Assembly: GCA_963743205.1 (NCBI GenBank)
Contig: CAVUOW010000003.1
Coordinates: 169,497 to 233,496, forward strand
Length of the DNA stretch: 64,000 nt
From: Candidatus Aminicenantes bacterium
Lineage (GTDB): Bacteria; Acidobacteriota; Aminicenantia; Aminicenantales; Saccharicenantaceae
Direction of reading: 5' to 3'
Part shown: piece after piece, positions 1 through 64,000 of the stretch
Numbering within the stretch: position 1 is the first letter of the stretch
Layout of the letters: each line of letters starts with the position of its first letter
Made by a program: the position numbers and the translations under genes
The notes under the pieces: generated by a model
Database searches by the model: none
Seen by the model: the letters and a program-made list of their open reading frames with translations, nothing else
Told to the model about the DNA's origin: nothing

Positions 1-2040
1 CTGAATCCCATTGTCCATAAGGCCCTGTCCAAGAACCCGGACGAGAGATATCTGAAGATCGGGGATTTCGTGGCCGACCTGCATAAGGCCTACCGGGAGG
101 TCGGAGGAGGAGGGGGACGGCTTTTCTCGCGGCGGGCCCTGGTCGTGGGAGGGATCGTGCTCGGCGTCGCGCTCGCGGCCTTCGTCGTCGACAGGATCGT
201 GCGGCGGCCGGCTGCGCCGGTCGCGGAGACGGCGGGGCCGAAAACGGTCTCCGTCCTCATCGCCGATGTGGCCAATACGACCGGAGATCCCATGCTCGAC
301 GGCGTCCTCGAGCAGCTCTTCGCATTCAGCTTGGGCGGAGCCGAGCATGTTTCGGTCTTCGAGCGGAAACAAGCGCTCGGACTCCTCGGCAAGGTCGATC
401 CGACCGCCGAAGGCCGGCTGACCGAAAAGGCCGCGCTTCTTCTTTCCCGCAGGGAAGGGATCGACGCCGTCGTCAATGCTTCGATCGAATCGGCCAAGGG
501 CGGATACCTGATCAAGGCTCGGGCCGTCGACGCCGTCAGCGGCAAGACCGTCGCGCAATCCGAGCAGGCTGTCAAGGACCGGAAGGACATCCTTAAGGTC
601 CCCGATGTCCTCTCGGCCAAGCTCAGGGCGGGGCTTGCCCCTGATTCCTCGGGCGCTCTGCTCAAGGAAACATTCACGACGACCTCGCTCGAGGCGATGA
701 AGGCCTACACGGAAGCCCAGCAGCTCGATGCCCAGGGGAAGGAGAAGGAGGCCATCGACGCCTATCTCCGGGCGATCGATCACGATCCTGAGTTCGGCCG
801 GGCTTACGCCGGTCTGGCCGCGGCCTATTATGCCCGCGTCGAGCTGCAACTGGCCGACAAGTATTACAAAGACGCCCTGGACCGGATCGACCAGATGACC
901 GAGCGGGAGAAGCACCGGACTCGGGGCGGCTACTATCTCTTCAAGTCGAACTACAAGCGGGCGATCGAAGAATACAGCGCCCTCGTCCAGGAAAATCCGA
1001 AGGACCAGGCGGGCTATACGAACTTGGCCCTGGCTTATTTTATGAGCTGCAAGATGCAGGAAGCCTCTCAAATCGGGCTTCTGGCTGTGGAGCTCGACCC
1101 GGAGAACCTCGATTACAGGTATAACCAGAGCTGGTATGCCCTCGCCTCGGGCGATTTCGATAAAGCGCGGGAGGAAGCCCGCAAGACACTCGAGATCGAT
1201 CCCGCGTACGTGAAGGCGTTCGTCGTTCTGGCCCTGGCCGACCTGGTCCAGGGCCGAAGAGACGGCGCGATCAAGTCCTACGGGGATATGCAAGCCTTGG
1301 GCCCCCTCGGTGTGTCTTTCGCGGCGACCGGAATGGCGGATCTGGCTGTGTACGAAGGGCGGATGGGGGACGCGGTCGGGATCCTGGTGAAGGGGATCGC
1401 GTCAGATAAAGAGAGCAAATTCAATTACCGGGCCGCGGACAAATCCCTCCTGCTCGCCCAGGCCTATTCCGCTCTGGGGAAGAAGGATCTGGCGATCAAG
1501 GCCGCCGACGAGGCCTTGAGATTGAACAAACGCGAAGAGATCCTCTGCGCAGCCGGACTTGTCTATATCGAGGCTGGGCAGGAGGACAAGGCCAGGGCGG
1601 TGGCCGGGGAGTTGGGCAAGAAGGTCCAGGACCTCCACCTGGCTTATGGAAAGCTCATCGGCGGGCACCTGTCGCTAAGCCGCGGAGACACGGCCAACGC
1701 GCTCAAGCTCTTCGAGGAGGCACAGGGATTGGTGGACACCTGGCAGGGGCGCTACGCGTTTGGCCGGGCCTATCTTGAAGCCGGGGCCTTCGCAGAAGCC
1801 GATTCGGAATTCGAGAAGTGCGCGCAGAGGCGGGGTGAAGCGCTGTCCGTCTATTTGAACGACCTGCCGACGATGCGCACACTCGATTCGCTCGATTACT
1901 ACATGGGCCGGGCTCTCGAGGGGCAGGGGAAAAGTGCGGCGGCTAAAGAAGCATATGCGAAGTTATTGAAAATAAAGGTGAAGGCGGACCCCGGCCAGGC
2001 GATGGTCGAGGACGCCAAGAAGCGGCTAGGCAGCCTCTGA
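1..2040 (+). CDS. Ser/Thr protein kinase, C-terminal portion (5' end outside window) with TM helix and TPR-repeat region
   Basis: Frame 1 is open from base 1 (LNPIVHKALSKNPDERY, like the end of a Hanks-type kinase domain) and continuous with the 70..2040 ORF. Hydrophobic segment ALVVGGIVLGVALAAFVV. Many TPR-like repeats follow (AIDAYLRAIDHDPEFGRAYAGLAAAYY etc). Stop TGA 2038-2040. Confidence 0.6.
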   Translation: MNPIVHKALSKNPDERYLKIGDFVADLHKAYREVGGGGGRLFSRRALVVGGIVLGVALAAFVVDRIVRRPAAPVAETAGPKTVSVLIADVANTTGDPMLDGVLEQLFAFSLGGAEHVSVFERKQALGLLGKVDPTAEGRLTEKAALLLSRREGIDAVVNASIESAKGGYLIKARAVDAVSGKTVAQSEQAVKDRKDILKVPDVLSAKLRAGLAPDSSGALLKETFTTTSLEAMKAYTEAQQLDAQGKEKEAIDAYLRAIDHDPEFGRAYAGLAAAYYARVELQLADKYYKDALDRIDQMTEREKHRTRGGYYLFKSNYKRAIEEYSALVQENPKDQAGYTNLALAYFMSCKMQEASQIGLLAVELDPENLDYRYNQSWYALASGDFDKAREEARKTLEIDPAYVKAFVVLALADLVQGRRDGAIKSYGDMQALGPLGVSFAATGMADLAVYEGRMGDAVGILVKGIASDKESKFNYRAADKSLLLAQAYSALGKKDLAIKAADEALRLNKREEILCAAGLVYIEAGQEDKARAVAGELGKKVQDLHLAYGKLIGGHLSLSRGDTANALKLFEEAQGLVDTWQGRYAFGRAYLEAGAFAEADSEFEKCAQRRGEALSVYLNDLPTMRTLDSLDYYMGRALEGQGKSAAAKEAYAKLLKIKVKADPGQAMVEDAKKRLGSL

Positions 2041-2103
2041 TTATTCTCCTGACGACTTAGAATGACCTCATTCAGTCGTTAGCTCTCGTCATTCCCTTCG
2101 GGC

Positions 2104-5100
2104 TCATCGGCCGTCGTATCCTTCTCTCCTTGTCGCCCTGAGTGGATGCACCGCGAGGGTTATCGCATAAGGCGTTCCGTTGACGCCTTCGGGGATGGAC
2201 GTTGTCGTGATGGTCAAAGGAGTGGCTATGGCGAACCTGGCCGTTATGCTTTTATCCCCGTCCATCGTGATGTTAACGGGATTGTCGAACTCATGCCCGA
2301 CGGGCACGCTGCCCGACCATCCGACGAACACGGCCCCCCCGTAGGGATGCGCAGTCAGAGCGACGACCGTTTTAAAGTCAAACACGGCCGAGCACGTAGT
2401 TCCGCAACTGATCCCTCCGGTATCGCTGGTAATATAGCCGAAACTCGAGCCCCCAATTTGGACAGTCAGGGTATAGGGCATATGGACGAAGGTGGCACTG
2501 ATAGACTTGTCCCCATCCATCGTAACGGTAATGGGATTCGTCGCCCCCGTGACGTCCCCCGTCCATTCGACGAACCGATATTCATCGGTCGGAAGGGCCG
2601 TGAGCTGGACTGTGGTCCCGAAAGGATAAAAGGCCAGGTCGGGATCCTTGAAGATGCCTCCGTTCGTCGGCACGGGGTTGACGGTCAGCGTGTAGGTGTT
2701 GGGCGCAAAATTCGCCGTCACCGTCTTGTCGCCGTCCATCGTGACCATGACCGGATTGGCCGAACCCGACGCGTCCCCGGCCCACTCGGTGAAATGGTAG
2801 GCGGTGGCTGGAACGGCCGTGAGCTGGACGGTCGACCCATATCCGTATCTTTCGAGGAGCGGACTGAGGGTGATCTCGCCGTTGACCGCGTTGGCGGAGA
2901 GGACATAAGTCAGGAGGGCAGCGGCGTAGTTTTGGCCAACGAGGCCAGAGGTGACATTCGAATAGGGAACACTGATCGGGTCGAAGCTATAGCCGGCCAG
3001 AGTCGGTGTGACGGTCCCGCTCCAGCCGTAATCGACCGCGGCGGAATAGTTACCGTTGGCGTCCGTTACCGCAGACCCGGTCAGCCCGCTCAAGACAACT
3101 CCCGACAGAGGGCTTCCGTGCAACATTATTGTTCCCGAAATCGTTAGGGTCGGAGTGGGAATAATATCGAACGGAATGGAATCCACTTCCGTGAGGCTGC
3201 CGGAATTAGCCCGCAAGAGGTATCCCGTTCCGACCGTATCGACGGTCAGATCCTCGAACGTGGCGACCCCGCCGACCGCCGCCTGGGACAGCGTGCCGCC
3301 CAGGATGGCCGACCCGGCATTGCGAAGGGATAGGACGACCGTATTCGACGCAGTCGGAACCCTGGTCCCCAGAGCGTCCAGGATCTCGACGGTCACCGCG
3401 GGAGAGATCACCGTATTGACGCCCGTACCGATCGGCTGCTGGATGAAGGCGAGCTTGGAAGGGATAGTGGGCCCGGAGATAACCGTGTAGTTCTGGGCAG
3501 GGATATCCGCGCTGACATCGCCATAGGTTTGATTAGCAGGACTGAAGGCGTAGCCAGGCCTGGCGGGTACCACAATCCCGTCCCAACCGTCGAGGACGAC
3601 GCCCTCGTAATATCCGGCGCCGTTCGTCATCGGAAGACCCGGCAGTCCCGTCAGGAAGACCCCGCTCATGCCGCCCGTGCCGGTAGTAACGGTGCCCGAA
3701 ATCACGTGACTGTTGTAGATATTCTGGGGATACCAGACCTCCGTGCGATCTGAGCCGTCGGTGCCCACGCCGTTGATATCTCCTCCCGTTAGCAAAACCA
3801 GACCCGAGGGCAAGACGGTCAGAGCACAGTTCGCTCGTCCCCCCAAAATGGTGCCAGTCAATCGGAACGTCCTCGAGGTCGGATCGTAGATTTCTGCCGA
3901 ATCCCAGTCATCGGCGCCGACGATCAGGACAGACCCGTCACGGAGGAGAACGGATTGATTATACCGATGCGGGAAGTTCATGGGTCCGACCTGCGTAAAG
4001 CTGCCCGCTCCGGGATCAAATAAAAACGCGGCAGTCCGGCTCGTCAAGCTTCCCCCCGTAATAAGGACTTTCCCGTCGTTCAGACGCACCGCCGAATGAA
4101 AGCTCAGAGGATTAGTATCCCCGTAGTCCGGCAAAGCGCCGGCCACGAGATTAAATGTCCCCGTTGCGGGATCGAAGATCTCGGATGAATTGGCGCCTGC
4201 GCCCACGATCAGGACCTTTCCGTTCGGTAACAGGATTGCCGGATGGCCCGTATGGGCCGCGTTCATGTTCGCCGTCGCACTAAAAGTATTCGTCGCCGGA
4301 TCGAAGATCTCGGCGTTGGAACTTCCGCCCTCGCCGCCGACGATCAGCACTCTTCCATCCGGCAGAAGGGTCGCGGTGTGGTATTTACGCGGGTGATTCA
4401 TCAAGCTGATAGATGTCATGGAATTCGTTGCAGGATCGAATATTTCAGCGGTACTTGTGCCTATGTACCCCAAGATCGCGCTTCCGCCTGTGATCAGTAC
4501 TTTGCCGCTAAATAAGGCTGTTGCCGTATGATGCGATCGTGCCTGGGTCATCCACGGGCCGTCGCTCAGCGAGTTTGTGCTTGGGTCATAAAATTCTGCC
4601 CGGTTAAGGACAAAATAGGGATTCTCTCCACCGGCAATTAGAATGCGATCATCCAACAGAGGCGTTGCCGTGTGATTCGCCCTTGCGTAGTCCATGACAG
4701 TACCTGTAAAGTCGAATCCCTCGATATTGAATGGCGCTGAAGTGGCCGGAGTCATGCCGGTGCTCGTCGCCAGCAGCGTATATCCCCACCCGCCCTCGCT
4801 GATGGAGAGATTGTCGAATTGCGCCCTGCCATGGAAGACTTGTCTGTGGCTAGTCCCCGATAGAGTTCCTCCTCCGGGATTGTCCACTATCGCGAGGTCC
4901 ACAGCGGAGTGATTGTCCGAAGTCACCAGATTTCCGCCCGCGTCTTGCACTTCGACGATGGCCGACTGGGGCCATGCCTGGCCGCCGGCTCCGCCTCCGG
5001 GTTGTTGGTAGAACACGAGCTTCGTGCCCGTGACTCCGATCACTGTCAATGTACCCGAATTCACCGACGTCAGCCCGTCTAGAGAGGCCTGAATCTGGGC

Positions 5101-8100
5101 GCTTCCGGCGACATGGCCGGTGAAGGTGGCGCTCCTCCTGTCTCCCGAGACAACGAGGTCCCCGTTCACAACACCGCCGGTCCTGTTGATGAGTGACCAT
5201 GAATCGACGGCCGCGTTTTCGACGAAGTTGTTCGAATCGGTGCGGGCTATGGCATACGTAGTTATCGACGAGCCCGCCCCGATGCTCTGTGCGGGGACGA
5301 TAGTCCCATTGCCGTCGGCCTGGGTCTCGACCTGGATCTTTGTCGCCACCGGCGCCGTGACGTTGAATGGGATGGAATCGACCTCAGTGAGGCTGCCCGA
5401 GTTGGCTCTCAAGAGATACCCCGTTCCCGCCGTGTCGATGCTCAGATTGCCGAATGTGGCGAGGCCTCCGTCCGCCGCCCTAGAGGGGGTGCCGCCCAGG
5501 ATGGCCGATCCGGCGTTGCGAAGCGATAAGGCCACGGTATCAGTCGCCGTCAGTACCCTGTTTCCGGCGACATCCAGAATCTCGACGGTTATCGGAGGAT
5601 CGATCGTTCCGTTGACCCTGGTTCCGGTCGGCTGTTGGACGAAGGCGAGCCGGGCCGGGACGCCGGAGAAGGCGATAGCGAAGCGCGCATCGCTGACGTC
5701 GACGAGGCTGCCCGCCGCGCTGATCCGAATGAGACAAGCCGTGGATGGAGTGTCGGGGACCGTCCACGGATAGGTTCCCGTGTTTTCGGTGTCGGCAGCG
5801 ATGTCCGTATAGCTGGCGCCGGTGTCGGTGCTGACTTCGATCCGGACGTTCCCGACCCCCAGCGAGGAGGTCCAGGTGATGTTCTGGCTCGATCCGACCG
5901 CCCAGACCTCGCCACCGTTCGGCGATAGAAGCTGGAGCGTCTTCGCGCCGAGGACCGCGTTGATATTCGTCGCGTGCGTGCCGGAGTTGATGCTGACTGG
6001 GTCAGCGGCGCCGAAGGAATCCTTGGCGTTGTACCATCGCGAACCGTAGACGGTGGCGGACGCGTCAAAATAGACGCGCGCTTCAAGGGGTGGAATGTAG
6101 GAGATTGCGTAATCGCCCGTGCTTCCTGTCTTCTCGGTCCCGACTTCTCCCTGGGCGAAATCGTAGGCCCTGACCGTGACGTTCGGAATGCCGTTGCCAC
6201 CGCCGTCAGTCACCCGGCCTTGGATCGATCCTGCTCCATTCCTGGATTGGAGCACGATATCGATATTCGGCGTCGTCACGCGGGGAGAGACGGTGATGAG
6301 ATTAGCCGCGGCTAAGGAGAAGTTGCCGGCGTACCATGTGGCGAAATATCCTGCGCCTCCCATTCCGGTGAAACGGGCTTTTACCGTCCCCGAGGCCGGA
6401 ATGCGGATATGTCCGACAAGGTAGGAGGCGGTATTTGAGCGGGTATAGCCACCAGTCGGGGACCCGTCAGGAGTAAAAGAGGTAATGATGGTTTCGAGGA
6501 TCGGGTCGCCCGAAGAACTCGTAACTATTCCCGAGATAGCCGCTCCATCGGCGAGCTGATCGTCATGGCCTCCATTTGTGGCGCCGGCGCTGATGGAAAC
6601 GGCATTGGCGTTCGCGAAATCAGCCTTCCCCTGGTACCATTGAGGAAGAACATAAGGATCGGAAGGCACCGGCAGGTAGCTGCCATAGGAGTAAGGAGAA
6701 AGGGTTATATTAAGTTTGAGATTCCCGGGTGTAAATGCAAGATTGTAAGTCCCGTCCGCAGCCGTAACCGCGACTTCCTTGAGCGCGGACCAGGAACCGT
6801 CACCTTCCGGGTACGCTTCAATGAGCATGTTCCCGACGCCGTCCCCCAGGCTGTTGGTGATCCGGCCGGTTATCTCGCCGATGCCCGTTAGGTCTCCTTG
6901 GGTCATGGTTAGAGTGTACGTTGTGTTCTGCGTGCCCGACCAAATCCTGAGGTAATACGTATCGGCATGCACGTTGCTCAGATAGACGACTTCCTCGGAT
7001 CGATTGCTGTAGACGCATACAAGCAAGCGGCCGGCTCCATCATAGACATAGATATCCAAGTCGATATTGTCGGGCTCTGAAGGACAAACCGCGTTGCCTG
7101 TCGAGATCCGAAGATCCTGGCCTTCGGTAGCGACGACCTTGAACCAGTGTTCGTTTCCCGATGGGCCGAAGAGGTCCTGGTATGTGCCGGTGGTGAGCAA
7201 CGGTGCGCCGATCTGATCCGAGCCCGCGACAATGATGTCGAATGGGTTCGATGTCGCCCCGGCCAAGCCTACCGCGGCGGCCACGATCGTATATCCGGAA
7301 TAAACCTGGTCGAGCTTCAGGTCGTCGAACGTCGCGACTCCCGCTACCGCCGCCCTAGAGAGCGTCCCGGAAAGTCTGGCGCTCGGAGGACACGTGGCTG
7401 GCGACAGAGTCACTAGGTCCGTGGCGGTCGCCACCAAATTCCCCGCCCCGTCCTGAATCTCGACAGTCACGGGTGGGATCAGCGTCGCGTTGGCTAGGGC
7501 GTTGTGGGGCTGCTGACCGAAAGTGACTTGATAAGGCACACCGGCGGCGGCCTCGATCGAAAGGCTCAGCGCCTTAGAAGCGATCAGATCGCCGTCCTTG
7601 GCCTGAACTGTAAGACTGGAGACCCCAAGCGTCGTGGGAGTCCCCGAGATCAAACCGTTCGCCGGATCGAGCGTCAAGCCAGGCGGCAGGCTTCCTCCGA
7701 TGACGGACCAGGTCCGCGTTCCGCTACCGCCAAAGGCCCAGAGGGCTTTGGCATACAAGATACCCACATAGCCGATATCAAGGGTTTCAGTGCTAATGAT
7801 GAGCGAAGTGGGGAAGGACTGCGTGTATCGGATCGTAGCATAATCGTCACTTGTTACGGTCCCCTCTCCATAACCTGTCACATAGATATTTCCCAATGGA
7901 TCAACGGCAAGCGCCTGGCCAGAGTCGTTCGCGTTTCCCGAGCCGTTGTATCTTGCCGCCCACTGTTCGATTCCAGCGCTGCTATACTTGATGGTGGCAT
8001 AGTCCCAAGCCGTTGAACTCCCCGTACTGTAGCCCGTTACATAAACATCTCCCAGGGGCGTTAGGGCAATGTCATTGGCCCCGTCTTCACCATCTACAGG

Positions 8101-9408
8101 GCCATTGTACCTGGCGACCCACTGCTGGACTCCAAAGCTATCGTACTTGAGCGTGGCATAGTCCCTATCTGTTCCATTCCCGGCACTATAGCCCGTAGCA
8201 TAGACATTTCCGGATGAATCAACGGCTATCGCTTGAGCCGAATCGTATCCATTTCCGGGGCCGGGCCCATTGTATGTCGTCACCCAGATCTGATTCCCAT
8301 TCGTATCATATTTTATTGTGGCGTAATCCGAAAAACTCTCTCCGGTCACATACACGTTCCCGACAGAATCCACCGCAATGGCACGGGCAAAATCGATGTC
8401 GTTAAAAGAGTCGTTGTACGTCGCCACCCAGAGCTGGTTGCCGCTGGCATCGTATTTGATCGTGGCGTAATCGGCAGACCCGCCGCTCACATAAGCTTCT
8501 CCGGTCACGTAAACATTCCCAGAGGAATCCACGGCAAGAGCATGCGCACGGGCCCGGCCCGTACGAGGACCAACGTACCTCGCAACCCAGAGTTGATTCC
8601 CGTTGGCATCATACTTGACTGTGGCGCAATCAGAATCAGTGCCGCTTCTTCTGCTCTCTCCAGTCACGTACACATTCCCAGATGCATCTACGGCGAGAGC
8701 CGTGGCATAATCCGTGCCACCCGAAATCACGCCATTGTACCTGGCAACCCACTGCGTAACACCTGAGCTGTTGAGCTTAATAGTGGCATAGTCATAATTC
8801 GTGCCGTTCCCGACACTTTCACCTGTGACATAAACGTTTCCCGACGAATCAATAGCGATGGCACGAGCTTTGTCATCGCCATTTCCGAGGCCGTTGTACC
8901 CCGCCACCCACTGTTCGACGCCGGAGCTGTTATATTTGACCGCGGCATAATCATACGACGTTCCGCTACCCGTGCTGTAACCTGCCACATAGACATTCCC
9001 GAATGTATCGACCGCCATAGCTTCTGACATGTCTATGCCGTTTCCGGGGCCGTTGTACGTGGCCACCCATGCCTGCGTCCAGGCGGGAGCAATGTTGAAC
9101 GGCTGGGAGATGGCCGGAGTGAACGGTGGATTTGAAGTAGCTTGGAGGGTATAACCGTTACCGCCGTTATTGATTGACAGGTCGGCAAAGGACGCGGCCC
9201 CATTGACAGCCTGAATGGTTGTGTCCCCCGATAACGTCCCGCCGCCGGGATTGTTTCCGATGGTGACCGTGACTGACGGTCGTATGTCAGACGTGACCCT
9301 GTTCCCGTTTACGTCCTGGATTTCGACGATGGGCTGGGTGGCCCAAACGGCCCCGCCGATGCCGCCGCTCGGGCTCTGGGTGAAGACAAGCCTGCTCGCC
9401 GGTCCCAC
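2104..9408 (-). CDS. giant secreted repeat/adhesin-like protein, C-terminal 2434-aa segment (probably the same gene as 9309..13538)
   Basis: Uninterrupted 7.3-kb ORF. Modules readable in the translation: ~11 SBBP-type beta-propeller repeats (YDYATIKY..SG...WVARYNG) and a PPC-like domain (GTYQDLFGPSGNEHWFKV...YYLRIW). Also carboxypeptidase-regulatory-like sandwiches, ~7 Kelch-like blades (HTATLLPDGRVLIVGG), four InlB-B-repeat-like modules (Y.F.EW.GD...VTMDGDK..TA.F) and Ig-like/He_PIG modules. The listed GTG start at 9408 has no RBS and the frame is open upstream. Confidence 0.8.
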   Translation of the reverse strand: MGPASRLVFTQSPSGGIGGAVWATQPIVEIQDVNGNRVTSDIRPSVTVTIGNNPGGGTLSGDTTIQAVNGAASFADLSINNGGNGYTLQATSNPPFTPAISQPFNIAPAWTQAWVATYNGPGNGIDMSEAMAVDTFGNVYVAGYSTGSGTSYDYAAVKYNSSGVEQWVAGYNGLGNGDDKARAIAIDSSGNVYVTGESVGNGTNYDYATIKLNSSGVTQWVARYNGVISGGTDYATALAVDASGNVYVTGESRRSGTDSDCATVKYDANGNQLWVARYVGPRTGRARAHALAVDSSGNVYVTGEAYVSGGSADYATIKYDASGNQLWVATYNDSFNDIDFARAIAVDSVGNVYVTGESFSDYATIKYDTNGNQIWVTTYNGPGPGNGYDSAQAIAVDSSGNVYATGYSAGNGTDRDYATLKYDSFGVQQWVARYNGPVDGEDGANDIALTPLGDVYVTGYSTGSSTAWDYATIKYSSAGIEQWAARYNGSGNANDSGQALAVDPLGNIYVTGYGEGTVTSDDYATIRYTQSFPTSLIISTETLDIGYVGILYAKALWAFGGSGTRTWSVIGGSLPPGLTLDPANGLISGTPTTLGVSSLTVQAKDGDLIASKALSLSIEAAAGVPYQVTFGQQPHNALANATLIPPVTVEIQDGAGNLVATATDLVTLSPATCPPSARLSGTLSRAAVAGVATFDDLKLDQVYSGYTIVAAAVGLAGATSNPFDIIVAGSDQIGAPLLTTGTYQDLFGPSGNEHWFKVVATEGQDLRISTGNAVCPSEPDNIDLDIYVYDGAGRLLVCVYSNRSEEVVYLSNVHADTYYLRIWSGTQNTTYTLTMTQGDLTGIGEITGRITNSLGDGVGNMLIEAYPEGDGSWSALKEVAVTAADGTYNLAFTPGNLKLNITLSPYSYGSYLPVPSDPYVLPQWYQGKADFANANAVSISAGATNGGHDDQLADGAAISGIVTSSSGDPILETIITSFTPDGSPTGGYTRSNTASYLVGHIRIPASGTVKARFTGMGGAGYFATWYAGNFSLAAANLITVSPRVTTPNIDIVLQSRNGAGSIQGRVTDGGGNGIPNVTVRAYDFAQGEVGTEKTGSTGDYAISYIPPLEARVYFDASATVYGSRWYNAKDSFGAADPVSINSGTHATNINAVLGAKTLQLLSPNGGEVWAVGSSQNITWTSSLGVGNVRIEVSTDTGASYTDIAADTENTGTYPWTVPDTPSTACLIRISAAGSLVDVSDARFAIAFSGVPARLAFVQQPTGTRVNGTIDPPITVEILDVAGNRVLTATDTVALSLRNAGSAILGGTPSRAADGGLATFGNLSIDTAGTGYLLRANSGSLTEVDSIPFNVTAPVATKIQVETQADGNGTIVPAQSIGAGSSITTYAIARTDSNNFVENAAVDSWSLINRTGGVVNGDLVVSGDRRSATFTGHVAGSAQIQASLDGLTSVNSGTLTVIGVTGTKLVFYQQPGGGAGGQAWPQSAIVEVQDAGGNLVTSDNHSAVDLAIVDNPGGGTLSGTSHRQVFHGRAQFDNLSISEGGWGYTLLATSTGMTPATSAPFNIEGFDFTGTVMDYARANHTATPLLDDRILIAGGENPYFVLNRAEFYDPSTNSLSDGPWMTQARSHHTATALFSGKVLITGGSAILGYIGTSTAEIFDPATNSMTSISLMNHPRKYHTATLLPDGRVLIVGGEGGSSNAEIFDPATNTFSATANMNAAHTGHPAILLPNGKVLIVGAGANSSEIFDPATGTFNLVAGALPDYGDTNPLSFHSAVRLNDGKVLITGGSLTSRTAAFLFDPGAGSFTQVGPMNFPHRYNQSVLLRDGSVLIVGADDWDSAEIYDPTSRTFRLTGTILGGRANCALTVLPSGLVLLTGGDINGVGTDGSDRTEVWYPQNIYNSHVISGTVTTGTGGMSGVFLTGLPGLPMTNGAGYYEGVVLDGWDGIVVPARPGYAFSPANQTYGDVSADIPAQNYTVISGPTIPSKLAFIQQPIGTGVNTVISPAVTVEILDALGTRVPTASNTVVLSLRNAGSAILGGTLSQAAVGGVATFEDLTVDTVGTGYLLRANSGSLTEVDSIPFDIIPTPTLTISGTIMLHGSPLSGVVLSGLTGSAVTDANGNYSAAVDYGWSGTVTPTLAGYSFDPISVPYSNVTSGLVGQNYAAALLTYVLSANAVNGEITLSPLLERYGYGSTVQLTAVPATAYHFTEWAGDASGSANPVMVTMDGDKTVTANFAPNTYTLTVNPVPTNGGIFKDPDLAFYPFGTTVQLTALPTDEYRFVEWTGDVTGATNPITVTMDGDKSISATFVHMPYTLTVQIGGSSFGYITSDTGGISCGTTCSAVFDFKTVVALTAHPYGGAVFVGWSGSVPVGHEFDNPVNITMDGDKSITARFAIATPLTITTTSIPEGVNGTPYAITLAVHPLRATRREGYDGR

Positions 9409-12400
9409 GAGCGTTGCCGCCGTAAAGAGATCGATTGGTTCGTAGTGATGGTGGTGAAGGTTCGGCTTGGAGGGTTGAACGTATAACCGGAGAGAATCGG
9501 TGTCACCGATCCCGACCAGCCATAATTGACGCTGACGAGAAACGTCCCTGACGTATCGGTTGTGGGGTCGCCGGGTAATCCGGTCATATGAACTCCGAGG
9601 AGACCGATCGCGCCGAGACGCACATTCCCCGAAATCGAGAGGGGCGTTGCCGGGACGTTGTAATTCTGACTGCTTTGGCTCGAGGCCAGGTTCGTGTAGG
9701 TCCTGCTCGCGGGCGAGAACGTATGCCCGGCCGCGAAGGGGATGGCGGTTCCCGACCAGCCGGCCGGGACCCTGTCCGCATAGCTGCCGTCGGCGGCCGA
9801 GACGGGGGTATTGGGCAATCCGCGGAGGACAACTCCGCCGAGCGGGGTGCCGCCTTCGTCGAAAACAAACCCGGTGATGTCCAGATACGTGGTCGTCTCG
9901 GCGGCCACAACGAGAGTCAAAGTCTGGGTGTCGATCGTTCCGTTCCGGTCGGCGACGCGCGCGGTGAAGCCAAAGGATCCGGTCACGGCCGGTGTTCCGC
10001 TGATGACGCCGCCGCTGTCGAGGCTCACCCCATCAGGCAGCGCGCCCGACGAAAGGCTCCAAGAGCGGGGCCAGACCCCGCCGACCGCCTGGAGCGTCGC
10101 GCCGTACCAGACGCCCTGGACCCCGCTCGGGATCGACGTCGTTGTAATGTTCAGGGGATCCGGGGTCGTATTCGAATCGATGTTTATGGCGTACTGCTGT
10201 GTGTCGAACTGACCGCCGGAATCCACTCGAACGATGAACTGGTACGTCCCGGCCTGCGTCGGCGTTCCGAGGATGGCCCCTCCGGCGGCGACGGACAACC
10301 CGGGTGGAAGTTCTCCAGCATTCAGGCTCCAGACGTAGCTCCCGGCTCCGCCGTATGCGTTCAGAGGGGCATTGTAGGAATACCCCACGACTCCGTCAGG
10401 GAGAGAAGCCGTTCCGATCACCAGATCGGTCGCGTCGGCGGGCGGGACCTGGCTGCCCAGGGCGACGTCCATGGAGTTGACCGCATGGGAGGTCACGGCG
10501 AAACCGAGGGATTGGATGAACTCATCGACCGTCACGGCCTGGGTCGAGACGCCCGCGGCCATTGTGCCCATGGCCATTTGCGGGCTGCTCGCGACGTTTG
10601 AGGTGCCGGAATCGAGCACGCGCAGGTCGACCACGACCTCTTCGCCGGGAGCCACCGAGAACGTGGCGTTCTCGATGTCGGCGTTGACGATGTTGGGGTT
10701 GACGATATTCGGATTGACGATGTTGGGGTTGACGATATTGGGGTTGACGACGTTCAAGACGAGTTCGTGATGCGGCTCCTGCTTCAGCGAGCAGGCCTCC
10801 ACCCCCACGGCCTTGAGCTCGGCACCGGTAACGGCCGGAGTGTAGTGGACCCGGTAGACGAGAAGCTGGACATAGACCCCCTGCGGCGGGGACTTCTTGG
10901 CCAGGGTCTTTAGGCTGTACGACGTGGTCGCCGTGCCTTCGTTCCTGACAGTCCACTCGACGTCCGTGGCCGTAACGTCATCGGGATTGGCGTTGACGAT
11001 ATTCGGATTGACGATGTTCGGATTGACGATATTGGGGTTGACGATATTCGGATTGACGATGTTCGGATTGACGATATTGGGATTAACAATATTCGGATTG
11101 ACGATGTTGGGGTTGACGATATTGGGATTAACAATATTCGGATTGACGATATTGGGGTTGACGATATTGGGATTAACAATATTAGGGTTAACAATATTCG
11201 GATTGACAATATTGGGGTTGACGATGTTTGGATTGACGAACCAGTTGACGATGTTCGGGTTGGCCGAATTGACGATGTTCGGATTGTGCGTCTCCTGGTT
11301 GCCCGACATCTGCGGGTTCGACGTGTCGCTGTTGATGTCGATGAAGCTCGTCAGGCCGTCGGCGATGGTCCCTCCGGAAGCGTCGATCTCGTTGACATTG
11401 ACGGTCACTTCGGCGTTGACGTCGGACGAGCGGATGAAAACAGTGCGGGAAATGGTCGAGTATGGCGCGATGTCGGCGTCGAGGGACGAGAGGAGGCGGA
11501 ACTGGTCGAACGAGGCCTGTCCTCCCGCAGGCTGGGCGGCGATCGAGAGCCTGAAGTGCCTGAAGGTTTCGGTGTTGTTCTGGACGTAGACGACGAAGGC
11601 GCGGGCGACGCCGTTGGCCAAGTTCAGAGGCTTGTCGTTGACCGGAGCGCCGGCGACGACACCCCAGGTGAGGCGGGAGGTATAGATGTTCTGGTTCCGC
11701 ATCCCTGGCTCGTTGCCGCTGCCGTTCGAGTTGCACGAGGGATGGTCCGGGCTGATATAGGCGGACGCTTGGCTGGAAGCCGGCGGAGTGTAGGAGGTCC
11801 AGTTCCCGTCGAGCGGAGGCCGGACGTCCCGGTTGTCGGCCCAGGCCACATGGAAGACGGGGTCTCTCTGGTCGTCCGAGTTGAAGATCCAGTTCCTCCA
11901 GGTATCCTGCCGGAAGGAGGGTGAGGCGGCGATGTCGATGTAGTCGCCGTTGAACGGATTGCGCCCGCCCTTGAATAGAGGATAGTTAACGCAGTTGAAC
12001 TGGACGGGGAAGATAATAGGTTGGCCGTTCTCGTAGACGATCTCGCCGAACTGATCCCTCAGAAGGGCATGGAGGTAGCGGGAGACCTGGCTGGATTTCC
12101 AGACAAGATTCGGGAAGGTCGAAGTTTCTGCTTCGGCCGCCCAGACGTCCATGGTGTGACGGTAGGGGAGGCTGTCAATGACCCATTTGTTGTAGCCGTA
12201 CTCGGTCGCGGAAACGTCGCGCCGCTGATCGACCCAGACCAGGGCCAGCTTCCCGGCCGCGAAGGCCATCGACGGCATGATCTGGTGGCCGAGGAAGGGG
12301 AGCCCATTCTTGTCGACAGAGGCCACGGGTTGGGGGACCGACCAATTGCTGCCGAAGTAGGAGCTCGACAGAACGATCCGGGCGTCGCCGGATGGACCCT

Positions 12401-13538
12401 GCCCTCGCTGCGACCAGGCGAGATACACGTGGCCGCTCTTGTCCACGGCCATCGTCGGGTAGCTGTTGGTCCGGAACGCCGGGCCGGCTGCGGTCCCCGG
12501 CAGGGCTTGCGTTTCGTCCGTCGTCGGCTGGTCGAAGGGAGTGACGTCGGCGACCTTGACCGGGCTCTGGAAAGACGCTCCCCGACTGAGGGATTGGGCG
12601 ACATAAATGGTGTCCGGGGTCCGGCCCGAAACGCCGAAACGGCGCCAGGCGACGAGGACTTCGCCGATAACGGGCTTGACGGCGATTGTCGCGCCCTGCT
12701 GCGCGAAGCTGCCCGTGCTCAGCTTGATCGGCGTTCCCCAGCTTGTGCCGCAATCGGTCGAACGGGCGAACATGATATCGCCGAGCAGCGTTGTCGTGCC
12801 CGAGAACGAGCTGTAGGCGATGTAGACGTTGTGGCGGGGAAAGGTCTGGCCGCTGATCGTGATATTGGTCAGCGGGACGCGGGGCTGGTCGACCGAGATC
12901 CAGGGCTTGTCCAGGAATTTCGTCGCCGTGCCCTTGGCGATGATCTTGGTGTCGATATAGCGGATCGTGCCGCCGTTTTCCTTGTTGTTGTCGTCGATGA
13001 AGCGAGCTACGAAGACGACGCCGAGGTTGGTGTCCCGGTTGAAAGCGATGCCGCTGAAATAGAAAAGTCCGCTCGGGCCCGAGCGCACGACGGGGTCGGC
13101 CGCCGCGCGATAACCTCTGAGGGGGTTATTGCCCGAATCCTGCGGGAAGCCCGGGAGCATGGTGCTCGTCCAGGACTCGCCGCCGTCGTAGGACATGAAG
13201 ACGCCGAGCCAGGCATCGCCGACCGCGGCCGTGGGCTGCTTGCCGGGAAGTTCGCCCTCGGACGTCGGCATGTCGACGGTCCGGTAATCGTTGGCTCCGG
13301 CCAGGAGATGGAGCGGGTTGCGGGACGATACGGCGATCGACGGCTCGTTCTGCCTCTGAAGCCAGGGGTCGCCTCCCGGGAGCGTCATGCCGGAAACCAT
13401 ATTGACGTTCCGGCCCGAGATGACGGTCGGAGTCTGGGGTATGGCCTGGCTCGAGAGCCTCGAACCGGCGACGATCCAGACCACGGCTACGGCCAAGAAG
13501 ACAAGGAAAGCATACGACGACAGGCGGCGGATGGACAT
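9309..13538 (-). CDS. giant secreted BNR/Asp-box and NPNIV-repeat protein, N-terminal segment of the giant gene
   Basis: Preferred start is ATG 13538, with GAGGAGG a few nt upstream, giving the signal-like MSIRRLSSYAFLVFLAVAVVWIV. Asp-box motifs SYDGGESW and STDCGTSW, NPNIV arrays, He_PIG-type modules (LPPGLSV..G.I.GTP) and carboxypeptidase-regulatory-like modules. The last ~40 residues before the stop at 9309 (RRQRSWDRRAGLSSPRARAA...) look out of frame. Confidence 0.8.
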   Translation of the reverse strand: MSIRRLSSYAFLVFLAVAVVWIVAGSRLSSQAIPQTPTVISGRNVNMVSGMTLPGGDPWLQRQNEPSIAVSSRNPLHLLAGANDYRTVDMPTSEGELPGKQPTAAVGDAWLGVFMSYDGGESWTSTMLPGFPQDSGNNPLRGYRAAADPVVRSGPSGLFYFSGIAFNRDTNLGVVFVARFIDDNNKENGGTIRYIDTKIIAKGTATKFLDKPWISVDQPRVPLTNITISGQTFPRHNVYIAYSSFSGTTTLLGDIMFARSTDCGTSWGTPIKLSTGSFAQQGATIAVKPVIGEVLVAWRRFGVSGRTPDTIYVAQSLSRGASFQSPVKVADVTPFDQPTTDETQALPGTAAGPAFRTNSYPTMAVDKSGHVYLAWSQRGQGPSGDARIVLSSSYFGSNWSVPQPVASVDKNGLPFLGHQIMPSMAFAAGKLALVWVDQRRDVSATEYGYNKWVIDSLPYRHTMDVWAAEAETSTFPNLVWKSSQVSRYLHALLRDQFGEIVYENGQPIIFPVQFNCVNYPLFKGGRNPFNGDYIDIAASPSFRQDTWRNWIFNSDDQRDPVFHVAWADNRDVRPPLDGNWTSYTPPASSQASAYISPDHPSCNSNGSGNEPGMRNQNIYTSRLTWGVVAGAPVNDKPLNLANGVARAFVVYVQNNTETFRHFRLSIAAQPAGGQASFDQFRLLSSLDADIAPYSTISRTVFIRSSDVNAEVTVNVNEIDASGGTIADGLTSFIDINSDTSNPQMSGNQETHNPNIVNSANPNIVNWFVNPNIVNPNIVNPNIVNPNIVNPNIVNPNIVNPNIVNPNIVNPNIVNPNIVNPNIVNPNIVNPNIVNPNIVNPNIVNPNIVNANPDDVTATDVEWTVRNEGTATTSYSLKTLAKKSPPQGVYVQLLVYRVHYTPAVTGAELKAVGVEACSLKQEPHHELVLNVVNPNIVNPNIVNPNIVNPNIVNADIENATFSVAPGEEVVVDLRVLDSGTSNVASSPQMAMGTMAAGVSTQAVTVDEFIQSLGFAVTSHAVNSMDVALGSQVPPADATDLVIGTASLPDGVVGYSYNAPLNAYGGAGSYVWSLNAGELPPGLSVAAGGAILGTPTQAGTYQFIVRVDSGGQFDTQQYAINIDSNTTPDPLNITTTSIPSGVQGVWYGATLQAVGGVWPRSWSLSSGALPDGVSLDSGGVISGTPAVTGSFGFTARVADRNGTIDTQTLTLVVAAETTTYLDITGFVFDEGGTPLGGVVLRGLPNTPVSAADGSYADRVPAGWSGTAIPFAAGHTFSPASRTYTNLASSQSSQNYNVPATPLSISGNVRLGAIGLLGVHMTGLPGDPTTDTSGTFLVSVNYGWSGSVTPILSGYTFNPPSRTFTTITTNQSISLRRQRSWDRRAGLSSPRARAAASAGPFGPPSPSSKSRT
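10684..10746 (-). repeat. in-frame 15-nt tandem repeat, NPNIV block 2 (4 units)
   Basis: Plus strand reads ttgacgatgttgggg / ttgacgatattcgga / ttgacgatgttgggg / ttgacgatattgggg. This translates on the minus strand to VVNPNIVNPNIVNPNIVNPNIVNADI. Confidence 0.9.
10993..11283 (-). repeat. in-frame 15-nt tandem repeat, NPNIV block 1 (16 uninterrupted units plus 2 flanking units)
   Basis: Sixteen consecutive 15-nt units starting at 10993 (ttgacgatattcgga and synonymous variants), then two more units separated by WFV and SA. Unit start anchored on the 10897 ORF frame. Confidence 0.9.
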
Positions 13539-13717
13539 CGGACCCTCCTCTTGCTGTTCCGGCACAGAAGGGCGGGCTAAGGCACAGAAAAGGCTATCTT
13601 TTCTGGCTTAGTGGGTTTGTCGGACCTGTAGTGGGTGAATTGGAACGGAAAATGGCGCTTCCCCCTGGCGCAGTGACTGTTGATAACCCCTCCCGCCTTT
13701 CCAGTTGCGGCACCCCG

Positions 13718-13746
13718 ATATTAGGAGTGGAGGATTCGAATGTCAA
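13718..13746 (-). promoter_or_regulatory. putative sigma70-type promoter of the giant gene
   Basis: Minus strand reads TTGACA-TTCGAATCCTCCACTCC(17 nt)-TAATAT, in the AT-richer 310-bp gap upstream of ATG 13538. This implies a ~170-nt leader. Sequence-pattern call only. Confidence 0.4.
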
Positions 13747-13875
13747 GCCGTTTTAGGCGTCAATTAGGACAAAGATCAGGGAGAAGATAGGACATAATGC
13801 GACATTCTCCGAAATCGGGGACACAATACCAATTCCCCAATTTTCCGGACTTGGATTGGCCGCGGCCCCCAGAGC

Positions 13876-15207
13876 TCAACGACCGGAATACACGGTTTTG
13901 CGACGCCCGATGACCAGGATGGCGACACCGGTGGCATAGCCCAGCGTCAGGGCGGGCCCCACGGAATCAGCGCCCACAGTCTTGAGGACGAGGACCATCA
14001 AGATGAATACGGCGGTCGTCACGGCGAGCTGGACGCCCACGGCCACGCTGATGGGGGCCGTGCGGTGGGCCCTGACCAGGACGCCGCGCTCGTAGGACAG
14101 GACGGCCTCGAGGAAGGGGAGAAGGACGAGGAGCGCGCCCGGCAGGATGGAGAACGCCGCGAGTTCGGGCGAGAGGCCCGAGACGGTCCCGTACCAGACC
14201 GTGGCCAGAGGCGTGAACACGACGGCGGCCAGGCCGACGGTCGAGATTATCCCTACCTTGAGCGTGAACCGGTTGAGGATCCGCTTGTTTTCGCCGCCCT
14301 CGCCGACAAGGGCGATGACGACCTCCTGAATGGCGATGCCGGCCGTGCGGAAGACGAAACCCAGGCCGACGACGACGGGCAGAACGGCCAGCGATTCGAG
14401 AGGCATGCGGCCGCGAGCCAGGAAGAATGTGGTCAGCGGATTGATGAAGAACGATAGGAACGAGGTCAGGGCGAGCGGGGCGTAGAAGCGCACGACCCCG
14501 CCGGCCGTGAGCGAATGGCCGAACGCGCATTCCGCGTCGTTTTGGCGCCTGAGACACCGGACGGTCGGCCGGGCCATGAACCAGCTCGCGGCGCCTTCGG
14601 CGAGGACACCGGCACCGAGAGCGCCAGCCCCGACGCTCGCGCCGGGCATGCGGAAAACGAGGGCGAACACGAGACCGGTCGCGGCCATGGTCGTGAGGCG
14701 GATCACCGTCCCCCAGGTCACGGCCTGCGGGCGGCCGTCGCTGATGAGGATCCCCTGGTAGAACCGGCGGAACCCGATGGCCCCCGGCCAAAGGACGAGA
14801 AAGATCATCGCATGACCGGCGAGCTTCGCGACGTCGGCTTCGAGGCCCATGATCCCCCGGGCGACGAAATTGAAGACAGGCGGAGTGACGAGGACGATCA
14901 TGACCGCGGTGACGGTCGCGTTGAGGACGTTCGAGAAGCGCCTCAGCTTGCGGTAGGCGACGCCGTCTTTGACCAGGGCGTTCGAGGCCGAGAGCATCAT
15001 GATGATCGGCGATTCGACCATCCAGGCCAGGGCCGTGGCCACGGCGAAGGCGGCCAGGTTCTCTTTCGGCGCCGCGAGGCGGGCGATGAGCGCCGCTACG
15101 AACGGGCCTTCGGCGGCCATCATCAGCCAGGTGGCCTCGAGAGGAAGCCAGAAGCGGGCGATGCGGCCCGACGTGAGGGCTGTCGGCGATGTTTCGTGTT
15201 GGCGCAT
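13876..15207 (-). CDS. polytopic membrane transporter, MATE/MOP-superfamily-like
   Basis: 443-aa ORF that is hydrophobic throughout, with about 12 helices by eye. The N-terminal region resembles MatE/flippase-type transporters. Family assignment is from recollection only. Confidence 0.5.
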   Translation of the reverse strand: MRQHETSPTALTSGRIARFWLPLEATWLMMAAEGPFVAALIARLAAPKENLAAFAVATALAWMVESPIIMMLSASNALVKDGVAYRKLRRFSNVLNATVTAVMIVLVTPPVFNFVARGIMGLEADVAKLAGHAMIFLVLWPGAIGFRRFYQGILISDGRPQAVTWGTVIRLTTMAATGLVFALVFRMPGASVGAGALGAGVLAEGAASWFMARPTVRCLRRQNDAECAFGHSLTAGGVVRFYAPLALTSFLSFFINPLTTFFLARGRMPLESLAVLPVVVGLGFVFRTAGIAIQEVVIALVGEGGENKRILNRFTLKVGIISTVGLAAVVFTPLATVWYGTVSGLSPELAAFSILPGALLVLLPFLEAVLSYERGVLVRAHRTAPISVAVGVQLAVTTAVFILMVLVLKTVGADSVGPALTLGYATGVAILVIGRRKTVYSGR

Positions 15208-15311
15208 AGTAAGCGCAACAGGATAGCATGTCCCGCGGCGGCAGGCAATCGGCCGCGATTGATTCCGCGACGTCTCCTGTGCTATATCAGGCCCAGTGTC
15301 AGGGGGCGTTC

Positions 15312-16325
15312 ATGAGCAAGCCGATCCCCAAAGAAGGCATCGTTCAACTGCCGTGGGAGGAACAGCTCCGCTCGTTCGCTGAGCTCGCGAGCGACGCCGT
15401 GGATTCGGCCTCCTACGGGCAGTTCGAATCGCGATGCGAAGCCTTCGGGTTGCGGCTCGCCGCCGACGAGATCGTCATTCTGGCCGCCCTCGACGCCCCG
15501 GCGAAAGTCCAGGAATTCCTCGACACCCGCCTCTACTACAACGACGACCACGCTTCGGTCGATCAAGAGGAGACGGCCATGCCGCCGCGGCTCGTCCTGC
15601 AGACGGGCATGGCCCATTGCTTCGAGGGGGCCATGTTCGCCTACGCCGTGAACTTCCTCCACGGCCACGAGCCGCGCCTGGTCATGCTCGAGGCCAGCCA
15701 GGACGCGGACCACAATCTCATCGTCTGTCGCGACAAGAGCACGGGCCTTTACGGCGCGAACGCCCAATCGCGCTACCCGGGCCTCGTCGGCCGTCCCGCC
15801 GAATACCCGACGCTGAGGGCCCTCGCGGAGAGCTATGTGCCGTTCTATTTCAGCGACCGGACGCTCGATCCGAAGGACCTGACCCTGGTCGGCTTCTCGG
15901 AGCCGGTCGATCTCGCCGCCAAGTTCGGCACGGCCTGGATGGGCTCCGTGGAACCGCTCTGGGACATCTATTACACCTATATCGACGACTCGGTTCCCTT
16001 CCATTACTTCTTCGATGACCCGGGACGGCCGCATCTCTACCCGGCCGTGCGCGCCCTCAAAGAGAATTGGGTCCGCCTGGATGCCGCCGGCGAGCCCCAC
16101 GTCAGCTTGGATGATCTGCCGTCCGGAGCGAAAAAAGAGTGGGACGCCTTCTGGAGCGTCTACGGTCCCAAGGACGGGCCGCGTCCGCGGGGGAGAGCCA
16201 AGGAGATCGAGCAGGCCTTCTTCCGGCTCACCGGCACGACGCCGATCGACCTCGACGATATCGCTTTCGATCTTCAGTTCTACCTGGCCGCCGGCTACCG
16301 CCTCGATCAGATCATAAAACGGTGA
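15312..16325 (+). CDS. hypothetical protein
   Basis: Start moved to ATG 15312, in frame with the 15228 ORF and with a G-rich RBS-like stretch upstream. Composition is coding-like and no family was recognised. The AHCFEGA Cys motif is the only landmark. Stop TGA 16323-16325 lies inside palindromic repeat A1. Confidence 0.55.
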   Translation: MSKPIPKEGIVQLPWEEQLRSFAELASDAVDSASYGQFESRCEAFGLRLAADEIVILAALDAPAKVQEFLDTRLYYNDDHASVDQEETAMPPRLVLQTGMAHCFEGAMFAYAVNFLHGHEPRLVMLEASQDADHNLIVCRDKSTGLYGANAQSRYPGLVGRPAEYPTLRALAESYVPFYFSDRTLDPKDLTLVGFSEPVDLAAKFGTAWMGSVEPLWDIYYTYIDDSVPFHYFFDDPGRPHLYPAVRALKENWVRLDAAGEPHVSLDDLPSGAKKEWDAFWSVYGPKDGPRPRGRAKEIEQAFFRLTGTTPIDLDDIAFDLQFYLAAGYRLDQIIKR

Positions 16326-16424
16326 CACACAACTAAATACACTTAATTCCCCGCAAATCTACGCCGTCCTTTCGGGAGAAGCGAACAGAGAGCGCGAGTT
16401 AAGTGTATTTAGTTGTGTGTCACC
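16321..16424. repeat. family-A palindromic element, copy A1 (28/26-nt arms, 50-nt loop)
   Basis: GGTGACACACAACTAAATACACTTAATT ... TTAAGTGTATTTAGTTGTGTGTCACC. It fills the gap between convergent stops at 16325 and 16432. Confidence 0.9.
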
Positions 16425-16431
16425 GAAATTA

Positions 16432-19400
16432 TCAGCGTTTCTTTTGGTAGTCGGGGTAGGCCGGCTTTTTGTGCTTCGGGGGCGGGTTCTTGGCCAGCAG
16501 ATCCATGGCGACTTCGACCGCTTTCTCGAGCTGAGCGTCGTGTCCCGCCTTGATCGCGGCCGGCTCTATCTGGACCTCGAAGTCCGGATCGACGCCGTGG
16601 TTCTCGACGTCCCACGTCCCGTTCGGATTCCAGAAGCCGCTCTGCGGCGCGCCGACGAACCCGCCGTCCATCAGCGGGGCCGCCCCGGCCATGCCGACCA
16701 ATCCGCCCCACGTCCGCATCCCGACGAGCGGTCCGATCCCGGCCGCCCGGAAAAGCCAGGGCATCATGTCGCCGCCCGAGCCGGCGTATTCGTTGATGAT
16801 CATGACCTTGGGCCCGTAGATCGAGCCCACGGGCGTCTTATAGTCGACGCCGTCGCGTGCGGCGAAGTAGCCCATGAGCGGCCGCCGCATGTAATCGATG
16901 ATGTAATCGGCGATCAGCCCGCCCTGGTTGAAGCGCTCGTCGATGACCGCGCCTTCCTTGCCGACCTGGGCGAAATAATAGCGGTTGAAGTTCGTGTAGC
17001 CGCCCTCGGCCGTGTCCGGCAGCCAAACGTAGGCCAGCTTGCCGCCGCTCAGCTTGTCGACTTTCCGCCGATTGTCCTCGACCCAGGCCAGGTTGCGCAG
17101 GCCGCCTTCGCTGCCGACCGGGACCACGGTGACCTCGCGGGCGCCCTTGCCGTCGGGAGTCGGGCCGACCTTAATTACGGTCTGCTTCCCGGCCGTGGCC
17201 TCGAAGGGCTTGTAGACCTCCTCGGCCGCCGTGACCTCCCGTCCGTTGACCGCCAGCAGGTACTCGCCCGCGGCGACGTTGACGCCGGGCTGGGTCAGAG
17301 GCGCCTTGAGCCGCGGGTTCCAGTTCTCGCCGTTGTAGACGCGGGCGAACCGATAGCGCCCGTTCTCGATCTTGTAGTCGGCGCCGAGAAGGCCCACGCC
17401 GATCGTCTTCACCTCCGGCAGGTCTCCGCCGCCGACGAAGACGTGGCCGCAGGTCAGCTCGCCGAGCATCTCTTCGAAGAGATAGTTCAGGTCCTGGCGG
17501 CTGGCCACCCCCTCGACGTAGGGGGCATACCTCTTCTCCGCGGCCGCGAGGTCGAGACCGTGGTGGTTCGGGTCGTAGAAGAAATCGCGCTCAAGGCGCC
17601 AGGTCTCATGGTACATCTGCTTCCACTCGACGAGGGGCTCGACACGAACCTCCATCCCGCCCGTGTTGAGCACACCCTTCCCGGGCTCCACCGGCCCCGC
17701 GGCCGCGGCGATCGTAAATTGCGGCCCCTGGCTGATCAGGATCTTTTCGCCCGTGGCCGAGATCGTGAAGCCGTTGACGCCGTCCAGGAACTTGTCGGTC
17801 TTGCGCGTGCTCAGGTCGAATTTTTGGATGGAGTTCGAGGACGAACCGCCGAGCATGGCTGTGAACGCCTGCGGCGCCTCGAGCAGGAACACGATGCCTT
17901 CTTTCCCCGTGACGAGGGAGACGTAGTTTTTTGCCGGGACCGGCAAGGCCAGGATGCGCTGGCTGATCCCCTCGAGGTCGATGACGACCTTTTCCGGTTC
18001 TTTGGCCGCTTCCTTGTCTTTATCCTTGTCCTTTGTCTCGCCGGCCGCCGGTTTCGCGGCGCCAGCCTTGGCCGCATCCGCCTTTTCCGGCTCCTTGGGC
18101 TTCTCGTCGTCGCTCTCAGGCGCGAGCGGCGAGGGCAGGTCCTTCTTTAGCACGGCGACATAGACGCTCCGCGTGACCGGCCTGTCCATGCTCGACATGT
18201 TCAGCCACCCGGGCGTCAGTCCGACGTCCGTGCTGGCCGTGAAGAAGAGATATTTCCCGCTCCGGTCGAACGCCGGATACTTGGCGTCGCTCAGGCCGTC
18301 CGTGACTTGCGAGGCCTGGCCGCTCTCGATCGAATAGACCATGACGACGTCCATGTGGCTGGGAACCTGTTTGGCGTACGTCAGCCAGCGGCTGTCCGGC
18401 GACCAGCCGAAATCGAAGGTGAACGTCGGGTTGTAGTAATAGGTCGTGTCGACCTTGACCGGCACGCCCTTGGCGATATCGACGTACCAGAGGGTCAGCC
18501 GCTTGTCGTTGTAAGCGATCTTCTTGCTGTCGGGCGACCAGACGGGCCGGTAGAAGAAGGACGGCGGCTCGCCGAGCCCGATCGTCTTCGCCGGCCCCTG
18601 CCCGGCCTGGTCCCGGATGTGCAGGGCGTATTCCCCCGATTCGTCCGAGAAGTAGGCGATCGACTTGCCGTCAGGCGACCACGAGGGATCGCGCTCCATG
18701 ACGCCGGTCGTCTGGGTCAGGTTGCGGATGTCGCCCTTCTCGGCCGGCACGGTCAGGATCTCTCCGCGGGCTTCGAAGACCGCCCGGGCCCCGTTCGGCG
18801 AGATCGCGGCCGCGGAGATGCGTTGTCCGACCTTGACGTAGTGCGGCCGGACCTCGGGCAGGTCCCCCTCGAGCGAAACGGATACCGGATGGGCCTTCCC
18901 TGTGGCCGGGTCGAAGAGATGGAGGGCGCCGAACTGTTCGACGATGATGCCCCCGGGCCCGGCTGAAGCCGATTTGAAATCGAGGCCGTTGTTCGGCAGG
19001 ACCTGATCGACCTTCTTGGTCGCCAGGTCGTAGACGAAGAGCGACACGGGGCCCTTCCGGTCGGACAGGAAATAGATCTTGTCGCCGACCCAGAGCGGGT
19101 TGGAGTCGTTGGAATTGTCACGCGGGATCTTCTCGACCTTGAGGTCGGCGAGCGAGACGATCCAGATCGGCGTCGTCTGGCCGCCCTTGTAGCGTTTCCA
19201 GGCCACCTGCCACTGCATCGTCGGGACGTAGGCTAGGCGCGACCCGTCGGCGGAGAATGAGGCGGAGACGCCTGTCGGCAGAGGCAGTTCCTCGGGGAAG
19301 CCGCCGTCCAGGCCGACCGTGAAGAGCGTCGGGATGCCCGAGGCGCTCGACCGCGCCGACCGGAAGACGATGCGCTTGCCGTCGGGCGTCCAGCCGACGA

Positions 19401-19743
19401 CTTCGTCGGGGTTGGGATGATAGGTCAGCCGGCGCGGGACGCCGCCCGCGGCCGGAACGATGTAGACATCGGTATTCCCGTCATATTGGCCGGAGAAGGC
19501 GATCGTCGCGCCGTCGGGAGAGAATGCGGGATCGTTCTCGATCCCGACGCCGGCGGTCAGCCGAATGGCCGCCCCACCGTCGCGCGGTGCGAGCCAGAGG
19601 TCGCCCGCGTAGGCGAATACGATCTGCGTCCGGCTGAGCGACGGGTGCTGGGCCAGCAGCGGCTTTTCGGCCGCCACGAGGGCTGGCCTTGCCGCGAGCG
19701 CCGCGAGAATGAAGACGCCGATGATCCTGCCGTGCTTTGTCAT
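16432..19743 (-). CDS. tricorn-protease-like S41 peptidase (beta-propeller + PDZ + S41)
   Basis: 1103 aa with a signal peptide. TolB/WD40-like repeats (DPAFSPDGATIAFSGQYDGNTDVYIV, PSWSPDGKSIAYFSD, PVWSPDSKKIAYND). C-terminal S41-like region (INEYAGSGGDMMPW). Confidence 0.85.
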   Translation of the reverse strand: MTKHGRIIGVFILAALAARPALVAAEKPLLAQHPSLSRTQIVFAYAGDLWLAPRDGGAAIRLTAGVGIENDPAFSPDGATIAFSGQYDGNTDVYIVPAAGGVPRRLTYHPNPDEVVGWTPDGKRIVFRSARSSASGIPTLFTVGLDGGFPEELPLPTGVSASFSADGSRLAYVPTMQWQVAWKRYKGGQTTPIWIVSLADLKVEKIPRDNSNDSNPLWVGDKIYFLSDRKGPVSLFVYDLATKKVDQVLPNNGLDFKSASAGPGGIIVEQFGALHLFDPATGKAHPVSVSLEGDLPEVRPHYVKVGQRISAAAISPNGARAVFEARGEILTVPAEKGDIRNLTQTTGVMERDPSWSPDGKSIAYFSDESGEYALHIRDQAGQGPAKTIGLGEPPSFFYRPVWSPDSKKIAYNDKRLTLWYVDIAKGVPVKVDTTYYYNPTFTFDFGWSPDSRWLTYAKQVPSHMDVVMVYSIESGQASQVTDGLSDAKYPAFDRSGKYLFFTASTDVGLTPGWLNMSSMDRPVTRSVYVAVLKKDLPSPLAPESDDEKPKEPEKADAAKAGAAKPAAGETKDKDKDKEAAKEPEKVVIDLEGISQRILALPVPAKNYVSLVTGKEGIVFLLEAPQAFTAMLGGSSSNSIQKFDLSTRKTDKFLDGVNGFTISATGEKILISQGPQFTIAAAAGPVEPGKGVLNTGGMEVRVEPLVEWKQMYHETWRLERDFFYDPNHHGLDLAAAEKRYAPYVEGVASRQDLNYLFEEMLGELTCGHVFVGGGDLPEVKTIGVGLLGADYKIENGRYRFARVYNGENWNPRLKAPLTQPGVNVAAGEYLLAVNGREVTAAEEVYKPFEATAGKQTVIKVGPTPDGKGAREVTVVPVGSEGGLRNLAWVEDNRRKVDKLSGGKLAYVWLPDTAEGGYTNFNRYYFAQVGKEGAVIDERFNQGGLIADYIIDYMRRPLMGYFAARDGVDYKTPVGSIYGPKVMIINEYAGSGGDMMPWLFRAAGIGPLVGMRTWGGLVGMAGAAPLMDGGFVGAPQSGFWNPNGTWDVENHGVDPDFEVQIEPAAIKAGHDAQLEKAVEVAMDLLAKNPPPKHKKPAYPDYQKKR

Positions 19744-19790
19744 TGTCCCCTCCCGGCCGATGGCTCGGCCCTTATTCGATCCCCTGCGGG

Positions 19791-21210
19791 TTAGAAGACG
19801 AGTCCGGCGCCGACGCCGAAGACGAGACGGTTCGAACCGTAGGTCATCTCGAAGCCGGGAAACGTGGAGGCCCCCGGCGAGGCCGAAGCATAACGGAGGA
19901 AGACATCGAAGGAGAGGTCGCTGACCCTCTCGCCGTCCCCCCAGACTGAGAACAGCGGTCCTTCATAGCCGAAACCGATCGAATAGTTGTTGCGGTCGAG
20001 ATCGGGATAGACGGGCGTCCGGCCCGCCTCATTGACCGAGCTCTGACGGCGGGCGTAGCCGGCCCGCAGCGCGAGGTAGCGCCCGGGACGGAATTCGAGG
20101 CCGGCCTTGATGTCCGTCGTGTCCCGCTGAGTCAGGGGAATGCCTTGGGTGCCATAGTTCAGCTCAAGGCCGTAAAACTGCTGGTATTCGGTCGTGAAAG
20201 CCGGGTTGAGGGCGGCGCCCTCGTTCACGGACCGGAAGGTCCAGTCGCCGAACTCGCTCCAGCGGTCCCACACGACGTCGAGATAAACGGACAGACTCGG
20301 GAGGGGCGTCAGCGCGAAGCCGCCGGCGATCTCGCGAGGGAATGTCAGCCGCCCGGTCACATCTTGGGTCGCATAATAGAAATCGATGAGGTCGGAGACG
20401 CGGCGCGACGGCCGATGGGGATCGGGGACCGTGACGCCGGATATATCCAGCTGCGCGTTGAAAATGTCCGTGCCCGCATAGTCGACGGGGACGCCCTGCT
20501 GGTACCTCGCCCCGATCCGGAGGGCGGGGACGACCTGCCACAGGGCTCCGGCCACGAAGCCCAGGCCGTTGCCGTGCAGACGGTGACTGCTGTCGATATC
20601 GACCGGCCGCGCGAGCGGGTAGTTCGGGATGTCGAAGGGGATCGTGTGGAGCCAGCGCAGGCTCGAAGATACGACATCGACCCCGGCGCTCAGGGCGAAG
20701 CCCTTGACCACCTCGACGGCCACGACGGACCGGAAATAGAGCGACCTCAGCCGGTTGCGCTCATTGAGCGTTTCTCCACTCCAGCCCGGAGTCCAGTACG
20801 ATTCGTAGTTGTAGGGAGAAAAGAGTCCCGTGCCGATCGTGACCCGCTTGAACGGCTGCCAGGACATGGCGATCGAGCCCAAGAACTCGGACGGCGCGGT
20901 CCGGTAAGGCCCTGGGCCTCCATCGGGCCAGGCCGCGGTCGTCGTCCGCGTGCTGAAGGCGATATTCGTCTTGAGGCGGAACCCGGTGAGGAAGGCCAGG
21001 CCGGCGGGATTGTAGAAGAGGGCGGAGGCGTCGTCCGCGAGGGCCGTGAAGGCCCCGCCGAGGGCCGCGGCCCGGGCGCTCGGTTCGTGAAAGCTGAAAT
21101 CGTCGGCGCCGAGGCGGGATGGGACGAGGGCCAGGGCCAGGGCCAGGGCGAGAACGAGGGCTGGAACGGGCCCTCTCGACCGGGAGGTTCTTGTTCGACA
21201 AGATGATCAT
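19791..21210 (-). CDS. FadL/OMPP1/TodX-family outer-membrane channel (frame break near the 5' end)
   Basis: The frame of the 363-aa ORF stays open upstream of 20882 and encodes PVPALVLALALALALVPSRLGADDFSFHEPSARAAALGGAFTALADDASALFYNPAGLAFL (FadL N-terminal signature). That frame has no ATG/GTG/TTG. ATG 21210 is in another frame (MIILSNKNLPVER), implying a 1-nt indel near 21165-21185. The C-terminus ends ...GAGLVF. Confidence 0.7.
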
Positions 21211-21325
21211 GATGCTCGGCCTGCTTCCGAGCGGGCTATCTTAGCACCGACCGGGGGGAATGGGAAGCGGCCCGGATTGACAAAAGCTGGAACGGGCCTC
21301 ATAGTCATTTTATCCGGAGGCCGGC

Positions 21326-23356
21326 ATGCGGCGCGGCGGCAAACGCGGCACTCTCCTTGTGGTTCTTGCGCTGGCGTCCCTCTCCGTCCCTTTCCTTATC
21401 GGAGCCGCCGGGTCCGGACGTCCCGGGTCGTCCGGCCAGGCGAAGAGCAAGGCGCCCGAGGCGTCCCTCCAGCACGAGGTCACCGTCACCCTGAAGCTCA
21501 TCCAGGTCTTTGTCACCGACGCCCAGGGAAAAGCGGCCATGGACTTGAACAAGTCCGATTTCGCGTTGTATGACAATGGCGCGCTCCAGGCGATCACGGA
21601 TTTCGAGAGTCACGTCCTGGCCGCGCCGCCGATCGAGCGCGCCGAGGCGGCCCCCGCTCCGTCAGCGGCCGGGAAGGCCGCGGCTCCGCTCGTCAGCCGC
21701 AAATTCTTCTTCATTATCGATTACGTGAGGAACAAGCTCGAAGGCGTCATGAAGGCACGGAACGCCGTCCTCGAGTTCATGGACACGAAGGTCCAGCCCG
21801 GAGACGAAGTCTCGCTTTATACGCTGTCCTCGCTCGGCGGATTGGTCCTCCACGAATATCTCACCACGGACCACGGCAAGCTCAGGCGGACGCTCATGAA
21901 GCTGCGCGACGTGCCAGGCATCACTCCCGTCGCCGACGAGAGCTCGGGCGCGCACGAACCCATGGGCATGGAGGTCATGAACGCCGAGATCTTCGGCCCG
22001 CACGGCGGGCACAGCGGGACCGGCAGCCGGAATCACTTCGCCGAGATCGCGGCCTGGGCCAAGTCCCTCAGGGCCATTCCCGGCCAGAAGAACGTCATTC
22101 TGTTCTCGCAGGGATTCGGCGGGGCCGTCATCCGGCCCGGCGATTCCGCAAACTCGCTCTTTCAGCTGATGACGAGGGAGCTCGCCACGGCCAACGCGCC
22201 GGTCTTCACGGTCAACACCACAACCGGAGTCGACGACAAGATCGCCCTTGGCGTCTTCCCTGAATTATCGCTTGACTATCTCTCGCGGACGACCGGCGGG
22301 AGATATTTCCCGGACGTCAACTATTATGCCCGGATCGCAACAGACATCCAGGATTCGACAGCCAATTACTATGTCCTCGGCTACAGCATCCCCGCCGCCT
22401 GGGACGGGAAGTACCATGACGTCAAGGTCGACGTCGTCAAGCCCGGATACAAGGTCTATGCCCAAAGGGGCTACTTCAATCCTGAGCCGTTCGCGAAGCT
22501 CTCGCCCGTCGAAAAACACCTGCACCTGATCGGCGTTGCTTTGGGTGACGCGGCCTCTTCGGCGAGAGATTTGGATTTCCCGATGACGGCCGTTCCGTTC
22601 GCGACGACGGGCCAGTTGGGCGACGTCCTCCTTCTTTCCGAGCTCTCCGTCCCCTCGGTCCGGAACGCGGTCGGCGACCGCACGGAATTCGTCAGCCTGG
22701 TCTTGAACGAGAACAACGCCATCGTCGACGGGAAGAGAGTGGAGCTCGATTGGAAAGAATTCGTCGCCGGCACGGTCTATCAGTATTCGACGGTCTCGCT
22801 GGCGCCGGGGCGATACGACTGCCGTGCCGTCATCAGGAACCTCGACGACGGGCGGGCGGCCGTCGGATCCTGTTCGATCGACGTCGCCTCTCCGCAGACC
22901 GGAGGTCCGACCCTTTTTCCGCCGCTTCTCCTCGTCCGCGGGCCTGAAGCGCGGTATCTCAACGTCGCCCCGCAAGCGAAGGGGAGCGGCGAGCTGGGCC
23001 TCTCGATCTCCCGGATCTTCCCCTTTCCGGCCAAAGAATATGTTCCCCTCGTGGGCGCGCTCGAGCAGCGCACGACCTCACTTTTCGCCACCCTGCGCTG
23101 CGAATGGAAGGAAGAGCGTCGCGGCGAGGGTCAGATGGATCTCTCGGCTTGGCTCTCGCCCGAAGGAAGCGAGGAAAGGGAGCCAGTCGAATTAAAGCTG
23201 CTCGAAAGCGTCAGCCGCGACGAAGCGGACTTCTATCTTCTCGAGTTCGGGCTTCCCGATTATCTCATGCCCGGACGCTATCGGCTCGAGATCCAAGCCG
23301 AGGACATGGTGAAGGGCTCGATCGTCCGCACGACGGGCTCGTTCACCGTCCATTAA
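21326..23356 (+). CDS. VWA-domain protein of the acidobacterial VWFA-related type
   Basis: 676 aa with a signal peptide. The N-terminal EVTVTLKLIQVFVTDAQGKAAMDLNKSDFALYDNGALQAITDFE resembles the VWFA-related acidobacterial domain family (TIGR03436, from memory). Confidence 0.65.
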   Translation: MRRGGKRGTLLVVLALASLSVPFLIGAAGSGRPGSSGQAKSKAPEASLQHEVTVTLKLIQVFVTDAQGKAAMDLNKSDFALYDNGALQAITDFESHVLAAPPIERAEAAPAPSAAGKAAAPLVSRKFFFIIDYVRNKLEGVMKARNAVLEFMDTKVQPGDEVSLYTLSSLGGLVLHEYLTTDHGKLRRTLMKLRDVPGITPVADESSGAHEPMGMEVMNAEIFGPHGGHSGTGSRNHFAEIAAWAKSLRAIPGQKNVILFSQGFGGAVIRPGDSANSLFQLMTRELATANAPVFTVNTTTGVDDKIALGVFPELSLDYLSRTTGGRYFPDVNYYARIATDIQDSTANYYVLGYSIPAAWDGKYHDVKVDVVKPGYKVYAQRGYFNPEPFAKLSPVEKHLHLIGVALGDAASSARDLDFPMTAVPFATTGQLGDVLLLSELSVPSVRNAVGDRTEFVSLVLNENNAIVDGKRVELDWKEFVAGTVYQYSTVSLAPGRYDCRAVIRNLDDGRAAVGSCSIDVASPQTGGPTLFPPLLLVRGPEARYLNVAPQAKGSGELGLSISRIFPFPAKEYVPLVGALEQRTTSLFATLRCEWKEERRGEGQMDLSAWLSPEGSEEREPVELKLLESVSRDEADFYLLEFGLPDYLMPGRYRLEIQAEDMVKGSIVRTTGSFTVH

Positions 23357-23360
23357 TTTC

Positions 23361-23500
23361 GGTGACACACAACTAAATACACTTAATTCCCTCGCCGTTG
23401 GCCAGACCTGATGCGGAGTCAAGGCTATCCTGCAGCGAGTCTGAGCTAAGAGGAGCCGGCCCAGCTGAAGATAATTAAGTGTATTTAGTTGTGTGTCACC
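23361..23500. repeat. family-A palindromic element, copy A2 (28-nt perfect arms, 84-nt loop)
   Basis: Same arms as A1. It sits 4 nt after the VWA stop (23356) and 5 nt before the GH38 stop (23506). Confidence 0.9.
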
Positions 23501-23505
23501 GTTTC

Positions 23506-26076
23506 TTATTTGCGGACGAGCCGGATGGTCTTGATCTCGTAGGGTGCGAGCGGCACCGTGATCGACGTGCCCGAGCCGATCGTCTTTCCGGTCGGTCGCT
23601 CGATCAGATCGCACTCGCTGGCTTCGACTTTCCAGGGGAGCTCGATCTTGGCCTCGGTCTTCTCGCCGTGGATCTCGTAGAGCCTGAGGATGAGGCCCCA
23701 CTCGGCGTAGCCCATCTCCTTCTTCACCGCGGACAGGATGACGTTCGCCGGACCGACCTTGATGAACGAGTGGACCTTGGGCAGATCTCCGCCGTGAACG
23801 AGCGGCGCTCGCGCGATCAGGGGATTTCCGAGTTCCAGGCCTTTTCGCGTCACCGCCGCGCCCTTCCAGTCCCCGCTGTGGGGGAGGACCGAGTAGAGGA
23901 GCTCCTGGCGGCCGCGGTCGGCTTCGGAGTCGGGGTAGGTGGCCCCGTGGACGACGGACATGCGCATGACGCCGCCCTTGACGTCGAAGCCGTACTTCGA
24001 ATCGTTGAGGAGCGCCGTTCCGTATTGACCCGACCCGTCCGTGACATCGATCCAGCGCAGGGCCGGGACTTCCGTCCCGTCGGCGGGGCGGGCGATCGAG
24101 CCGTAGGGGATCTCGAAACGGGCGGCCGGAGATTTGATGTCGAGCGGGAAGGCCGCCTTGATCATGATGTTCCGCTCGCGCCAGTCGAGGCTCGTCCGGC
24201 AGTCGAGCCGCGGCAGGCCCCGATAGAGGGTCAGGTCCTGGACGAAGGTCGAGTCGCGGAAGCGCGATTTGACCCGGAGGACGACCCGCACCGGGCCGCG
24301 CTCGACGAGCTCGATCGTCGCGCCGTTCTCCCCGGCCCGACCGGCGAGTCCCTTGAAGCCCAGCTCCCAGGCCGACATCTCTTTGGGCTCGTCGATGACC
24401 GCTTCGAGGACGTTCCCGGGACCGGCCAGGACTTCGCGCTTGGCCGTCTTGTCGAAGAGGCTTTCGATCCAGCCGGTCTTCGGGTCGAGGCGGACCTTGA
24501 GGAAATCGTTTTCGATCTCGGTGGCGCTGGCCTTAACGCTCGTCGGGCCGGCCCCCTCCGTCTCGGCCGGGATGACGCGATAGAGCTTGTAGCCGAGCGA
24601 GGGCACGCCCTCGGCCATGAAGACGACGCGGAAGGTCGTATTGTCGCCCTGGGCGCGCTTCTCCAGCACCTGGACGGGGATGTCTTTCCCCTCGCCGTCG
24701 GTCATGCGCACGGTGCCGCCCCAGGGCTTGGCCGTCTTCGCGTCCGGCGGGACGACGATGTCGGCGAAAGCGGGCTCCGTCCGCTCCCAGAAGAGCGGGT
24801 TGTAGACGACGACCGGGAAACCCTCGCCCCTCGTGTCGATCGCGTTCCCGATCGTCTCGAGCGAGAAGTCGAGCGCCCGCTCGCCCCGCATCCGCGCCTG
24901 CCGGTAGAATCCGCCGACCTCGTCGTAGACGGGGCCGATGCTCGAGCCGTCGAGGATGTCGTGGAACTGGTTGCGGAGGACGATCTTCCAGGCTTCGTCG
25001 ATGTCACGCTCGGGATAGTAGTCCCGGTATCCCGAGGTCGCGGCGATCGCGGAGAACTTCTCGGCCGTGACGAGGAGGCTTTCGAGCTGGCGGTTGTTCT
25101 TCTTGGTCGCCGTCTGGGTCGTGTAGCAGGCCGGGAAGGTGAAGTTGAGCTCGCGCTTGACGACCGGGAGCGCGGCGCCGTTCGCGGCGGCGATCCCCTT
25201 GAGATAGGGCTCGGGGAGGTCGAAGACGAGCCGGGGCTCGTTCGGGTCCTCCCGGTATTTCTTGATCGCGGCCAGGTCCACGTCCCGCGGCCCGCCGCCG
25301 TGGTCCCCGGCGCCGTAGAGGATCATGAAGTCCTTGATGTCGGTGTTCTTGCGCGCGGTCTCGAGGATCTTGCGCGTTCCGTCCTGGAGACTGACGTTGT
25401 ACCAGCCGGCCGGCACGTATCCGAGGACGCGCGAGCCGTCCATCCCTTCCCACCAGAAGAAATGGGTCGGGTCCGGTCCGGGCGCGCAGCGGCCGAAGAC
25501 GTAGGAGTCGATCCCGGCGCGGCGCAGGATCTGGGGCAGCTGCCAGTTGTGGCCGAAGGTGTCGGGGTTCCAGCCGACCTTGACGTCGACGCCGAACTTG
25601 TCGAGGAAATAGCGCTTGCCGTAGAGGAGCTGGCGGGCGAGCGCTTCGCCGTCGGGCATGTTGGCGTCGGGCTCGACCCACATGCCGCCGACCGGGACCC
25701 AGGTCCCTTCCTTGATCTTGCGCGTGATCTCGGCGAAGAGCTCGGGCTGGTCCTTTTCGATCGCGTCGTAGATCGCGGCCTGGCTCTGGGCGAATGTCAG
25801 ACCGGGCATCTTGTCCATCTGGGCCAGGGTCCCCTTGAAGGTGTAACGGGCGATATCGGACACGGTCTCTTCCCAGCGCCAGAGCCAGCTCAGGTCGATG
25901 TGGGCGTGGCCGACGAGATGGGCCGTGAGCGTGCGCGGCGGCACGGGCGCCGGGGCGGCCGCGGCCGCCGGCTTCTGGGCCGATGCGGTCTGACCGGGGC
26001 CACCGATCGCCGTCGAGGCGGCCAGCGCGATGACGGCTATGAGGACGACGAGAGTGCGAAGCGAACGGATCTTCAT
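23506..26076 (-). CDS. GH38 alpha-mannosidase
   Basis: 856 aa with a signal peptide. GHAHIDLSWLWRWEETV motif typical of the GH38 N-terminal catalytic domain. Length and C-terminal beta-rich region fit. Confidence 0.8.
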   Translation of the reverse strand: MKIRSLRTLVVLIAVIALAASTAIGGPGQTASAQKPAAAAAPAPVPPRTLTAHLVGHAHIDLSWLWRWEETVSDIARYTFKGTLAQMDKMPGLTFAQSQAAIYDAIEKDQPELFAEITRKIKEGTWVPVGGMWVEPDANMPDGEALARQLLYGKRYFLDKFGVDVKVGWNPDTFGHNWQLPQILRRAGIDSYVFGRCAPGPDPTHFFWWEGMDGSRVLGYVPAGWYNVSLQDGTRKILETARKNTDIKDFMILYGAGDHGGGPRDVDLAAIKKYREDPNEPRLVFDLPEPYLKGIAAANGAALPVVKRELNFTFPACYTTQTATKKNNRQLESLLVTAEKFSAIAATSGYRDYYPERDIDEAWKIVLRNQFHDILDGSSIGPVYDEVGGFYRQARMRGERALDFSLETIGNAIDTRGEGFPVVVYNPLFWERTEPAFADIVVPPDAKTAKPWGGTVRMTDGEGKDIPVQVLEKRAQGDNTTFRVVFMAEGVPSLGYKLYRVIPAETEGAGPTSVKASATEIENDFLKVRLDPKTGWIESLFDKTAKREVLAGPGNVLEAVIDEPKEMSAWELGFKGLAGRAGENGATIELVERGPVRVVLRVKSRFRDSTFVQDLTLYRGLPRLDCRTSLDWRERNIMIKAAFPLDIKSPAARFEIPYGSIARPADGTEVPALRWIDVTDGSGQYGTALLNDSKYGFDVKGGVMRMSVVHGATYPDSEADRGRQELLYSVLPHSGDWKGAAVTRKGLELGNPLIARAPLVHGGDLPKVHSFIKVGPANVILSAVKKEMGYAEWGLILRLYEIHGEKTEAKIELPWKVEASECDLIERPTGKTIGSGTSITVPLAPYEIKTIRLVRK

Positions 26077-26211
26077 GGGTTGCCTCCTCCGGACGGACGC
26101 CCCAGGGCCCGCCAGGTGCTCTGATTATAGGGTTTCCGGGAGGTCGAACTCAACCCCTAAAGGACTCGGATTCGACGCCAGCCCGTTTTTGGCGGCGCTG
26201 GGCCGCCCTGA

Positions 26212-27601
26212 CTAGAAGATGAAGCCGACGCCGAGTCCCGCGACCCAGCGCTTGGCGCCGTAGATGAGCGCGGGATCGGTCAGCGCAGAGGTGACCGTGC
26301 CGGCCGAAGCGTAGCGGACGAAGACGTCGAGCGAGAGCTGGCTGACGGCCTTTTCCGAATCCCAAATGGCGAACAGCGGGCCCTCGTAGCCGGCCCCGAA
26401 CGAGTAGACGCTGAAGCCGTGGTCGGGATAGAGGGGGGTCTGCCGGCCGTCCGGGACGGAGCTCCCATGACGGGCGAAGCCGGCCCTGAAGGCGAACCAT
26501 TTTCCTGCGCGATACTCCACGCCGGCCATGAGCTTTCTCGAATCCTTGAGGGTCAGGGCGACTCCCTGGATCCCGTAATTGGGCTCGATGCCGTAGAACT
26601 CCCGGTAGAGGGGCGGGAACGCCGGGCTCAGGTCGCCGCCCTCTTTCACGGACGTGAACGTCCACTGTCCGAATTCGCTCCACCGGTCCCACTGGAGGTC
26701 GAACGAGAGCGACAGGTTTCGGATGGGGGTCAGGGAGACGCCGCAGGCGATCTCGCGGGGCAGGGTCATCCGGCCCGTGACCTTCTGGCTGGTGTAGAAC
26801 ATGCTCAAGAGATCGCTCAGGATGCGGTACGGACGGTCCGGGGCGGGGAGGTCGGACCCTGAAGTTCCGTAATCGAACATATAGCTGTTGACCCCGGTGA
26901 GATCGATCGCGACACTCTTCTGATATCTCGCCCCGAACTGGAGCCCGGGAAGGGCCTTCCACATGACGCCGGCCGCGAGACCCACGCGGTGTCCTCTCAG
27001 CTCGTAAAAGCTGGTCACCTTGGCGGGTTCAGGGAGAGGGTAGTTAGGGACATCGAAGGGGATCTTGTGGTCCCAGCCCACTCTCAGCGAGACGAGATCG
27101 AGGGCGACACTGAAGGCCAGCCCTTTCAGCGGCTCGACGGCCACGGCGGACCTGAATGTCAACGCGTTGAGTTTTGCGGCGATGGAGACATCTTCCGCAC
27201 TAAAGGAGCGCGGCCAGCGCGAATCGAAATTGAAGGGCGAATAGAGACCGAACCCGAAGCTGATCCCCCGGGCCGGGCGCCAGGCCAGGAACTGACTTCC
27301 CCGGATCTCCCGCGGCCCGTTGGGGAAGGTCAGGCCCGTGTCCGCCCGGGTGGCGCTCATCGTCCGGGCGTCGAACGTCAGGTTGGTCTTGAAGCGCCAG
27401 CCCCCGAGGAAGGCCAGGCCCGGCGGGGTTGTAGAAGATCGCCGAAATATCGTCCGCCCTGGCCGTGAAGGAACCGCCGAGAGCGGCGGCCCTGGCCCCG
27501 ATCTCGTGAAAGGTGAAGTCGTCGGCCCGGAGAGGATGCGGCGGCAGAAGCACAAAACTGAGGGCCATCGAAACGGCGAGAAGGCGGGTGATACGGGTCA
27601 T
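26212..27601 (-). CDS. FadL/OMPP1/TodX-family outer-membrane channel, paralog of 19791..21210 (frame break)
   Basis: ATG 27601 gives MTRITRLLAVSMALSFVLLPPHPLRADDFTFHEIGARAAALGGSFTARADDISAIFYNPAG. The 447-aa ORF continues LAFLGGWRFKTNLTF in another frame. The junction at ~27415-27430 has GGCCAGGCCCGGCGGGG where the paralog has GGCCAGGCCGGCGGGA (one extra C). Ends ...GVGFIF. Confidence 0.7.
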
Positions 27602-27608
27602 CGGGGCC

Positions 27609-28556
27609 TCAATCGCGGACTTCGAACTCGACGGTGAAGAACTTGAAATCTTTGTAGACGACTTCGGTTTTCGAGCGGACGAACGCCTTGCCGGATTCCT
27701 TGAGGTAGGTTTCCTCGACGGACAGTCGGCTGGGGAACCGGATGCCGTTCTTCTCGGCGCTGAACTCGGAGCGGATGTTGAGCCGGGGCTTGCGCTTGAA
27801 GGCCTCGCCCCTCTTGGCGAACACGTCGAAGTTCCCGACCCGGTCCTCGCTCCACTCGATCTTGAGGATGTTCCCCGTGGCGGGGTCGATCCAGGATCTG
27901 CCGTAAAGGTTCCGGGAGGCCGGCGCCCCGGGCTTGGGTTCGGCGTCGACGATGACCACGGCGGTCTCGTCGATCCGGTCACGGCCGGCGATCGTAAAAT
28001 CGTAGCCGGGCTGGAAGCGCTGGCCGAACAATCCGACCGGCGCGAGAAGAGCGGTGCCGAAGACGACGATCGACGTTTGGAGCTCGGCGTTGGGCACCAT
28101 CTTCCTCTTGCCGTTCTCCTCGAGCTGGTTGCGGATCTCGCGGATGGCCCGTCCGGCCCGGATGCATTGGTAGTCGTAGACGAAGCTGCGCTTGATCTTC
28201 CTGACGGTGCTGATCACGAGCGTCGGTCCGATATAGTTCGATGCGCCCGGCCCCGTATAGTTCGTCGAGCCGGGACCCAGTTGGAGGCCTTTTTGTGCGG
28301 CATCGAGCTTCGGGTCGATCGTCTCGCGGATCTCCTCGCGGCAGACGAAATCGAAGGCCGAGCTCTCGAGCTTGCGGCAGTATTCGGCGGCCTTGGCCAG
28401 GATGTCATCGAGAGACGATGAGACAGGGGGGAGGGGACTTGGAGACGGCTTCTGGGGCGGAACGTTTTGGGCCGGGGCCAGGGCGTCAGGCAGGAACGCA
28501 AGGGCCAGGACAGCGATCATCGCGGCGATCGATCGTGAAATGCGCTTGCCCGGCAT
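27609..28556 (-). CDS. hypothetical secreted protein
   Basis: 315 aa with signal peptide MPGKRISRSIAAMIAVLALAFLP. No family recognised. Directly upstream of, and co-directional with, the FadL paralog. Confidence 0.55.
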   Translation of the reverse strand: MPGKRISRSIAAMIAVLALAFLPDALAPAQNVPPQKPSPSPLPPVSSSLDDILAKAAEYCRKLESSAFDFVCREEIRETIDPKLDAAQKGLQLGPGSTNYTGPGASNYIGPTLVISTVRKIKRSFVYDYQCIRAGRAIREIRNQLEENGKRKMVPNAELQTSIVVFGTALLAPVGLFGQRFQPGYDFTIAGRDRIDETAVVIVDAEPKPGAPASRNLYGRSWIDPATGNILKIEWSEDRVGNFDVFAKRGEAFKRKPRLNIRSEFSAEKNGIRFPSRLSVEETYLKESGKAFVRSKTEVVYKDFKFFTVEFEVRD

Positions 28557-28723
28557 GGTTCCTCGCAGGACCGCGGCTTTCTCGCCCCGAGATCAGGATA
28601 GGCCCCCTCTCTGGGGAAAGCAAGCCGCAGAAGGTCCGCAGTTGAATTCGCTCCGGCCCCGATCGATGTTTAGGGAAGAAGGGGTTTGACCCCTTCTTGT
28701 GGCATTCGGGCTATCATAATTTC

Positions 28724-28790
28724 GGTGACACATAACTAAACTCACTTAATTCCCCAATAAATAATTAAGTGTATTTAGTTGTGTGTCACC
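28724..28790. repeat. family-A palindromic element, copy A3 (28-nt arms, 11-nt loop, 3 mismatches in left arm)
   Basis: GGTGACACATAACTAAACTCACTTAATT-ccccaataaat-AATTAAGTGTATTTAGTTGTGTGTCACC, flanked by AATTTC/GAATT. Lies in a divergent intergenic region. Confidence 0.85.
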
Positions 28791-28807
28791 GAATTGGGGA
28801 GGACGCG

Positions 28808-29650
28808 ATGAAGGTCCGATACGGATGCGAAGAGGGCGAGCTTTCTCATTACACGTGTTTCCGCACGTCCCATAAGCTCGCGATCGACGGCCGCCTGGAC
28901 CGGCCGGCCTGGCGCGAGGCACCCAAGTCCCGCCGGTTCGTCGATCTCGTGAACGGCGTTCCCGGTTTTCTTGAAACGCGCATGGCCTCGCTCTGGGACG
29001 ACGACTACCTCTACGTCGCTTTTTGGGTGAGCGAGCCGAACGTCCAAGCGAAGCTCCTCGAGCGCGACTCGCTCGTCTGGACCGAGAACGACGTCGAGAT
29101 CTTCATCGGCGGAGAAGACTGCTACTACGAGTTCCAGATCAACGCCCTGGGTACGATCTACGAGGTCTTCTACATCTGGCAGGACGCGCTGAAGAAGGGC
29201 AGCCGCTTCGACCTGCCGGAGTTCGATCTCCGGGCCCGGCGCGTCGACGTCATCGGCGGCTTCCAGGACGGCATGCGCTACGGCAAACACCCGCGGGGCC
29301 TGCGTTGGGCTTTCATGGATTGGGACCTTCCGGGGTTGCGCGCGGCGGTCCAGGTCCAAGGGACGCTCAACAACCCTGCCGACATCGACGAGGGCTGGAC
29401 GGCCGAGATCGCCTTCCCGTGGCGCGGCATGAAGCATCTCGCCGGCAGCCGCCCGGTCCCGCCGCGGGACGGCGACGTCTGGCGCATGGATTTCTCCCGC
29501 TTCGAGCTTCTGGAGAATTGCGGCGTCACGGTCGAGCCGCACCCCGGCTGGGCCCTCAACAAGCACGGCGTCTACGACTCGCACATTCCCGAGTGCTTCT
29601 CGTTCGTGCATTTCTCGGGCCTGGACGCGGCCGACATCCCCCAAAGATAA
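28808..29650 (+). CDS. CBM9/DOMON-like carbohydrate-binding-family protein
   Basis: Start moved to ATG 28808, because the 28769 start lies inside repeat A3. IDGRLDRPAWREAP...WDDDYLYVAFW...ENDVEIFIGG pattern as in family-9 carbohydrate-binding modules. Confidence 0.5.
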   Translation: MKVRYGCEEGELSHYTCFRTSHKLAIDGRLDRPAWREAPKSRRFVDLVNGVPGFLETRMASLWDDDYLYVAFWVSEPNVQAKLLERDSLVWTENDVEIFIGGEDCYYEFQINALGTIYEVFYIWQDALKKGSRFDLPEFDLRARRVDVIGGFQDGMRYGKHPRGLRWAFMDWDLPGLRAAVQVQGTLNNPADIDEGWTAEIAFPWRGMKHLAGSRPVPPRDGDVWRMDFSRFELLENCGVTVEPHPGWALNKHGVYDSHIPECFSFVHFSGLDAADIPQR

Positions 29651-29660
29651 GGACAGGTCG

Positions 29661-31085
29661 ATGAAAACCCTTCTTAAGTCCGAGCGCTTCGCATCCGCGC
29701 TTATCGTCTCCCTCTTGGCCTTGACCTGCTTCGGGGCGTCCGCAGAGGCGGCGGCTGCTCGTGGCCAGCTCGAATTCGCCCCCGGAGTTGAAAGATACAG
29801 CATTCCTTTCCTTAGAAAAAGAGCCGCTCGCTCCAACGAGTGGCTGAAGATCCGCTTCGCCCGCGTCCTTCCCGAGCTTATGCGCCGCGAGGGGATCGAC
29901 ATGTGGATCGTCGTCTGCCGCGAGAACGCCGAGGACCCCGTCTACCCGACACTCGTGCCCCTGCCGAACATGTTCGCCTGGCGCCTCACGATGCTTGTCT
30001 TCTTCGACCGCGGCGCCGCCGAGGGCGTCGAGCGCATTTGCGTCAATCCCTACGGCAGCGGCGACTTCAACAAGGAGATCGGCTATCACTACCGGCCCGG
30101 CTGGACCGACCAGGCCGAGGATCCCTGGGCCCGCCTGGCCCGCATCGTCCAGGCGAGAGACCCGAAGCGCATCGCCATCGACGAGTCCGAGACGTTTCCC
30201 GTCGCCGACGGTCTCACGGCGACGCTCAAAACGCAGCTCGTCGGAGCGCTCGGACCGTTCTACGCCGCCCGCCTGGTCTCGGCCGAACGGCTGGCCGTGG
30301 GCTGGCTGGAAAAACGGACGCCCGCGGAGATCTTCTTCTTCTCTCAGCTCGCGGCCATCAACCGCGGCGTCGCGGCCGAGGCGCTGTCCGCGAAGGTCAT
30401 CAAGCCGGGCGTCACCACACTCGACGACCTCTCCTGGTGGACCCGCGAGCGTTTCGCCGGGCTTGGGGTCGAAGCCTGGTTCCAGCCGACGTTCTACATC
30501 CTGCGGCGGACCGGCCAAGGGCTCACGGAGGAGGCCGGCCGCGTCGTCCTGCCCGGCGACGTCGTCCGCTGCGATATCGGCTTTTCCTGCCTCGGCCTGA
30601 CGACCGACTGCCAAGAGGTGGCCTACATTCTTCGCGCGGGTGAGAACGAAGCCCCGCAGGGATTGCGCGAAGCGATGCTGCAGGCGAACCGCCTTCAGTC
30701 CATCCTCATCGCCGGATTCAAACAGGGCTTGACGGGGAACGAGATCCTGGCCGCGGCGCTGCGCCAGGCCAGGGCCGAAGGGATCAAGCCCAGAATCTAC
30801 TCCCATCCGTTGAATTATTACGGCCACGGCGCGGGCACGAGGATCGGTCCGGGGGAGAGCGTCCCCGGAATGGGCGACTATCCCCTCACCAGCGACACCT
30901 GCTGGGCCATCGAGCTCAGCGTCGCCGCGGTCATCCCCGAATGGGGCGGCCAGGAGATCCAGCTGGCCCTCGAGGAGAGCGCCGTCTTTGCTTTCGCCAA
31001 CGTCCGCCCTCCCGTCCCGGAAGTCCGCTACCCCGCCGGCCGCCAGATCAAGTTCCATCTCATCCAAGGGGTCGCGGTCAAATAA
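29661..31085 (+). CDS. M24-family metallopeptidase (Xaa-Pro aminopeptidase-like), secreted
   Basis: 474 aa with a signal peptide. Creatinase/prolidase-like N-terminal part, then a pita-bread-like C-terminal part (VLPGDVVRCDIG...YSHPLNYYGHGAG...ALEES). Confidence 0.55.
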   Translation: MKTLLKSERFASALIVSLLALTCFGASAEAAAARGQLEFAPGVERYSIPFLRKRAARSNEWLKIRFARVLPELMRREGIDMWIVVCRENAEDPVYPTLVPLPNMFAWRLTMLVFFDRGAAEGVERICVNPYGSGDFNKEIGYHYRPGWTDQAEDPWARLARIVQARDPKRIAIDESETFPVADGLTATLKTQLVGALGPFYAARLVSAERLAVGWLEKRTPAEIFFFSQLAAINRGVAAEALSAKVIKPGVTTLDDLSWWTRERFAGLGVEAWFQPTFYILRRTGQGLTEEAGRVVLPGDVVRCDIGFSCLGLTTDCQEVAYILRAGENEAPQGLREAMLQANRLQSILIAGFKQGLTGNEILAAALRQARAEGIKPRIYSHPLNYYGHGAGTRIGPGESVPGMGDYPLTSDTCWAIELSVAAVIPEWGGQEIQLALEESAVFAFANVRPPVPEVRYPAGRQIKFHLIQGVAVK

Positions 31086-31154
31086 AGGAATGGGTCCGGC
31101 CGGCCTCGCCCCGTCATGGCCAAGCCAAGTCGGGGGCCTGCGATGGGGCGCCGG

Positions 31155-31886
31155 TCAGGAAGTCGATTCCCCGAGCCGGTCGAGGAAAACGCGGCGGACA
31201 CGCTCGATGAGCTCGTCGATATTGTCCTTGCTGTAGCCCGCTGTCGGGACCGCGGGTTCGATGGACACTTCGACGCGTCCGGGCCGGACGAGCTTGCTGC
31301 CCTTATGGTTGATCGCGAACGCTCCCTGCTGGACGACAGGCAGGATGTCGAAGCCCGTTTCGACGGCCATGAAGAACCCGCCCCGCTTGAACGGACCGAG
31401 ATGGCCGTCGAGCGTCCGCGTCCCCTCCGGCATGATGCCGAACGAGAAGACGCCGCGTTCCCGGACCCAAGCGGCCGCCCGGCGCAGGGTCTCGACCGCA
31501 CTGGCGGTATCTTTGCGGCTGATCGGGAACATGCCCAGCCGGCGGATCGTCCCGCCGTAAACCGGCCAGCGGAAGTGGCTCTCCTCCTCGACCCCGCGGA
31601 GCGCAGGCGGAAAGGCGATCTGGAAGACGAACGGGTCGAAAAAGTTGACGTGGTTCATCATGGCGATGTACTGCCGGCCGGGAACGAGGTTCTCGCGCCC
31701 GCTCACGCGGACCCGCACGCCGCAGACGAAGAGGATGGCCCGGCAGCCGGTCTTGAGCAGGGCTTCGAGGGCGCGCCCGCGGAGGACGAAGGAGCCGAGC
31801 CCGACCAGGATGCAGGCCGCGAGAAAGACCGGAAAGGCGATGAGCCAGATGAGGAGCGACCGCAGCCGATCGAAGAGCTTTCTCAT
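31155..31886 (-). CDS. plsC: 1-acyl-sn-glycerol-3-phosphate acyltransferase
   Basis: Internal ATG 31886 of the 551-aa ORF gives a 243-aa protein with an N-terminal TM helix, HX4D motif NHVNFFD and PEGTR motif. Confidence 0.8.
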   Translation of the reverse strand: MRKLFDRLRSLLIWLIAFPVFLAACILVGLGSFVLRGRALEALLKTGCRAILFVCGVRVRVSGRENLVPGRQYIAMMNHVNFFDPFVFQIAFPPALRGVEEESHFRWPVYGGTIRRLGMFPISRKDTASAVETLRRAAAWVRERGVFSFGIMPEGTRTLDGHLGPFKRGGFFMAVETGFDILPVVQQGAFAINHKGSKLVRPGRVEVSIEPAVPTAGYSKDNIDELIERVRRVFLDRLGESTS

Positions 31887-31897
31887 GGGCGCACCGA

Positions 31898-32810
31898 TCA
31901 GGCCAGGAACACGATCTCGGACGGCAGGACTTTGAGGCGCAGCGGCGTCCACCCGATGAGCTCGCCGTCGGCCATGAGCCGGAGCGGCGGGTCGGACTCG
32001 ACCGAGATCGAGGCCGCCTGGATCGTCTCGACCTTCGGGTGGGCGAGGTGCTTGCCGGAGAAGACGCCGGCGAAGATGGCCACGATCTCGCGGCGGTTGA
32101 CGCCGTTGAAGAGGATGATGTCGGCCCGGCCGTCGGAGGTGTCGGCGGGCGGGGCGATCTTCATCTTGCCGCCGGTGAACTTCGAGTTGGAGACGACGAG
32201 CGCGCTGTTCGCGACCTCGAGCTTGCGGCCGTCGGCCTCGATGGTGATGCGGTTCGACATGCCCCGGATGAGGCGGACGAGGACGGCGAGACTGTAGCCG
32301 GCCGCGCCCAGGAACTTGAGGCGCTCGTTCGTGAGCTGGAGGATGTCGGCGATGAGTCCGACGCCGATGATATTGAGGGAGTGGCGGTGGACGATCGGCC
32401 CGTCGGCGCGGTCCTCCCGATAGCTGAACTCGACCAGGTCGACCTTGCGCCGGCGTCCCGCGAGGATCGTGTCGAGCGCTCCCTCGGGCGTCGTGACGTC
32501 GAAGTCGCGGAGGAACGAGTTGCCGGTCCCGGCCGGGATCTGGCCGATCTCGGGCAGGCGAGCGGGGCGGCCGGAGGCATAGAGCCCGTTGATGAGCTCG
32601 TAGGGCGTGCCGTCGCCGCCGAGACAGATCAGCCGGTCGTAGCCGGCGCCGGCGGCTTCGCGGCCGATCTCGATCGCGTGTCCCGGCGTACTCGGAGAAG
32701 CGGACCTCGAGCCCGGGGAAGGCGGCGCGCAGGCGCGGTTCGAGGCGCTCATAGACCTTCTTGCCGCGGCCGTGGCCGGCGGCGGGATTGACGACGAGCA
32801 GCGTCTTCAT
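31898..32810 (-). CDS. diacylglycerol/lipid kinase (YegS/BmrU family), frame break
   Basis: N-terminus MKTLLVVNPAAGHGRGKKVYERLEP...EVRFSEY (frame of the 32810 ORF) continues as GHAIEIGREAAGAGYDRLICLGGDGT in the 31898..32752 frame. Break near 32680-32695 (GCCGGGACAC). Confidence 0.7.
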
Positions 32811-32935
32811 GGTGAGCCGAGGGGGACTTATAGCACAAGGCTTACGAAATAAAAAGGCCTCGACCGGCGGGGTCCTGAGTCAATCCCGGGTGGCCCGGGA
32901 CGACTAAACTTGTGGTATTTTTGAAAGGAGCGCCC

Positions 32936-33487
32936 ATGAAAAAGCTAAGCGCTATTCTATTCGTTCTTTTGTTCGCCGGGGCGGCCTTCTCCCAGGCGCA
33001 GGTCCTTCCGGGGAAGTTCGAGCTCGGCACGTCGGTCACTTATTTCAATCTCAAGTTCGACAGTGACACCAGCTCCATGAGCTACCTGAATATTCCCGTC
33101 CGTTTCGGCTGGTACTTCTGGCAAGGCCTCGAGATCGAGCCTGAGGTCGAGGTCTTCATCCCGATGGGCAGCACGAGCGGAGACACGACCTACTTCTTCC
33201 AGGGCAAGCTCCTCTACAACTTCCGCCTGCCCGGGGGGGTCGAGCCGTTTATCGGGGGCGGGGCCGGCGTCGGCAACGGCATTCCGTTCTTCGGCGTCGT
33301 CGAAGGCGGCAAGGATTATAAGATCTTCAGCTACATGGGGCTGGCCGGCATCAAGTTCCGCCTCGGCAACTCGGCCGCGATCCGCGTCGAGTACAGGTTC
33401 AACCGCTTCAGCTGGCAGGTGCCCTTGTTCGAGAAGGAGTGGGGAAACCTCCACCGTGTCCTGGTCGGCATCTCGGTCTTCCTGTAG
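32936..33487 (+). CDS. small outer-membrane beta-barrel protein (OmpW/porin-like)
   Basis: ATG 32936 preceded by AAAGGAG. Signal peptide MKKLSAILFVLLFAGAAFSQA. Alternating beta-strand pattern. Ends ...VGISVFL. Confidence 0.6.
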   Translation: MKKLSAILFVLLFAGAAFSQAQVLPGKFELGTSVTYFNLKFDSDTSSMSYLNIPVRFGWYFWQGLEIEPEVEVFIPMGSTSGDTTYFFQGKLLYNFRLPGGVEPFIGGGAGVGNGIPFFGVVEGGKDYKIFSYMGLAGIKFRLGNSAAIRVEYRFNRFSWQVPLFEKEWGNLHRVLVGISVFL

Positions 33488-33505
33488 GCCGACCCCTCGG
33501 CTGGG

Positions 33506-33537
33506 ACGTCCCCAGAAATGGGGACGTTTCTGTTTTT
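33506..33537 (+). terminator. Rho-independent terminator
   Basis: ACGTCCCCA-GAAA-TGGGGACGT (9-bp stem, GAAA loop) followed by TTCTGTTTTT, 19 nt after stop 33487. Confidence 0.55.
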
Positions 33538-33626
33538 CGGGCCCTGATCTTCCCGCAAGCGGCGGCTCATTGTGTCCAGCTATTGGACAATATAGGGGTC
33601 TGAGAGCCTTTCCTGCGACTAAATCC

Positions 33627-33656
33627 TTGGATTAGGATGTCGGGTTGGGTTATAAT
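33627..33656 (+). promoter_or_regulatory. putative sigma70-type promoter
   Basis: TTGGAT-18 nt-TATAAT (TATAAT at 33651-33656) upstream of ATG 33699. Pattern only. Confidence 0.3.
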
Positions 33657-33698
33657 GTAGAGTCGAAAGCATTTCCCGACATCGGAGAGAGCGAATTG

Positions 33699-34583
33699 AT
33701 GAGTTATTCGAGGATCTTGGGTGTCGCCGGCCTTGCGGCGGCGATCGGACTTTGCGCCGGCTGTTCGGCGACGAGTGAGCAGCCCCCTGCCAGCAAGCAG
33801 GCCATCGTCATCGACCATCGCTCGGTCAACCTGGCCACGATCCCCACGACCTGGATCGACCAAGCCAAGACGACGCTCCATATCGCCTTCGGCCACACGT
33901 CGCACGGCACCCAGCTGACGTCGGGGATGACCGGCCTCGCCGGGTGGAAGGGACCCCTCTACAACTGGACGAGCGGTGGCACCGACGGTTCGCTCGACCT
34001 CAGGGATTTCAACGGCAATTTCGGGAGCCTGGGCGTCGCCAACGACCTCGGGGACCCGAACCGGACGGCCTGGGAGCAGGCCACGCGGACCTACCTCGCC
34101 CAGAATCCGGCGGTCAACGTCATCATCTGGGCGTGGTGCAGCCAGGTCGACGGCTCCGAATCGAGCATCCAGCAGTATCTCGACTTGATGAGCGGGCTCG
34201 AGCGGGACTATCCGGGCGTCAAATTCGTCTATATGACCGGCCACACGGACGGCGCGCCTCCTTCGGGGAACGTGCCGGCGCGGAACAAGCAGATCCGCGA
34301 TTATTGCCTGGCCAATGCCAAGATCCTCTATGATTTCGCCGACATCGAGAGCTACGACCCGGACGCGGCGTACTTCGGGGACAAGCTTGTCAACGACGCC
34401 TGCTATTACGACAGCAACGGCGACTCGTCCCGGGACCGGAACTGGGCGGTCGATTGGCAAAACGCCCACCCGGCGGAGTGGTACAGCTGCTCCTCGGCCC
34501 ATTCGCAGCCGCTCAACGCCAACATGAAGGCGTACGCGGCGTGGTGGCTGTGGGCGCGGCTGGCGGGTTGGGACGGGAAGTAA
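33699..34583 (+). CDS. hypothetical lipoprotein
   Basis: ATG 33699 gives MSYSRILGVAGLAAAIGLCAGCS (lipobox LCAGC). No family recognised. Confidence 0.55.
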   Translation: MSYSRILGVAGLAAAIGLCAGCSATSEQPPASKQAIVIDHRSVNLATIPTTWIDQAKTTLHIAFGHTSHGTQLTSGMTGLAGWKGPLYNWTSGGTDGSLDLRDFNGNFGSLGVANDLGDPNRTAWEQATRTYLAQNPAVNVIIWAWCSQVDGSESSIQQYLDLMSGLERDYPGVKFVYMTGHTDGAPPSGNVPARNKQIRDYCLANAKILYDFADIESYDPDAAYFGDKLVNDACYYDSNGDSSRDRNWAVDWQNAHPAEWYSCSSAHSQPLNANMKAYAAWWLWARLAGWDGK

Positions 34584-34600
34584 GCGCCAAGCCAGCCTGA

Positions 34601-36717
34601 CTATTTCTTCGCTAAAGCCTCTTTGATGCGCGCCGCCGTCATGGGCAGCATGGTCATGCGGACGCCGATCGCGTCGTTGATGGCGTTGGCGACGACGGCT
34701 CCCATGACCGTGATGGCCGGCTCGCCGCATCCCTGCGGCGCCAGATCGGGGTTGTCGACGAGGACGACCTCGATCTTCGGCAGCCACGACATGCGCGGCA
34801 GCTCGTAGGTGTCGTAGTTCTCGTCGAGGACCGCGCCGTCCTTGAACCGGATCTCCTCGGTCAGGCAATAGCCGAGGCCCATGGTGATGCAGCCTTCGAT
34901 CTGCATCCGCGCGCCCTCGGGGTTGATGACCTCGCCGGTGTCCTGGGCGCAGACGACGCGCAGGACCTGGACATGGCCGCTCGCTTTGTCGACCGCGACT
35001 TCGGCCATCGTGGCGAGATAGGTCCCCAGGTAATCGGTGATGGCCATGCCGTAGCCGTGGCCGGACGGGGCTTTAGCGAACGTGTGACCGAACTTGTCGG
35101 CCGCGGCCTGGACGACCTTCTTCATCCGGGCGTCCGTCAGGTTGGCCAGCCGGAAGGAGAGCGGATCCATGCCGGCCGCTTCGGCCATGACGTCGATATG
35201 GGATTCGGTGGCGAAGATATTGGTGTTGCTGCCGGGCCCGCGCCAGGCGCCGGTGCCGAAGGGATGGACGCCCTCCGCGCCGCCGAAGCCGCCCCCGTAG
35301 CCGGTGACGCGCTTGTGCGGGATGTCGTAGACCGGCTGGGAGCTCCGGCTTCCGGCGTGATAGTTCTGATAATCCCAGAGGACGATCCGGTTTTGGGCGT
35401 CGAGGCCCGAGCGGATGTCGTAGGTCGCGGCCGGACGGAAGGTGTCGTAGAAGAACTCCTCTTTGCGCGACCAGGCGACCTGGACCGGTTTGCCCGCGAT
35501 CTTGGCCAGGCGCGCCGCCTCGACGATCTGCGCCCCCGCGTTCTTGCCGCCGAAGCCGCCGCCGACGAAGGGCGTGCGGACGCGGACGTTCGGGACGTCC
35601 AGGCCGAGCAGCTTGGCGATCTCCTGCTGGACCCGGAACGGCGATTGCGTCGAGGCCCAGACCTCGGCCTTGTCTCCGTCGATGCGCACGACGGCCGTGT
35701 GCGGTTCGGACGGGGCGTGGGCGACGTACTGGGCGAAATAGGACTTCTCGACGATCTTCGTCGCCAGCTTGGCGCCCTCGTCGAGGTTCCCCGATTCGAT
35801 GACGACGTCGGTCCGCGCCGTGACCTCCTTGAGGTGGCGGAAGATGTTATCGTTGTCGAGCGTCGACGGGGACGGCTCGAACTCGGCTTTGATGAGGGTG
35901 ACGGCCTCGGCCGCGACGTCCGGTTTCGCGTGGAGAACGGCGATGAGGTCGCCGTCGCGGACGACCTGTGCGCCCGGGACCTTTTCGGCCGCGGAGGTGT
36001 CGGCGCTCTTGAGCTTGGCGCCATGGGCCGGCGGCCGGACGATCGCGGCGTAGAGCATGCCGGGAAGGCGGATGTCGCCCGAGAACTTGGCCTCGCCGGT
36101 GACCTTCGGCCGGACCGTCCGAGCGCAGGGTCGGTCTTGCCCGTGACGGTGTGCGCGGCGACGGGCTTGATCGGCGGCTTCTTCTCCAGGCGGACCTCGA
36201 TCTTTTTGCCGCCGATGAGGTCGGCGTAGGTCGCTTTTTTCGACGGCGACTTGAGGACGTAGACGGCGCCGTCCTTGGTCGCGAGGGCGTCTTCCGGCGC
36301 CCCGAGCTTGGTCGAGGCCAGACGGACGAGGATGCCGCGGGCTTCGGCCGCGGCCTGGCGCAGAGCCGGCCCGAAATACTTGATGCTGCGCGACCCGAAT
36401 GTGCCGCCGTCGTACGGACAGACGGCCGTGTCGCCCATGATCATGTCGACGGAGGCGAGCGGCACGTCGAGCTCTTCGGCCAGCATCATTTGGAGGGCCG
36501 TGAGCGTGCCCTGGCCCAGTTCGACCTTGCCGGAGAAGCCGGTCACGCGGCCGTCGGTGCCGACCTTGAGGTAGGCGTTGGGGTCGTCGGGATAGCCCTG
36601 GCCCTGGCCCTGGCCGCGCTGTCCGCCCTCTTGAGCGTCCAGGCCGTCGCCGGCCGCGAAGAAGACGACGAGGCCGCCGCCGGCGAGCTTGAGGAAGTCG
36701 CGGCGCTCGAGGGACAT
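34601..36717 (-). CDS. xanthine-dehydrogenase-family molybdopterin-binding subunit (IorB/aldehyde-oxidase-like), frame break
   Basis: Tat-type start MSLERRDFLKLAGGG at 36717 (frame of the 35137..36717 ORF). After ...HTVTGKTDPALGR the sequence continues as VRPKVTGEAKFSGDIRLPGMLYAAIV in the 731-aa ORF frame. Break near 36108-36125. Confidence 0.8.
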
Positions 36718-36782
36718 CTCGTCCGCCGCGGCCGTCGGGAACGGACATCGCGTATTCGTCGTCCTTGATGCGGGGCTTGATC

Positions 36783-37277
36783 TTAACGGGCGTCATGGTC
36801 CACCACCTTCATCTTCAGGGCCGCGGAGGCCTGCCGGACGGCGGCGATGATGCGTTTGTGCGTGCCGCAGCGGCAGATGTTGCCTTCGAGGGCGTCGGCG
36901 ATCTCGGCCTCGGTCGGGTCCGGCTTGCGGAGGAGCAGGGCGTAGGCCTCCATGATCATGCCCGGCGTGCAGTAGCCGCACTGCAGGGCGCCGTTGTCGA
37001 CGAAGGCCTGCTGGAGAGGGTGGAGGCGGCCGCCTTTGGACAGGCCCTCGATCGTCAGGACGCTCTTGCGTTCGACCTTGGAGACGGGAAGCGAGCAGGA
37101 GCGTTCGGGCTTGCCGTCGACGAGGACCGTGCAAAAGCCGCAATAGCCCTCGCCGCAGCCGTATTTCGTGCCGGTGTGTTCGAGGTCGGCGCGCAGGACC
37201 CACAGGAGCATGCGCTCCGGCGCGGTCTCGACGGCGACCTCCTTTCCGTTGAGCTTGAATCGGATCGTCTTGTCCAT
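36783..37277 (-). CDS. (2Fe-2S)-binding small subunit of the xanthine-dehydrogenase-family enzyme
   Basis: 164 aa with CGEGYCGFCTV and CGYCTPG...CRCGTH cluster motifs. Immediately upstream of the Mo subunit. Confidence 0.85.
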   Translation of the reverse strand: MDKTIRFKLNGKEVAVETAPERMLLWVLRADLEHTGTKYGCGEGYCGFCTVLVDGKPERSCSLPVSKVERKSVLTIEGLSKGGRLHPLQQAFVDNGALQCGYCTPGMIMEAYALLLRKPDPTEAEIADALEGNICRCGTHKRIIAAVRQASAALKMKVVDHDAR

Positions 37278-37342
37278 GCGGCCTCCGTGCGTGAGTCGTG
37301 GCCTTGCGGGGCTTGCTGGCCCCGTATCTAAATCTTAGCACA

Positions 37343-37577
37343 AATGGGGTCGGACCACAGCAATAAGAACTAAATCAATGACATAGGTCCATTTATGACG
37401 TTGCTGGAGGCTTAAAATCCGTGTTTTTGACCCCAAAAATGAGACTTGACCTATATGGACAACCATTTTGGCGATCGTTGTTTTTGGCCCAAAAAATGCG
37501 GGACTTAAGCACTCTAGTTCACAAAAAATGGGGTCAAATCACTGATAATGTTCCGATTGCTGTGGTCCGACCCCAAA
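37343..37577. mobile_element. family-B doublet B1 (two inverted ~100-nt arms; REPIN/MITE-like)
   Basis: AATGGGGTCGGACCACAGCAATAAGAACTAAATCAATGAC...GTTTTTGACCCCAAAAA ... GTTTTTGGCCCAAAAAA...GATTGCTGTGGTCCGACCCC. Ends anchored on the 37421 ORF frame. Confidence 0.85.
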
Positions 37578-37686
37578 GCCTTGAGCCGGGAGGCGGTTTT
37601 GGGATAATGTGAGCGGTAAGTGACGCCCCATATTGAGCGGGGCCGGCGCCCCGGGCGGACTCAAGTGGGATGGATGGAGGGAAATC

Positions 37687-39358
37687 ATGAAAAGAACCCG
37701 TAACACCTGGATCGCTCCATTGATCCGGCCAGCGATCATCGTCGCGTTGGCCGTGACACTCGGCATTGCCTGCGGCCCGTCGGCTGAGCCCCCCTCAAAA
37801 AAGGCGGCGGCGACGGCGAAGACGGTCGAGGCCGTTTTCCCTCTCGAGGAGGCGACGATCGCCGGTCTTCAGGAGATGATGACCTCGGGAAAGTCGACTT
37901 CGGAGCAGCTCGTCAAACTTTACTTCGAGCGCATCGATAAGGTCGACCAGGGTGGCTCGGGGCTTAATGCCGTGATCCAAAAGAACCCCGACGCCCTGGC
38001 CATCGCCCGCGAGCTCGACAAGGAGCGCAAGGAGAAGGGGCCGCGCGGACCGCTCCACGGCGTTCCCGTCCTGATCAAAGACAACATCGACACGGCCGAT
38101 CAGATGGAGACGACGGCGGGTTCGCTCGCCCTGCTCGGCTCCAAGCCGGCCAAGGATGCGTTCATCGTCAAGCGCCTGCGGGAGGCGGGGGCCGTCATCC
38201 TCGGCAAGACGAACCTCAGCGAGTGGGCGAATTTCCGTTCGTCGCGCTCGACCAGCGGCTGGAGCGGGCGAGGCGGGCAAACGAAGAACCCGTACGCGCT
38301 CGACCGGAACCCGTCGGGGTCGAGCTCGGGCACGGCGGCGGCCGTGTCGGCGAACCTCGTGACGGTGGGCATCGGAACTGAGACCGACGGTTCGATCGTC
38401 TCGCCGGCGTCGTGCTGCGGGATCGTCGGGCTCAAGCCGACCGTGGGGCTCGTCAGTCGCGCGGGGATCGTTCCGATCGCCCACTCGCAGGACACGGCCG
38501 GGCCGATGGCGCGGACGGTCAGCGACGCGGCGACGCTCCTCGGCGCGATGGCGGGGCCCGACCCGAACGACCCGGCGACGCAGCAGAACGGCGTCCACTT
38601 CTTCCAGGACTATCGGGATTTCCTCAAGCCGGGCGGGTTGCGCGGGGCGCGCATCGGCGTCCTGCGGGCGAAGGCTTTCAATTTCGTGAGCCGGCTCGAC
38701 CCCATTCTGCAGAACGCGATCGACGTCATGAAGGCGGAAGGGGCCGAGGTCATCGATCCCGTCGAATTTCCGACGCTCGGCAAGACGGACGACGCGGAGT
38801 ACGAGGTCCTTCTCTACGAGTTCAAAGCCGATCTCGAGACCTACTTTGCGGCGAGGCCGGGGGCGGCGGTGCGGACGTTGGAGGATCTCATCGCCTTCGA
38901 CCTGAAGAACGCCGACCGTGAGATGCCTTTCTTCGGCCAGGAGATCGTGGAGCAGGCGGCCAAGAAGGGCCCGCTGACCGACAAGGCCTATCTCGAGGCG
39001 CTGGCGAAGTGCCGCGAGCTCATGCGGGAGAAGGGCATCGACGCGGTGCTTGCGGCTCACAAGCTCGACGCGCTCGTCGTCCTGACGAACGGGCCGGCCC
39101 ACATGACGGACCTGGTCAACGGGGACTCGTTCTCGGGCAGCAGCTCGTCGCCGGCGGCGGTCGCAGGATATCCGACGATCACACTGCCGGCGGGGTGGGT
39201 CCTCGGCCTGCCGGTCGGGCGTCTCGCTTATCGGCAAGGCTTGGAGCGAACCGGAGCTGATCCGGCTGGCATTCGGCCTCGAACAAGCGCTGGGGATGCG
39301 GAAAGCTCCGCGCCTGCTCCCGACCTTGGATCTCAAAGGGGTCGGACCACAGCAATAA
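37687..39358 (+). CDS. amidase-signature-family amidase, secreted/lipoprotein-like; frame break near the 3' end
   Basis: ATG 37687 gives MKRTRNTWIAPLIRPAIIVALAVTLGIACG. Motifs VLIKDNIDT and NPSGSSSGTAAAV. After ...GLPVG (about 39214-39222, GTCGGGCGTC) the +1 frame reads VSLIGKAWSEPELIRLAFGLEQALGMRKAPRLLPTLDLKGVGPQQ*. The stop TAA 39356-39358 lies inside element B2. Confidence 0.8.
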
Positions 39359-39586
39359 GAATTAAATCAAATAGTTAGGGCCATTTTTCGGCCCTTAAAA
39401 GGCTTAAAATGGACGTTATTGATGCCAAAAACATAAAAAGAGAATTCCCAGGCGATCGCCTTATAGGCCGGGACGCAGACGAATCGCGCTTTTTGGCCCA
39501 AAAAACGCACGAATTAGGCCAAAATACAGGGGAAAACAATGGCTAAGTATGTGATTATATTTCGATTGCTGTGGTCCGACCCCATT
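39335..39586. mobile_element. family-B doublet B2
   Basis: AAAGGGGTCGGACCACAGCAATAAGAATTAAATCAAATAG ... TTTTTGGCCCAAAAAACGC ... CGATTGCTGTGGTCCGACCCCATT. Ends anchored on ORF 37633..39378 and ATG 39605. Confidence 0.85.
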
Positions 39587-39604
39587 AGAGATCGGAGGTA
39601 AAAT

Positions 39605-41659
39605 ATGAAACGCATTTCCACGGGGATCATCGGGGTTTTGGCAGCGGCGGCCATGTCAATCTCCGCCCTGTCTAGCACCCTATTTGCCTGGGATGCCGCG
39701 GCGGCCCATGATCGAGCGAGCCGGGACGCGTTCGCCAGCGGCCATATGACAAAAACCGGCCCTCCGCCGTTCGCCTTTATCTATGGTGGCAAAGCCTCGT
39801 CCGGCTTTATCGGCAAATGGAGCGTGACTTCGGACGAGAAGACCGAGGGCGCGAAGATCATCCGGACCGTCGTCTATACCGACTCCTCGACCGGCCTCCG
39901 CATCACGGCCGTCTACACGGTCTATCAGGATTTCCCGGCCGCGGAATGGGTCGTGCGCTTCAAGAACACGGGTCGCGCGGATACGCCGATCATCGAGAAT
40001 GTCCAGGCCTGCGCCGTTTCATTCCCGAATTTCGCCGCGTCGGCCTCCGGACCGGTCATGTTGTATCGGGCCAGAGGCAGCGCCGCCGAGCGCTCCGACT
40101 TCGGCCCGATCAACGACACGGTCGCGCCGAAAGCCGAGATCCGCTTCGGACCGACCGCCGGACGCTCCTCCGATACGAACGCGCTGCCCTTCTTCAACAT
40201 CGCGACGCCCGAGCACGGCATCGTCGCCGCCATCGGATGGAGCGGCCGCTGGGAAGCCGTCGTCGGGCGCAAGGGCGCGGACTCGCGTTCGCTCGACCTC
40301 ACGGCCGGCATGGCCGCGACGCGCTTCCGGCTCCGTCCCGGCGAAGAAGTCCGGACGCCATCCGTGGCCCTGCTCTTCTGGAAAAGCCCCGACCGGATGT
40401 CCGGGCACAACCTCTTTCGCCGCTTCGTCCTGGCCCATCACATGCCGCAGGCGAACGGCAAGCCCGTCGCTCTGCCCATCGCCCACGGCGTCGGCTTCGG
40501 CGGTCCGTTCCCGTGCAACGAATACGTCTGCGCCACCGAGAGCTACGCCATCGGCATGATCGAGCGGCTGCATCAGTTCGGCATCGAGCCGGACGCCTGC
40601 TGGATCGACGCCGGCTGGTACGAGAACCCGACCGGCCAATGGTGGTCGGGCGTGGGCACCTGGACGGTCAACACAAAGAATTTCCCGCGCGGCCTCAAGC
40701 CGGTGACGGAGGCGGCCAAGAAGTTCGGCCAGGGCTTCGTCGTCTGGTTCGAGCCCGAGCGCGTCTATGAAGGCACGTGGCTCGATCGCGAGCACAAGGA
40801 CTGGCTGGCCTTTCTGCCCGGGAACCGCAATCGGCTGCTCGATCTCGGCAACCCGAAGGCGCTGGCCTGGCTCATCGGCCATATCTCGAACTTCATCAAG
40901 ACCGAGGGCGTCACGATCTACCGGCAGGATTTCAACTTCGATCCGGCGCCCTTCTGGAAGGCCATGGACGCGCCGGACCGCGTCGGCATCGCCGAGATGA
41001 AGCACATCGAGGGGCTGTACGCGTTCTGGGACGCGCTCCTCGAACAGAATCCCGGGCTCCTCATCGACAATTGCGCGTCGGGCGGGCGGCGCATCGACCT
41101 CGAGACGACGAGCCGCAGCATCCCGCTCTGGCGGACCGACTACCAGTACTACGAGCCGAACGGATACCAGTGCCACACGTACGGGCTCCACTTCTTTGTG
41201 CCGGCGAGCGGCACGGGCAACGGCGACCCGCGCAAATACTGGTTCCGAAGCGCGGCCATGGGCGGGGCGGTCGTCATGGGCTGGGAGCTCGGGGCGGGGT
41301 TCAACGTGCGCGGCGCTATCGAGGACGTGGCCGAGTTCAGGGCGCTGCGCGAATATTTCTACGGCGATTATTATCCGCTCTCGGAATATTCGACGAGCGA
41401 CGATGCCTGGACGGCCCTCCAATGGGACCGGCCGGAGGAAGGGGACGGGATCGTTATCGCGTTCCGGCGTCCGATGGCGCCGCAGCCGTCGATCGAGGTC
41501 AAACTCGGCGGGCTGGACGCGGGTGCGGACTACGAAGTGAGCTTTGAGGATTACGGCGTCGCGGTCGTCAAGAGCGGCCGCGAGCTCTCCGCGGGGCTCA
41601 CGCTCAAGATCCCCGAAGCGCCGGCCTCGCTCCTGGTCAAATACCGGCGGGTGCGGTAA
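39605..41659 (+). CDS. GH36-like glycoside hydrolase (alpha-galactosidase-like), secreted
   Basis: 684 aa with GGAGG RBS and a signal peptide. TIM-barrel-type motifs WIDAGWY, YRQDFNF and DNCASGGRRID resemble the GH36 KxD / SGGGR.D motifs. Confidence 0.6.
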   Translation: MKRISTGIIGVLAAAAMSISALSSTLFAWDAAAAHDRASRDAFASGHMTKTGPPPFAFIYGGKASSGFIGKWSVTSDEKTEGAKIIRTVVYTDSSTGLRITAVYTVYQDFPAAEWVVRFKNTGRADTPIIENVQACAVSFPNFAASASGPVMLYRARGSAAERSDFGPINDTVAPKAEIRFGPTAGRSSDTNALPFFNIATPEHGIVAAIGWSGRWEAVVGRKGADSRSLDLTAGMAATRFRLRPGEEVRTPSVALLFWKSPDRMSGHNLFRRFVLAHHMPQANGKPVALPIAHGVGFGGPFPCNEYVCATESYAIGMIERLHQFGIEPDACWIDAGWYENPTGQWWSGVGTWTVNTKNFPRGLKPVTEAAKKFGQGFVVWFEPERVYEGTWLDREHKDWLAFLPGNRNRLLDLGNPKALAWLIGHISNFIKTEGVTIYRQDFNFDPAPFWKAMDAPDRVGIAEMKHIEGLYAFWDALLEQNPGLLIDNCASGGRRIDLETTSRSIPLWRTDYQYYEPNGYQCHTYGLHFFVPASGTGNGDPRKYWFRSAAMGGAVVMGWELGAGFNVRGAIEDVAEFRALREYFYGDYYPLSEYSTSDDAWTALQWDRPEEGDGIVIAFRRPMAPQPSIEVKLGGLDAGADYEVSFEDYGVAVVKSGRELSAGLTLKIPEAPASLLVKYRRVR

Positions 41660-41679
41660 ATAGGGGAGAAAGGAATAAC

Positions 41680-41914
41680 AATGGGGTCGGACCACAGCAA
41701 TACGAATGAAATCAAATATATATGGCCAAATTTGAACGTCGAAAGTGCCTTAAATCGGCGTTTTTGCCACCAAAAACGAAAATCTGCCAAAACGGCCAGG
41801 CCAATACCGTGTCGTCAATTTTGACCGCAAAAACGCTTAGTTAAGGCAAGAAAAGACGTGAAAACGCTTGTTAATTTACTGATTATATTCAGATTGCTGT
41901 GGTCCGACCCCAAT
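41680..41914. mobile_element. family-B doublet B3
   Basis: CAATGGGGTCGGACCACAGCAATACGAATGAAATCAAATA ... GTTTTTGCCACCAAAAAC ... CAGATTGCTGTGGTCCGACCCCAAT. Begins 20 nt after the GH36 stop and ends 14 nt before the ABC start. Confidence 0.85.
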
Positions 41915-41928
41915 GATAAGGAGCGCGC

Positions 41929-42660
41929 GTGATCGAGCTGACCCACGTTACCAAGAGCTATAACCGCGGCAAGATCAAGGCCGTCGACGACCTGACGCTC
42001 GCCGTCAAGCCGGGCGAGATCTTCGGCTTCCTGGGGCCGAACGGCGCCGGGAAGACGACGACCATCAAGCTGATCGTCGGATTGCTGCGGCCCGACTCCG
42101 GTCGGATCGCGGTCGAGGGCTTCGACGTGGCCAAGGAGCCGCTCAAGGCCAAGCAGGTGACGACCTATGTCCCCGACTTTCCGGCCATCTATGAGCGGCT
42201 GACCGGCCTCGAGTACCTCAATTTCATCGGCGACGTCTACGGCGTCCCCAAGGCGGAGCGGCTCGAGCGCATCGGCAAGTGGCTCGAGATCTTCGAGCTC
42301 GCGCCCGTCGTCACCAACCCCATCCAGAGCTACTCGCACGGCATGAAACAGAAGATCGTGCTCGCGGCGGCGCTGCTGCCGGCGCCCCGGGTCATGGTGT
42401 TGGACGAGCCGCTCGTCGGGCTCGATCCGCGGGCGGCGCATCAACTCAAGGAGATGTTCCGCGAGCACTGCGACGCGGGCAAGACGCTCTTCTTCTCGAC
42501 GCACATCATGGAGGTGGCCGAGAAGCTGTGCGACCGGATCGGCATCATCCACAAGGGACGGCTGGTGGCGTGCGGGACGATGGAGGAGCTCAAAGCGATC
42601 GACCGCACGGAAGCCGGCCAGTCGCTCGAAGAGATCTTCCTGGAGCTGACAGAGAAATGA
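41929..42660 (+). CDS. ABC transporter ATP-binding protein
   Basis: Walker A GPNGAGKTT, signature YSHGMKQK, Walker B VMVLDEP. GTG start with AAGGAG upstream. Confidence 0.9.
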   Translation: MIELTHVTKSYNRGKIKAVDDLTLAVKPGEIFGFLGPNGAGKTTTIKLIVGLLRPDSGRIAVEGFDVAKEPLKAKQVTTYVPDFPAIYERLTGLEYLNFIGDVYGVPKAERLERIGKWLEIFELAPVVTNPIQSYSHGMKQKIVLAAALLPAPRVMVLDEPLVGLDPRAAHQLKEMFREHCDAGKTLFFSTHIMEVAEKLCDRIGIIHKGRLVACGTMEELKAIDRTEAGQSLEEIFLELTEK

Positions 42661-44501
42661 GCGCGAGCGGCGCGGGCGGCGCGATCGCGGGCGGGGACCG
42701 TAGCGCGGGCGTGGACCGTAGCGCAGGCGGGGGCGCGAGCGGGCCGGGTCGGGTGGAGCCGGACTCGCGACGGCCGAGCAGGGCCCAGACGGTCCTGACG
42801 GTCATCCGGGCCGGCCTCAGGTCGAACTTCGGGCTGGCGACCCTGAAGCACAGGCTGCTCAAAGAAAAAAAGGACCGCTGGCTCGTGCCGCTCTTCGGGG
42901 TCGCCGCGATCGGCGTCGTCCCGATGTTCTACGGCATCGTCCTGCTCATCGAGAACGTCTATCTCGTACTCAAGCCGATGGGCCAGGAGAGGGCGCTGCT
43001 ATCGTTCGGGATCCTGGCGGGGCAGCTCCTGATCCTGCTCTTCGGGATCTATTACGTCATCGCGGCGTTCTATTTCGCCCGCGACCTCGAGTTCCTCATC
43101 CCTCTGCCTCTCCGGCCGGGCGAGGTCATGGCCAGCAAGTTCGCGGTCATCGTGATCAACGAATATCTGACGGTCGCGGCGCTCGTGCTGCCGGTCGTCG
43201 TTACGGTGGGCGTGCTGGCGCGGGGCGGGGTCGGCTATTGGGTGAACGCGACGCTCGTGTATCTGACGCTGCCGATCATCCCGCTGGCGCTTGTCTCGCT
43301 CGTAGTCGTGGCCATGATGCGCTTCATCAACGTCAGCCGGAAGAAGGACGCGCTCATTCTCGTCGGCAGTCTCGCCCTCATCGGCCTGTCGTTCGCGCTG
43401 CAGATCGGGCTCGGGAAGTCGACGGGGGGCGGAGGCCCGGAGGCGAGCGCCCAGGCCGTGGCCGCTTTCTTCACCTCGTCCGACAGCCTGCTCAACAAGA
43501 TCGGCGCGATCTTCCCGCCGGGGATCTGGGCGACGAAGGCGATCGCCGGGGGATTCAGCGCGGAGGGGCTGGCGAACCTGGCGCTGCTCCTGGGCGTGTC
43601 GGTCGTGTTATTCGCCGGGATGGTCGTGGCGGCCGAGAAGCTCTTCTATCGCGGCGTCATCGGACTTGGCGAGACGACGGGGAAACGGCGGAGGCTGACG
43701 CGCGACGAGATGTCGCGGCGCGTGACGTCGGGGCGCAGGGCGTTCGCGGCGATCTTCGGGCGCGAATGGAAGATCATGAACCGGACGCCGATCTTCCTGC
43801 TCAACGGCATCCTCGTCAGCGTTTTTGTCCCGGCCATCTTCGTCCTGATGGCGACCCTCAACAAGGGAGCGAGGGGAGGGGGAGGCCCGGGCGGAGGCGG
43901 AGGCGATCCCATGGCCCTCCTGACGACCATGATATCGGCCAATCCGCTTGTGGCCATCTTGGGTGCGGCGCTGTTCATGACCATCTGCGGCAGCATCAAC
44001 GGCACCGCGTCGTCGACGTTCTCGCGGGAGGGGGCGCAGTTCTGGATCTCGCGGATGATCCCGGTCGCGCCGAGAGAGCAGGCGGCGGCCAAATTCCTGC
44101 ATTCGTATCTGGTGGCGATGCTGGGCGTCGCGACGGCGTCGGTCGTGGCTGCGGTCTTCCTTCACATGAGGGCGGTGCACCTTGCGCCTGCGGTCGCATT
44201 GTCGCTCGTGGCGGGGGTGCTGCTGACGGCGGTCGGCATGATGATCGATCTCGCGAGGCCGCTTCTCGACTGGACAAACCCGCAGAAGGCGATCAAGCAG
44301 AACCTCAACGTGCTTCTGGCGCTGTTAGCGGACGTCGGCATCCTGACGGCGGTTTTCTTCGGGGCGAAGTCGCTGATCCGGGCCAAGCTCGCGACGAACG
44401 TCGTGCTGGGCGTGGTGTTTGTAGGATTGGGCGCGCTGGCTGCAGCCAGTTACATGGCCCTCCTCAAGTTCGCCGACAAGCGTTATCCAGAGATTGAGTA
44501 A
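42657..44501 (+). CDS. large polytopic permease partner of the ABC ATPase (putative ABC-exporter membrane protein)
   Basis: ATG 42657 overlaps the ATPase stop (ATGA). 614 aa with a G/A/S/R-rich N-terminus followed by many hydrophobic helices. Stop TAA 44499-44501 overlaps the first bases of element B4. Confidence 0.6.
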   Translation: MSASGAGGAIAGGDRSAGVDRSAGGGASGPGRVEPDSRRPSRAQTVLTVIRAGLRSNFGLATLKHRLLKEKKDRWLVPLFGVAAIGVVPMFYGIVLLIENVYLVLKPMGQERALLSFGILAGQLLILLFGIYYVIAAFYFARDLEFLIPLPLRPGEVMASKFAVIVINEYLTVAALVLPVVVTVGVLARGGVGYWVNATLVYLTLPIIPLALVSLVVVAMMRFINVSRKKDALILVGSLALIGLSFALQIGLGKSTGGGGPEASAQAVAAFFTSSDSLLNKIGAIFPPGIWATKAIAGGFSAEGLANLALLLGVSVVLFAGMVVAAEKLFYRGVIGLGETTGKRRRLTRDEMSRRVTSGRRAFAAIFGREWKIMNRTPIFLLNGILVSVFVPAIFVLMATLNKGARGGGGPGGGGGDPMALLTTMISANPLVAILGAALFMTICGSINGTASSTFSREGAQFWISRMIPVAPREQAAAKFLHSYLVAMLGVATASVVAAVFLHMRAVHLAPAVALSLVAGVLLTAVGMMIDLARPLLDWTNPQKAIKQNLNVLLALLADVGILTAVFFGAKSLIRAKLATNVVLGVVFVGLGALAAASYMALLKFADKRYPEIE

Positions 44502-44737
44502 TGGGGTCGGACCACAGGAATCAGAACAATATCAGTAAGTTAGGTCATCTCTTGAGGCGCTTTTGGCCTTATCTACGGTGTTTTTGCCATCAAAAACGAG
44601 AACTGACGGGGATTAGTGCGGCTACTAATCGAGACGTCGTTTTTAGCATCGAAAATGGCCGAGTTAAGCCAAATAGGCCGCCCAATTTGAGGCTAAGTTG
44701 CTGATTATTATTTAATCTGCTGTGGTCCGACCCCATT
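44500..44737. mobile_element. family-B doublet B4
   Basis: (T)AATGGGGTCGGACCACAGGAATCAGAAC ... GTTTTTGCCATCAAAAAC ... TAATCTGCTGTGGTCCGACCCCATT. Followed by a 12-nt direct repeat ACCCCATTGACC x2. Confidence 0.85.
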
Positions 44738-44757
44738 GACCCAACCCCATTGACCAA

Positions 44758-45498
44758 TCAGCTGGCCAGGCCCGAATGCAAGTGGATGGGCCGCTCCTGG
44801 CGCCGGCGGACGCGCAGATTAAGAACCTCGACGCCTACCGAAAAGCCCATCGCGAAATAAATGTACCCCTTCGGTATGACCAACCCCAGGCCCTCGCCGA
44901 AGAGCGTGAACCCGACGAGGAGCAAGAAGCTCAGCGCGAGCATCTTGATGGTCGGATGGCCATCGACGAACTCCCCGATGGCCTTGGCCGAGAGCATCAT
45001 CACTCCGACCGCGATGACGATGGCGGCGATCATGATCGTCAGGTGATTGGCCAGTCCGATAGCCGTGATGACCGAGTCGAGGGAGAAGACGATATCGAGC
45101 ACGGCGATCTGCGCCAGCACCGAGGCCATCCGCGCAGCTCCGCGGGCGTTGTGCTGGGCGACCTCGCCCATCAGGCTGTGATGGATCTCGCGCGTGCTCT
45201 TGGCCAGCAGAAAGAGACCGCCGCCGACGAGGATGAGGTCGCGTCCGGTGAACTCGCGCGAGAAGACCTCGAAGAGGGGGTTCCTCAGCGTCATGACCCA
45301 GGTCAGCGAGAGAAGGAGCAGGATGCGGCTGACCATGGCCAGGGCCAGGCCGATAACGCGGGCCCGGTTGCGGCGTTCGTGGGGGAGGCGCCCGACGAGG
45401 ACCGAGATGAAGATGATGTTATCGATGCCGAGGACGATCTCGAGCGCCGTCAGCGTCCCCAGCGCGATCCACGATTGGAAATGCGTCATCCACTCCAT
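44758..45498 (-). CDS. TerC-family integral membrane protein
   Basis: 246 aa. LEIVLGIDNIIFISV and LDIVFSLDSVITAIG repeats are typical of TerC/Alx-type proteins. Confidence 0.8.
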   Translation of the reverse strand: MEWMTHFQSWIALGTLTALEIVLGIDNIIFISVLVGRLPHERRNRARVIGLALAMVSRILLLLSLTWVMTLRNPLFEVFSREFTGRDLILVGGGLFLLAKSTREIHHSLMGEVAQHNARGAARMASVLAQIAVLDIVFSLDSVITAIGLANHLTIMIAAIVIAVGVMMLSAKAIGEFVDGHPTIKMLALSFLLLVGFTLFGEGLGLVIPKGYIYFAMGFSVGVEVLNLRVRRRQERPIHLHSGLAS

Positions 45499-45540
45499 CG
45501 GTGTCTCCTGCGGACAGGTTTACAGGGCTCTCATTATAAG

Positions 45541-45640
45541 CGTTTTTGGCCCCAAAAAGCCCGGAGATAAGCCTTTTATAACGCAAAAAACGGGCTTAAG
45601 TTACAGATTTATATGAGATCTGCTGTGGTCCGACCCCATT
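45541..45640 (-). repeat. family-B singlet arm B5
   Basis: CGTTTTTGGCCCCAAAAAGC...GGGCTTAAG...GATCTGCTGTGGTCCGACCCCATT. Single arm only. The terminus overlaps the DsrE-like stop (ACT TAA TGGGGTC on the minus strand). Confidence 0.8.
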
Positions 45641-46106
45641 AAGTGAAAATGATCTGGCCGCCGGCCGAGATCTCGTAGAACTTCCCGACGTTGATGACCG
45701 AATCGACCTGGGGCGCGAAATCCTCTTTTTTCAGCTTGAACATGTCGACCGTGGCCTTGCAGGCGTAGAGCTTGCACCCGGCGTCCGCGACCATCTCGAT
45801 GAACTCTGGCACGGGCGGGATGTCGATCTTGTCCATCGTCTTCAGCATCATCGACGTGGCGAACGCCGAGAACCCCGGCAGGATGCCCAGGATCGACGCC
45901 ATGTGCATGCCCGGGTTGCCGACCGTCGCGATCTTGATCTTGCCCATGCGCTTCTTGGTGATCGCGTCGAGCCCGAAGAACGTGAAGAACAGGTTCGCCT
46001 CGATGCCGTCCATGCGCGCGCCGTTGGCCATGATGAGCCCGGGGTAGACGCCATCCAGGCCGCCCCTCGAAACGACGATCGAAACCTTCTTGATCTTATC
46101 TTCCAT
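45639..46106 (-). CDS. DsrE/DsrF-family sulfur-relay-like protein
   Basis: 155 aa. KVSIVVSRGGLDGVYPGLIMANGA...LFFTFFGLD...GCKLYACKATVDMF pattern as in DsrE2-like proteins. Neighbour of tusE/dsrC-like and sqr-like genes. Confidence 0.65.
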   Translation of the reverse strand: MEDKIKKVSIVVSRGGLDGVYPGLIMANGARMDGIEANLFFTFFGLDAITKKRMGKIKIATVGNPGMHMASILGILPGFSAFATSMMLKTMDKIDIPPVPEFIEMVADAGCKLYACKATVDMFKLKKEDFAPQVDSVINVGKFYEISAGGQIIFT

Positions 46107-46245
46107 TGCTTATCCCTCCAACTTCAATCTCATTTCGGATATTCTTGAAGCGCAGCATTGTGTCAACGCCCACTTCTGGTGATCGCTTCTCAGGATCCAC
46201 TTGCTGTCCTAAGACCCCATCCTGCTCGCCGCGCCCGGCCGGCCG

Positions 46246-46563
46246 TCAGACGCAGCCCTCGGGCTTCTTCATGCCGGCGATCTTGGCCGCCTTCTTGGCC
46301 GGTCCGCCCGGGAAGAGGTCGTAGAGCTCCTTGGTGCTGACGACGCCGCTCTTGTTGAGCTTGCGGATGCTCGGCACCTGGCCGTTCTCCTTGAACTCCT
46401 TCTGCATGAACTCGAGGACCTTCCAGTGGGCCGGCGTGAGAGCGGCGACCCCTTCCTCTTTGGCGATGGCCGCGGCGACATCGCGCGTCCACTGCGCAAA
46501 ATCGGTCAGGAAGCCTTCTTCGTCGACGTCGACCGCGGCCGTTCCGAATTGTTTCTTAGGCAT
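46246..46563 (-). CDS. TusE/DsrC-family sulfur-transfer protein
   Basis: 105 aa. VDEEGFLTDFAQW...LTPAHWKVLEFMQKEF...and a C-terminal ...KKPEGCV with the conserved penultimate Cys. The second, upstream DsrC-type Cys is absent. Confidence 0.8.
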   Translation of the reverse strand: MPKKQFGTAAVDVDEEGFLTDFAQWTRDVAAAIAKEEGVAALTPAHWKVLEFMQKEFKENGQVPSIRKLNKSGVVSTKELYDLFPGGPAKKAAKIAGMKKPEGCV

Positions 46564-47886
46564 GTGTCCCTCCTTCGTTTTTGCTTGCGGTTCCTATTCC
46601 ATTCTGGTTTATTTCGACTCTTTCGCCCTGCTCGCATGCCTTCGCGCCCGCCGGACGCCTTTTCCCGGCCATCTGCATCTGATTGGGAACAAACGGGATA
46701 GGCCGCCCCTTGAGCATCATGTGCCAGTAGATCCAGCGGAAGGCGAGCTTGCCCCAGTGATTGATGCGGCTCGGCTTCAGGAGCGACATCGGCCCGATGA
46801 CCGGGAACGGGAAACGCCCGGGCAGCGGCTCGACCTCGTAGTTGAAATCGATCAGGATGGCCTTGCCGCGCCCCGTCTCGACGAAGCAGTTGGCGTGCCC
46901 GTCGAACTTCTCTTCGAGCGGCTGGCCCATCGATCGCCCGATGGATGTTCTCGGCCAGGATCTCGGCCTGGAAATGGACGACCGAGCCCGCTTTCGAAGA
47001 CGGCAGGTTCGTCGCGTCGCCGATGACGAAGATGTTCTCGTGCGTTCTTCGACCGCAGCGTCTTGGTGTCGGTCGGGATGAAGCGCAGCTCGTCGCCGAG
47101 GCCGGAGCTCTCGATGACCTCGGCGCCCATGTTCGTCGGGACGGTGACGAGGAGATCGTAGGGGACCTCGCGCCCGTCGTAGCCGATGATCTTGCGGGCC
47201 GCGGCGTCGACGCGCTCCGTGCCGAAATCGGGGACGACGCGGATCTTGCGCTCGTCGAGCAGCGCGCCGAGCGCGGCGGCCGCCACCGGCTTCGTGAAGG
47301 CGCCGGCGAGAGGCGTCACGTAGACGATGTCGACCGCGTCGCGGAGCTTGCGCCGCGTGAAGTACGAGTCGCTGAGGAACGTGAACTCGAGCGGGGCGAC
47401 GGGACACTTGATGGGCATCTCGACGATGTGGATCGCGAGCCGGCCCGCCCTTGAACGTCTCGAGCTTGCGGGCGAGGGCGGCGCTCCCGTCCTTCGTGTA
47501 GAAATCGAAGATCGTGTCGCGCCAGCCGTCGAGAAGGCCGGGCGTCTCGGCCGGGACGATGTCCGCGCCGGTCGCGATGACGAGGATGTCGTAAGGGAGG
47601 CCCTCGCCGCCGGCGACGCGGACCTCGCTCTTGGCGGCGATCGATCCCCTCGATCTCGGCGACGACGAATTCGACCTGCTTGGAGAGGAAGCTTGTCGCG
47701 GTCCTTGACGATCTGTTTCGGGGCGTACATGCCGAACGGAATGAACAGGAAGCCCGGCTGATAGTAGTGATTCGTGTCGCGGTCGACGACGGTGATCGCC
47801 CAGAACGCGGGGTCGAGGCGCTGACGGAGGAGGTTGGCCATGACGGTGCCGCCCGTGCCGGCGCCGAGGATGACGATTCTCTTCAT
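46556..47886 (-). pseudogene. sulfide:quinone oxidoreductase-like FAD-dependent oxidoreductase, at least 5 frame breaks
   Basis: N-terminus MKRIVILGAGTGGTVMANLL...HYYQPGFLFIPFGMY. The sensible sequence then hops between all three frames. KQVEFVVAEIEGID / AAKSEVRVAGGEGLPYDILVIATGADIVPAETPGL...ETFKGG / RLAIHIVEMPIKCPVAPLEFTF...TLRSK / HENIFVIGDATNLPSSKAGSVVHFQAEILAENIHRAIDG / QPLEEKFDGHANCFVETGRGKAILIDF. Breaks near 47672, 47635, 47445, 47043 and 46925. Confidence 0.7.
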
Positions 47887-47978
47887 GGGTATGACTCTCT
47901 ATCTGAGCATAAGCGTGAGCATAAGGGCCGATTCGGAAGACAAATGCTAGCATTATTAGGGCATTTCTTCAAATTCCC

Positions 47979-49031
47979 ATTGGGGTCGGACCACAGCTAT
48001 CGGAACGTTTTCAATAGCTTAAGTCCGATTTTGAGATCTTTTAGGGCTTAAAGTCGGCGTTTTTGGCCCCAAAAACGAAAATCGGATTGCCCTTGGTCCG
48101 TCTGAGCACGGTCGAATCGTCTGCGATGCCGCCTCGCACGATCTCAGCCGCGCCGATCTTGTTTCCCAATTCGGCTTGAAAACCTCGAAGGTACTTTTCG
48201 CTGCCGACGGCGACGCTCTCGGTCCAGATCGGGTCGCGCTCGATCTGTCCCTTGCGGATCGCGATGTCGATCCACTCGGATCGCCGGGCCAGGTGAGCGC
48301 GGATATCAGGCGCGCCCGTCAGCTCCACGAGCTTGCTCGAATCGACCAGGAGCCCGCGGCGTCGCTCGCGAGGGACGGCGATCTCGCGCACGAGCTCGTG
48401 ATACCCGCAATAGGCCCATTCGCGAGGGTGGGCGACGACGCCGGCCCTGACCATATTCATGTCGACGTAGGTGAGGCATCGCGCGAGTTGGGCCCCGTCC
48501 TCGACGGCGGTGCCGTGATAGCGGTCCTCCCAGAACGCGCCGCGACGCTCTTTCCTCGCGTTGTAACCCTGAGCGATGCGGGACTCGATGAGCTGAAGCG
48601 CGCTCGGCAAGGCCGTGGCCTGCGCTCGCGCTCGGCTGGCGAGAACCATCGCGAGCAGATGGATGTGATTCGACGTGATCATGAAGTTCAAGATGATCAG
48701 GCCGTAGCGGATCCTCGCTTGGTGCGCCCAGTGGAGCCAGATCAGCTTGTCGCGGCGAAACTTGAGCAGGAATTCCTTCTTGTGACACCGATGCGTGATA
48801 TGCCAGATCCGGCCGGGAAGGAAATTCCGGTTTGCTCGAGGCATCGCGTTTCCGCCGTCCTGCTCGTCCTGTCTCCGAAGAAGTAGACGCATCAAGGGAC
48901 CGTATCTTCTCACGAGACCCAGGAGCAAGACGGATGTTTTTGACCCAAAAAACAATGGTTTTAAGCCTTTTTTATGCCCAAAAGAGTGGCTAACTTATTG
49001 ATTATTATCGGATCTGCTGTGGTCCGACCCC
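47979..49031 (-). mobile_element. family-B full-length copy B6: two inverted arms flanking a Y1/HUH (RAYT/IS200-like) transposase gene
   Basis: Left arm ATTGGGGTCGGACCACAGCTATCGGAAC...GGGCTTAAAGTCGGCGTTTTTGGCCCCAAAAACG. Right arm GTTTTTGACCCAAAAAAC...GGATCTGCTGTGGTCCGACCCC. Both are homologous to the arms of the short copies. Ends anchored on ORFs 47680..48051 and 49005..49787. Confidence 0.85.
48041..48844 (-). CDS. REP-associated tyrosine transposase-like protein (Y1 HUH transposase, IS200-like domain)
   Basis: ATG 48844 gives MPRANRNFLPGRIWHITHRCHKKEFLL. HUH motif SNHIHLL. Catalytic-Tyr helix YVDMNMVRAGVVAHPREWAY (compare the YI..NPVRAGLV of RAYTs). 267 aa, intact. The 3' end reads into the left-arm hairpin. 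Confidence 0.8.
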   Translation of the reverse strand: MPRANRNFLPGRIWHITHRCHKKEFLLKFRRDKLIWLHWAHQARIRYGLIILNFMITSNHIHLLAMVLASRARAQATALPSALQLIESRIAQGYNARKERRGAFWEDRYHGTAVEDGAQLARCLTYVDMNMVRAGVVAHPREWAYCGYHELVREIAVPRERRRGLLVDSSKLVELTGAPDIRAHLARRSEWIDIAIRKGQIERDPIWTESVAVGSEKYLRGFQAELGNKIGAAEIVRGGIADDSTVLRRTKGNPIFVFGAKNADFKP

Positions 49032-49043
49032 ACTTATGCTAAG

Positions 49044-49751
49044 ATGGCCTCCGCGAGGTGCATGATGGCCGAAAAAAACACAAAGCCGGCGCAACCCCCC
49101 GCGAAGCCGGCGCAACCCCCCGCGAAGCCGGCGAAGCCCGCGCCCCCCAAGCGCCTGGCGCGGTGCTGGGGAGAGCCCGATGACCCGCTCGTCCGCGATT
49201 ACCACGACCTCGAATGGGGGACCCCGCTCCATGACGACCGCAAGATCTTCGAGTTTCTTATCCTCGAAGGCATGCAGGCCGGCCTCAGCTGGAATCTGAT
49301 CCTCAAGAAACGGGAGAACTTCCGGCGCGCCTTCCGAGGTTTCGATCCCGAGAAAGTCGCCCGGTTCACGGCGCGCGACGTCCAGCGTCTCCTCAACGAC
49401 GCCGGCATCATCCGCAACCGCCTGAAGATCCTCGCCGCGATCAACAACGCCAAACGCTTCCTCGACGTCGAGAAAGAGTTCGGCACGTTCGATCGTTACA
49501 TTTGGGGCTTCGTCGGCGGCAAGCCGATCCGCTCGGGCCTGCAGTCGTTCGCGAACATGCCTGCCCGCACGCCCCTGTCCGACGCCATCAGCAAGGACCT
49601 CAAGGGGCGCGGCTTCAAGTTCGTCGGCTCGACCGTCGTTTATTCGCACATGCAGGCGACGGGCATGGTCAACGACCACCTGGTCGGGTGCTTCCGTTAC
49701 AGGGAACTCGCCCGGTCGGCCAAAGCCGAAAAACAACCGCGAAAAAAATAG
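49044..49751 (+). CDS. tag: DNA-3-methyladenine glycosylase I
   Basis: YHDLEWGTP...FEFLILEGMQAGLSW..IL.KRENFR.AF..FD...IIRNRLKI...N...F......FG.F..Y.W.F are Tag family signatures. Has an extra K/P/A-rich N-terminal repeat. Confidence 0.85.
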   Translation: MASARCMMAEKNTKPAQPPAKPAQPPAKPAKPAPPKRLARCWGEPDDPLVRDYHDLEWGTPLHDDRKIFEFLILEGMQAGLSWNLILKKRENFRRAFRGFDPEKVARFTARDVQRLLNDAGIIRNRLKILAAINNAKRFLDVEKEFGTFDRYIWGFVGGKPIRSGLQSFANMPARTPLSDAISKDLKGRGFKFVGSTVVYSHMQATGMVNDHLVGCFRYRELARSAKAEKQPRKK

Positions 49752-49792
49752 GCTTGCGTCGCGCCCGCGGGTTATAATCACCGTCAACGGGA

Positions 49793-51134
49793 ATGTCCCA
49801 ACCGCATCGAATTCGACCGATCCGCTTCATCAAGGACGAGTACGTCCGAGCTTATCGCGGATTGCCGCGGCGCGCCTGGATCCTGTTCGCCGTCAACCTG
49901 GTCAACTCGTCCGGCTCGATGGTCATCTTTTTCCTGGCGCTCTACTTGACGCGCAAGCTCGGGCTCACGACCGCGCGGGCGGGTCAGGCGCTGAGCCTCT
50001 ACGGCGTGGGCTCGCTCGCGGGGGCCTTCGCGGGGGGGTGGCTCTCCGACCACGTCGGGTCGATCACGGTCCAAAAGGTGAGCCTGGCCGTGTGCGGCGT
50101 CACGCTCATCGTTCTGGGACAGGTCCGCACGGTGGCCGGGATCCTGCCGTTGCTCTTCGGATTGGCGCTGTTCGCGGGCATGCTCTATCCGGCCAACGCC
50201 ACGTCGATGTCGAAGATCTGCCCGGCCGAGCTTCAGGTCAAGGGATTCGCGCTCAATCGGCTGGCGAATAATCTCGGGGCGACGATCGGTCCGGCCGTCG
50301 GAGGCGTGCTGGCGCTCAGCGATTATCGGCTGCTTTTCTGGGCGGACGGCCTGACGTCGCTCGCGGCGGCGGCGGTGTTCGCGGTGCTGTGGAAGGGTGC
50401 GAGGGCCGGCAGAGAGACGCGGAGCCGCGAGCCGAAGTGCGCGGGGGCCGCACAAGCTGTCGGAGCGGAGCAGGGCCGGGTGGATACGACAGAGACCGAG
50501 CGGCGACCGGCGTCTGGCCCGGCGATCGGGGGCCGGCCAAGGCCCAGCTCGCCCTGGCGCGACGTTCCTTTTCTGCTGTTGATGCTCATCTGGCTCGTCT
50601 GGTGCTCGGTCTTCGTCCAACTGCTGACGACGTTCCCCATCTACATGCGCAATGTTTATGGGCTCGCGGAAAACCGGATCGGCCAACTCTTCGCCGTCAA
50701 CACGATCATGATCGTCACCCTCGAGATGATCCTGATGGAAAGGATCCGGAAGCATGCGCAGGCTCGTGCGATCAACATATCTATCGTGCTGCTTGGCGAT
50801 CGGATTCGGGATGATGCCGCTGGGGCGGGGGTTCGCGTTCGGCGCGATCACGGTGGCGATATGGACATTCGGCGAGATGCTGAGCATGCCGCTCGTGACC
50901 GCCCTGATCGCGGGGCGCGCCGACGACTCGAACCGCGGCCGGTATATGGGACTGCTCAGCTTCTCGTTCTCGCTGGCGTTCATCATCGCTCCGGCGGGCG
51001 GCACCGCGATCTACGAGCAGTGGGGCCCTGATGCGGTCTGGTACGTCTGCTGCGGACTCTGCCTCCTCTTGGCGGCAGCCTTTTCGGCCCTGAGACCGCG
51101 TCTCTATGGGGTCGGACCACAGCAGATTGAATAA
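49793..51134 (+). CDS. MFS transporter, frame break
   Basis: 12-TM-like hydrophobic profile. After ...TLEMILMERIRKHAQ the sensible sequence continues in the 50754..51134 frame (...AIGFGMMPLGRGFAFGAITVAIWTFGEMLSMPLVTALIAGRA). Break within 50755-50795. The C-terminus ...LYGVGPQQIE* is read from element B7. Confidence 0.75.
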
Positions 51135-51359
51135 AAATCAATAACTTAGGCCGAAATTTGAGGCTCAAATAGCCCCTAATTGAAGCTTTTTGACATCAAA
51201 AATAGAGAACGCCTTGGCGCCGTCTCCCGAGCCAAGACTATTGCCTGATGCGAGTCCTTTTGCTTTTGCCCATGAAAATGCCGTTTTTAAGCCAAAAAAG
51301 AGTTGAAAATCTTGGTTAACTTATTGATATTGTTCTGATAGCTGTGGTCCGACCCCATT
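51105..51359. mobile_element. family-B doublet B7
   Basis: TATGGGGTCGGACCACAGCAGATTGAATAAAAATCAATAACTTAGGCC ... CTGATAGCTGTGGTCCGACCCCATT. Very similar to B9. Confidence 0.85.
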
Positions 51360-51562
51360 GGGAACCAACTGCGCCGGCTATTCGGAACCCATATCCAGGC
51401 CTAGCCCCGGCCTCGAACCTGCCCCACGCGCTTTCCCAGGCCCCTTCCCGGCCCGTTTCTACGTGGCCCGCATCCGAAACAAGAATCTCGTTACGCCACG
51501 TGATGCCGATGTCAACTTGGGGCCAATCGATCAGATTCTCTGGCCTAATCGTCGCCTGGAGA

Positions 51563-51669
51563 TAGGTTTCTATTTTTGCCCCTGAAAATACGGGTTTTAA
51601 GCCAAAAAAGAGCCGAAAAGTAGGGCTAACTTGTTGATATTTTTCGGATAGCTGTGGTCCGACCCCATT
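51563..51669 (-). repeat. family-B singlet arm B8
   Basis: TTTTTGCCCCTGAAAATACGGGTTTTAAGCCAAAAAAG...CGGATAGCTGTGGTCCGACCCCATT. The terminus overlaps the stop of 51668..54463 (ATC TAA TGGGGTC on the minus strand). Confidence 0.8.
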
Positions 51670-54463
51670 AGATGTTCCAGCGATACGACACCTTGAGCAG
51701 GAAGATGTTGTCGCCGGGGGCGGAGAAGAGGTCGCCCAGGTCACGGCCGATCCGCAAGTCACCCGGGTTCGCGTAATCGGCGCGGTTCTGCGTCCAGACG
51801 AAATACAGCAGGCTGCCCGGCTTGTACTCCCATCTCAGCACGACGGTGCCTCTCAGCGACTTGTAATTGAAATCCGGATTCCCGAACGCGAACGACGGGG
51901 CCGCGCCCGCCGGCCCGTCCGGGTCGACCGTGTAGGCGCCGCTCGCCGCGTCGTAGGCGATCGTCGAGCCGTTGCCGCTCCCTCCGCTCCCGCTCCCGCC
52001 CGTTCCGCCGCCGCCCAACGTCCCGCCGCCGTACACGTTGTACGCAAACGCCTTCGCCGCCGCCAGCTCCTTGAACGCGTCGTAATGCCCGACCGCGAGG
52101 AACGGCTGCATGTACGCCTGCAGCGTCAGCTTCGGCGTGAACGTCCAGTCGAGCCGGATCTCGCTGCCGAGCACCTTCTGATCGATCCTGCCGAATACGT
52201 AGCGGCTCCCGTACGTCGGCGTCATCAGCGGGTCGCCCACGCGCGTCACCCACTGCAGCTCGTTCTTCTCGATCGTGAGCGTCGGCCCGACGCTCAAGCT
52301 CACGTTCGACCCCGGCTTCCACCGCGCCGAGAGCTGGCCCTGCCACTCTTCCGACACCGCCGCCCGCTGGTACGTCGTCCCCTGGAACTCGAACACGACC
52401 GGCTTCCGGGTGTCCGTGTTCAGCATCAGGTTGACCTGCCAGCCCGACGGCATGATGGCCAGCGGCCCGCCCCGCGTCAGCGTCTTGCTGATGGTGTCCG
52501 GGTTGTACGCGAACATCGTGTCGAACTGCCAGAAGTTCCGGAGCTGGCCCTGGAACTCGAGGATGCCGCCGTCCCAGTTCTTGTTCCAGCCGAAGTCGTA
52601 GTTCCGGAACCAGCCGCCGATCACGAGCGCATATCGGAAGACCTTCCCGGGCTTCGTCCACTGATATCCGGGGATGAACTGCATATTGATGATGTCCGAC
52701 CCGCCGTACTGGAAGCCGGTGTCGTTCGGGTCGAACCCCGGCGAGATGGCGCCCACGTTGGCCAGCACGAGGAGATTCCCGTTCTGCTTGGCCAGGTTGA
52801 GCCGCCCGGCCCAACCGCCCAGGCTCCTGGCCGTCGGGTCGACGCTGACGTAGCCCGCGTCCGGCCGCTGGAAATAATGCATCGACGAGTTCTGGAGCCG
52901 CAGGATGTCCTCGACGCTGCCCTCGACCCGCGTCGCCCCCGCCCAGCCGCCGATGACCCAATCCTTCTTTTTATCGAGCGAGGTCCACCCGTCGACGGCC
53001 AGCGAGAACGCGTTCTTGTTGAGGATGCCGGCGAGCGTCCCGGTCGAATCGCTGCCGAGATCGCGCACGACGCCCGTGGCCATCATCCCGATCCCGCTCT
53101 TCCCCTCGGCGATGTCTTTCTGGACGCGCACCGTCCCGTAGTACGAGAGCGGCTCGACCTCCTGCCGCAGCCGCGTCCCGAGCTGGTCGATCTGGGCGAA
53201 CTCGCGCCCCGTCAGCGCGCTGAGCCAGCCGACGTTCCAGCTGCCGCCGAGCTTCCCGGTGAGCTTGGCCGCGCCCAGGATCGTCGTCCGGTCGGGCGTG
53301 CGCGCGAACCCGTCCTCGGTGACGTAGCCCTGCGGCTCGCGCCCGATGCGCCGGCTGTAGAAGAAGGTCGGCTGCGGCCAGTTGATGTTGGCGTTCATGA
53401 ACACGCCGCCGCGCCCGAAATTATTGAAGAGCGACGCCCCCTCGATGAAGAAGGGCCGCTTTTCCTCGTAGTACGTTTCGTAGGCCGACAGATTCAGGAC
53501 GGCCGGGTCGACCTCGACCTGCCCGAAATCCGGGTTGACCGTCGCGTCCAAGGTCAGGTTGCTCTTGAGGCCGACCTTGAGATCGAAGCCGGCGTTGCCG
53601 AGGGCGCGATGCCCGGTCTCGAACGGATTGCCGGCCTGCGACGGGCGGAGCTGGGCCTGTCCGACCATGTACGGCATGAACTCGACGCGCCCGCCCGGGC
53701 TGATGCCCCGGAGGCCTTCGAGCCGCGCGAACCGCGACACGATCGCCGCGTCGGTCTTGGGGCTCCAGTTGAAGCTCGACTGCTCGTTCTTGCGCCGGAT
53801 CATGCGGCGGAAGTTGACGCCCCAGACGTAATCCTCTTTCTTCGGGAAGCGGATCTGGTTGAAGGGGATGCGCATCTCGATCGTCCAGCCGTCGCCGTTG
53901 ACCGCGGCCTTGTTCTCCCAGACGCCGTCCCACGAGTCGTCGTCGTTGACGTCGTTCGAGAGCGCGGCGTCGGTGATCGAGCCGGCCGGGTTCGCGTAGA
54001 ACGCGTAGCCCGAGCGCTTGTCGAAGTAGGGATCGACGGCGACCATGAACCAGTCGGAGTCGGTCTGCGCGTCGCGGCGGCCGAGGCGCTTGAGGATCTT
54101 CGACGGGTCGGAGTCGTGACAGAACGCGGCGACGTAGAGGGCGTGATCGTCGTAGGCGACCCAGACGTCGGTCGGTTCGGTCGCGGGCGAGCCGTCTTGG
54201 GGATCGTTCTGGGTGAAGCCGGTCGCGGGGGGCGTCTTCCACGCGGCCTCGTCGAGGCGCCCGTCGAGGACGATGGGCTCGGTCGCGCGGACGGCCTGGA
54301 CGATCTTGGTGTCGGGAGGCGGGAGCGCGGGGCGGGCGGAGGCGCGCGGGGGGCGGGTGGCGGTACCGGTCGGGGTGGGGGTGGCGGCACTGGCGGACAT
54401 GGTTAGGGCGAAGGCAAGGGCCAAGGCCAGCCCGAACGTGGCGGATAAAGCTTTCTTCTTCAT
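51668..54463 (-). CDS. DUF5916-type outer-membrane protein with N-terminal CBM9-like domain
   Basis: 931 aa with a signal peptide. IVLDGRLDEAAWKTPPATGFTQNDP...WVAYDDHALYVAAFC...DWFMVAVDPYFD pattern, followed by a long beta-rich region. Family name from recollection. Confidence 0.65.
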   Translation of the reverse strand: MKKKALSATFGLALALAFALTMSASAATPTPTGTATRPPRASARPALPPPDTKIVQAVRATEPIVLDGRLDEAAWKTPPATGFTQNDPQDGSPATEPTDVWVAYDDHALYVAAFCHDSDPSKILKRLGRRDAQTDSDWFMVAVDPYFDKRSGYAFYANPAGSITDAALSNDVNDDDSWDGVWENKAAVNGDGWTIEMRIPFNQIRFPKKEDYVWGVNFRRMIRRKNEQSSFNWSPKTDAAIVSRFARLEGLRGISPGGRVEFMPYMVGQAQLRPSQAGNPFETGHRALGNAGFDLKVGLKSNLTLDATVNPDFGQVEVDPAVLNLSAYETYYEEKRPFFIEGASLFNNFGRGGVFMNANINWPQPTFFYSRRIGREPQGYVTEDGFARTPDRTTILGAAKLTGKLGGSWNVGWLSALTGREFAQIDQLGTRLRQEVEPLSYYGTVRVQKDIAEGKSGIGMMATGVVRDLGSDSTGTLAGILNKNAFSLAVDGWTSLDKKKDWVIGGWAGATRVEGSVEDILRLQNSSMHYFQRPDAGYVSVDPTARSLGGWAGRLNLAKQNGNLLVLANVGAISPGFDPNDTGFQYGGSDIINMQFIPGYQWTKPGKVFRYALVIGGWFRNYDFGWNKNWDGGILEFQGQLRNFWQFDTMFAYNPDTISKTLTRGGPLAIMPSGWQVNLMLNTDTRKPVVFEFQGTTYQRAAVSEEWQGQLSARWKPGSNVSLSVGPTLTIEKNELQWVTRVGDPLMTPTYGSRYVFGRIDQKVLGSEIRLDWTFTPKLTLQAYMQPFLAVGHYDAFKELAAAKAFAYNVYGGGTLGGGGTGGSGSGGSGNGSTIAYDAASGAYTVDPDGPAGAAPSFAFGNPDFNYKSLRGTVVLRWEYKPGSLLYFVWTQNRADYANPGDLRIGRDLGDLFSAPGDNIFLLKVSYRWNI

Positions 54464-54586
54464 CAGAAGCTCCTGATCACCGATCGGCTGCGGTCGAATA
54501 TCTTTGCCGAAGGCCCGCGGGCCGGATTTTCTCGAAAGCGCTTAATTCATACTTAAATACGAATCAGCCGCCCGAAATGTTGCCTC

Positions 54587-54840
54587 AATGGGGTCGGACC
54601 ACAGCAGATTAAATAAAAATCAATAACTTAGGCCTCAATTTAGGGCTCTAATACCCCTTAACTTGAGCTTTTTGACCCCAAAAATAGAAAACACCCCTGC
54701 ACCTCCCGCAAGCCATAACCATCGCGACGAAGTGAGTCCTTTGTTTTTGCCCATGAAAATGCCGTATTTAAGCCAAAAACAGACCAAAAATATCGGCTAA
54801 CTTATTGATATTATTCGGTTGGCTGTGGTCCGACCCCATT
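54587..54840. mobile_element. family-B doublet B9
   Basis: CAATGGGGTCGGACCACAGCAGATTAAATAAAAATCAATAACTTAGGCC ... TTTTTGACCCCAAAAAT ... GGTTGGCTGTGGTCCGACCCCATT. Confidence 0.85.
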
Positions 54841-54868
54841 GTATTTGACCCCAGACAGAGTCTCGGAT

Positions 54869-55882
54869 ATGATTCTAGCGCACATGGATACACGCTTCGG
54901 AAAGTTCGTCCACGATTTCCCCGGGCGCCTCGCCATGCCCCTCTGCGTCTATTCCGGGCTCGAGATCACCGGCGAATCGATCGAGGACATGATCAGCGTC
55001 CCCGGCTCGCAGTTCAAGGCCATCATGGCCCTCCAGGACCGCTATCGGACGCCCGTCCTTCTCACGGCCATCGACACGACCGCCGAAGCCGAAGCCTACG
55101 GCTGCGAGGTCAAGTTCTCGGCGCGCGAGGCCCCGTCGATCGTCGGGCGCCTCGTCACGACCGCCGCCGACGTCGCCGCCCTCGCCGACCCCGTGCCCGG
55201 CGATGCCCGGACGCGCGTGCCCATCGAAACGGCCTGGCGCCTAACCGCCGAAGTAGGGGAGAGCGTCCCCGTTCTCGGCACGATGCTCGGCCCGTTCGCG
55301 CTCGCCACCCGCCTCTTCGGCCTCAACGAGACCATCGCCGCGACCACCGCCGAACCCGAGACGATCGAGACCCTCCTCGACAACGTGACCGGATTCCTCT
55401 GCCGCTACGCGCTCGAGTTCCGCGAGACGGGCGCCTGGGGCATCGTCGTGGCCGAGGGGGCCGCCGGCCGGCTCTCACCCGAAGGCCTAGCCCGCTTCTC
55501 GACGCACTTCGTCAAGCGGATCATCAAGGCCGTCGAGACCCCGGACTTCTCCGTCGTCGTCCACAACTGCCGTGCCGCGATCGACCACCTGGACGCGATC
55601 ATGGCCTCCGGCGCCTCCATGTATCATTTCGGGGCGGGGATGGACATCGTCGCGGCGCTCGCCAAAGCCGGCCCCGAGATCGTTCTCAGCGGGAACCTCG
55701 ACGCCAAGAAGATCTTCCTCAAAGGCACGCCCCAGATCGCCGGGGACGCGACGCGCGCGCTCCTCGAGGCGACCCGCCCCTACAAGAATTTCGTCATCTC
55801 CTCCGGCTGCGACATCCCGCCGGGCGCCACGCTGGCGAACCTCAACGCCTTCTTCCGCGCCGTCTCCGACTTCAACAAGTAA
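54869..55882 (+). CDS. uroporphyrinogen-decarboxylase (URO-D) family protein / methyltransferase-like
   Basis: Start moved to ATG 54869, because the 54839 TTG lies in element B9. TIM-barrel URO-D-like sequence (...AEAEAYGCEVKF..., ...VVHNC..., ...ISSGCDIPPG). Confidence 0.7.
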   Translation: MILAHMDTRFGKFVHDFPGRLAMPLCVYSGLEITGESIEDMISVPGSQFKAIMALQDRYRTPVLLTAIDTTAEAEAYGCEVKFSAREAPSIVGRLVTTAADVAALADPVPGDARTRVPIETAWRLTAEVGESVPVLGTMLGPFALATRLFGLNETIAATTAEPETIETLLDNVTGFLCRYALEFRETGAWGIVVAEGAAGRLSPEGLARFSTHFVKRIIKAVETPDFSVVVHNCRAAIDHLDAIMASGASMYHFGAGMDIVAALAKAGPEIVLSGNLDAKKIFLKGTPQIAGDATRALLEATRPYKNFVISSGCDIPPGATLANLNAFFRAVSDFNK

Positions 55883-55885
55883 GTC

Positions 55886-55987
55886 TTCATTTTTGCCCCC
55901 AAAAACCACCGTTTTAAGGCCTAGAACCCCCTCGAAATGGACCTAAACTATTGATTTGTTTTCGAATTCCTGTGGTCCGACCCCATT
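55886..55987 (-). repeat. family-B singlet arm B10
   Basis: CATTTTTGCCCCCAAAAACCACCGTTTTAAGGCC...CGAATTCCTGTGGTCCGACCCCATT. Begins 3-4 nt after the URO-D stop. Confidence 0.8.
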
Positions 55988-56081
55988 GCCCTCTTGACAA
56001 CCGCCCAGCTTAATTCCTATTATCAAACCAACAATCCCCATTTCAGTCCGGTCCCGGGCCGCTCCCGCCGGGTGAGGACAG

Positions 56082-58363
56082 ATGGACGAAGGGCAGGTTC
56101 TCGAATCTTGGAAGGAGATTTCCGCCTTCCTGGGTCGTGACGTGCGCACTTGCCAGAGATGGGAAATCGAGATGGCCCTGCCCATCCACCGCCTCGACGG
56201 CTCGCCCCGGGCGCGTGTCTTCGCCTATAAAAACGAGCTCAACACCTGGCTCGAGCAGAAGCTCCACGATCACGATACCGCCGCCATCGCTCCCCCGGCT
56301 AAACGCCTCTTCCGCCGCCTCGCCCGCCCGCTCCCCCTCGCCCTCTTCGCCTTCTCGACCCTCGCTCGTCGCATTCACCGTCTGGCGCGCCGTCGTCCCC
56401 CCCAAGCCTCCGCCCCTCCCTGCCGGTTTCGTCCAACCTGTCCTCGCCGTCCTGCCGTTCGAGAACAATTCGGGCGGCAAGCTGCCCGACTATTGGCGCG
56501 ATGCCATCGCCGAGCTGCTCTTTGCCGAGCTTTCCCAGTCGAAATATATCCGCGTCGTCTCGGGCGGCGAGATGATCACGGTCCTCCGGCGCCTCAATTT
56601 GACCGATTCCCCCGCATACTCCTCCGAGGACATCGCGAGGGTCGCCGCCCTCACCCGGGCCGCGCACATCCTGACGGGCAGCTTCGTCAAAGCCGGCGAG
56701 GCGATCGTCATCACGGCCAATCTCCAGGATACGGCCCTCGGCCGAAGCTCCTCCGTCCCTAAGCTCATCGCCCACGACGAATACGACATCATCCCCAAGA
56801 TCGGCAAGCTCGCCGGCGAGATCAAAAAGGCCCTCCGCCTGACCCGGGCCCAGATCGTCTACGATTTCGCCATGGAAGCGGGCCAGGCCGTCACGTCCTC
56901 CCCCGACGCGCTCAAGTATTATGTCGAGGGCCGGCGTCTCCAGCTGAGCAACCGCTGGCCCGAGGCCATCGCCTCGATGGAGAAGGCCATCGCCATCGAC
57001 CCCGAGTTCGCCATGGCCTACCGGACCCTGGCCGTCGCCCAACGCGACCTCGGTCAATATGCCGAGGCCCTGGCCTCCATCAAGAAAGCCCTGGAGTTCA
57101 GCGCCCGCCTTCCCGAGGGGGAGCGCGAGCTCATCGAAGGCCAGCTTGCCTTCTGGGCCGATGATTACGCCAAGTCGATCGAGATCCTGGAAGGGCTCCT
57201 GAAAACGCATCCCGGCCATCTCAACGCCCTGACCTATCTCGGCTACGCCTACAACGGCGCCGGCGACATCGACAGGGCCATCGACTATCAGAGCCTCGTC
57301 ACCAGCAGCCGGAACACGGTCGTGGACGTCCGCACCTTGGCCGCCTATCTCCAGCGAAAGGGGCGTTATCAGGAATCGATCGATCTCCTCCGGTCGTTTG
57401 TCCAGAATGTCGAGGACGCTTGGAACGTCCACCAGATCCTGGCCTATTCTTACGGTTATCTGAGGAATTTCGACGAAGCCCTGGCCGAAGCCCGGATAAC
57501 CTTTCAGGGCAATCCCCGGATGCGGTCGGTCGAGTTCGAAATGCTCGTCTTCAAGGACGACCTCGCCGGGGCCGAGGCTCTGACGGGCCTCGAACAGGTC
57601 TGCCTGGATCGGGGGCGTTTCGCCGCCAATATCGACTTTGCCCGGAAGGAGCTCGTGAATGCCCGGGCCCAAGGGACGATCGACGACGTCGCGGCCGCCA
57701 AACGCCGTCTGGCGTTTGCGCTCGAGAAGGCGGGGCGCTATGCCGAGGCATTAGCCGAGCACGGCGAGTATCTGCGGCTCTCCGCGGAGTCGCGGGCGTC
57801 GGCGGGCCAAGCCGGGTTGCCCTACCGGCCGATCTTCCGGAAGCCGGACCTTTTCGTCAAGGGCAGGATCCAGGCGGAGATGGGCGATGCCGGGGAGGCC
57901 CTGAAGACGGCTGAGGAGCTGAAGTCGGTCATCGACTCGGGCATCAACCGCAAAGAGCTGAAATATTACGAATACATCCTCGGCCTGGTCGAGCTCGGGA
58001 AGGGGAACCCGGCGCGCGCCGCGGAGCTCGTTCGGGAGCGCGTGCGGGCGCCTGGACTTCGAGGATTACTGGACTTCCGAGCAGGCCATCTTCCTCGATC
58101 GGTACGGCGAGGCGCTTCGAGAATCGGGCGACTTCGACAAGGCGCGCGAAACCTACGAAAAGATCACGCTGCTCACGACCGGCCGGCGCGACGACGGCGA
58201 CATCTATGCCCGGGCCTATTACTGGCTGGGGAAGATCGCAGAGCGGAAGGGCGACGCGGCGACGGCGCGCAGCAATTATCGGAAATTCTTAGCGCTGTGG
58301 CAGGGCGCCGACCCCGGCCTGCCCGAAGTCGCGGACGCGAAGGCGCGCCTGGCTGGCAAGTAG
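56082..58363 (+). CDS. membrane-anchored HTH regulator with periplasmic and TPR-repeat region, two frame breaks
   Basis: N-terminus MDEGQVLESWKEISAFLGRDVRTCQRWEIEMALPIHR (HTH), then TM ...PLPLALFAFSTLA / LVAFTVWRAV after a frame change near 56350-56370. Next come PVLAVLPFENNSGG and many TPR repeats. A second change near 58025-58055 restores ...LDFEDYWTSEQAIFLDRYGEALRESGDFDKARETYEKI...ARLAGK* (TAG 58361-58363). Confidence 0.6.
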
Positions 58364-58448
58364 GGGTCTGACGTGCAGTTCTGCGCCCTCTTTGGCTAAA
58401 GAGCGCAGAGTGTAGGCCTGACCCCGTCTGATTCTTATTCTGTGGGCT

Positions 58449-60452
58449 TCAATCCCCGATCGCGACGGCGTAGAGATACCAGGCGGCGTGGGGGAGCCAC
58501 TGCTCGGCCCAGCGCCAATCGTCGTCCTTGCCCGTCTGGGCGTAGCGCAGGCCGAAGTCGATGCCCGTATCGTCCGTGTAGCCGCCCGTGATGCCGTTGC
58601 AGATGCCGCCCGGCGCGTTCGTGTACTCGTAGGATTCGAAGAAGATGTAGGGGATGTTGTTGCGGCCGTGGCCGTGGAGCATGCAGGCGTCGTAGGGGTT
58701 GAGGCCGAGGATCCAGTTGAGCTGATCGCGGCCGAAGGCGCGGAGGGAGGAGGCGAGGGCGCGATCGGAGTCGCTGGGGCTCTGGGCGAAGGCGAGGGCC
58801 GCGAGGCGGGCGGCGGCGGCCATCGACCCGAGCCGGGCGTTCTCGCCCTGCCACCAGGGCGCGGTCTCGGTGTCGTGGGGGAAGAAGAAGCTCGTGCGGC
58901 GGGTCGACGCGCCGTCCTTCGACTGGACGAGCTGACGGCTGTAGCCGAAGGGGTTCGCGACCTCGGCGGTCACGGCGAGCTCGAAAGCGAGGGACTTGCG
59001 GACGGCGTCGAGGGCCTTCGCGCGGCCCGCCTCGTCGGCGATCTCGGAGTAGAGGAGGAGGCTGACGACGGGCATGCCGGCGTCGACGGGGTGGAAGAAG
59101 GGGCGATCGCCGCCTTCGCCGTCGGCGCGCCAGTAATTCTCGTAGACGGTAGTCGCTCTTCCATGAAACCAATCTCGCCTCGAGCGACGCGGCCCGCTTG
59201 TCCGCGGCCATCTCTGTAAACCGGCTTCTTCGTCGTCCTGATAAAGCTCCGTCGCCGCGATGAGCGCGCAATAATCGTCGAGGATGTTCTCCTTGCCGTC
59301 GTTCGTGAAGAGGAGGTTGTTCTTCTCGAGGAAGGCGAAGGCGTCCTCGGCGGCCTTGAGATAGTCCGCGGCCTTGAAATCGCCCTCGCCCCGGCTCACG
59401 CCGTAGCCAGGGGTCCCGGGCGCGCCATCCGCCCCGCCGCGCGCCGCGGCCATGGCCAGCGCGGCGATGCAGAGGCCGGCGCCCTCCCGATATCCGGCCT
59501 CGTAGGCCGCGTCGCCGGCGATCTTCTCCCGGCCGTAGTCGCGGAACTTGTCCTTCGTCTCCGGCGTCAGGATGATGTGGCGCTCGGCCTTCGGGGTGAT
59601 CTGGCGGTCCTCGGGCTTCTTCTCCGGGCCGCGCCCCGAGACGGTGATGTAGAACGACCCCTTCGGGTTCTTGCTCCGGACGAGGTAATCGGCGCCGAAC
59701 AGGGCCTCGTCGAGGAGCCGCTTCTGATACTGCTTGAAGTTGGGGTCGCCGCGCCGCTCGATCTCCCGGAGGGTCTGGAAGAGGCTCCAGGCCGTGAGCG
59801 AGACCTGCTGGGGATTGAAATAGGACGAGTAGGAAAGGTGCGAGAGGTGCTTGCCGTAGTCCCCGGTGGCGTCGAACCAGCCGCCGTGCATGTCGACGGT
59901 GCCGGCCTTCCCCTCGAAGGTCAGCTTGCGGTCGGCCTTGTCCCAGAGGCCGGATGAGCGCTGGCCCTTGAAGTAATAGATGACGTCGGAAAGCGTGTTC
60001 CGGGTGAGCGCGTTCTTCTGGACGAGGATGGGGTGGGAGCGGAGGGTAGCGCTGCCGCAGTAGCGCAGCCGCAGCTGCCAGCCGCGCCTGCCTTCGACGC
60101 GCATTCGATGATGTAGGTGCCCTCCTTTGTCGACTGCGCTCCAATCGATCGTCCAGAAATCCCAATCCTTCCACTTGGCGACCGGCCCGACGTGGACCGG
60201 GGTCCCGGTCAGGACGACCTCGCCGCCGGGATAGCTCTTGACGGCGAAAGCCGCGAACGCGTCGCCGGCATGACCTTGGATGACGGCCTTCTTCGCGCCC
60301 GTCGGCTCATACCCGACCTGGTTGGTCAGGATGCGGGCCGGTTGCGACCTGGGGCTTGGCATTCTATCTGACTGCCGGGGACCACACGCCCGATGACGAT
60401 AAGGGAAAGCCCAATGGCGACAATCGAAATGGCAGCCGTCTTCTTGAGACAT
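58449..60452 (-). pseudogene. GH9-like glycoside hydrolase (CelD_N Ig-like domain + alpha/alpha-barrel), multiple frame breaks
   Basis: ATG 60452 has GAGGAGG upstream. The signal/TM sequence KTAAISIVAIGLSLIVIGRVV is readable only in another frame. ILTNQVGYEPTGAKKAVIQG (CelD_N-like), HGGWFDATGDYGKH and NGITGG...WAEQWLPHAAWYLYAV. Further frame hops near 60090-60125 (EGTYIIECA) and 59130-59230 (TTKKPVY / EMAADKRAASLEARLVSWKSDY). Confidence 0.55.
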
Positions 60453-60562
60453 CAGGACCTCCTCGGGGATCTGGGAAGAGGGGTCAACACGTGTTTGTTT
60501 GTGCCGTTTTTGACGATAAGCACAAAAAACAGGTTTGACCCCTTCTTGCTCTTCCCTTGGCT

Positions 60563-62018
60563 TTATTTTTTGGCTTCGAATAGCGTCCAGGGGTAAGCCT
60601 TCATGTCCTTCAGGTACGGCTTCTGCCAAGCGTACTCTGGGTGCTTGGCCAGGAAATCCGCCGCTATGAAATCACGTCCGCACGGGTGACCCATGTGGGC
60701 CCACATCTTCATCTCTTTGACCAGCGCGCTCGACGTCACTTTCCCCTGGACCGACCCTGCCGGAGAGAACGGCGCCCAGTTGAACTCGGGCGTCCCTTTG
60801 GGATCCTCGTCGACGTGGCCGCAGAGCACGTTGCTGTTGAATCCCGTCTTGCCGGTGGCCAAGTCGACGTGGTCGGCCTCGAAGAGCTTCCCGTCCTCGA
60901 CGTCGATGTAGCCCTTGTATTCCTCCATCAGCTGTTCCCAGCGCGCCTTCCTCACCAGCACGGACTGCGTCTTGTCGTTCGGATTGAATGTCGTCTCCTC
61001 GGCGATGACCTTTTCGTCGCCGGGGAAGTTCGATCCGATGAAATAGCCGTCCGTCGTCCGCCACAGCCTCTGGTTCTTCAGCCCCAGCTCGTACTTGGCG
61101 ATCTCGCCCGTCTTCGTGTCGCCGACGAGCCAATCGTTGGCGTAGGCGCCGTTGTTGTCGGCGGTCATGATGCGGACGAAGTCGTCGATCGACGCCGCGT
61201 ACTGGGCCGCTTTCCTCGCCCGCATGAACTCGGGCGTGCCCTCCTCGCGGAAGCCCTTGAACGTGCCCATGGTCGTTTCCGTGTAGACGAGGCCCGCGCT
61301 GTTCATGACGAAGTCGTCGCCGCTGTGGATGGCCCCAGGCATGCAGTCCATCAGGATCCGATGACCTGCCGCCGGTACGATGTCGGCGATGACATTCCAG
61401 CGCGACCCGATGATGTAATCGACCCAGTTGTTGTGGCCGATGACGATGCCGCCGCCCTCGGTCCAGCTCCCCGTGGCGATGAAGGCGCTGCAGTAGCCCG
61501 GCGCCTTGTTGTCGCCGGCGCCTTTCTTGGCCATCCCATCGAGGTAGGGGACATAGTACCAGGCGAGCTCGATCCAGCCGTTGAGGGCCGTGATATCGAT
61601 GCGGTCGTATTTCGTCCGTGGGAGCCGCGCGCGGAGCCCCGCGGCGATGCCCTCGATCTCCTCTTGGTATTCCGCCTCGAGCTTCGGCCAGAACATCCGC
61701 TCGGCAGCGCCCCTGAAGAACGCCCAGTCGCGTTTCGTCGAGCCCTTCGAGAAAGTGGGCGAGCGCCTTCAGCAGGTCGTCGATTTCTGGCGCGAGCAGC
61801 CACCCATGCTGGAAGCCGATCTCCCGCGGCGTCCCTTCGAGATGAACCTTGATCCAGCCGTTGGTGTCGACTCGCGTCGCCTTGGCGAGTTCCGTCGGAG
61901 CCGCGGCGGGCGCGGCTGCCTTCTTCGAGCAGGCAGGGGAGAGGAAGATGAGAACCAGGGTAGACAGGGCAATCAGCCCGGTGAGCACTTTCGTTCGGGC
62001 GCGGGGCCTTAAGTTCAT
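60563..62018 (-). CDS. Ntn-hydrolase-like secreted protein (C45 peptidase / phospholipase-B-like), frame break
   Basis: ATG 62018 gives MNLRPRARTKVLTGLIALSTLVLIFLSPACS (lipobox-like). ...GFQHGWLLAPEIDDLLKALAHFLEG then continues as STKRDWAFFRGAAERMFWPKLEAEYQ in the 377-aa ORF frame (break ~61735-61750). Candidate nucleophile context GYCSAFIATG. Confidence 0.45.
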
Positions 62019-62107
62019 GGTCGCCTCCGATCGAACTGGGCGCCTTTTAGGAGCGCGGGCGCCAGGCGGAGGATATAACGGACTTGACTCCAATTCAAGC
62101 GCGGGTG

Positions 62108-62213
62108 ATTTGGCGTTTATAGCCCCAAAAACACCATAATTAGGCCAATTTAGGCCATTGAAACGACCTTAAGTCATTGATTTTTTAAAGAGAAGCTGTG
62201 GTCCGACCCCATT
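62108..62213 (-). repeat. family-B singlet arm B11
   Basis: GCGTTTATAGCCCCAAAAACACC...GGCCAATTTAGGCC...AAGCTGTGGTCCGACCCCATT, followed by a perfect 15-nt tandem duplication GACCCCATTACTCAG x2 (62205-62234). Confidence 0.8.
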
Positions 62214-62226
62214 ACTCAGGACCCCA

Positions 62227-64000
62227 TTACTCAGCTTTGGAGTAGCTGTAGTATTCGCGGGCGTAGTAGCCGTCCTGCTCGACGAGATCGACACCGTTCA
62301 GGATGACACCAAGGCATTTCAGCTTGTGGGCGTCGAGCTTCTGCTTGGCCTGCTTGATGGCCTGGAATCGGAGTTTGCCCGCCCCTCGCGACCAGGATGA
62401 TCGCGTCGGCCATCGGACCCATGGCCAGCGCATCGGATACCGCCAAGAGCGGCGGCGTATCGAATAGGATGAAATCGAAGTTGCGCTTGAGATACCCGAC
62501 GAGGCTATCCATCTTCTCGGAAGTCAGAAGCTCGATCGGATTGGCCGGCAGGGGACCGCTCGTGATCAAATGCAAGTTCGGGATATCGGTAGGTTTCACG
62601 ACCTCGGCGGCTTCCATATTCGAGCTGAGATATCGGCTCAAGCCCGGTCCGTCGCCGCTATTTGCGCCGAAGATCTTTGCCTGTTTGGGTTTTCGAAGGT
62701 CGGAATCCACGATAACGACACGCTTGCCCGATTCTGCCAAGGTTATTGCCATGTTGGAAACCGTGGAGGACTTGCCTTCCCGGGCAAGCGGGCTCGTGAA
62801 GAGGATAGTCTTGATCCGGCCCGGAGGCGAAGATACGAGCAGGGTCGTCCGGATGGACCGGTAGCTCTCGGCCTGGATCGATTGGGGTTCCCTGGCGGCG
62901 ATGAGCTCGATCTTGCCCGCCCCGATTTCGTTTTCTGCCGGATTCTCCGCTTGCCCAGTCTGGCGTGATCAATTGGACGGATCGCTGTCCTTCTTCCGTC
63001 CGCCTGCTATCTGGCTTTTTTCTGCTCACTCTTTCCGCGAATCATGGAGATCATCTTTGCGAATTCCGCAATCGGGCCCTTCGACTTGAATTCGGCTTCG
63101 AACGCCGGGACCGTTCCAAGCGTCGGGACGCCGATGGAATTCGTGACGTCTTTTGAGGTCTTGACGGTGTTGTTCAGGAATTCCAAGCCCTAAGGCAAGC
63201 CCGATCCCTCCTGCCAGGCCAAAAATAAGCCCATCAGGACGTTCTTCCGCTTATTCGGCGATGCCGGGCGCAGGGGATAGTCCGCCTTGTCGACGATCCA
63301 GACGTTCAAAGCTTCCAGGCCCTTGAGCCGCGAGGATACGTCGGTTTCGCTCTGCCTCTTCGACAGGGATTCGAGCAATGCCTTCTGATTGTCGAGCTCG
63401 ATCCTCAGGCTGTTGATAGACGACCGAGTTGCTGTTGGCCTTGTAGGCCTCGTTCTTCTGGGTATTCAGAAGACGCTGAAGGGACTGTTCCTTGTTCAGG
63501 GCGTTTTGATAGTCGTTGTAGGCGTTCCGGATAAGGTTCTGGGTTTCGTTCTTGAGAGCTTCGGTGGCCGCGTCGAGCTCGATTTCAGGCGCTGCATGGC
63601 TCGGGATATTCCGGCCGGACGGTCGCCAGCCGGGTCGCGTATTCACGGCTCAGAGTGATGTATTGCTCCCTTAAGCGCTGGATGAGACTTCCTTCGGGGG
63701 CGTTGGGGATCTCCCCGAGGGGCGCCGCTCTTGAGCTGGTTATAAACATTGAGCTTGCTGACCCGGTCGAGAGTCGCGTCCGTCAGCGCCTTATTGATTT
63801 CCCCTATCCTGCTGACGGTCGGGGCCTCCGCAGCCGTCAGGGGCAGGATATCCTTTTCCGAGCCGTACTTGTTGAGCTCCTTTTCTTTCTCCTCGATTCT
63901 GGTCCTGAGCTCGGCGATCTGGGTGTTCAGGAATTCCGTGGCCTGCTCCGACGCGGCGTATCTCTTGCGGACGATCATGTCGATATAGCCATCGAAGAGG
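62227..64000 (-). pseudogene. Wzc/EpsB-type polysaccharide co-polymerase + BY tyrosine kinase (5' end outside window), several frame breaks
   Basis: Read across frames on the minus strand: ...RKRYAASEQATEFLNTQIAELRTRIEEKEKELNKY... (coiled-coil PCP region), then ...IELIAAREPQSIQAESYRSIRTTLL...SPLAREGKSSTVSNMAITLAESGKRVVIVDSDLRKP...ILFDTPPLL... The Tyr-rich tail is EQDGYYAREYYSYSKAE*. Breaks occur near 62390 and at several points between 62850 and 63720. Confidence 0.7.

Follow-up and report, generated by a model that had tools for sequence, protein, structure and literature searches.

The window, by which we mean the whole stretch of 64,000 nucleotides that was analyzed, contains three palindromic hairpins in the gaps between its genes. 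A search for the 28-nt arm GGTGACACACAACTAAATACACTTAATT gives 6 matches in the window at no more than 3 mismatches, compared with 0 in 100 shuffles. The matches are the paired arms of three copies, which lie where the first-pass annotation had put them. The arms, interiors, and outer flanks are as follows.

16315..16320: AT-rich outer flank, degenerate (consensus tAATTC / GAATTa in a logo of 55 arms)
16321..16424: copy 1, 104 bp
16321-16348 (+): copy 1, left arm
16349-16396: copy 1, interior, 48 nt
16397-16424 (-): copy 1, right arm, 1 mismatch
16425-16430: the same kind of outer flank
23355-23360: the same kind of outer flank
23361..23500: copy 2, 140 bp
23361-23388 (+): copy 2, left arm, perfect
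23389-23472: copy 2, interior, 84 nt
23473-23500 (-): copy 2, right arm, perfect
23501-23505: the same kind of outer flank
28718-28723: the same kind of outer flank
28724..28790: copy 3, 67 bp
28724-28751 (+): copy 3, left arm, 3 mismatches
28752-28762: copy 3, loop CCCCAATAAAT, 11 nt
28763-28790 (-): copy 3, right arm
28791-28796: the same kind of outer flank

Copy 1 lies between a convergent open reading frame (ORF) at 15228-16325 and an ORF for a tricorn-type protease at 16432-19743 on the minus strand. The TGA stop of the first is the TGA of GGTGAC in the left arm of copy 1, and the stop of the second is 7 nt after the copy. Copy 2 begins 4 nt after the stop of ORF 21326-23356 and ends 5 nt before the stop of a GH38 ORF (23506-26076, minus strand). 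These distances, taken from the ORFs, are the ones that had been given before, although the label "VWA" for ORF 21326-23356 receives no confirmation from Pfam. Copy 3 lies between the divergent ORF 27609-28556 (minus strand) and an ORF with an ATG at 28808 behind GGAGG. As read from TAATTCGGTGACACACAACTAA, the flank and the start of the arm together contain stop codons in all three frames within 24 nt, and the elements can therefore abut or overlap gene ends.

The arms had been described as identical except for 3 mismatches at 28724. They are indeed nearly identical, and the 3 mismatches in the left arm of copy 3 represent a minor AAACTCAC arm variant, but the right arm of copy 1 also has one mismatch (AGTTAAG for AATTAAG). 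Similarly, interior lengths of 84 and 11 nt hold, while the interior of copy 1 has 48 nt rather than 50. The interiors start with CCC as reported (CCCC, CCCT, and CCCC in copies 1, 2, and 3, respectively). An AATTTC/GAAATT extension outside the arms is real, but it is degenerate and reads tAATTC before GGTGAC in the 55-arm logo; this outer flank lengthens the palindrome to about 34 bp. A box AACTAAAT(A/C)A had also been proposed to be common to these arms and to the window's family B. The arms read AACTAAATAC, which does not fit the box, and the sole match to the box in the window is at 37368; this leaves the link to family B without support.

Within itself, the 28-nt arm is not self-complementary, and it lacks GTAG; a hairpin forms only when the two arms pair. 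Folding gives strong hairpins for all three copies on both strands, at -36 to -76 kcal/mol with z of -9 to -11. No Rfam family matches positions 16000 to 29200, even at E values of up to 1.

Further copies, whose absence would have spoken against the first-pass annotation, are found when the whole genome is searched for the arm. There are 55 arms, which form about 28 paired hairpin loci and leave 1 or 2 arms partnerless; besides these inverted dimers and one or two solos, there is one direct pair of arms, beside the transposase gene that is described below. The interiors of the elements are unrelated and 11 to 105 nt long, with no discrete length classes. In the logo of the 55 arms, positions -6 to -1 carry 0.4 to 1.6 bits, and there is a sharp drop to about 0 bits inside position +28. 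The claim that the hairpins exactly fill convergent gaps is correct for copies 1 and 2, but it is not a rule of the family, in which 3 of 19 classifiable elements are convergent. A commoner pattern is an arm within 10 nt of a stop codon (15 of 27 elements), and the arm's own TGA ends 6 genes. Other elements lie ahead of start codons or in gaps between tandem or divergent genes. No direct repeat of at least 4 nt was found at any offset that could be a target-site duplication. An inverted target-site duplication was considered and rejected: the symmetry of the flanks stops at the common tAATTC consensus, and there is no covariation.

Only one copy of the element is long. It measures 855 bp (C9:318425-319279), its ends form a 29-nt exact inverted seed, and between the same 28-nt arms it carries a 220-amino-acid ORF for a HUH/Y1 transposase (Pfam Y1_Tnp, E of 2e-9) with NHVH at residues 59 to 62 and the motif KYILFNPVRA. 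The first-pass annotation had raised the idea of REP-like sites for an enzyme encoded elsewhere, and had proposed looking for a second RAYT gene flanked by these arms; this RAYT-like gene, which lies outside the window, is what that idea predicts. Against the NCBIfam model for REP-associated tyrosine transposases, the ORF scores 54 bits, which is under the curated cut-off of 80 and which we count against the assignment. A PDB search with the single 220-amino-acid protein gave no direct match. A profile of the genome's 5 paralogues, however, has as its best match E. coli TnpA-REP (PDB 4ER8; E of 3e-8), and its match to ISDra2 TnpA is weak. The NHxH motif is invariant in 5/5 paralogues, and the tyrosine of Y---NP is present in 4/5, this enzyme among them. 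In three paralogues there is a C-terminal extension of about 80 amino acids with a conserved TGRPxG...F...LE..GR motif, which matches no Pfam HTH model even at E values of up to 10.

Each paralogue has arms of its own, such as GGGGACACAATACC... around C9:519097 and GGGGTCGGACCACAG around the RAYT of the window. The arm terminus of the present family, GGTGACAC, agrees with 7 of 8 positions of GGGG[AT][CG]A[CG]; the one position at which it departs from GGGGWSAS is likewise counted against the assignment. The sister families in this genome start with GGGGACAC, GGGGTCAA, and GGGGTCGG. The genome has at least four TIRYT/TIRtron families of about 50 arms each, which together come to about 200 arms, or roughly 100 hairpin elements, in 3.4 Mb.

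Based on the arms that flank the long copy and on the distribution of the short copies, we conclude that the three palindromes of the window reproduce, without the gene, the inverted ends of a second RAYT-like (TIRYT) transposase gene that lies elsewhere in this Aminicenantes genome. It is highly probable that they are nonautonomous hairpin elements of one TIRtron family, with 28- to 34-nt arms copied from the terminal inverted repeats (TIRs) of a single-copy TIRYT gene. In the terms of Di Nocera et al., such elements would be "TIR dimers," and in overall design they appear to resemble REPINs. Ordinary MITEs, meaning internal-deletion derivatives of a DDE-type insertion sequence with these TIRs, would also be short, dispersed, and intergenic and would have 28-bp terminal inverted repeats. 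However, the elements lack a target-site duplication, the enzyme encoded by the only long copy is of the Y1/HUH type and not a DDE transposase, and the interiors are unlike the long copy and unlike each other. An origin as MITEs is thus extremely improbable, and the earlier remark that this is not the usual MITE pattern stands, since there is neither a target-site duplication nor an interior from a parent insertion sequence.

The distribution of the gene among relatives agrees with that of the arms. Only two of 41 relatives have the gene at ≥98% identity, and their arm counts are 55 (G000, the present genome) and 49 (G005); a third genome, the Chersky.35_14 MAG, has the gene at 96%. Abundant intact arms are found only in the three genomes with the gene at 96 to 100% identity. 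Other genomes of the genus have 0 to 11 arms, mostly mutated, and their best homologue has ≤55% identity. This co-occurrence of arms and gene rests on one clade and is therefore a single evolutionary event. Most sites are orthologous between species, with flank identities of 75 to 99%, and the TIRtron locus itself is orthologous; the element sites are old and vertically inherited. The divergence of G000 from its two closest counterparts differs among classes of positions.

Arms: 4.4% from G005; 2.4% from Chersky.35_14
Interiors: 13.4% from G005; 9.1% from Chersky.35_14
Third codon positions: 17.9% from G005; 9.8% from Chersky.35_14
Codon positions 1+2: 5.6% from G005; 3.3% from Chersky.35_14

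These rates show that, on the time scale of species, selection maintains the arms and does not maintain the loops.

Individual sites vary in their occupation. The site of copy 1 is empty in the relative G010 (CGGTGA TCC TCAGCG), and the relative G013 has an element at the left junction of copy 1 whose interior is probably inverted. At the locus of copy 2, G005 and G010 have another upstream gene and no hairpin at the 3' end of the GH38 gene. Copy 3 has orthologues with the same asymmetric arms in the Chersky.35_14 MAG (L056), where the loop is identical, and in MFD02222/G005 (L013), where the loop has 6 nt. Clean empty sites, with neither arms nor interior, are seen for C5_220805 in G010, G002, and G001, for C9_326839 and C5_818151 in G010, and for C5_700937 in G002, in addition to copy 1 in G010. 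At C6_86716, both arms are present in G000, while G005 and G010 have only the interior and the right arm.

Slow evolution of the arms would also be expected if the hairpins were mainly host-selected regulatory structures, such as bidirectional terminators, mRNA-protecting 3' stem-loops, or sites for RNase III or a host protein, with the arms kept for that role. The arms do change at a lower rate than third codon positions, either strand folds into a very stable stem, an arm lies ≤10 nt from a stop in 15/27 cases with six genes ending in the arm's TGA, and in G005 a right arm that lacks its partner is kept intact. REPs have been described as 3'UTR regulators in E. coli (bioRxiv 10.64898/2026.03.23.713779), which is consistent with such a role. 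In contrast, no T/U run follows the stems, which are A+T-rich with GAAWT as the flank, and a terminator scan called no intrinsic terminator at any of the three copies. The placement of other elements upstream of starts and in tandem or divergent gaps also counts against this explanation. Selection on structure alone would allow compensatory changes, yet the same 28 nt are found at about 28 loci; asymmetric arm mismatches persist across species, and relatives do well with empty sites or with another family at the same place. We therefore regard a mainly regulatory explanation as possible, but not as the probable one. It could coexist with a transposase origin by exaptation.

The statement that the interiors are unrelated withstands an all-against-all comparison, which clusters orthologues only and never paralogues. 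For the interior of copy 2, searches of the rest of the genome, of 40 relatives, of phage records, and of a metagenome collection found no match; in the last of these, neither an exact 20-mer of this interior nor a 21-mer of the left flank of copy 2 was found. Several candidate sources were tried and rejected. Capture from elsewhere is not supported by any donor in the genome or in phage records, and among the 40 relatives the only matches are the orthologous elements of G005. None of 18 interiors aligns to the 799-nt inside of the TIRtron, as remnants of deleted transposase copies should (minimum p of 0.07). An origin as old local spacer DNA was rejected because the interiors do not significantly resemble the spacers of empty sites and because no interior is present where a site is cleanly empty. 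Overwriting of arms in place around a resident loop of another family was rejected because elements of different families at one site have unrelated interiors; moreover, the interiors show no enrichment for the arm termini of families C, D, and E, and the one match (C9_361960) is at chance level. The loops are not structured like those of SBW25 REPINs (mean z of -0.5, p of 0.10).

One paralogous pair, C6_77275 and C9_392280, has a loop in common, with 11 of 12 aligned loop bases identical, and therefore whole-element transposition has occurred. The elements C5_700937 and C9_712212 look younger than the split between G000 and G005, yet their interiors are orphans; this counts against whole-hairpin copying, which predicts donor-like interiors. 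At the measured rate of the arms, paralogous interiors should still be recognizable, and they are not, which is a further observation on the same side.

A different reading of the interiors is that the mobile unit is a single arm of 29 to 34 nt bounded by AATT, which inserts singly, in inverted pairs, and around old intergenic DNA. A conserved region with an abrupt inner limit at AATT and a gradual outer one, interiors that are unique to each locus, hybrids of one minor- and one major-variant arm such as copy 3, and the state of C6_86716, with interior and right arm only in G005 and G010 but both arms in G000, are all in keeping with single-arm insertion, and solo TIR copies are known in other TIRYT families (PMC3733652). 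However, among about 29 loci there are just one or two true solos, the interior is missing along with the arms at clean empty sites, and the interiors are without significant similarity to the spacers of empty sites. The extra left arm of C6_86716 is the more decayed one, which points to loss in the relatives and not to gain, and one paralogous pair has its loop in common. We consider single arms improbable as the mobile unit.

Comparison of orthologous elements also reveals changes of orientation. Of 23 comparisons between orthologues, 6 show an inverted interior; two of the 6 involve a genome whose flanks are 96 to 99% identical, and the flipped interiors are as short as 12 to 14 nt. In three flipped cases, arm variants show that inner parts of the arms were inverted along with the interior, which places the break in the outer 18 nt of the arm or at its ends. 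Different orientations, even across nearly identical flanks, are what invertons would produce, in which a dedicated recombinase flips the segment between the arms and so changes expression of a neighboring gene; moreover, the arms followed by AT form an inward promoter-like GTGACA-N17-AATTAT. Synapsis by looping, however, would need interiors much longer than 12 to 14 nt; many elements are flanked by convergent stops, so that a promoter there would have nothing to drive; and the ORF lists have no invertase gene beside the elements. The flipping of arm variants with the loop likewise does not fit invertons, which we judge to be very unlikely.

At 8 of 12 informative sites, the arm family of the hairpin differs from one species to another, and in at least two such cases, C8_28296 and C5_661081, the different-family elements begin at the same nucleotide. 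In-place flips of whole elements and the presence of different families at the same sites in related species are unusual for a known kind of repeat.

For TIRtron-derived hairpin elements, which remain our preferred explanation, these observations suggest the following mechanism. The two arms would pair into a long stem on single-stranded DNA, and the enzyme would recognize this stem and cut at its foot. Whole hairpins could then be moved, exchanged, or re-set without target duplication, preferably at AT-rich spots directly behind stop codons, which would be used by all hairpin families of these genomes. As a passenger, the loop would drift, vary in length, and turn with the element in a flip, and the arms would be under purifying selection because only they matter to the enzyme. 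We infer the cleavage chemistry, the single-stranded intermediate, the choice of target, and any effect on transcripts.

More speculatively, the arms may be fixed docking modules, located at preferred intergenic sites, at which enzymes of several paralogous Y1/HUH families exchange and flip entire hairpin cassettes; new copies would be "arms only," and their loops would not derive from the donor. Such a process would account jointly for the orphan interiors at every locus, the two younger-looking loci among them, for the sharp inner AATT boundary, and for the family swaps at 8/12 sites. We think it rather unlikely; if true, repeats would propagate in a way that has not been described for MITEs, REPINs, or IS200/IS605 elements.

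To our knowledge, TIRYT-type enzymes are the largest and least studied group of RAYTs, and activity has never been shown for them. The present family is a clean test case, with one gene and one well-defined symmetric substrate, and sister species supply naturally occurring sites in the filled, empty, flipped, or replaced state. Selection on the arms only is relevant to whether the persistence of RAYT-type repeats reflects cooperation or domestication. In annotation, the elements deserve attention because several genes take their stop codons from them, because they mark the edges of variable gene blocks, and because they can be mistaken for terminators, MITEs, or invertons.

Small hairpin-associated inversions occur in plastid noncoding DNA, where the short segment enclosed by inverted repeats has been inverted repeatedly, in independent events, among close relatives. 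The elements described here differ in that inner arm variants flip together with the loop and in that a dedicated hairpin-cutting enzyme is predicted to be encoded. With the "peel and paste" elements of the IS200/IS605 family (IS608 and ISDra2) they share a HUH/Y1 enzyme, the lack of a target-site duplication, and terminal DNA hairpins. In contrast to those elements, one long symmetric stem forms from both termini instead of two different subterminal hairpins, and we found only an AT-rich tAATTC preference instead of a fixed 4- to 5-nt target.

The likeness to the REPIN-RAYT systems of Pseudomonas and E. coli (Bertels and Rainey 2011, PMC3116915; PMC3337134) is closer. In both, two inverted repeats form a hairpin around a poorly conserved spacer, the cognate transposase gene is single copy and vertically inherited, repeats and gene co-occur, and the populations are long-lived. 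REPIN spacers are nonconserved (PMC3337134), and in SBW25 no two of them are identical. However, the arm here is a plain 28-nt sequence and not a short palindrome with a GTAG tag, the spacers have no discrete length classes (11 to 105 nt), and they are unfolded (mean z of -0.5), whereas those of SBW25 retain a hairpin.

Di Nocera et al. (2013, PMC3733652) described RAYT-like genes flanked by TIRs, with TIR repeats that are single, dimeric, or grouped. These TIRtrons, or TIRYTs, have been equated with TnpA-REP subclass 2.1 (Quentin et al. 2018, PMC6006769), which has a C-terminal extension with an HTH-like domain, and with RAYT group 1 (Bertels et al. 2017, PMC5581495). The present family likewise has a RAYT-like HUH/Y1 gene between long non-GTAG terminal inverted repeats, repeats scattered over the genome mostly as inverted dimers, and several paralogous genes in one genome, each with its own repeat family; it also comes from an Acidobacteria-related lineage, where a sharply defined TIRYT group was reported. 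It differs in its terminus, GGTGACAC instead of GGGGWSAS, although GGGGWSAS is reported for many but not all TIRYT repeats and is thus not strictly defining. Its 55 arms are a high number compared with the average of 12 occurrences for the 16-mers that flank RAYT group 1 genes. Orthology of sites across species, a slow arm rate, in-place flips, and repeated occupation of sites by different families are absent from the TIRtron/TIRYT papers (PMC3733652, PMC6006769, PMC5581495). We conclude that the palindromes belong to the second TIRYT/TIRtron family of this genome, and that they are a known kind of bacterial repeat with some new behavior.

A search of the window with the arm 28-mer GGTGACACACAACTAAATACACTTAATT gives 6 matches at ≤3 mismatches, and arms of this type have 0 matches in 100 dinucleotide-preserving shuffles of the window. 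The matches form three inverted arm pairs, in the positions reported in the first-pass annotation:

16321-16424: copy 1, interior of 48 nt
23361-23500: copy 2, interior of 84 nt
28724-28790: copy 3, interior of 11 nt

The annotation described the arms of copy 1 as free of mismatches, but the right arm carries one. When folded, each copy is a highly stable hairpin on each strand (-36 to -76 kcal/mol, z -9 to -11). No Rfam family was found at these copies. The neighboring tricorn-type protease and GH38 genes are as originally described, but the label "VWA" for the 676-aa ORF at 21326-23356 has no Pfam support (no match at E up to 1e-5). The block of ~7 kb between copies 1 and 2 (16425-23360, from the protease to this ORF) does not contain the same genes in all relatives. 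G001 has only a 32-nt spacer between the gene left of copy 1 and the GH38 gene; G005 and G002 have one different gene in place of the block; and G010 has the protease and is without the 676-aa ORF and both hairpins. The copy 1 and copy 2 hairpins delimit a block whose genes vary.

The genome studied, G000 (3.4 Mb in 11 contigs, 86% complete; the window is C3:169497-233496), contains many more copies of the 28-mer. These 55 arms, which we call family A, resolve upon inspection of apparent solos into about 28 inverted pairs (elements) and one or two true solos. In a logo of all 55 arms, conservation is near-complete from GGTGAC to TTAATT, with a degenerate AT-rich extension (tAATTC) at the outer border and an abrupt drop to zero at the inner AATT. 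Interiors are 11 to 105 nt long and show no excess of folding over chance (mean z -0.5).

One family A copy is long and encloses a gene:

C9:318425-319279: TIRtron, 855 bp, sole long copy, with a 220-aa ORF between family A arms

The ORF matches Pfam Y1_Tnp (E 2e-9), scores 54 bits against the NCBIfam REP-associated tyrosine transposase model, which is under the cutoff of 80, and has the motifs NHVH and KYILFNPVRA. A profile of the five paralogues in G000 has E. coli TnpA-REP (4ER8) as its best match (E 3e-8), followed weakly by ISDra2 TnpA. The suggestion that the arms are REP-like sites for an enzyme encoded elsewhere was therefore correct, and the second RAYT gene flanked by them, which had been proposed as something to look for, is this one. 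There are at least four arm families in G000, each with about 50 arms, and the arms of families A, C, and E each enclose their own paralogous gene.

Arm families in G000
Family A, arm GGTGACAC: window copies 1 to 3 and TIRtron
Family C, arm GGGGACACAATACCTATTCCCC: 54 arms
Family D, arm GGGGTCAAACC
Family E, arm GGGGTCGGACCACAG

We conclude that family A is a second TIRYT/TIRtron repeat family of this genome.

TIRtron is flanked by a tRNA-Met gene on one side and the 3' end of an rpoD-like sigma-70 gene on the other (extracted locus L064, 1880-1951), and its right arm ends 6 nt before the sigma-70 stop codon. The family C paralogue (C9:519057-519839) is 51% identical. The inner end of the family C arm, ...TTCCCCAATT, is similar to the inner border of copy 3, AATT+CCCCAAT, and from this likeness families A and C may be diverged sisters. 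A third paralogue (C9:617089-617733, 40% identical) has His in place of the catalytic Tyr (RHIENNPVRA versus KYILFNPVRA) and no flanking inverted repeat of ≥12 nt; this copy may be inactive or may have been repurposed. Aminicenantales MAGs (SPRUCE, MFD) contain a 65- to 67-bp class (L012, L034, L035, L039, L046, L047, L050, and L053) whose arms have only the outer 16 nt in common (GGTGACACACAACTAA), with unlike inner halves (ATACACTAAATA versus TTACCGAAATAG) and G+C-rich loops of about 11 nt. These elements probably form a sister family whose stem is imperfect.

Of the 41 relatives, G000, with 55 arms, and G005, with 49, are the only ones rich in arms, the majority of them perfect over the 18-nt core, and the only ones with the gene at ≥98% identity. 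In other members of the genus there are 0 to 11 arms, almost every one of them mutated, and the best homologue reaches at most 55%. The Chersky.35_14 MAG has many arms and the gene at 96%. Since G000, G005, and Chersky.35_14 are one clade, this co-occurrence counts as one evolutionary observation, not three. At some orthologous sites, genomes without the gene have decayed arms only (e.g., G010 at C6_86716 and G001 at C5_767282).

Element flanks from other MAGs map to the same G000 sites in nearly all cases (75 to 99% identity), and the TIRtron locus is likewise orthologous. Rates were taken from aligned orthologues.

Divergence from G000
Arms: G005, 4.4% (2.6% without three decayed elements); Chersky, 2.4%
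Interiors: G005, 13.4% plus many indels; Chersky, 9.1%
Third codon positions of flanks: G005, 17.9%; Chersky, 9.8%
Codon positions 1 and 2 of flanks: G005, 5.6%; Chersky, 3.3%

By these values, the arms behave as constrained sequence and the interiors as roughly neutral sequence. Interior divergence is uneven among loci (0 to 29%, chi-square P = 2e-5).

The interiors had been called unrelated, and this extends to 74 interiors from G000 and related MAGs, which in an all-against-all comparison cluster as orthologues only, never as paralogues. A more sensitive search found a single exception, the 70-bp elements C6_77275 and C9_392280, which have a common 14-nt loop (11/12 aligned bases identical), indicating that whole hairpins were copied at least once. 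Our tests found no source for family A interiors, which are orphans, and no donor for two copies seemingly younger than the G000-G005 split. The numbers do not fit one ancient burst in which the arms were constrained and the loops neutral, since, given the arm rate measured here, paralogous loops would still be expected to be recognizable. Possible explanations are that donors are missing from an assembly at 86% completeness, that loops are replaced in episodes, or that copying leaves out the loop.

Of 23 orthologous comparisons, 6 show the interior as its reverse complement, two of them against the Chersky MAG, with flanks 96 to 99% identical. G000 carries the T19 variant of C9_774505 on the right arm, whereas G005 carries it on the left, and at C9_337368 and C9_556315 decayed inner arm ends exchange sides between orthologues. 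The asymmetric outer flanks of flipped elements have not moved. Because arm variants move with the loop and outer flanks stay fixed, the inversion in place took in the loop together with the inner portion of each arm; the breakpoints lie within the outer 18 nt of the arms or at their ends. A looping invertase is very unlikely as the agent, since interiors down to 12 to 14 nt flip. Strand switching between arms in replication and excision and re-insertion by the Y1 enzyme fit equally well.

Elements also share sites across arm families. Of 12 informative orthologous sites, 8 carry different families from one species to another, and in at least two cases (C8_28296 and C5_661081) their hairpins begin at the identical nucleotide after a stop codon.

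Sites occupied by different hairpins
C9_361960: A in G000, Chersky, G005; D in G010, G001
C8_28296: A in G000, Chersky, G005; D in G010, G013
C5_700937, C9_712212: A in G000; D in G005 and others
C5_220805: A in G000, G005; C in G012; a further family, GGGGACAYGTACC, in G013; empty in three genomes
C5_661081, C10_177464: C in G000; A elsewhere
tRNA-Met/rpoD gap: TIRtron in G000, G005; other hairpins in G010, G001; about 35 nt in G024

Each genome has about 100 hairpins for roughly 3000 intergenic gaps, so chance alone would give shared occupancy of only a few percent; either these sites are therefore preferred or newcomers displace the elements already there. Elements of different families at one site have unrelated interiors, and thus arms and loop change together. 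At one orthologous site, family D has a 6-nt loop in G005 (L101, G005:C118:19900-20200) and a perfectly self-complementary 30-nt interior in G010 (L103, G010:C14:15500-15800); interiors changing between constant arms are therefore not peculiar to family A.

An arm lies ≤10 nt from a stop codon in 15 of 27 elements, and only 3 of 19 classifiable elements are between convergent genes. The TGA of GGTGAC is the stop of six genes and the TAA of tAATTC that of many. TAATTCGGTGACACACAACTAA has one stop per frame, so elements can sit flush against genes. The 28-bp stem could plausibly serve as a terminator or mRNA stabilizer at a gene end, but no T-run follows family A stems and Rfam has no matching family. 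No target-site duplication was found at any offset. Clean empty sites are without arms and interior alike:

copy 1: G010
C5_220805: G010, G002, G001
C9_326839, C5_818151: G010
C5_700937: G002

The filled state is not a clean insertion, in that 3 to 11 nt of spacer is replaced by AT-rich outer flanks.

Within G000, family A elements are clustered (median nearest-neighbor distance, 10 kb versus 42 kb under random placement; P = 0.0005) and absent from contigs C4 and C10 (1.18 Mb together; P of about 5e-6); local hopping could account for this, as could a mixed bin. Families C, D, and E are distributed differently over the contigs. Where an arm is followed by AT, there is an inward promoter-like match, GTGACA-N17-AATTAT (9/12), as at window 28761-28789 and 23471-23499 (minus strand) and L064 2001-2030. 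Among 50 inner borders, AT follows in 12 (background, 6%) and C is first in 26. One arm of this kind is the extra solo arm that precedes the TIRYT gene, where the promoter-like form is directed into the gene.

C9:318425-319279 has the same architecture as the TIRtron/TIRYT of Di Nocera et al. 2013 (PMC3733652), which Quentin et al. 2018 equated with TnpA-REP subclass 2.1, the counterpart of RAYT group 1 in Bertels et al. 2017. What family A adds is the in-place flips, the contrast between arm and loop rates, and the sharing of sites among arm families.

Follow-up and report, generated by a model that had tools for sequence, protein, structure and literature searches.

The window, the whole 64-kb stretch of Aminicenantes DNA analysed here, carries a family of inverted-repeat arms of about 105 nt, placed in intergenic DNA at nearly all boundaries of transcription units from 37 to 62 kb, as a preliminary description of the region had reported. 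All 18 arms named there were recovered with their positions unchanged. They form six inverted doublets of 235-255 nt, four singlets and one unit of ~1,056-1,057 bp, and the features are distributed as follows:

37343..37577, arms 37343-37446 (+) and 37472-37576 (-): doublet E1, between the divergent Fer2/MoCoBD operon (-) and amidase gene (+)
39335..39586, arms 39335-39436 (+) and 39483-39586 (-): doublet E2, between the amidase and GH36 genes
41679..41914, arms 41679-41785 (+) and 41810-41914 (-): doublet E3, between GH36 and the ABC ATPase gene
44500..44738, arms 44500-44604 (+) and 44633-44738 (-): doublet E4, between the convergent permease and TerC genes
45539..45640, minus strand: singlet S1, upstream of TerC, beginning right at the dsrE stop codon (TAA 45639-45641) in sense orientation
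47978..49034, minus strand: complete TIRtron unit, a tyrosine-transposase gene between two ~105-nt inverted arms
48041..48844, minus strand: TIRYT/RAYT-type Y1 (HUH) tyrosine-transposase gene, 267 aa, beginning MPRANR
47978..48084, plus strand: left (gene-3') arm of the TIRtron, nhmmer E 3.5e-25, overlapping the end of the ORF
48932..49034, minus strand: right (gene-5') arm of the TIRtron, nhmmer E 1.4e-23
51105..51360, arms 51105-51210 (+) and 51259-51360 (-): doublet E6, downstream of the MFS gene
51565..51669, minus strand: singlet S2, beginning at the DUF5916 stop codon (TAA 51668-51670)
54586..54841, arms 54586-54690 (+) and 54737-54841 (-): doublet E7, between the divergent DUF5916 and URO-D genes
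55882..55988, minus strand: singlet S3, between the end of the URO-D gene (stop at 55882) and the TPR gene, with G as the last base of its 16-mer
62108..62213, minus strand: singlet S4, between the Wzc-like AAA_31 gene (-) and the next minus-strand gene

Some gene ends lie inside the elements. The amidase ORF runs 44 nt into the left arm of E2 before it ends at 39378, and GH36 starts 19 nt past the right arm of the same doublet, while at E4 the permease stop TAA (44499-44501) doubles as the TAA of TAAT-GGGG.

Each arm is defined by a terminal 16-mer, GGGGTCGGACCACAGC, which has 18 matches in the 64-kb window against 0.05 expected by chance (two mismatches allowed), all of them confined to 37.3-62.2 kb. 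It is perfect in 16 arms and deviates in its last base alone in the other two (44503+ and 55984-), so that 286 of 288 bases are identical across the arms, whereas the arm interiors are 58% identical, that is, about 40% diverged between copies. At this divergence most copies are old. An nhmmer profile built from the 18 arms recovers all of them at ~100-107 nt each, with E values of 1e-20 to 1e-25, and gives no match in the first 37 kb of the window even at E<=50 with filters off. The looser box that follows the terminus (ATCAATAAnTTAG), the GGCTTAA box and the T-run/A-run hairpin described earlier are all present in a consensus of 31 arms, and the contrast between AT-rich elements (40-45% GC) and GC-rich flanks (60-67%) is likewise real. 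The statement that every arm starts with (T/C)AAT was too broad: this tetranucleotide precedes 11 of the 18 arms, and AAT precedes 12. The six short doublets do fold as long imperfect hairpins (49-86 cross-arm pairs, z = -6 to -10). Pairing within doublets is not better than pairing between them (-47.3 vs -46.9 kcal/mol). A stable hairpin supported by covariation was sought in the terminus and within single arms, and none was found. The earlier reading as a REP/MITE-type family, with termini whose conservation implies that a protein recognises them, is right in its core.

The segment at 47979-49031, previously counted as one more, if long, copy of the doublet, encodes a cognate Y1 tyrosine transposase, and the presence of this gene explains the repeat family. 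The gene occurs once in the 64-kb window, and its final ~15 codons (NPIFVFGAKNADFKP) fall within the left arm. Its product belongs to the Y1/HUH tyrosine transposases, with its catalytic motifs intact and the published TIRYTs as its nearest relatives by sequence. The HUH motif corresponds to H60-I-H62 and the catalytic tyrosine to Y126, both invariant in an alignment of 26 homologues, and the tyrosine lies in a Y-x-D-x-N-M motif, Y(V/I)D(M/L)NM, that is invariant across the clade. The NCBIfam model REP_Tyr_transpos matches with E 1.9e-17, yet at 63.5 bits against a curated cutoff of 80, and Pfam Y1_Tnp with E 6e-4, at 20.4 against a curated cutoff of 23. At E<=0.01 Pfam detects Y1_Tnp alone and no Bac_DnaA_C, HTH_23 or HTH_28 domain at the C-terminus; the C-terminal ~120 residues are conserved among homologues and predicted by AlphaFold to be folded. 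The top fold match of the AlphaFold model (pLDDT 84) is TnpA-REP, 4ER8 (E 3.4e-6, TM 0.71 over the target), followed by the TnpA proteins of IS608 and ISDra2. In phmmer comparisons with the sequences of Additional file 5 of PMC3733652, the TIRYTs sml_4509, sml_1152, dau_2153 and aba_2776 give E values from 6.5e-22 to 5e-18, compared with 6e-9 for pfs_3939 and 0.004 for the E. coli RAYT (b228). Codon-position identities of 0.97/0.96/0.885 to the 93% orthologue indicate purifying selection on the gene.

The transposase gene is inherited vertically at a fixed locus: it lies between tag and sqr(-dsrC-dsrE) in relatives whose proteins are 93, 73 and 66% identical. Most arm positions are also common to the relatives, and for nine of the ten shared arms the closest match is the orthologous arm of the window, at 85-96% identity; arms orthologous to S1, for instance, are found in the related loci L121 and L125. 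One site differs: at the GH9 stop codon L121 carries an arm with no counterpart in the window, and this polymorphic site represents a replacement rather than a clean insertion. When the window is compared with L121, 6 of 160 16-mer sites differ, whereas the interiors differ at 10.3% (P = 0.002), and in L125 all ten arms keep the 16-mer with at most one change while their interiors have diverged to saturation. The interiors drift near the neutral rate around a conserved 16-mer, with identities much like those of other intergenic DNA (0.897 vs 0.888). Within the window, E6 is a copy of the whole unit E7, with 81-84% identity per arm and ~80% over ~260 nt, and S2 shares 77-79% with the right arms of both. 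At least one duplication of a whole doublet and one presence/absence difference between close relatives are thus established, as are the enzyme family, its intact motifs, the systematic link of its clade to the terminal motif and its fixed, inherited position. Arm-bearing loci that lack the transposase gene occur in at least eight Aminicenantes genomes, and the block TerC, ABC pair and GH36 is missing from the related locus L126.

The link between enzyme and terminus extends to distant homologues. Among 48 metagenomic loci with 42-92% protein identity (most of them 42-52%), 35 carry inverted copies of GGGTCGGACC, with at most one mismatch, on both sides of the gene, at a median span of 939 bp. 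These 35 loci share the inverted termini GGGTCGG(A/G)CC with the window, and the T-run/A-run hairpin is also present in 49 of their 70 arms. The terminus differs with the protein (ACCACAG, ACCTCAG, GCCTCAG), and the terminal motif flanks the homologue in a Kiritimatiellae genome (L041) as well. Most distant homologue loci have two flanking ends and no extra copies nearby, whereas the Aminicenantes relatives do have extras. The unusually high local density noted earlier is real and specific to the Aminicenantes relatives, as no other homologue locus examined is comparable to them.

Elements of this kind have been published before. TIRtrons and their TIR-associated tyrosine transposases, the TIRYTs, were described by Di Nocera et al. 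2013 (PMC3733652), and TIRYTs correspond roughly to TnpA-Y1 subclass 2.1 (Quentin et al. 2018, PMC6006769) together with RAYT Group 1 (Bertels et al. 2017, PMC5581495). The earlier impression of novelty is consequently too strong, although the sequence family itself is unmentioned in the literature searched. As in TIRYTs, the protein is RAYT-like but longer than classical RAYTs, and by sequence it is matched best by the published TIRYTs from S. maltophilia, D. audaxviator and K. versatilis. As in TIRtrons, the gene lies between long terminal inverted repeats (TIRs) and not GTAG REPs; these TIRs open with a G-run, the one on the 3' side extends into the gene end, and copies are found singly, as dimers and in clusters. 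Many TIRYTs, although not all, have TIRs that start with GGGGWSAS (PMC3733652), and GGGGTCGG fits this motif at seven of eight positions, with G instead of A at position 7. Several traits set the present system apart. TnpA-Y1 class 2/subclass 2.1 is characterised by a Y---NP tyrosine motif, an NH[VYF]H HUH motif, a W[EQ] motif and a C-terminal HTH-like domain, Bac_DnaA_C, HTH_23 or HTH_28 (PMC6006769). Here NHIH and WE fit loosely, but Met replaces Pro in the tyrosine motif, so that the protein departs from the class 2 motif set, and it carries no HTH-type C-terminal domain detectable by Pfam. The ~105-nt arms with their conserved inner GGCTTAA box and T-run/A-run hairpin, and the presence of 18 arms in 25 kb, are further differences from published TIRtrons, and Aminicenantes are not covered in those papers.

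The REPIN-RAYT systems of Pseudomonas, E. coli and Neisseria offer a second parallel, as they also combine a single-copy, vertically inherited Y1 gene at a fixed, repeat-flanked locus with non-autonomous, hairpin-forming inverted doublets and singlets, the doublet being copied as a unit (E6/E7 here), intergenic and long-persistent, with a conserved 16-mer. A REP is a palindrome of 20-40 nt that carries a 5' GT[AG]G foot, and a REPIN measures ~100 nt; according to the REPIN-RAYT authors, REPINs are associated with RAYT Groups 2 and 3 only (PMC3116915; bioRxiv 10.1101/2021.07.10.451892). The arms are not a classical RAYT/REPIN repeat, being ~105 nt long and starting YAAT-GGGGTCGG, with no GTAG and no conserved hairpin at the terminus. 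Classical repeats also number tens to hundreds per genome; beyond the 18 arms of the window, several Aminicenantes genomes show dispersed copies on contigs that lack the gene. The HUH and Tyr residues of E. coli TnpA-REP (YafM; PMC3479197) align with those of the predicted model, but identity is 15%, and that protein has 165 aa and recognises a GTAG-footed hairpin, in contrast to the ~120 extra C-terminal residues and the other DNA terminus seen here. IS200/IS605 elements and their palindrome-associated miniature derivatives share the catalytic fold, the subterminal hairpins and, presumably, the single-strand 'peel and paste' chemistry. The TnpA of IS200 is a protein of ~150 aa with a Y---Q motif, multi-copy and often accompanied by tnpB, and the ends of the element are not inverted repeats. 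An IS200/IS605 identity was rejected, given 267 aa, no Y---Q, one copy in the window, inverted ends and no tnpB in the loci inspected.

The unit encodes a Y1 transposase nearest to published TIRYTs, and the system is accordingly best explained as a TIRtron, that is, a single-copy RAYT/TIRYT-type gene between two inverted arms, plus non-autonomous copies of its ends that the enzyme would mobilise, a reading we regard as probably correct. The six other doublets and the four single arms would be the counterpart of REPINs and REP singlets.

It could also be argued that the arms are mainly host elements selected at each site (transcript-end or mRNA-stability structures, boundary elements, or binding sites of nucleoid proteins or of a domesticated enzyme), transposition being their distant origin only. 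This idea, which overlaps with the TIRtron explanation, is possible though on balance unlikely. It gains from the positions shared with relatives despite saturated interiors, from the 16-mer retained in every L125 arm and from a transposase gene that is single-copy in the window, syntenic and under purifying selection. Arms start exactly at stop codons, in sense orientation, at the permease, dsrE and DUF5916 genes of the window and at GH9 in L121, and GH36, the ABC gene and g16 begin 15-19 nt after an arm, so that some arms are probably transcribed. However, arms also occupy two divergent promoter regions (E1 and E7), which does not fit a pure terminator role, and they carry no intrinsic-terminator signature, with no enrichment (22 found vs 17.7 expected). 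Interiors evolving like other intergenic DNA, pairing that is alike within and between doublets, and the flanking ends without extra copies at most distant homologues also speak against it. A further reading, in which the 16-mer of each copy is under selection because the enzyme-arm pair serves the host at transcription-unit boundaries (for example in single-strand DNA processing at forks, or by shaping transcript ends) and the pile-up reflects preferential action in cis, is put forward tentatively and seems rather doubtful.

It is very improbable that a DDE transposase encoded elsewhere moves the repeats as a common MITE family (e.g. with AT/TA target duplication) and that the tyrosine-transposase gene lies between two arms only by chance. 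The size of 235-255 nt and the long inverted termini are MITE-like, and the AAT...ATT flanks formally fit an AT duplication at an AATT target; yet the conserved flank (YAAT/ATTR) is inverted rather than direct, and the palindromic AT alone could be a duplication. Moreover, the terminal motif surrounds homologues at a constant distance in those 35 independent loci from many environments and is also found in one Kiritimatiellae genome, and no DDE gene was associated in any locus inspected. We give next to no credence to an integron-like cassette array with attC-type palindromes. Imperfect palindromes do separate nearly all gene blocks, and one block is missing from L126, but the genes are of housekeeping type, on both strands and syntenic in relatives, the elements measure 235-255 nt and have a GGGGTCGG core instead of attC R/L boxes, and among the genes examined there is no integrase, the Y1 HUH protein being the sole repeat-linked enzyme. 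The same negligible weight is given to assembly or chimera artefacts. The window is probably metagenomic and repeats can mislead assemblers, but interiors that differ by ~40% between copies are not collapsed or duplicated reads, and the same arms occupy the same sites in four independent contigs (JGI, Logan) of a 92%-identical relative and in the relative with a 73%-identical transposase.

Under the TIRtron explanation, the proposed model is that the enzyme acts on single-stranded DNA, probably that of replication forks, where it would bind the conserved terminus, (YAAT)GGGGTCGGACCACAGC, and perhaps the inner T-run/A-run hairpin as well. By extrapolation from E. coli TnpA-REP and IS200/IS605 TnpA, it would cut and rejoin DNA at the bound terminus, and this would occasionally copy or move arms and doublets into intergenic DNA, mostly near the gene. 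Copies that land directly behind a stop codon or upstream of a promoter would be tolerated and then inherited for long periods.

TIRYTs are a large group (for the clade of this transposase alone, public data contain more than 6,000 protein clusters), and to our knowledge no TIRYT has been studied biochemically to date. The locus provides a well-defined substrate for such work, with a conserved terminus of 16-20 nt, an inner hairpin box and a unit of ~940 bp. The arms deserve annotation as mobile-element ends, as otherwise gene 3' ends that run into them, such as that of the amidase gene, may be misread. The relatives form a natural series in which the gene stays fixed while the end-copies multiply, from 2 up to 18 in a few tens of kb, and this series could serve to test for REPIN-like, long-lived repeat populations beyond the proteobacterial RAYT groups.

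The repeat family headed by the 16-mer GGGGTCGGACCACAGC consists of the ends of a Y1 tyrosine-transposase unit, since a transposase gene lies between two of its arms. The preliminary description had listed 47979-49031 as a 1.05-kb copy of the doublets. This unit (47978-49034, minus strand) is bounded by inverted arms as described, but it is not merely a copy, as it holds an ORF on the minus strand that, from Met-38 onward (48844 to 48044), gives a protein of 267 aa with an MPRANR start. Its enzyme family and intact active site are well established. The protein matches the NCBIfam family "REP-associated tyrosine transposase" (E 1.9e-17, under the curated cutoff) and, weakly, Pfam Y1_Tnp, and more than 6,000 database clusters are homologous to it, some of which their source calls RayT. 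The HUH motif (TSNHIH) and the catalytic tyrosine motif Y-V/I-D-M/L-N-M-V-R-A are invariant in 26 aligned homologues (down to 47% identity). A PDB search with the single sequence gives no match and one with a profile finds only 4ER8, weakly (E 0.062), so that a fold comparison was needed. The best solved relative of the AlphaFold model (pLDDT 84) is again 4ER8, the E. coli TnpA-REP bound to a REP hairpin (E 3.4e-6, TM 0.71), followed by the TnpA proteins of IS608 and ISDra2. An exact-protein look-up returns no record of the window transposase, and the plasmid collection yields 14 weak matches to it, all below 35% identity.

The 16-mer occurs 18 times in the window, 16 times perfectly and twice with its last base changed, against 0.05 occurrences expected by chance. 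All copies lie within 37,346-62,210, in exact agreement with the arm positions first listed. An nhmmer profile of the 18 arms recovers every one of them over ~100-107 nt (E 1e-20 to 1e-25) and, with filters off and E<=50, finds none in the first 37 kb, from which they had been reported absent. A (T/C)AAT before every arm had also been claimed; it is present in only 11 of the 18. Apart from this point and the nature of the 1.05-kb unit, the preliminary description is accurate. When 31 arms are aligned (18 of the window, 13 of other genomes), they have the invariant core GGGGTC.GACC.CAG and contain the internal features that had been named: the looser box ATCAATAAnTTAG, a GGCTTAA box and, 80-95 nt into the arm, a T-run/A-run hairpin. 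Termini are better kept than interiors, as had been noticed, with 286 of 288 bases of the window 16-mers identical versus a mean interior identity of 58%. The six short doublets (235-255 nt) likewise prove to be AT-rich (42-45% GC vs 60-67% around them) and to form long imperfect hairpins with 49-86 cross-arm pairs (z = -6 to -10).

Single arms fold weakly and inconsistently on their own, and RNAalifold finds two invariant pairs only as conserved structure inside them. A terminus hairpin, T-GGGGT-CGG-ACC(A/T)C-A, was considered and rejected, as its outer pairs are lost in many ACCAAGC or GCCACG termini; a few variants are compatible with it (A to T, which gives G-T; GGCGGGTCGGACCCGCC in the relative L132), and no support for a conserved one was found in the 31-arm alignment, the single-arm folds or the metagenome termini. 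Co-evolution of doublet arms was also discarded, as swapped partners pair as well as true ones. Rfam has no match in the whole window at gathering thresholds, a literature search for the arm motif returns unrelated primer sequences only, and the plasmid collection, which is uninformative for an uncultured phylum, holds no match to arm DNA. The last ~15 codons of the transposase (NPIFVFGAKNADFKP, 48041-48084) are encoded by the T-run/A-run hairpin and GGCTTAA box of the left arm. Their motif VFGxKNxDLxP persists in homologues with as little as about 60% identity, a conservation that could lie in the DNA and not in the protein, and tblastn picks up faint traces of this tail in the arms at 37408-37440 and 41748-41783. 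A second palindromic family, unrelated to the arms, consists of three inverted doublets (16317-16431, 23354-23504 and 28716-28793) with 29-37-nt arms CGGTGACACACAACTAAATACACTTAATT, each an AT-rich island; the arms are 89-100% complementary (most pairs 97-100%), with spacers of 46, 84 and 11 nt. At 10633-11286, two blocks of 15-nt tandem units GATATTCGGATTGAC probably form a coding, pentapeptide-type repeat.

Protein and ends go together systematically. Scanning metagenomes with the protein alignment gave 80 loci at 42-92% identity, most at 42-52%, and in the 48 with enough flank GGGTCGGACC (<=1 mismatch) stands inverted on both sides in 35, on one side only in nine and on neither in four. The median distance between the outer ends is 939 bp, and the T-run/A-run hairpin is also present in 49 of 70 arms. 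The pairing with the ends is constant, and the bases after the core differ according to the protein: the window and the relatives at 93 and 73% identity have ACCACAG, ACCTCAG is found at 55% and GCCTCAG at 49%, and many other loci have ACCAAGC or GCCACG. Most of these distant loci have the two flanking ends alone, with no further copy within up to 10 kb; Aminicenantes members (the window, L121, L125, L128 and L136) hold 7-18 copies each. Among the matches listed by a scan of a genome collection for the exact 16-mer, chance matches in GC-rich actinobacteria predominate, with Aminicenantes as the taxonomic lead. At least eight genomes with the label Candidatus Aminicenantes or Aminicenantia contain matches to the whole arm (E down to 5e-22), mostly on stretches that carry no transposase gene; the family is therefore dispersed in those genomes, and the window probably belongs to that lineage. 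A TIRtron (a transposase gene between two such ends) is also seen in a different phylum, in the Kiritimatiellae MAG JAQUJC010000056.1 (L041, 4820-5765); its protein is 37% identical to that of the window, and one end has the exact 16-mer.

The transposase gene is a fixed resident, inherited vertically, since its orthologues at 93% (L121-L124), 73% (L125) and 66% identity (L126) all lie between tag and sqr-dsrC-dsrE. Identities at the three codon positions between the window gene and the 93% orthologue (0.97/0.96/0.885) show purifying selection. Over 12 kb, including the repeats, L121 shares about 92% identity with the window. Of the ten arms common to both, nine have their window orthologue as best partner (85-96% identity); that the copies are an assembly artefact is unlikely. 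The arms of L125 stand at the same intergenic positions with the 16-mer retained, but their interiors are no longer matchable to orthologues. Constraint on the terminus is measurable between the window and L121: arm interiors (0.897) drift much as the remaining intergenic DNA (0.888) and third codon positions do, and the 16-mers are more conserved (0.963, with 6 differences in 160 sites; P = 0.002). Presence and absence differ at one site, where L121 has an intact arm (483-587) at the GH9 stop (…GAG TAA T GGGGTCGG…) and the window has an unrelated 78-nt spacer (58371-58449), with a GC-rich hairpin of its own (GGGGTCAG…CAGACCCC around CTGCGCTCTTT…AAAGAGGGCGCAG). The spacer stretch CCACAGAATAAGAAT resembles arm positions 11-26 by eye, and nhmmer (filters off, E<=50) calls no decayed arm there; the difference may stem from loss or replacement, or from an independent gain. 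Recognisably recent copies in the window are confined to the doublets E6 (51105-51360) and E7 (54586-54841), which share 81-84% identity per arm and about 80% over their whole ~260 nt, and the singlet S2 (51565-51669); together they show that duplication of an entire doublet is possible. The GH36, ABC-permease and TerC units, each repeat-bounded in the window, are present in L125 and missing from L126. An integron-like cassette array is an unlikely description of the region, and mobilisation of genes by the arms was set aside as well: the TerC/ABC/GH36 block is missing in L126, but nothing links its absence to the arms. In L126 the amidase gene directly follows dsrE (13134-14792; window counterpart 39.6-45.5 kb).

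Classical REPs are palindromes of 20-40 nt with a GT[AG]G foot, and the window arms are unlike them in length, palindrome and foot. RAYT-like genes flanked by long terminal inverted repeats have been named TIRtrons, and their enzymes TIRYTs, by Di Nocera et al. (PMC3733652); many of these repeats begin GGGGWSAS, and their copies, single, dimeric or clustered, make up families of moderate abundance (PMC3733652). The window arm start GGGGTCGG agrees with GGGGWSAS at 7 of 8 positions. Among the TIRYT and RAYT sequences of Additional file 5 of PMC3733652, the window protein reaches E 1e-18 to 1e-22 with the S. maltophilia long TIRYTs (sml_4509, sml_1152), dau_2153 and aba_2776, compared with 6e-9 for a Pseudomonas RAYT and 0.004 for the E. 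coli RAYT. Most TIRYTs were placed in subclass 2.1 (Bertels' Group 1) by Quentin et al. (PMC6006769). As its tyrosine motif ends NM, not NP, and Pfam does not find the HTH-type C-terminal domain, the window protein is best filed, on these sequence features, as a TIRYT-like relative, with membership of subclass 2.1 unproven. The feature is of a known kind, a tyrosine transposase of RAYT/TIRYT type whose ends also exist as REPIN-like copies, and an unrelated DDE-type MITE family is an unlikely source of the repeats.

The genes between the elements are those first listed, most of them backed by Pfam, with a GH9 glycoside hydrolase (58449-60629) now added. The elements occupy tandem, convergent and divergent intergenic regions, so that no single regulatory role fits. 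In several cases a sense-oriented arm begins right at a stop codon: the TAA in TAAT-GGGG serves as the stop for the permease (44499-44501), dsrE (45639-45641) and DUF5916 (51668-51670) genes, and in L121 for GH9. The dsrE gene of L125 ends in TGA, with CAAT-GGGG directly after it. In the window, the amidase ORF extends 44 nt into an arm. A promoter or terminator role of the arms was rejected, as promoter-like and terminator-like sites are not enriched. Three of seven sigma-70-like matches in 37-56.5 kb begin 4-6 nt beyond an arm's outer end, facing away from it:

37581-37608, sigma-70-like match, into the amidase gene
54845-54873, sigma-70-like match, into the URO-D gene
55994-56023, sigma-70-like match, into the TPR gene

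These could reflect insertions tolerated only just upstream of promoters, or chance. All four singlets (45539-45640, 51565-51669, 55882-55988 and 62108-62213) are on the minus strand, and all five in L121 (reverse orientation), the extra one included, share one strand. Cumulative GC skew climbs along the window, which suggests that the plus strand is the leading strand; a replication bias or a gene-orientation bias may underlie the shared strand, the numbers being too small to separate them.

By analogy with E. coli TnpA-REP (PMC3479197) and the IS200/IS605 elements, the enzyme would recognise the terminus, perhaps with the inner hairpin too, on single-stranded DNA, would cut and rejoin there, and would thereby, on rare occasions, place a copy of an arm or doublet in intergenic DNA close by. 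That positions and the 16-mer have been retained for so long speaks for a service of the copies to the host, whereas neutral interiors and mixed intergenic contexts argue against a simple host role. Within the literature searched, the arm sequence family is new, as are its presence and local expansion in Aminicenantes and the ~105-nt arm architecture, which is common to a very large, unstudied protein clade.

Follow-up and report, generated by a model that had tools for sequence, protein, structure and literature searches.

The locus near 48 kb of the 64-kb stretch of DNA analysed here (the window) raises the question of what kind of system a single Y1 nuclease gene forms with the long inverted arms that enclose it and the gene-less copies of those arms nearby. 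RAYT/REPIN systems are understood almost wholly from work on enterobacteria and pseudomonads, and the branch flanked by terminal inverted repeats (TIRs), known as TIRYT, subclass 2.1 or group 1, is the largest and least understood. To our knowledge, no biochemistry exists for this branch, and its associated repeats were often not found in the published surveys we know of. The best genome match of the locus is a Ca. Aminicenantia MAG, in line with the acidobacterial host proposed in a preliminary description of this DNA, and GTDB places Ca. Aminicenantia in Acidobacteriota. We consider it probable that the locus is a TIRtron: a fixed, vertically inherited TIRYT-type Y1 HUH nuclease gene between cognate arms of ~105 nt, with gene-less doublets and singlets nearby and arms that would be copied or moved in trans.

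The complete long element lies at 47981..49032 on the minus strand and measures ~1.05 kb, with an upstream arm, the TIRYT-type gene and a downstream arm. Its ends form a perfect 17-nt terminal inverted repeat, TGGGGTCGGACCACAGC, in which 47981-47997 (+) and 49016-49032 (-) are complementary at 17/17 positions; in full context the tip reads YAA-TGGGGTCGGACCACAGC. An nhmmer search with the arm profile finds both arms (E 1e-24 to 3e-26). The two inverted arms of ~105 nt enclose one intact gene of 267 codons at 48041..48844 (-), as the preliminary description had proposed with limits that agree to within 2 nt. The upstream (5') arm spans 48927..49032 (-), with its terminus at 49016-49032 and an inner palindrome, GTTTTTGACCCAAAAAAC, at 48936-48953; a leader of ~80 nt then precedes the ATG at 48844. 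The downstream (3') arm spans 47981..48088 (+), with its terminus at 47981-47997 and an inner palindrome, CGTTTTTGGCCCCAAAAACG, at 48058-48077, and it takes in the gene's stop codon and the ~16 codons before it. Folding of the downstream arm as ssDNA gave -18.5 kcal/mol (z -3.05). GGGGYC occurs twice in each arm, at the tip (YAATGGGGTCGGACCACAGC) and, ~83 nt away, within the inner palindrome (CGTTTTTGGGGCCAAAAACG). The latter has the form T5-GG(SS)CC-A5 and lies ~80-97 nt inward of the arm tip, where a hairpin ~85 nt inside arms of ~100 nt had been described.

The terminus had also been described as not itself a hairpin. Its ssDNA fold is indeed weak (-2.4 kcal/mol, z -1.8) with no outward pairing, but it does contain a 9-nt palindromic core, GGTC-G-GACC. 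Across 166 distinct tips, no palindrome extends beyond GGTC-N-GACC, and the tip was rejected as a REP-like hairpin on this count and on its weak fold. Within the arms, covariation analysis of 36 arms with RNAalifold returned the 4-bp tip stem alone, without compensatory changes. Folds of individual arms had a mean z of -1.1 (against mononucleotide shuffles, using RNA parameters), and their stem registers vary. For these reasons the T5/A5 palindrome is the only conserved hairpin that we propose inside the arms. Read from the sequence, that palindrome has an A/T stem and lacks the combination of G+C-rich stem and T-run typical of an intrinsic terminator. Rfam gave no match in the window at gathering thresholds, and a permissive Rfam scan of 37-56 kb gave one chance IRES match, outside the elements. 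A literature search with the tip sequence returned unrelated papers only.

The predicted 267-aa protein begins MPRANR, as in all homologs. SNHIHLL is found at residues 58-64 and YVDMNMVRAGVVAHPREW at residues 126-143, corresponding to the HUH motif and Tyr helix recognised in the preliminary description; H60, H62, Y126 and W207 are invariant in 58 aligned relatives, and Y126 aligns with the catalytic Tyr of published RAYT/TIRYT sequences. The catalytic-helix motif is Y-V-D-M-N-M, with N130 and M131 invariant in the family, and departs from the Y-x3-N-P signature of strict RAYT/class 2 proteins. The NCBIfam profile REP_Tyr_transpos (NF047646) matches the protein over profile positions 2-146 of 146 (E 1.9e-17), with a score of 63.5 bits that is below the equivalog cut-off of 80. 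Published TIRYTs match the same profile in 9/9 cases (best E 5.2e-24), one with a printed score of 78 bits, also below 80. Pfam Y1_Tnp (PF01797), to which the preliminary description had looked for confirmation, is matched at E<0.01 by 58/58 relatives (best 2.5e-12) and the match is real, but the 267-aa protein itself scores 20.4 bits against a gathering threshold of 23.

The AF2 model of the protein has a pLDDT of 85.5. In Foldseek the best-ranked PDB entry is 4ER8, a complex of a RAYT with REP (E 1.8e-6; target-normalised TM 0.72); IS608, ISDra2 and IS200 TnpA come next at E ~1e-3. A sequence search of the PDB gave nothing at E<=1, and 4ER8 was found by the fold search alone. Alignment of the protein family with published TIRYTs by hhalign gave a probability of 99.9 and E 7.8e-34 over 219 columns. 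These columns include the C-terminal domain (~aa 147-258), where ...VAVGSEKYLRGFQAELG pairs with ...PLGxExFvxxxExxxG. The C-terminal domain had no DnaA_C/HTH match in Pfam, and a model of this domain alone (single-sequence AF2) had a pLDDT of 33 and was unusable. Taken together, profile, alignment and model comparisons support the earlier assignment of the protein to the HUH/Y1 enzymes of the RAYT lineage; the NCBIfam profile, the PF01797 matches of the relatives and the fold match are better evidence for it than the protein's own Pfam score.

The gene order Tag / nuclease gene / SQR-DsrC-DsrE-TerC is common to two relatives, L001 and L004 (protein identity 93% and 73%, respectively), and L001 is 90.6% identical to the window at the nucleotide level over 8.8 kb. 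The nuclease gene is chromosomally fixed and under purifying selection, with dN/dS of 0.19-0.20 at dS 0.18 and ~1.0, and its place on the chromosome is unchanged in relatives. The 64-kb window as a whole contains the gene only once, which bears out the single full-length copy of the preliminary description at that scale. With 64 kb of the genome covered, the case for a single copy per genome is made from this synteny and from the low numbers of contigs per protein cluster.

These data bear on whether the locus could be an ordinary active, autonomous IS, that is, a Y1 transposon with TIRs whose short elements are its MITEs, both spreading selfishly. The classic TIR-gene-TIR layout in ~1.05 kb would suit such an element, and among RAYT groups, group 1 comes closest to an IS, with duplicates at 6% and some members carried by plasmids (Bertels et al. 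2017, PMC5581495). Some turnover is also evident, with a solo arm in place of a doublet at the same site among relatives. Tandem or multiple copies of the nuclease family are found in other lineages (L077, L012, L013 and L037), including three copies in L077 and two in L012 within 12 kb; because of these copies, the nuclease family as a whole is not uniformly domesticated. The complete Aminicenantes chromosome CP070750 (L083) has another member of the family. Against an active IS, the gene of this lineage keeps the same syntenic slot out to dS ~1 at a dN/dS of 0.19, the window has no second copy or gene fragment, and a search of 72,556 plasmids gave no match. The short elements are also old, with identities of 50-65% beyond the tips, and their positions are conserved. 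An active IS is, in our judgement, unlikely.

Many gene-less copies of the arms lie in intergenic regions of the window. The terminal motif, at <=3 mismatches, occurs 18 times compared with 0.22 expected from shuffles, and 0/100 shuffles reached 18. All 18 arms align gap-free over ~100-110 nt, and this alignment, with no gene fragment in the window, supports the description of the short elements as arms-only derivatives. Within 25 kb there are six doublets (231-251 bp) and four solo arms, including one single+doublet group, and gene-less arms outnumber genes by over 10:1. The solo arms are all right-type and on the minus strand.

As ssDNA, the 231-bp doublet at 37345..37575 is predicted to form an extended imperfect hairpin (-51 kcal/mol, z -7.9), and relative L115 has the right arm only at this site. 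In the 248-bp doublet at 39337..39584, the left terminus has one mismatch (AGGGG...), and the flanking ORF 37633-39378 ends 42 nt inside the element. Another 231-bp doublet, at 41682..41912, and the solo arm at 62102..62211 each have the terminal motif and match the arm profile. The 234-bp doublet at 44502..44735 adjoins the TAA stop of the upstream gene and has a doublet at the same position in L001 and L004. Both relatives also have an arm at the position of the solo arm 45537..45638, whose terminus adjoins the stop codon of a DsrE-like gene. Between the doublets at 51107..51357 (251 bp) and 54589..54838 (250 bp), corresponding arms are 84% and 80% identical. The solo arm at 51562..51667 has its terminus next to the stop codon of gene 51668-54463, and the solo arm at 55877..55985, with one mismatch in the terminus, has a doublet at its position in L119 and L163.

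Arm similarity follows side, left with left and right with right (permutation p 0.001), and from this pattern doublets appear to have been copied as units. Outside the 17-20-nt tips, the two arms of one doublet are ~53% alike. The best arm pair in the window is 84% identical; because no arm copies are near-identical, there is no sign of recent transposition in the window. The flanks of seven paired elements had no direct repeat/target-site duplication or fixed target, only a loose N-A-[AT] / [AT]-T-N context. The window contains no tRNA genes, and its weakly positive GC skew levels off beyond 48 kb.

From 37 to 56 kb, nearly all intergenic gaps hold an element, often right after a stop codon, and the elements of the window are all co-oriented, whatever the direction of the flanking genes. 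Metagenome contigs are not independent support for this strand co-orientation, because those with several elements are mostly orthologous to the window; calls of left and right arms by the inner loop are also noisy there. At orthologous sites in the window and L004, the tips are nearly invariant (132/136 positions identical, 97%) while the arm interiors drift (407/657, 62%). With dense cognate arms and orthologous copies in relatives, selection on the tips becomes measurable. Gap filling, co-orientation and tip conservation would each fit arms that are primarily host cis-elements under host selection, either sites for a nucleoid or regulatory protein or structures at mRNA 3' ends, with the nuclease as a passenger or maintenance factor and not a mobiliser.

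The distribution of the arms in relatives argues otherwise. GGGTC[GA]G[AG]CC tips flank most of 80 relatives from several phyla, lying ~115-125 nt before the gene and ~25-45 nt after it, and the full 100-nt arm profile finds arms beside distant homologs. The arm architecture of tip motif and inner palindrome is kept from Aminicenantes to Desulfobacterota, Gammaproteobacteria and anammox Planctomycetes. These findings agree with the idea in the preliminary description that related arms should lie beside the orthologous genes of other genomes. Because arms and nuclease are co-inherited across phyla, with the tips and the whole arm consistently accompanying the gene, they have the signature of a cognate enzyme-substrate pair. 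Other points also weigh against host cis-elements: the first 37 kb of the window has no arms despite its intergenic gaps, no Rfam match was found, and the inner palindrome, as read, lacks the stem and T-run combination of an intrinsic terminator. We give this explanation little credence. Across 80 metagenome loci, we counted 94 arms, 22 doublets (214-257 bp) and four genes. A decaying relic gene among dead MITEs, all without present function, would account for the highly diverged arm interiors and the lack of identical copies, but it is hardly credible given an intact ORF at dN/dS 0.19, catalytic residues invariant in 58 relatives and tips 97% conserved where neutral sites are near saturation.

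If the locus is a TIRtron, a mechanism can be proposed by analogy with E. coli TnpA-REP and IS608 TnpA. On ssDNA exposed at the replication fork, the protein would recognise the motif at the tip and probably the other GGGGYC copy as well, the one within the inner T5...A5 palindrome. Cleavage at the tip would form a 5'-phosphotyrosine bond with Y126 while H60 and H62 hold the metal, and the protein would then rejoin the strands. Arm units would be copied or moved in trans, mostly as doublets, whose two tips could pair into a 20-bp stem, and the gene itself would no longer be mobile. The C-terminal domain, homologous to the HTH-like tail of published TIRYTs, is likely an extra DNA-recognition module. 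REP-style hairpin recognition is not established here, because the tip is only a weak hairpin, and the C-terminal domain may instead recognise dsDNA. With defined oligonucleotides and catalytic residues to work from, the locus allows a first in vitro test of TIRYT DNA recognition, and it carries the notion of persistent intragenomic replicators to another phylum.

A broader version of this proposal is more doubtful, and we offer it tentatively. The gene-less arms might be a maintained population and more than transposon debris, co-oriented on the chromosome, with tips selected at fixed intergenic positions across a divergence that saturates synonymous sites, and a two-domain enzyme (Y1 core and TIRYT tail) might recognise the two GGGGYC sites in a bipartite manner, unlike the REP hairpin and GTAG guide. 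The system could then be a host-integrated, REPIN-like replicator outside Proteobacteria, possibly linked to replication direction.

The preliminary description suggested that this architecture fits neither the RAYT/REP nor the IS200/IS605 class cleanly and may be undescribed, which does not hold. RAYT-like genes flanked by long TIRs with GGGGWSAS were named TIRYT/TIRtrons (TIR-associated tyrosine transposases) by Di Nocera et al. 2013 (PMC3733652), who found TIR copies that were single, dimeric and grouped and included Koribacter versatilis (Acidobacteria); the hhalign result (E 7.8e-34) links the present family to theirs. In Quentin et al. 2018 (PMC6006769), TIRYT/TIRtrons are equated with subclass 2.1 of TnpAY1, the same as group 1 of Bertels. 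Like these systems, the locus has a RAYT-like HUH/Y1 protein starting MPRxxR, a gene between long TIRs and not REP hairpins, TIR copies as singles, dimers and groups, and a C-terminal extension homologous to the published TIRYT tail. Its tip is of the GGGGWSAS type, with GGGGTCGG in the window agreeing at 7/8 positions and GGGGTCAG in L005 and L006 at 8/8.

Several features differ from the published TIRYTs. The family has Y-[VI]-D-[ML]-N-M compared with Y-x3-N-P in class 2, and W-[AP]-x-C-G-Y in place of W-S-S. The ~105-nt arms have a second GGGGYC in the T5/A5 palindrome, conserved across phyla, and the repeat density is far above the ~12 copies/replicon reported for group 1. Judged by sequence, the locus is a well-preserved new example of a TIRtron/TIRYT and not a new kind of system. 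As a natural example it is a clean one, from an Aminicenantes-like lineage that has not been cultivated, with the gene fixed and under purifying selection. What is new is modest: a large, distinct nuclease clade with Y-x3-NM and not NP, in which conservation across phyla takes in the entire arm, and, in Aminicenantes-like genomes, repeats at unusually high density.

The locus also resembles the REPIN-RAYT systems of Pseudomonas and the REPtron/BIME of E. coli. All have a single-copy, vertically inherited Y1 nuclease between inverted cognate repeats, with intergenic gene-less doublets and singlets, the doublets being able to fold as a long hairpin, and E. coli TnpA-REP (4ER8) is the best structural match. 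A REPIN, reportedly described by Bertels and Rainey in 2011, consists of two inverted repeat units that form a hairpin and replicate as one unit. Here, however, a repeat unit of ~105 nt takes the place of the REP hairpin of 20-40 nt, the GTAG guide tetranucleotide is absent, and the two arms of a doublet are only about half alike beyond their tips. The protein is also 100 aa longer and falls below the NCBIfam equivalog cut-off.

IS200/IS605 elements such as IS608 and ISDra2 lack TIRs, have subterminal hairpins and Y-x3-Q, and occur as multiple near-identical copies, often with tnpB. The locus shares with them the HUH/Y1 fold and catalytic residues, and its two ends appear functionally asymmetric, which would fit strand-specific ssDNA chemistry. 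It has none of the IS200/IS605 traits just listed, with TIRs, Y-x3-N-M and one gene copy in the window, and it falls outside that family. MITEs of DDE-type ISs (Correia/NEMIS, ERIC, RUP) are similar as 200-250-bp intergenic TIR elements often found beside gene ends, but the cognate enzyme here is a Y1 HUH nuclease and not DDE, and no target-site duplication was detected in the flanks. We also considered subclass 2.3 of Quentin, from Chromatiales, which has NHYH, YVDLNP and a length of 325 aa, and do not equate the present family with it: the Chromatiales members of the present family are 246-262 aa long and have NH[IV]H and YIDLNM.

The long element (47981-49032, minus strand) is probably a TIRtron, that is, a TIR-associated tyrosine transposase (TIRYT) gene framed by long TIRs, with a fixed, selected TIRYT-type Y1 nuclease accompanied by a population of gene-less elements built from its cognate arms. 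As in the preliminary description, an inverted pair of TGGGGTCGGACCACAGC (47981-47997, plus strand, and 49016-49032; 17/17 complementary) surrounds one 267-codon minus-strand ORF (48041-48844), whose product begins with MPRANR and contains SNHIHLL at 58-64 and YVDMNMVRAGVVAHPREW at 126-143. The last ~16 codons of this gene are overlapped by the 3' arm, and its arm-encoded last ~11 codons are the only part that recurs in the window; a count of full-length copies found this single nuclease gene, with no second copy or fragment in the 64 kb. In the 3' arms of family members (e.g., window 48041-48088; 6711-6822 in L077, a Desulfosediminicola flagellatus locus), the inner palindrome always lies within the coding region and encodes a poorly modelled C-terminal tail (...FVFGAKNADFKP in the window, ...LFDTQKGILRP in L077), so the tail looks like a by-product of DNA-level constraint. 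Just beyond the element tips is a 13-nt inverted repeat, ATCTGAGCATAAG / CTTATGCTAAGAT (47901-47913 / 49033-49045; 92% complementary), which may have a regulatory role or mark an earlier boundary. Its right copy overlaps the start-codon region of the adjacent 3-methyladenine glycosylase homolog gene (Tag), and the similar CTTAGCATA adjoins the tip in L004, a related locus. The Tag-like gene (49044-49751) has a low-complexity N-terminal extension, PAQPPAKPAQPPAKPAKPAPP, derived from a short tandem DNA repeat (49070-49150).

The RAYT-like reading of the protein is supported by its TIRYT homology, its fold, and a full-length match to NCBIfam REP_Tyr_transpos (2-146 of 146, E 1.9e-17), though the score of 63.5 is under the equivalog cut-off of 80. 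The proposed Pfam Y1_Tnp (PF01797) assignment stands for 58/58 aligned relatives (best E 2.5e-12), while the window protein itself is sub-threshold at 20.4 bits versus 23. The HUH and Tyr residues are retained: H60, H62, Y126, N130, M131, and W207 are invariant in the 58 sequences, at identities down to 47%. An AF2 model made from this alignment (pLDDT 85.5, pTM 0.86) best matches 4ER8 (E 1.8e-6, TM 0.72 on target), the E. coli REP-associated transposase in complex with a REP hairpin, followed by the IS608, ISDra2, and IS200 transposases. An additional helical/beta domain, modelled with confidence, spans residues ~147-258 and matches nothing in Pfam. By analogy with E. coli TnpA-REP and IS608, the nuclease would recognize the tip and inner motif as ssDNA, use Y126 and the HUH motif for cleavage, and mobilize arms in trans.

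The architecture, initially thought possibly undescribed, is already on record. Many RAYT-like genes are flanked by long TIRs instead of REPs, and the names TIRYT (proteins) and TIRtrons (units) come from the same study (Di Nocera et al. 2013, PMC3733652). GGGGWSAS recurs in many of these TIRs, at much the same distance from the gene, and TIR copies are single, dimeric, or grouped and moderately abundant in some genomes, including that of the acidobacterium Koribacter versatilis (PMC3733652). Of the 26 Di Nocera TIRYTs, 20 were later placed in TnpAY1 subclass 2.1, which has a long C-terminal HTH-like tail and low copy number and lacks REPs (Quentin et al. 2018, PMC6006769); it equals Bertels's RAYT group 1 (PMC6006769; PMC5581495). 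We rebuilt nine TIRYT sequences from Di Nocera Additional file 5, and phmmer matched the window protein to them (E 5e-22 to 7e-8), with no link to the E. coli RAYT. Profile-profile alignment extended through the C-terminal domain (probability 99.9, E 7.8e-34, 219 columns). The window tip GGGGTCGG fits GGGGWSAS at 7/8 positions and the relatives' tip GGGGTCAG at 8/8. The window family differs from the published subclasses in that it has N-M after the catalytic Tyr rather than the published class 2 N-P, and WxxCGY rather than the WSS of the published subclasses, and their DnaA_C/HTH Pfam match was not found in it. Subclass 2.3 was rejected as its home, as the family does not match the published description. 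In the literature searched, neither the tip sequence nor such elements in Aminicenantes are mentioned. The system offers well-defined substrates, measurable tip selection, and an extension to an uncultivated phylum.

The window family is a distinct, very large clade within the known TIRYT kind, comprising over 6,000 proteins (E<1e-3), mostly of 260-280 aa, and at least 584 relatives in a one-genome-per-species scan. The best relative among the matches listed is from a Ca. Aminicenantia MAG (66% identity); others are from Desulfobacterota, Gammaproteobacteria (Thioalkalivibrio, Neptunomonas), Zetaproteobacteria, Binatia, and anammox Planctomycetota. Related arms flank most of the 80 relatives' loci examined, where inverted GGGTC[GA]G[AG]CC precedes the start codon by ~115-125 nt and follows the stop by ~25-45 nt, and a full-arm profile (105 nt) finds arms beside homologs with just 43-50% protein identity. 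The arm-framed architecture is therefore ancient, belonging to the family rather than to the window genome. The family is not uniformly domesticated, since L077 (chromosome, 1-7712) has three gene copies within 12 kb, of which the final two are neighbours, with nearly identical downstream arms at two of the three, and another locus, L012, has two tandem copies (4884-6500). This multi-copy state is IS-like or tandem-amplified, whereas the window lineage has one fixed copy; for that lineage an active IS with MITEs is unlikely, less likely than a TIRtron.

All 18 window arms (~105 nt) align without gaps. Reading inward from the tip, the order is YAA-TGGGGTCGGACCACAGC, then AATCAAT, which is conserved, then a variable stretch running between TTAG and GCTTAA, and a T5-GG(SS)CC-A5 palindrome at a distance of ~80-97 nt. 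Nine nt of the tip form a palindromic core (GGTC-G-GACC); across 166 distinct tips the pairing goes no further outward, and the isolated tip folds weakly (-2.4 kcal/mol, compared with -6.5 kcal/mol for the inner palindrome). The tip motif is repeated at the inner-palindrome centre, TTTTT-GGGG[TC]C-AAAAA, in either orientation. Allowing up to 3 mismatches, the window has 18 occurrences of the TGGGGTCGGACCACAGC motif versus 0.22 expected from shuffles; the motif copies define six doublets of two inverted arms (231-251 bp; starts 37345, 39337, 41682, 44502, 51107, 54589) and four solo arms (ends 45638, 51667, 55985, 62211). Elements are 42-46% G+C versus 62.8% for the window.

Left and right arms are distinguishable, as left-left identity is 61% and right-right 58%, versus 55% left-right (permutation p 0.001). 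Outside the tips, the arms within one doublet share only 53% identity; even so, a whole doublet folds as ssDNA into a long, imperfect hairpin with the tips paired in a closing 20-bp stem (-51 kcal/mol, z -7.9). Between doublets 51107 and 54589, corresponding arms match at 84% and 80%, implying that doublets are copied as units. The inner centre is C-rich in 6/7 classifiable left arms and G-rich in 10/11 right or solo arms, so all eleven elements are co-oriented, regardless of flanking gene direction. This orientation, observed within the window, fits strand-specific ssDNA chemistry. All 11 elements lie within the last 27 kb (37345-62211), filling nearly every intergenic gap there, and none is found in the first 37 kb despite intergenic gaps. 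Three flanking genes have a TAA stop directly against an element tip (44499-44501, 45639-45641, 51668-51670), supplied by the YAA just outside TGGGG, and ORF 37633-39378 extends 42 nt into doublet 39337-39584, taking its final 13 codons from the element. These arrangements suggest that elements insert at or across the ends of genes, or that they prefer certain targets.

Gene order (Tag glycosylase / gene / SQR-like oxidoreductase-DsrC-DsrE-TerC) is the same around proteins 93% and 73% identical to that of the window. The window is collinear with the related locus L001 (90.6% nt identity over 8.8 kb) and with L004 (76-85%), and each of the three genomes has short elements at matching intergenic sites. 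Comparing eight positionally orthologous arms of the window with those of L004 gives 132/136 identical positions (97%) in the 17-nt tips and 407/657 (62%) in the interiors, the latter barely exceeding the 55-61% between paralogous arms. The tips are thus maintained by selection or by continual enzyme-dependent renewal. That the arms are host cis-elements independent of the enzyme is quite improbable for this lineage, where a TIRtron is likelier. The nuclease gene has dN/dS of 0.19-0.20, at dS 0.18 (L001) and ~1.0 (L004), and a dead relic is a far-fetched reading beside a TIRtron. The dsrE-dsrC spacer (46107-46245) is ~110 nt longer in the window than in L001 and holds CTAAGACCCCATCC, which resembles the element tip GACCCCAT and may be a decayed arm or chance.

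Elements also turn over between related loci: the site of a doublet in the window and L102 carries a right arm alone in L115, and L119 and L163 have a doublet at the site of a window solo arm. About 2.8 kb of the window directly adjoining an element (55985-58796, including gene 56137-58371) is absent from L119 and L163, and elements may be rearrangement or indel boundaries. The exact 17-mer tip occurs in at least 120 metagenome contigs, 80 of which hold 94 arms, 22 doublets (214-257 bp), and only four genes.
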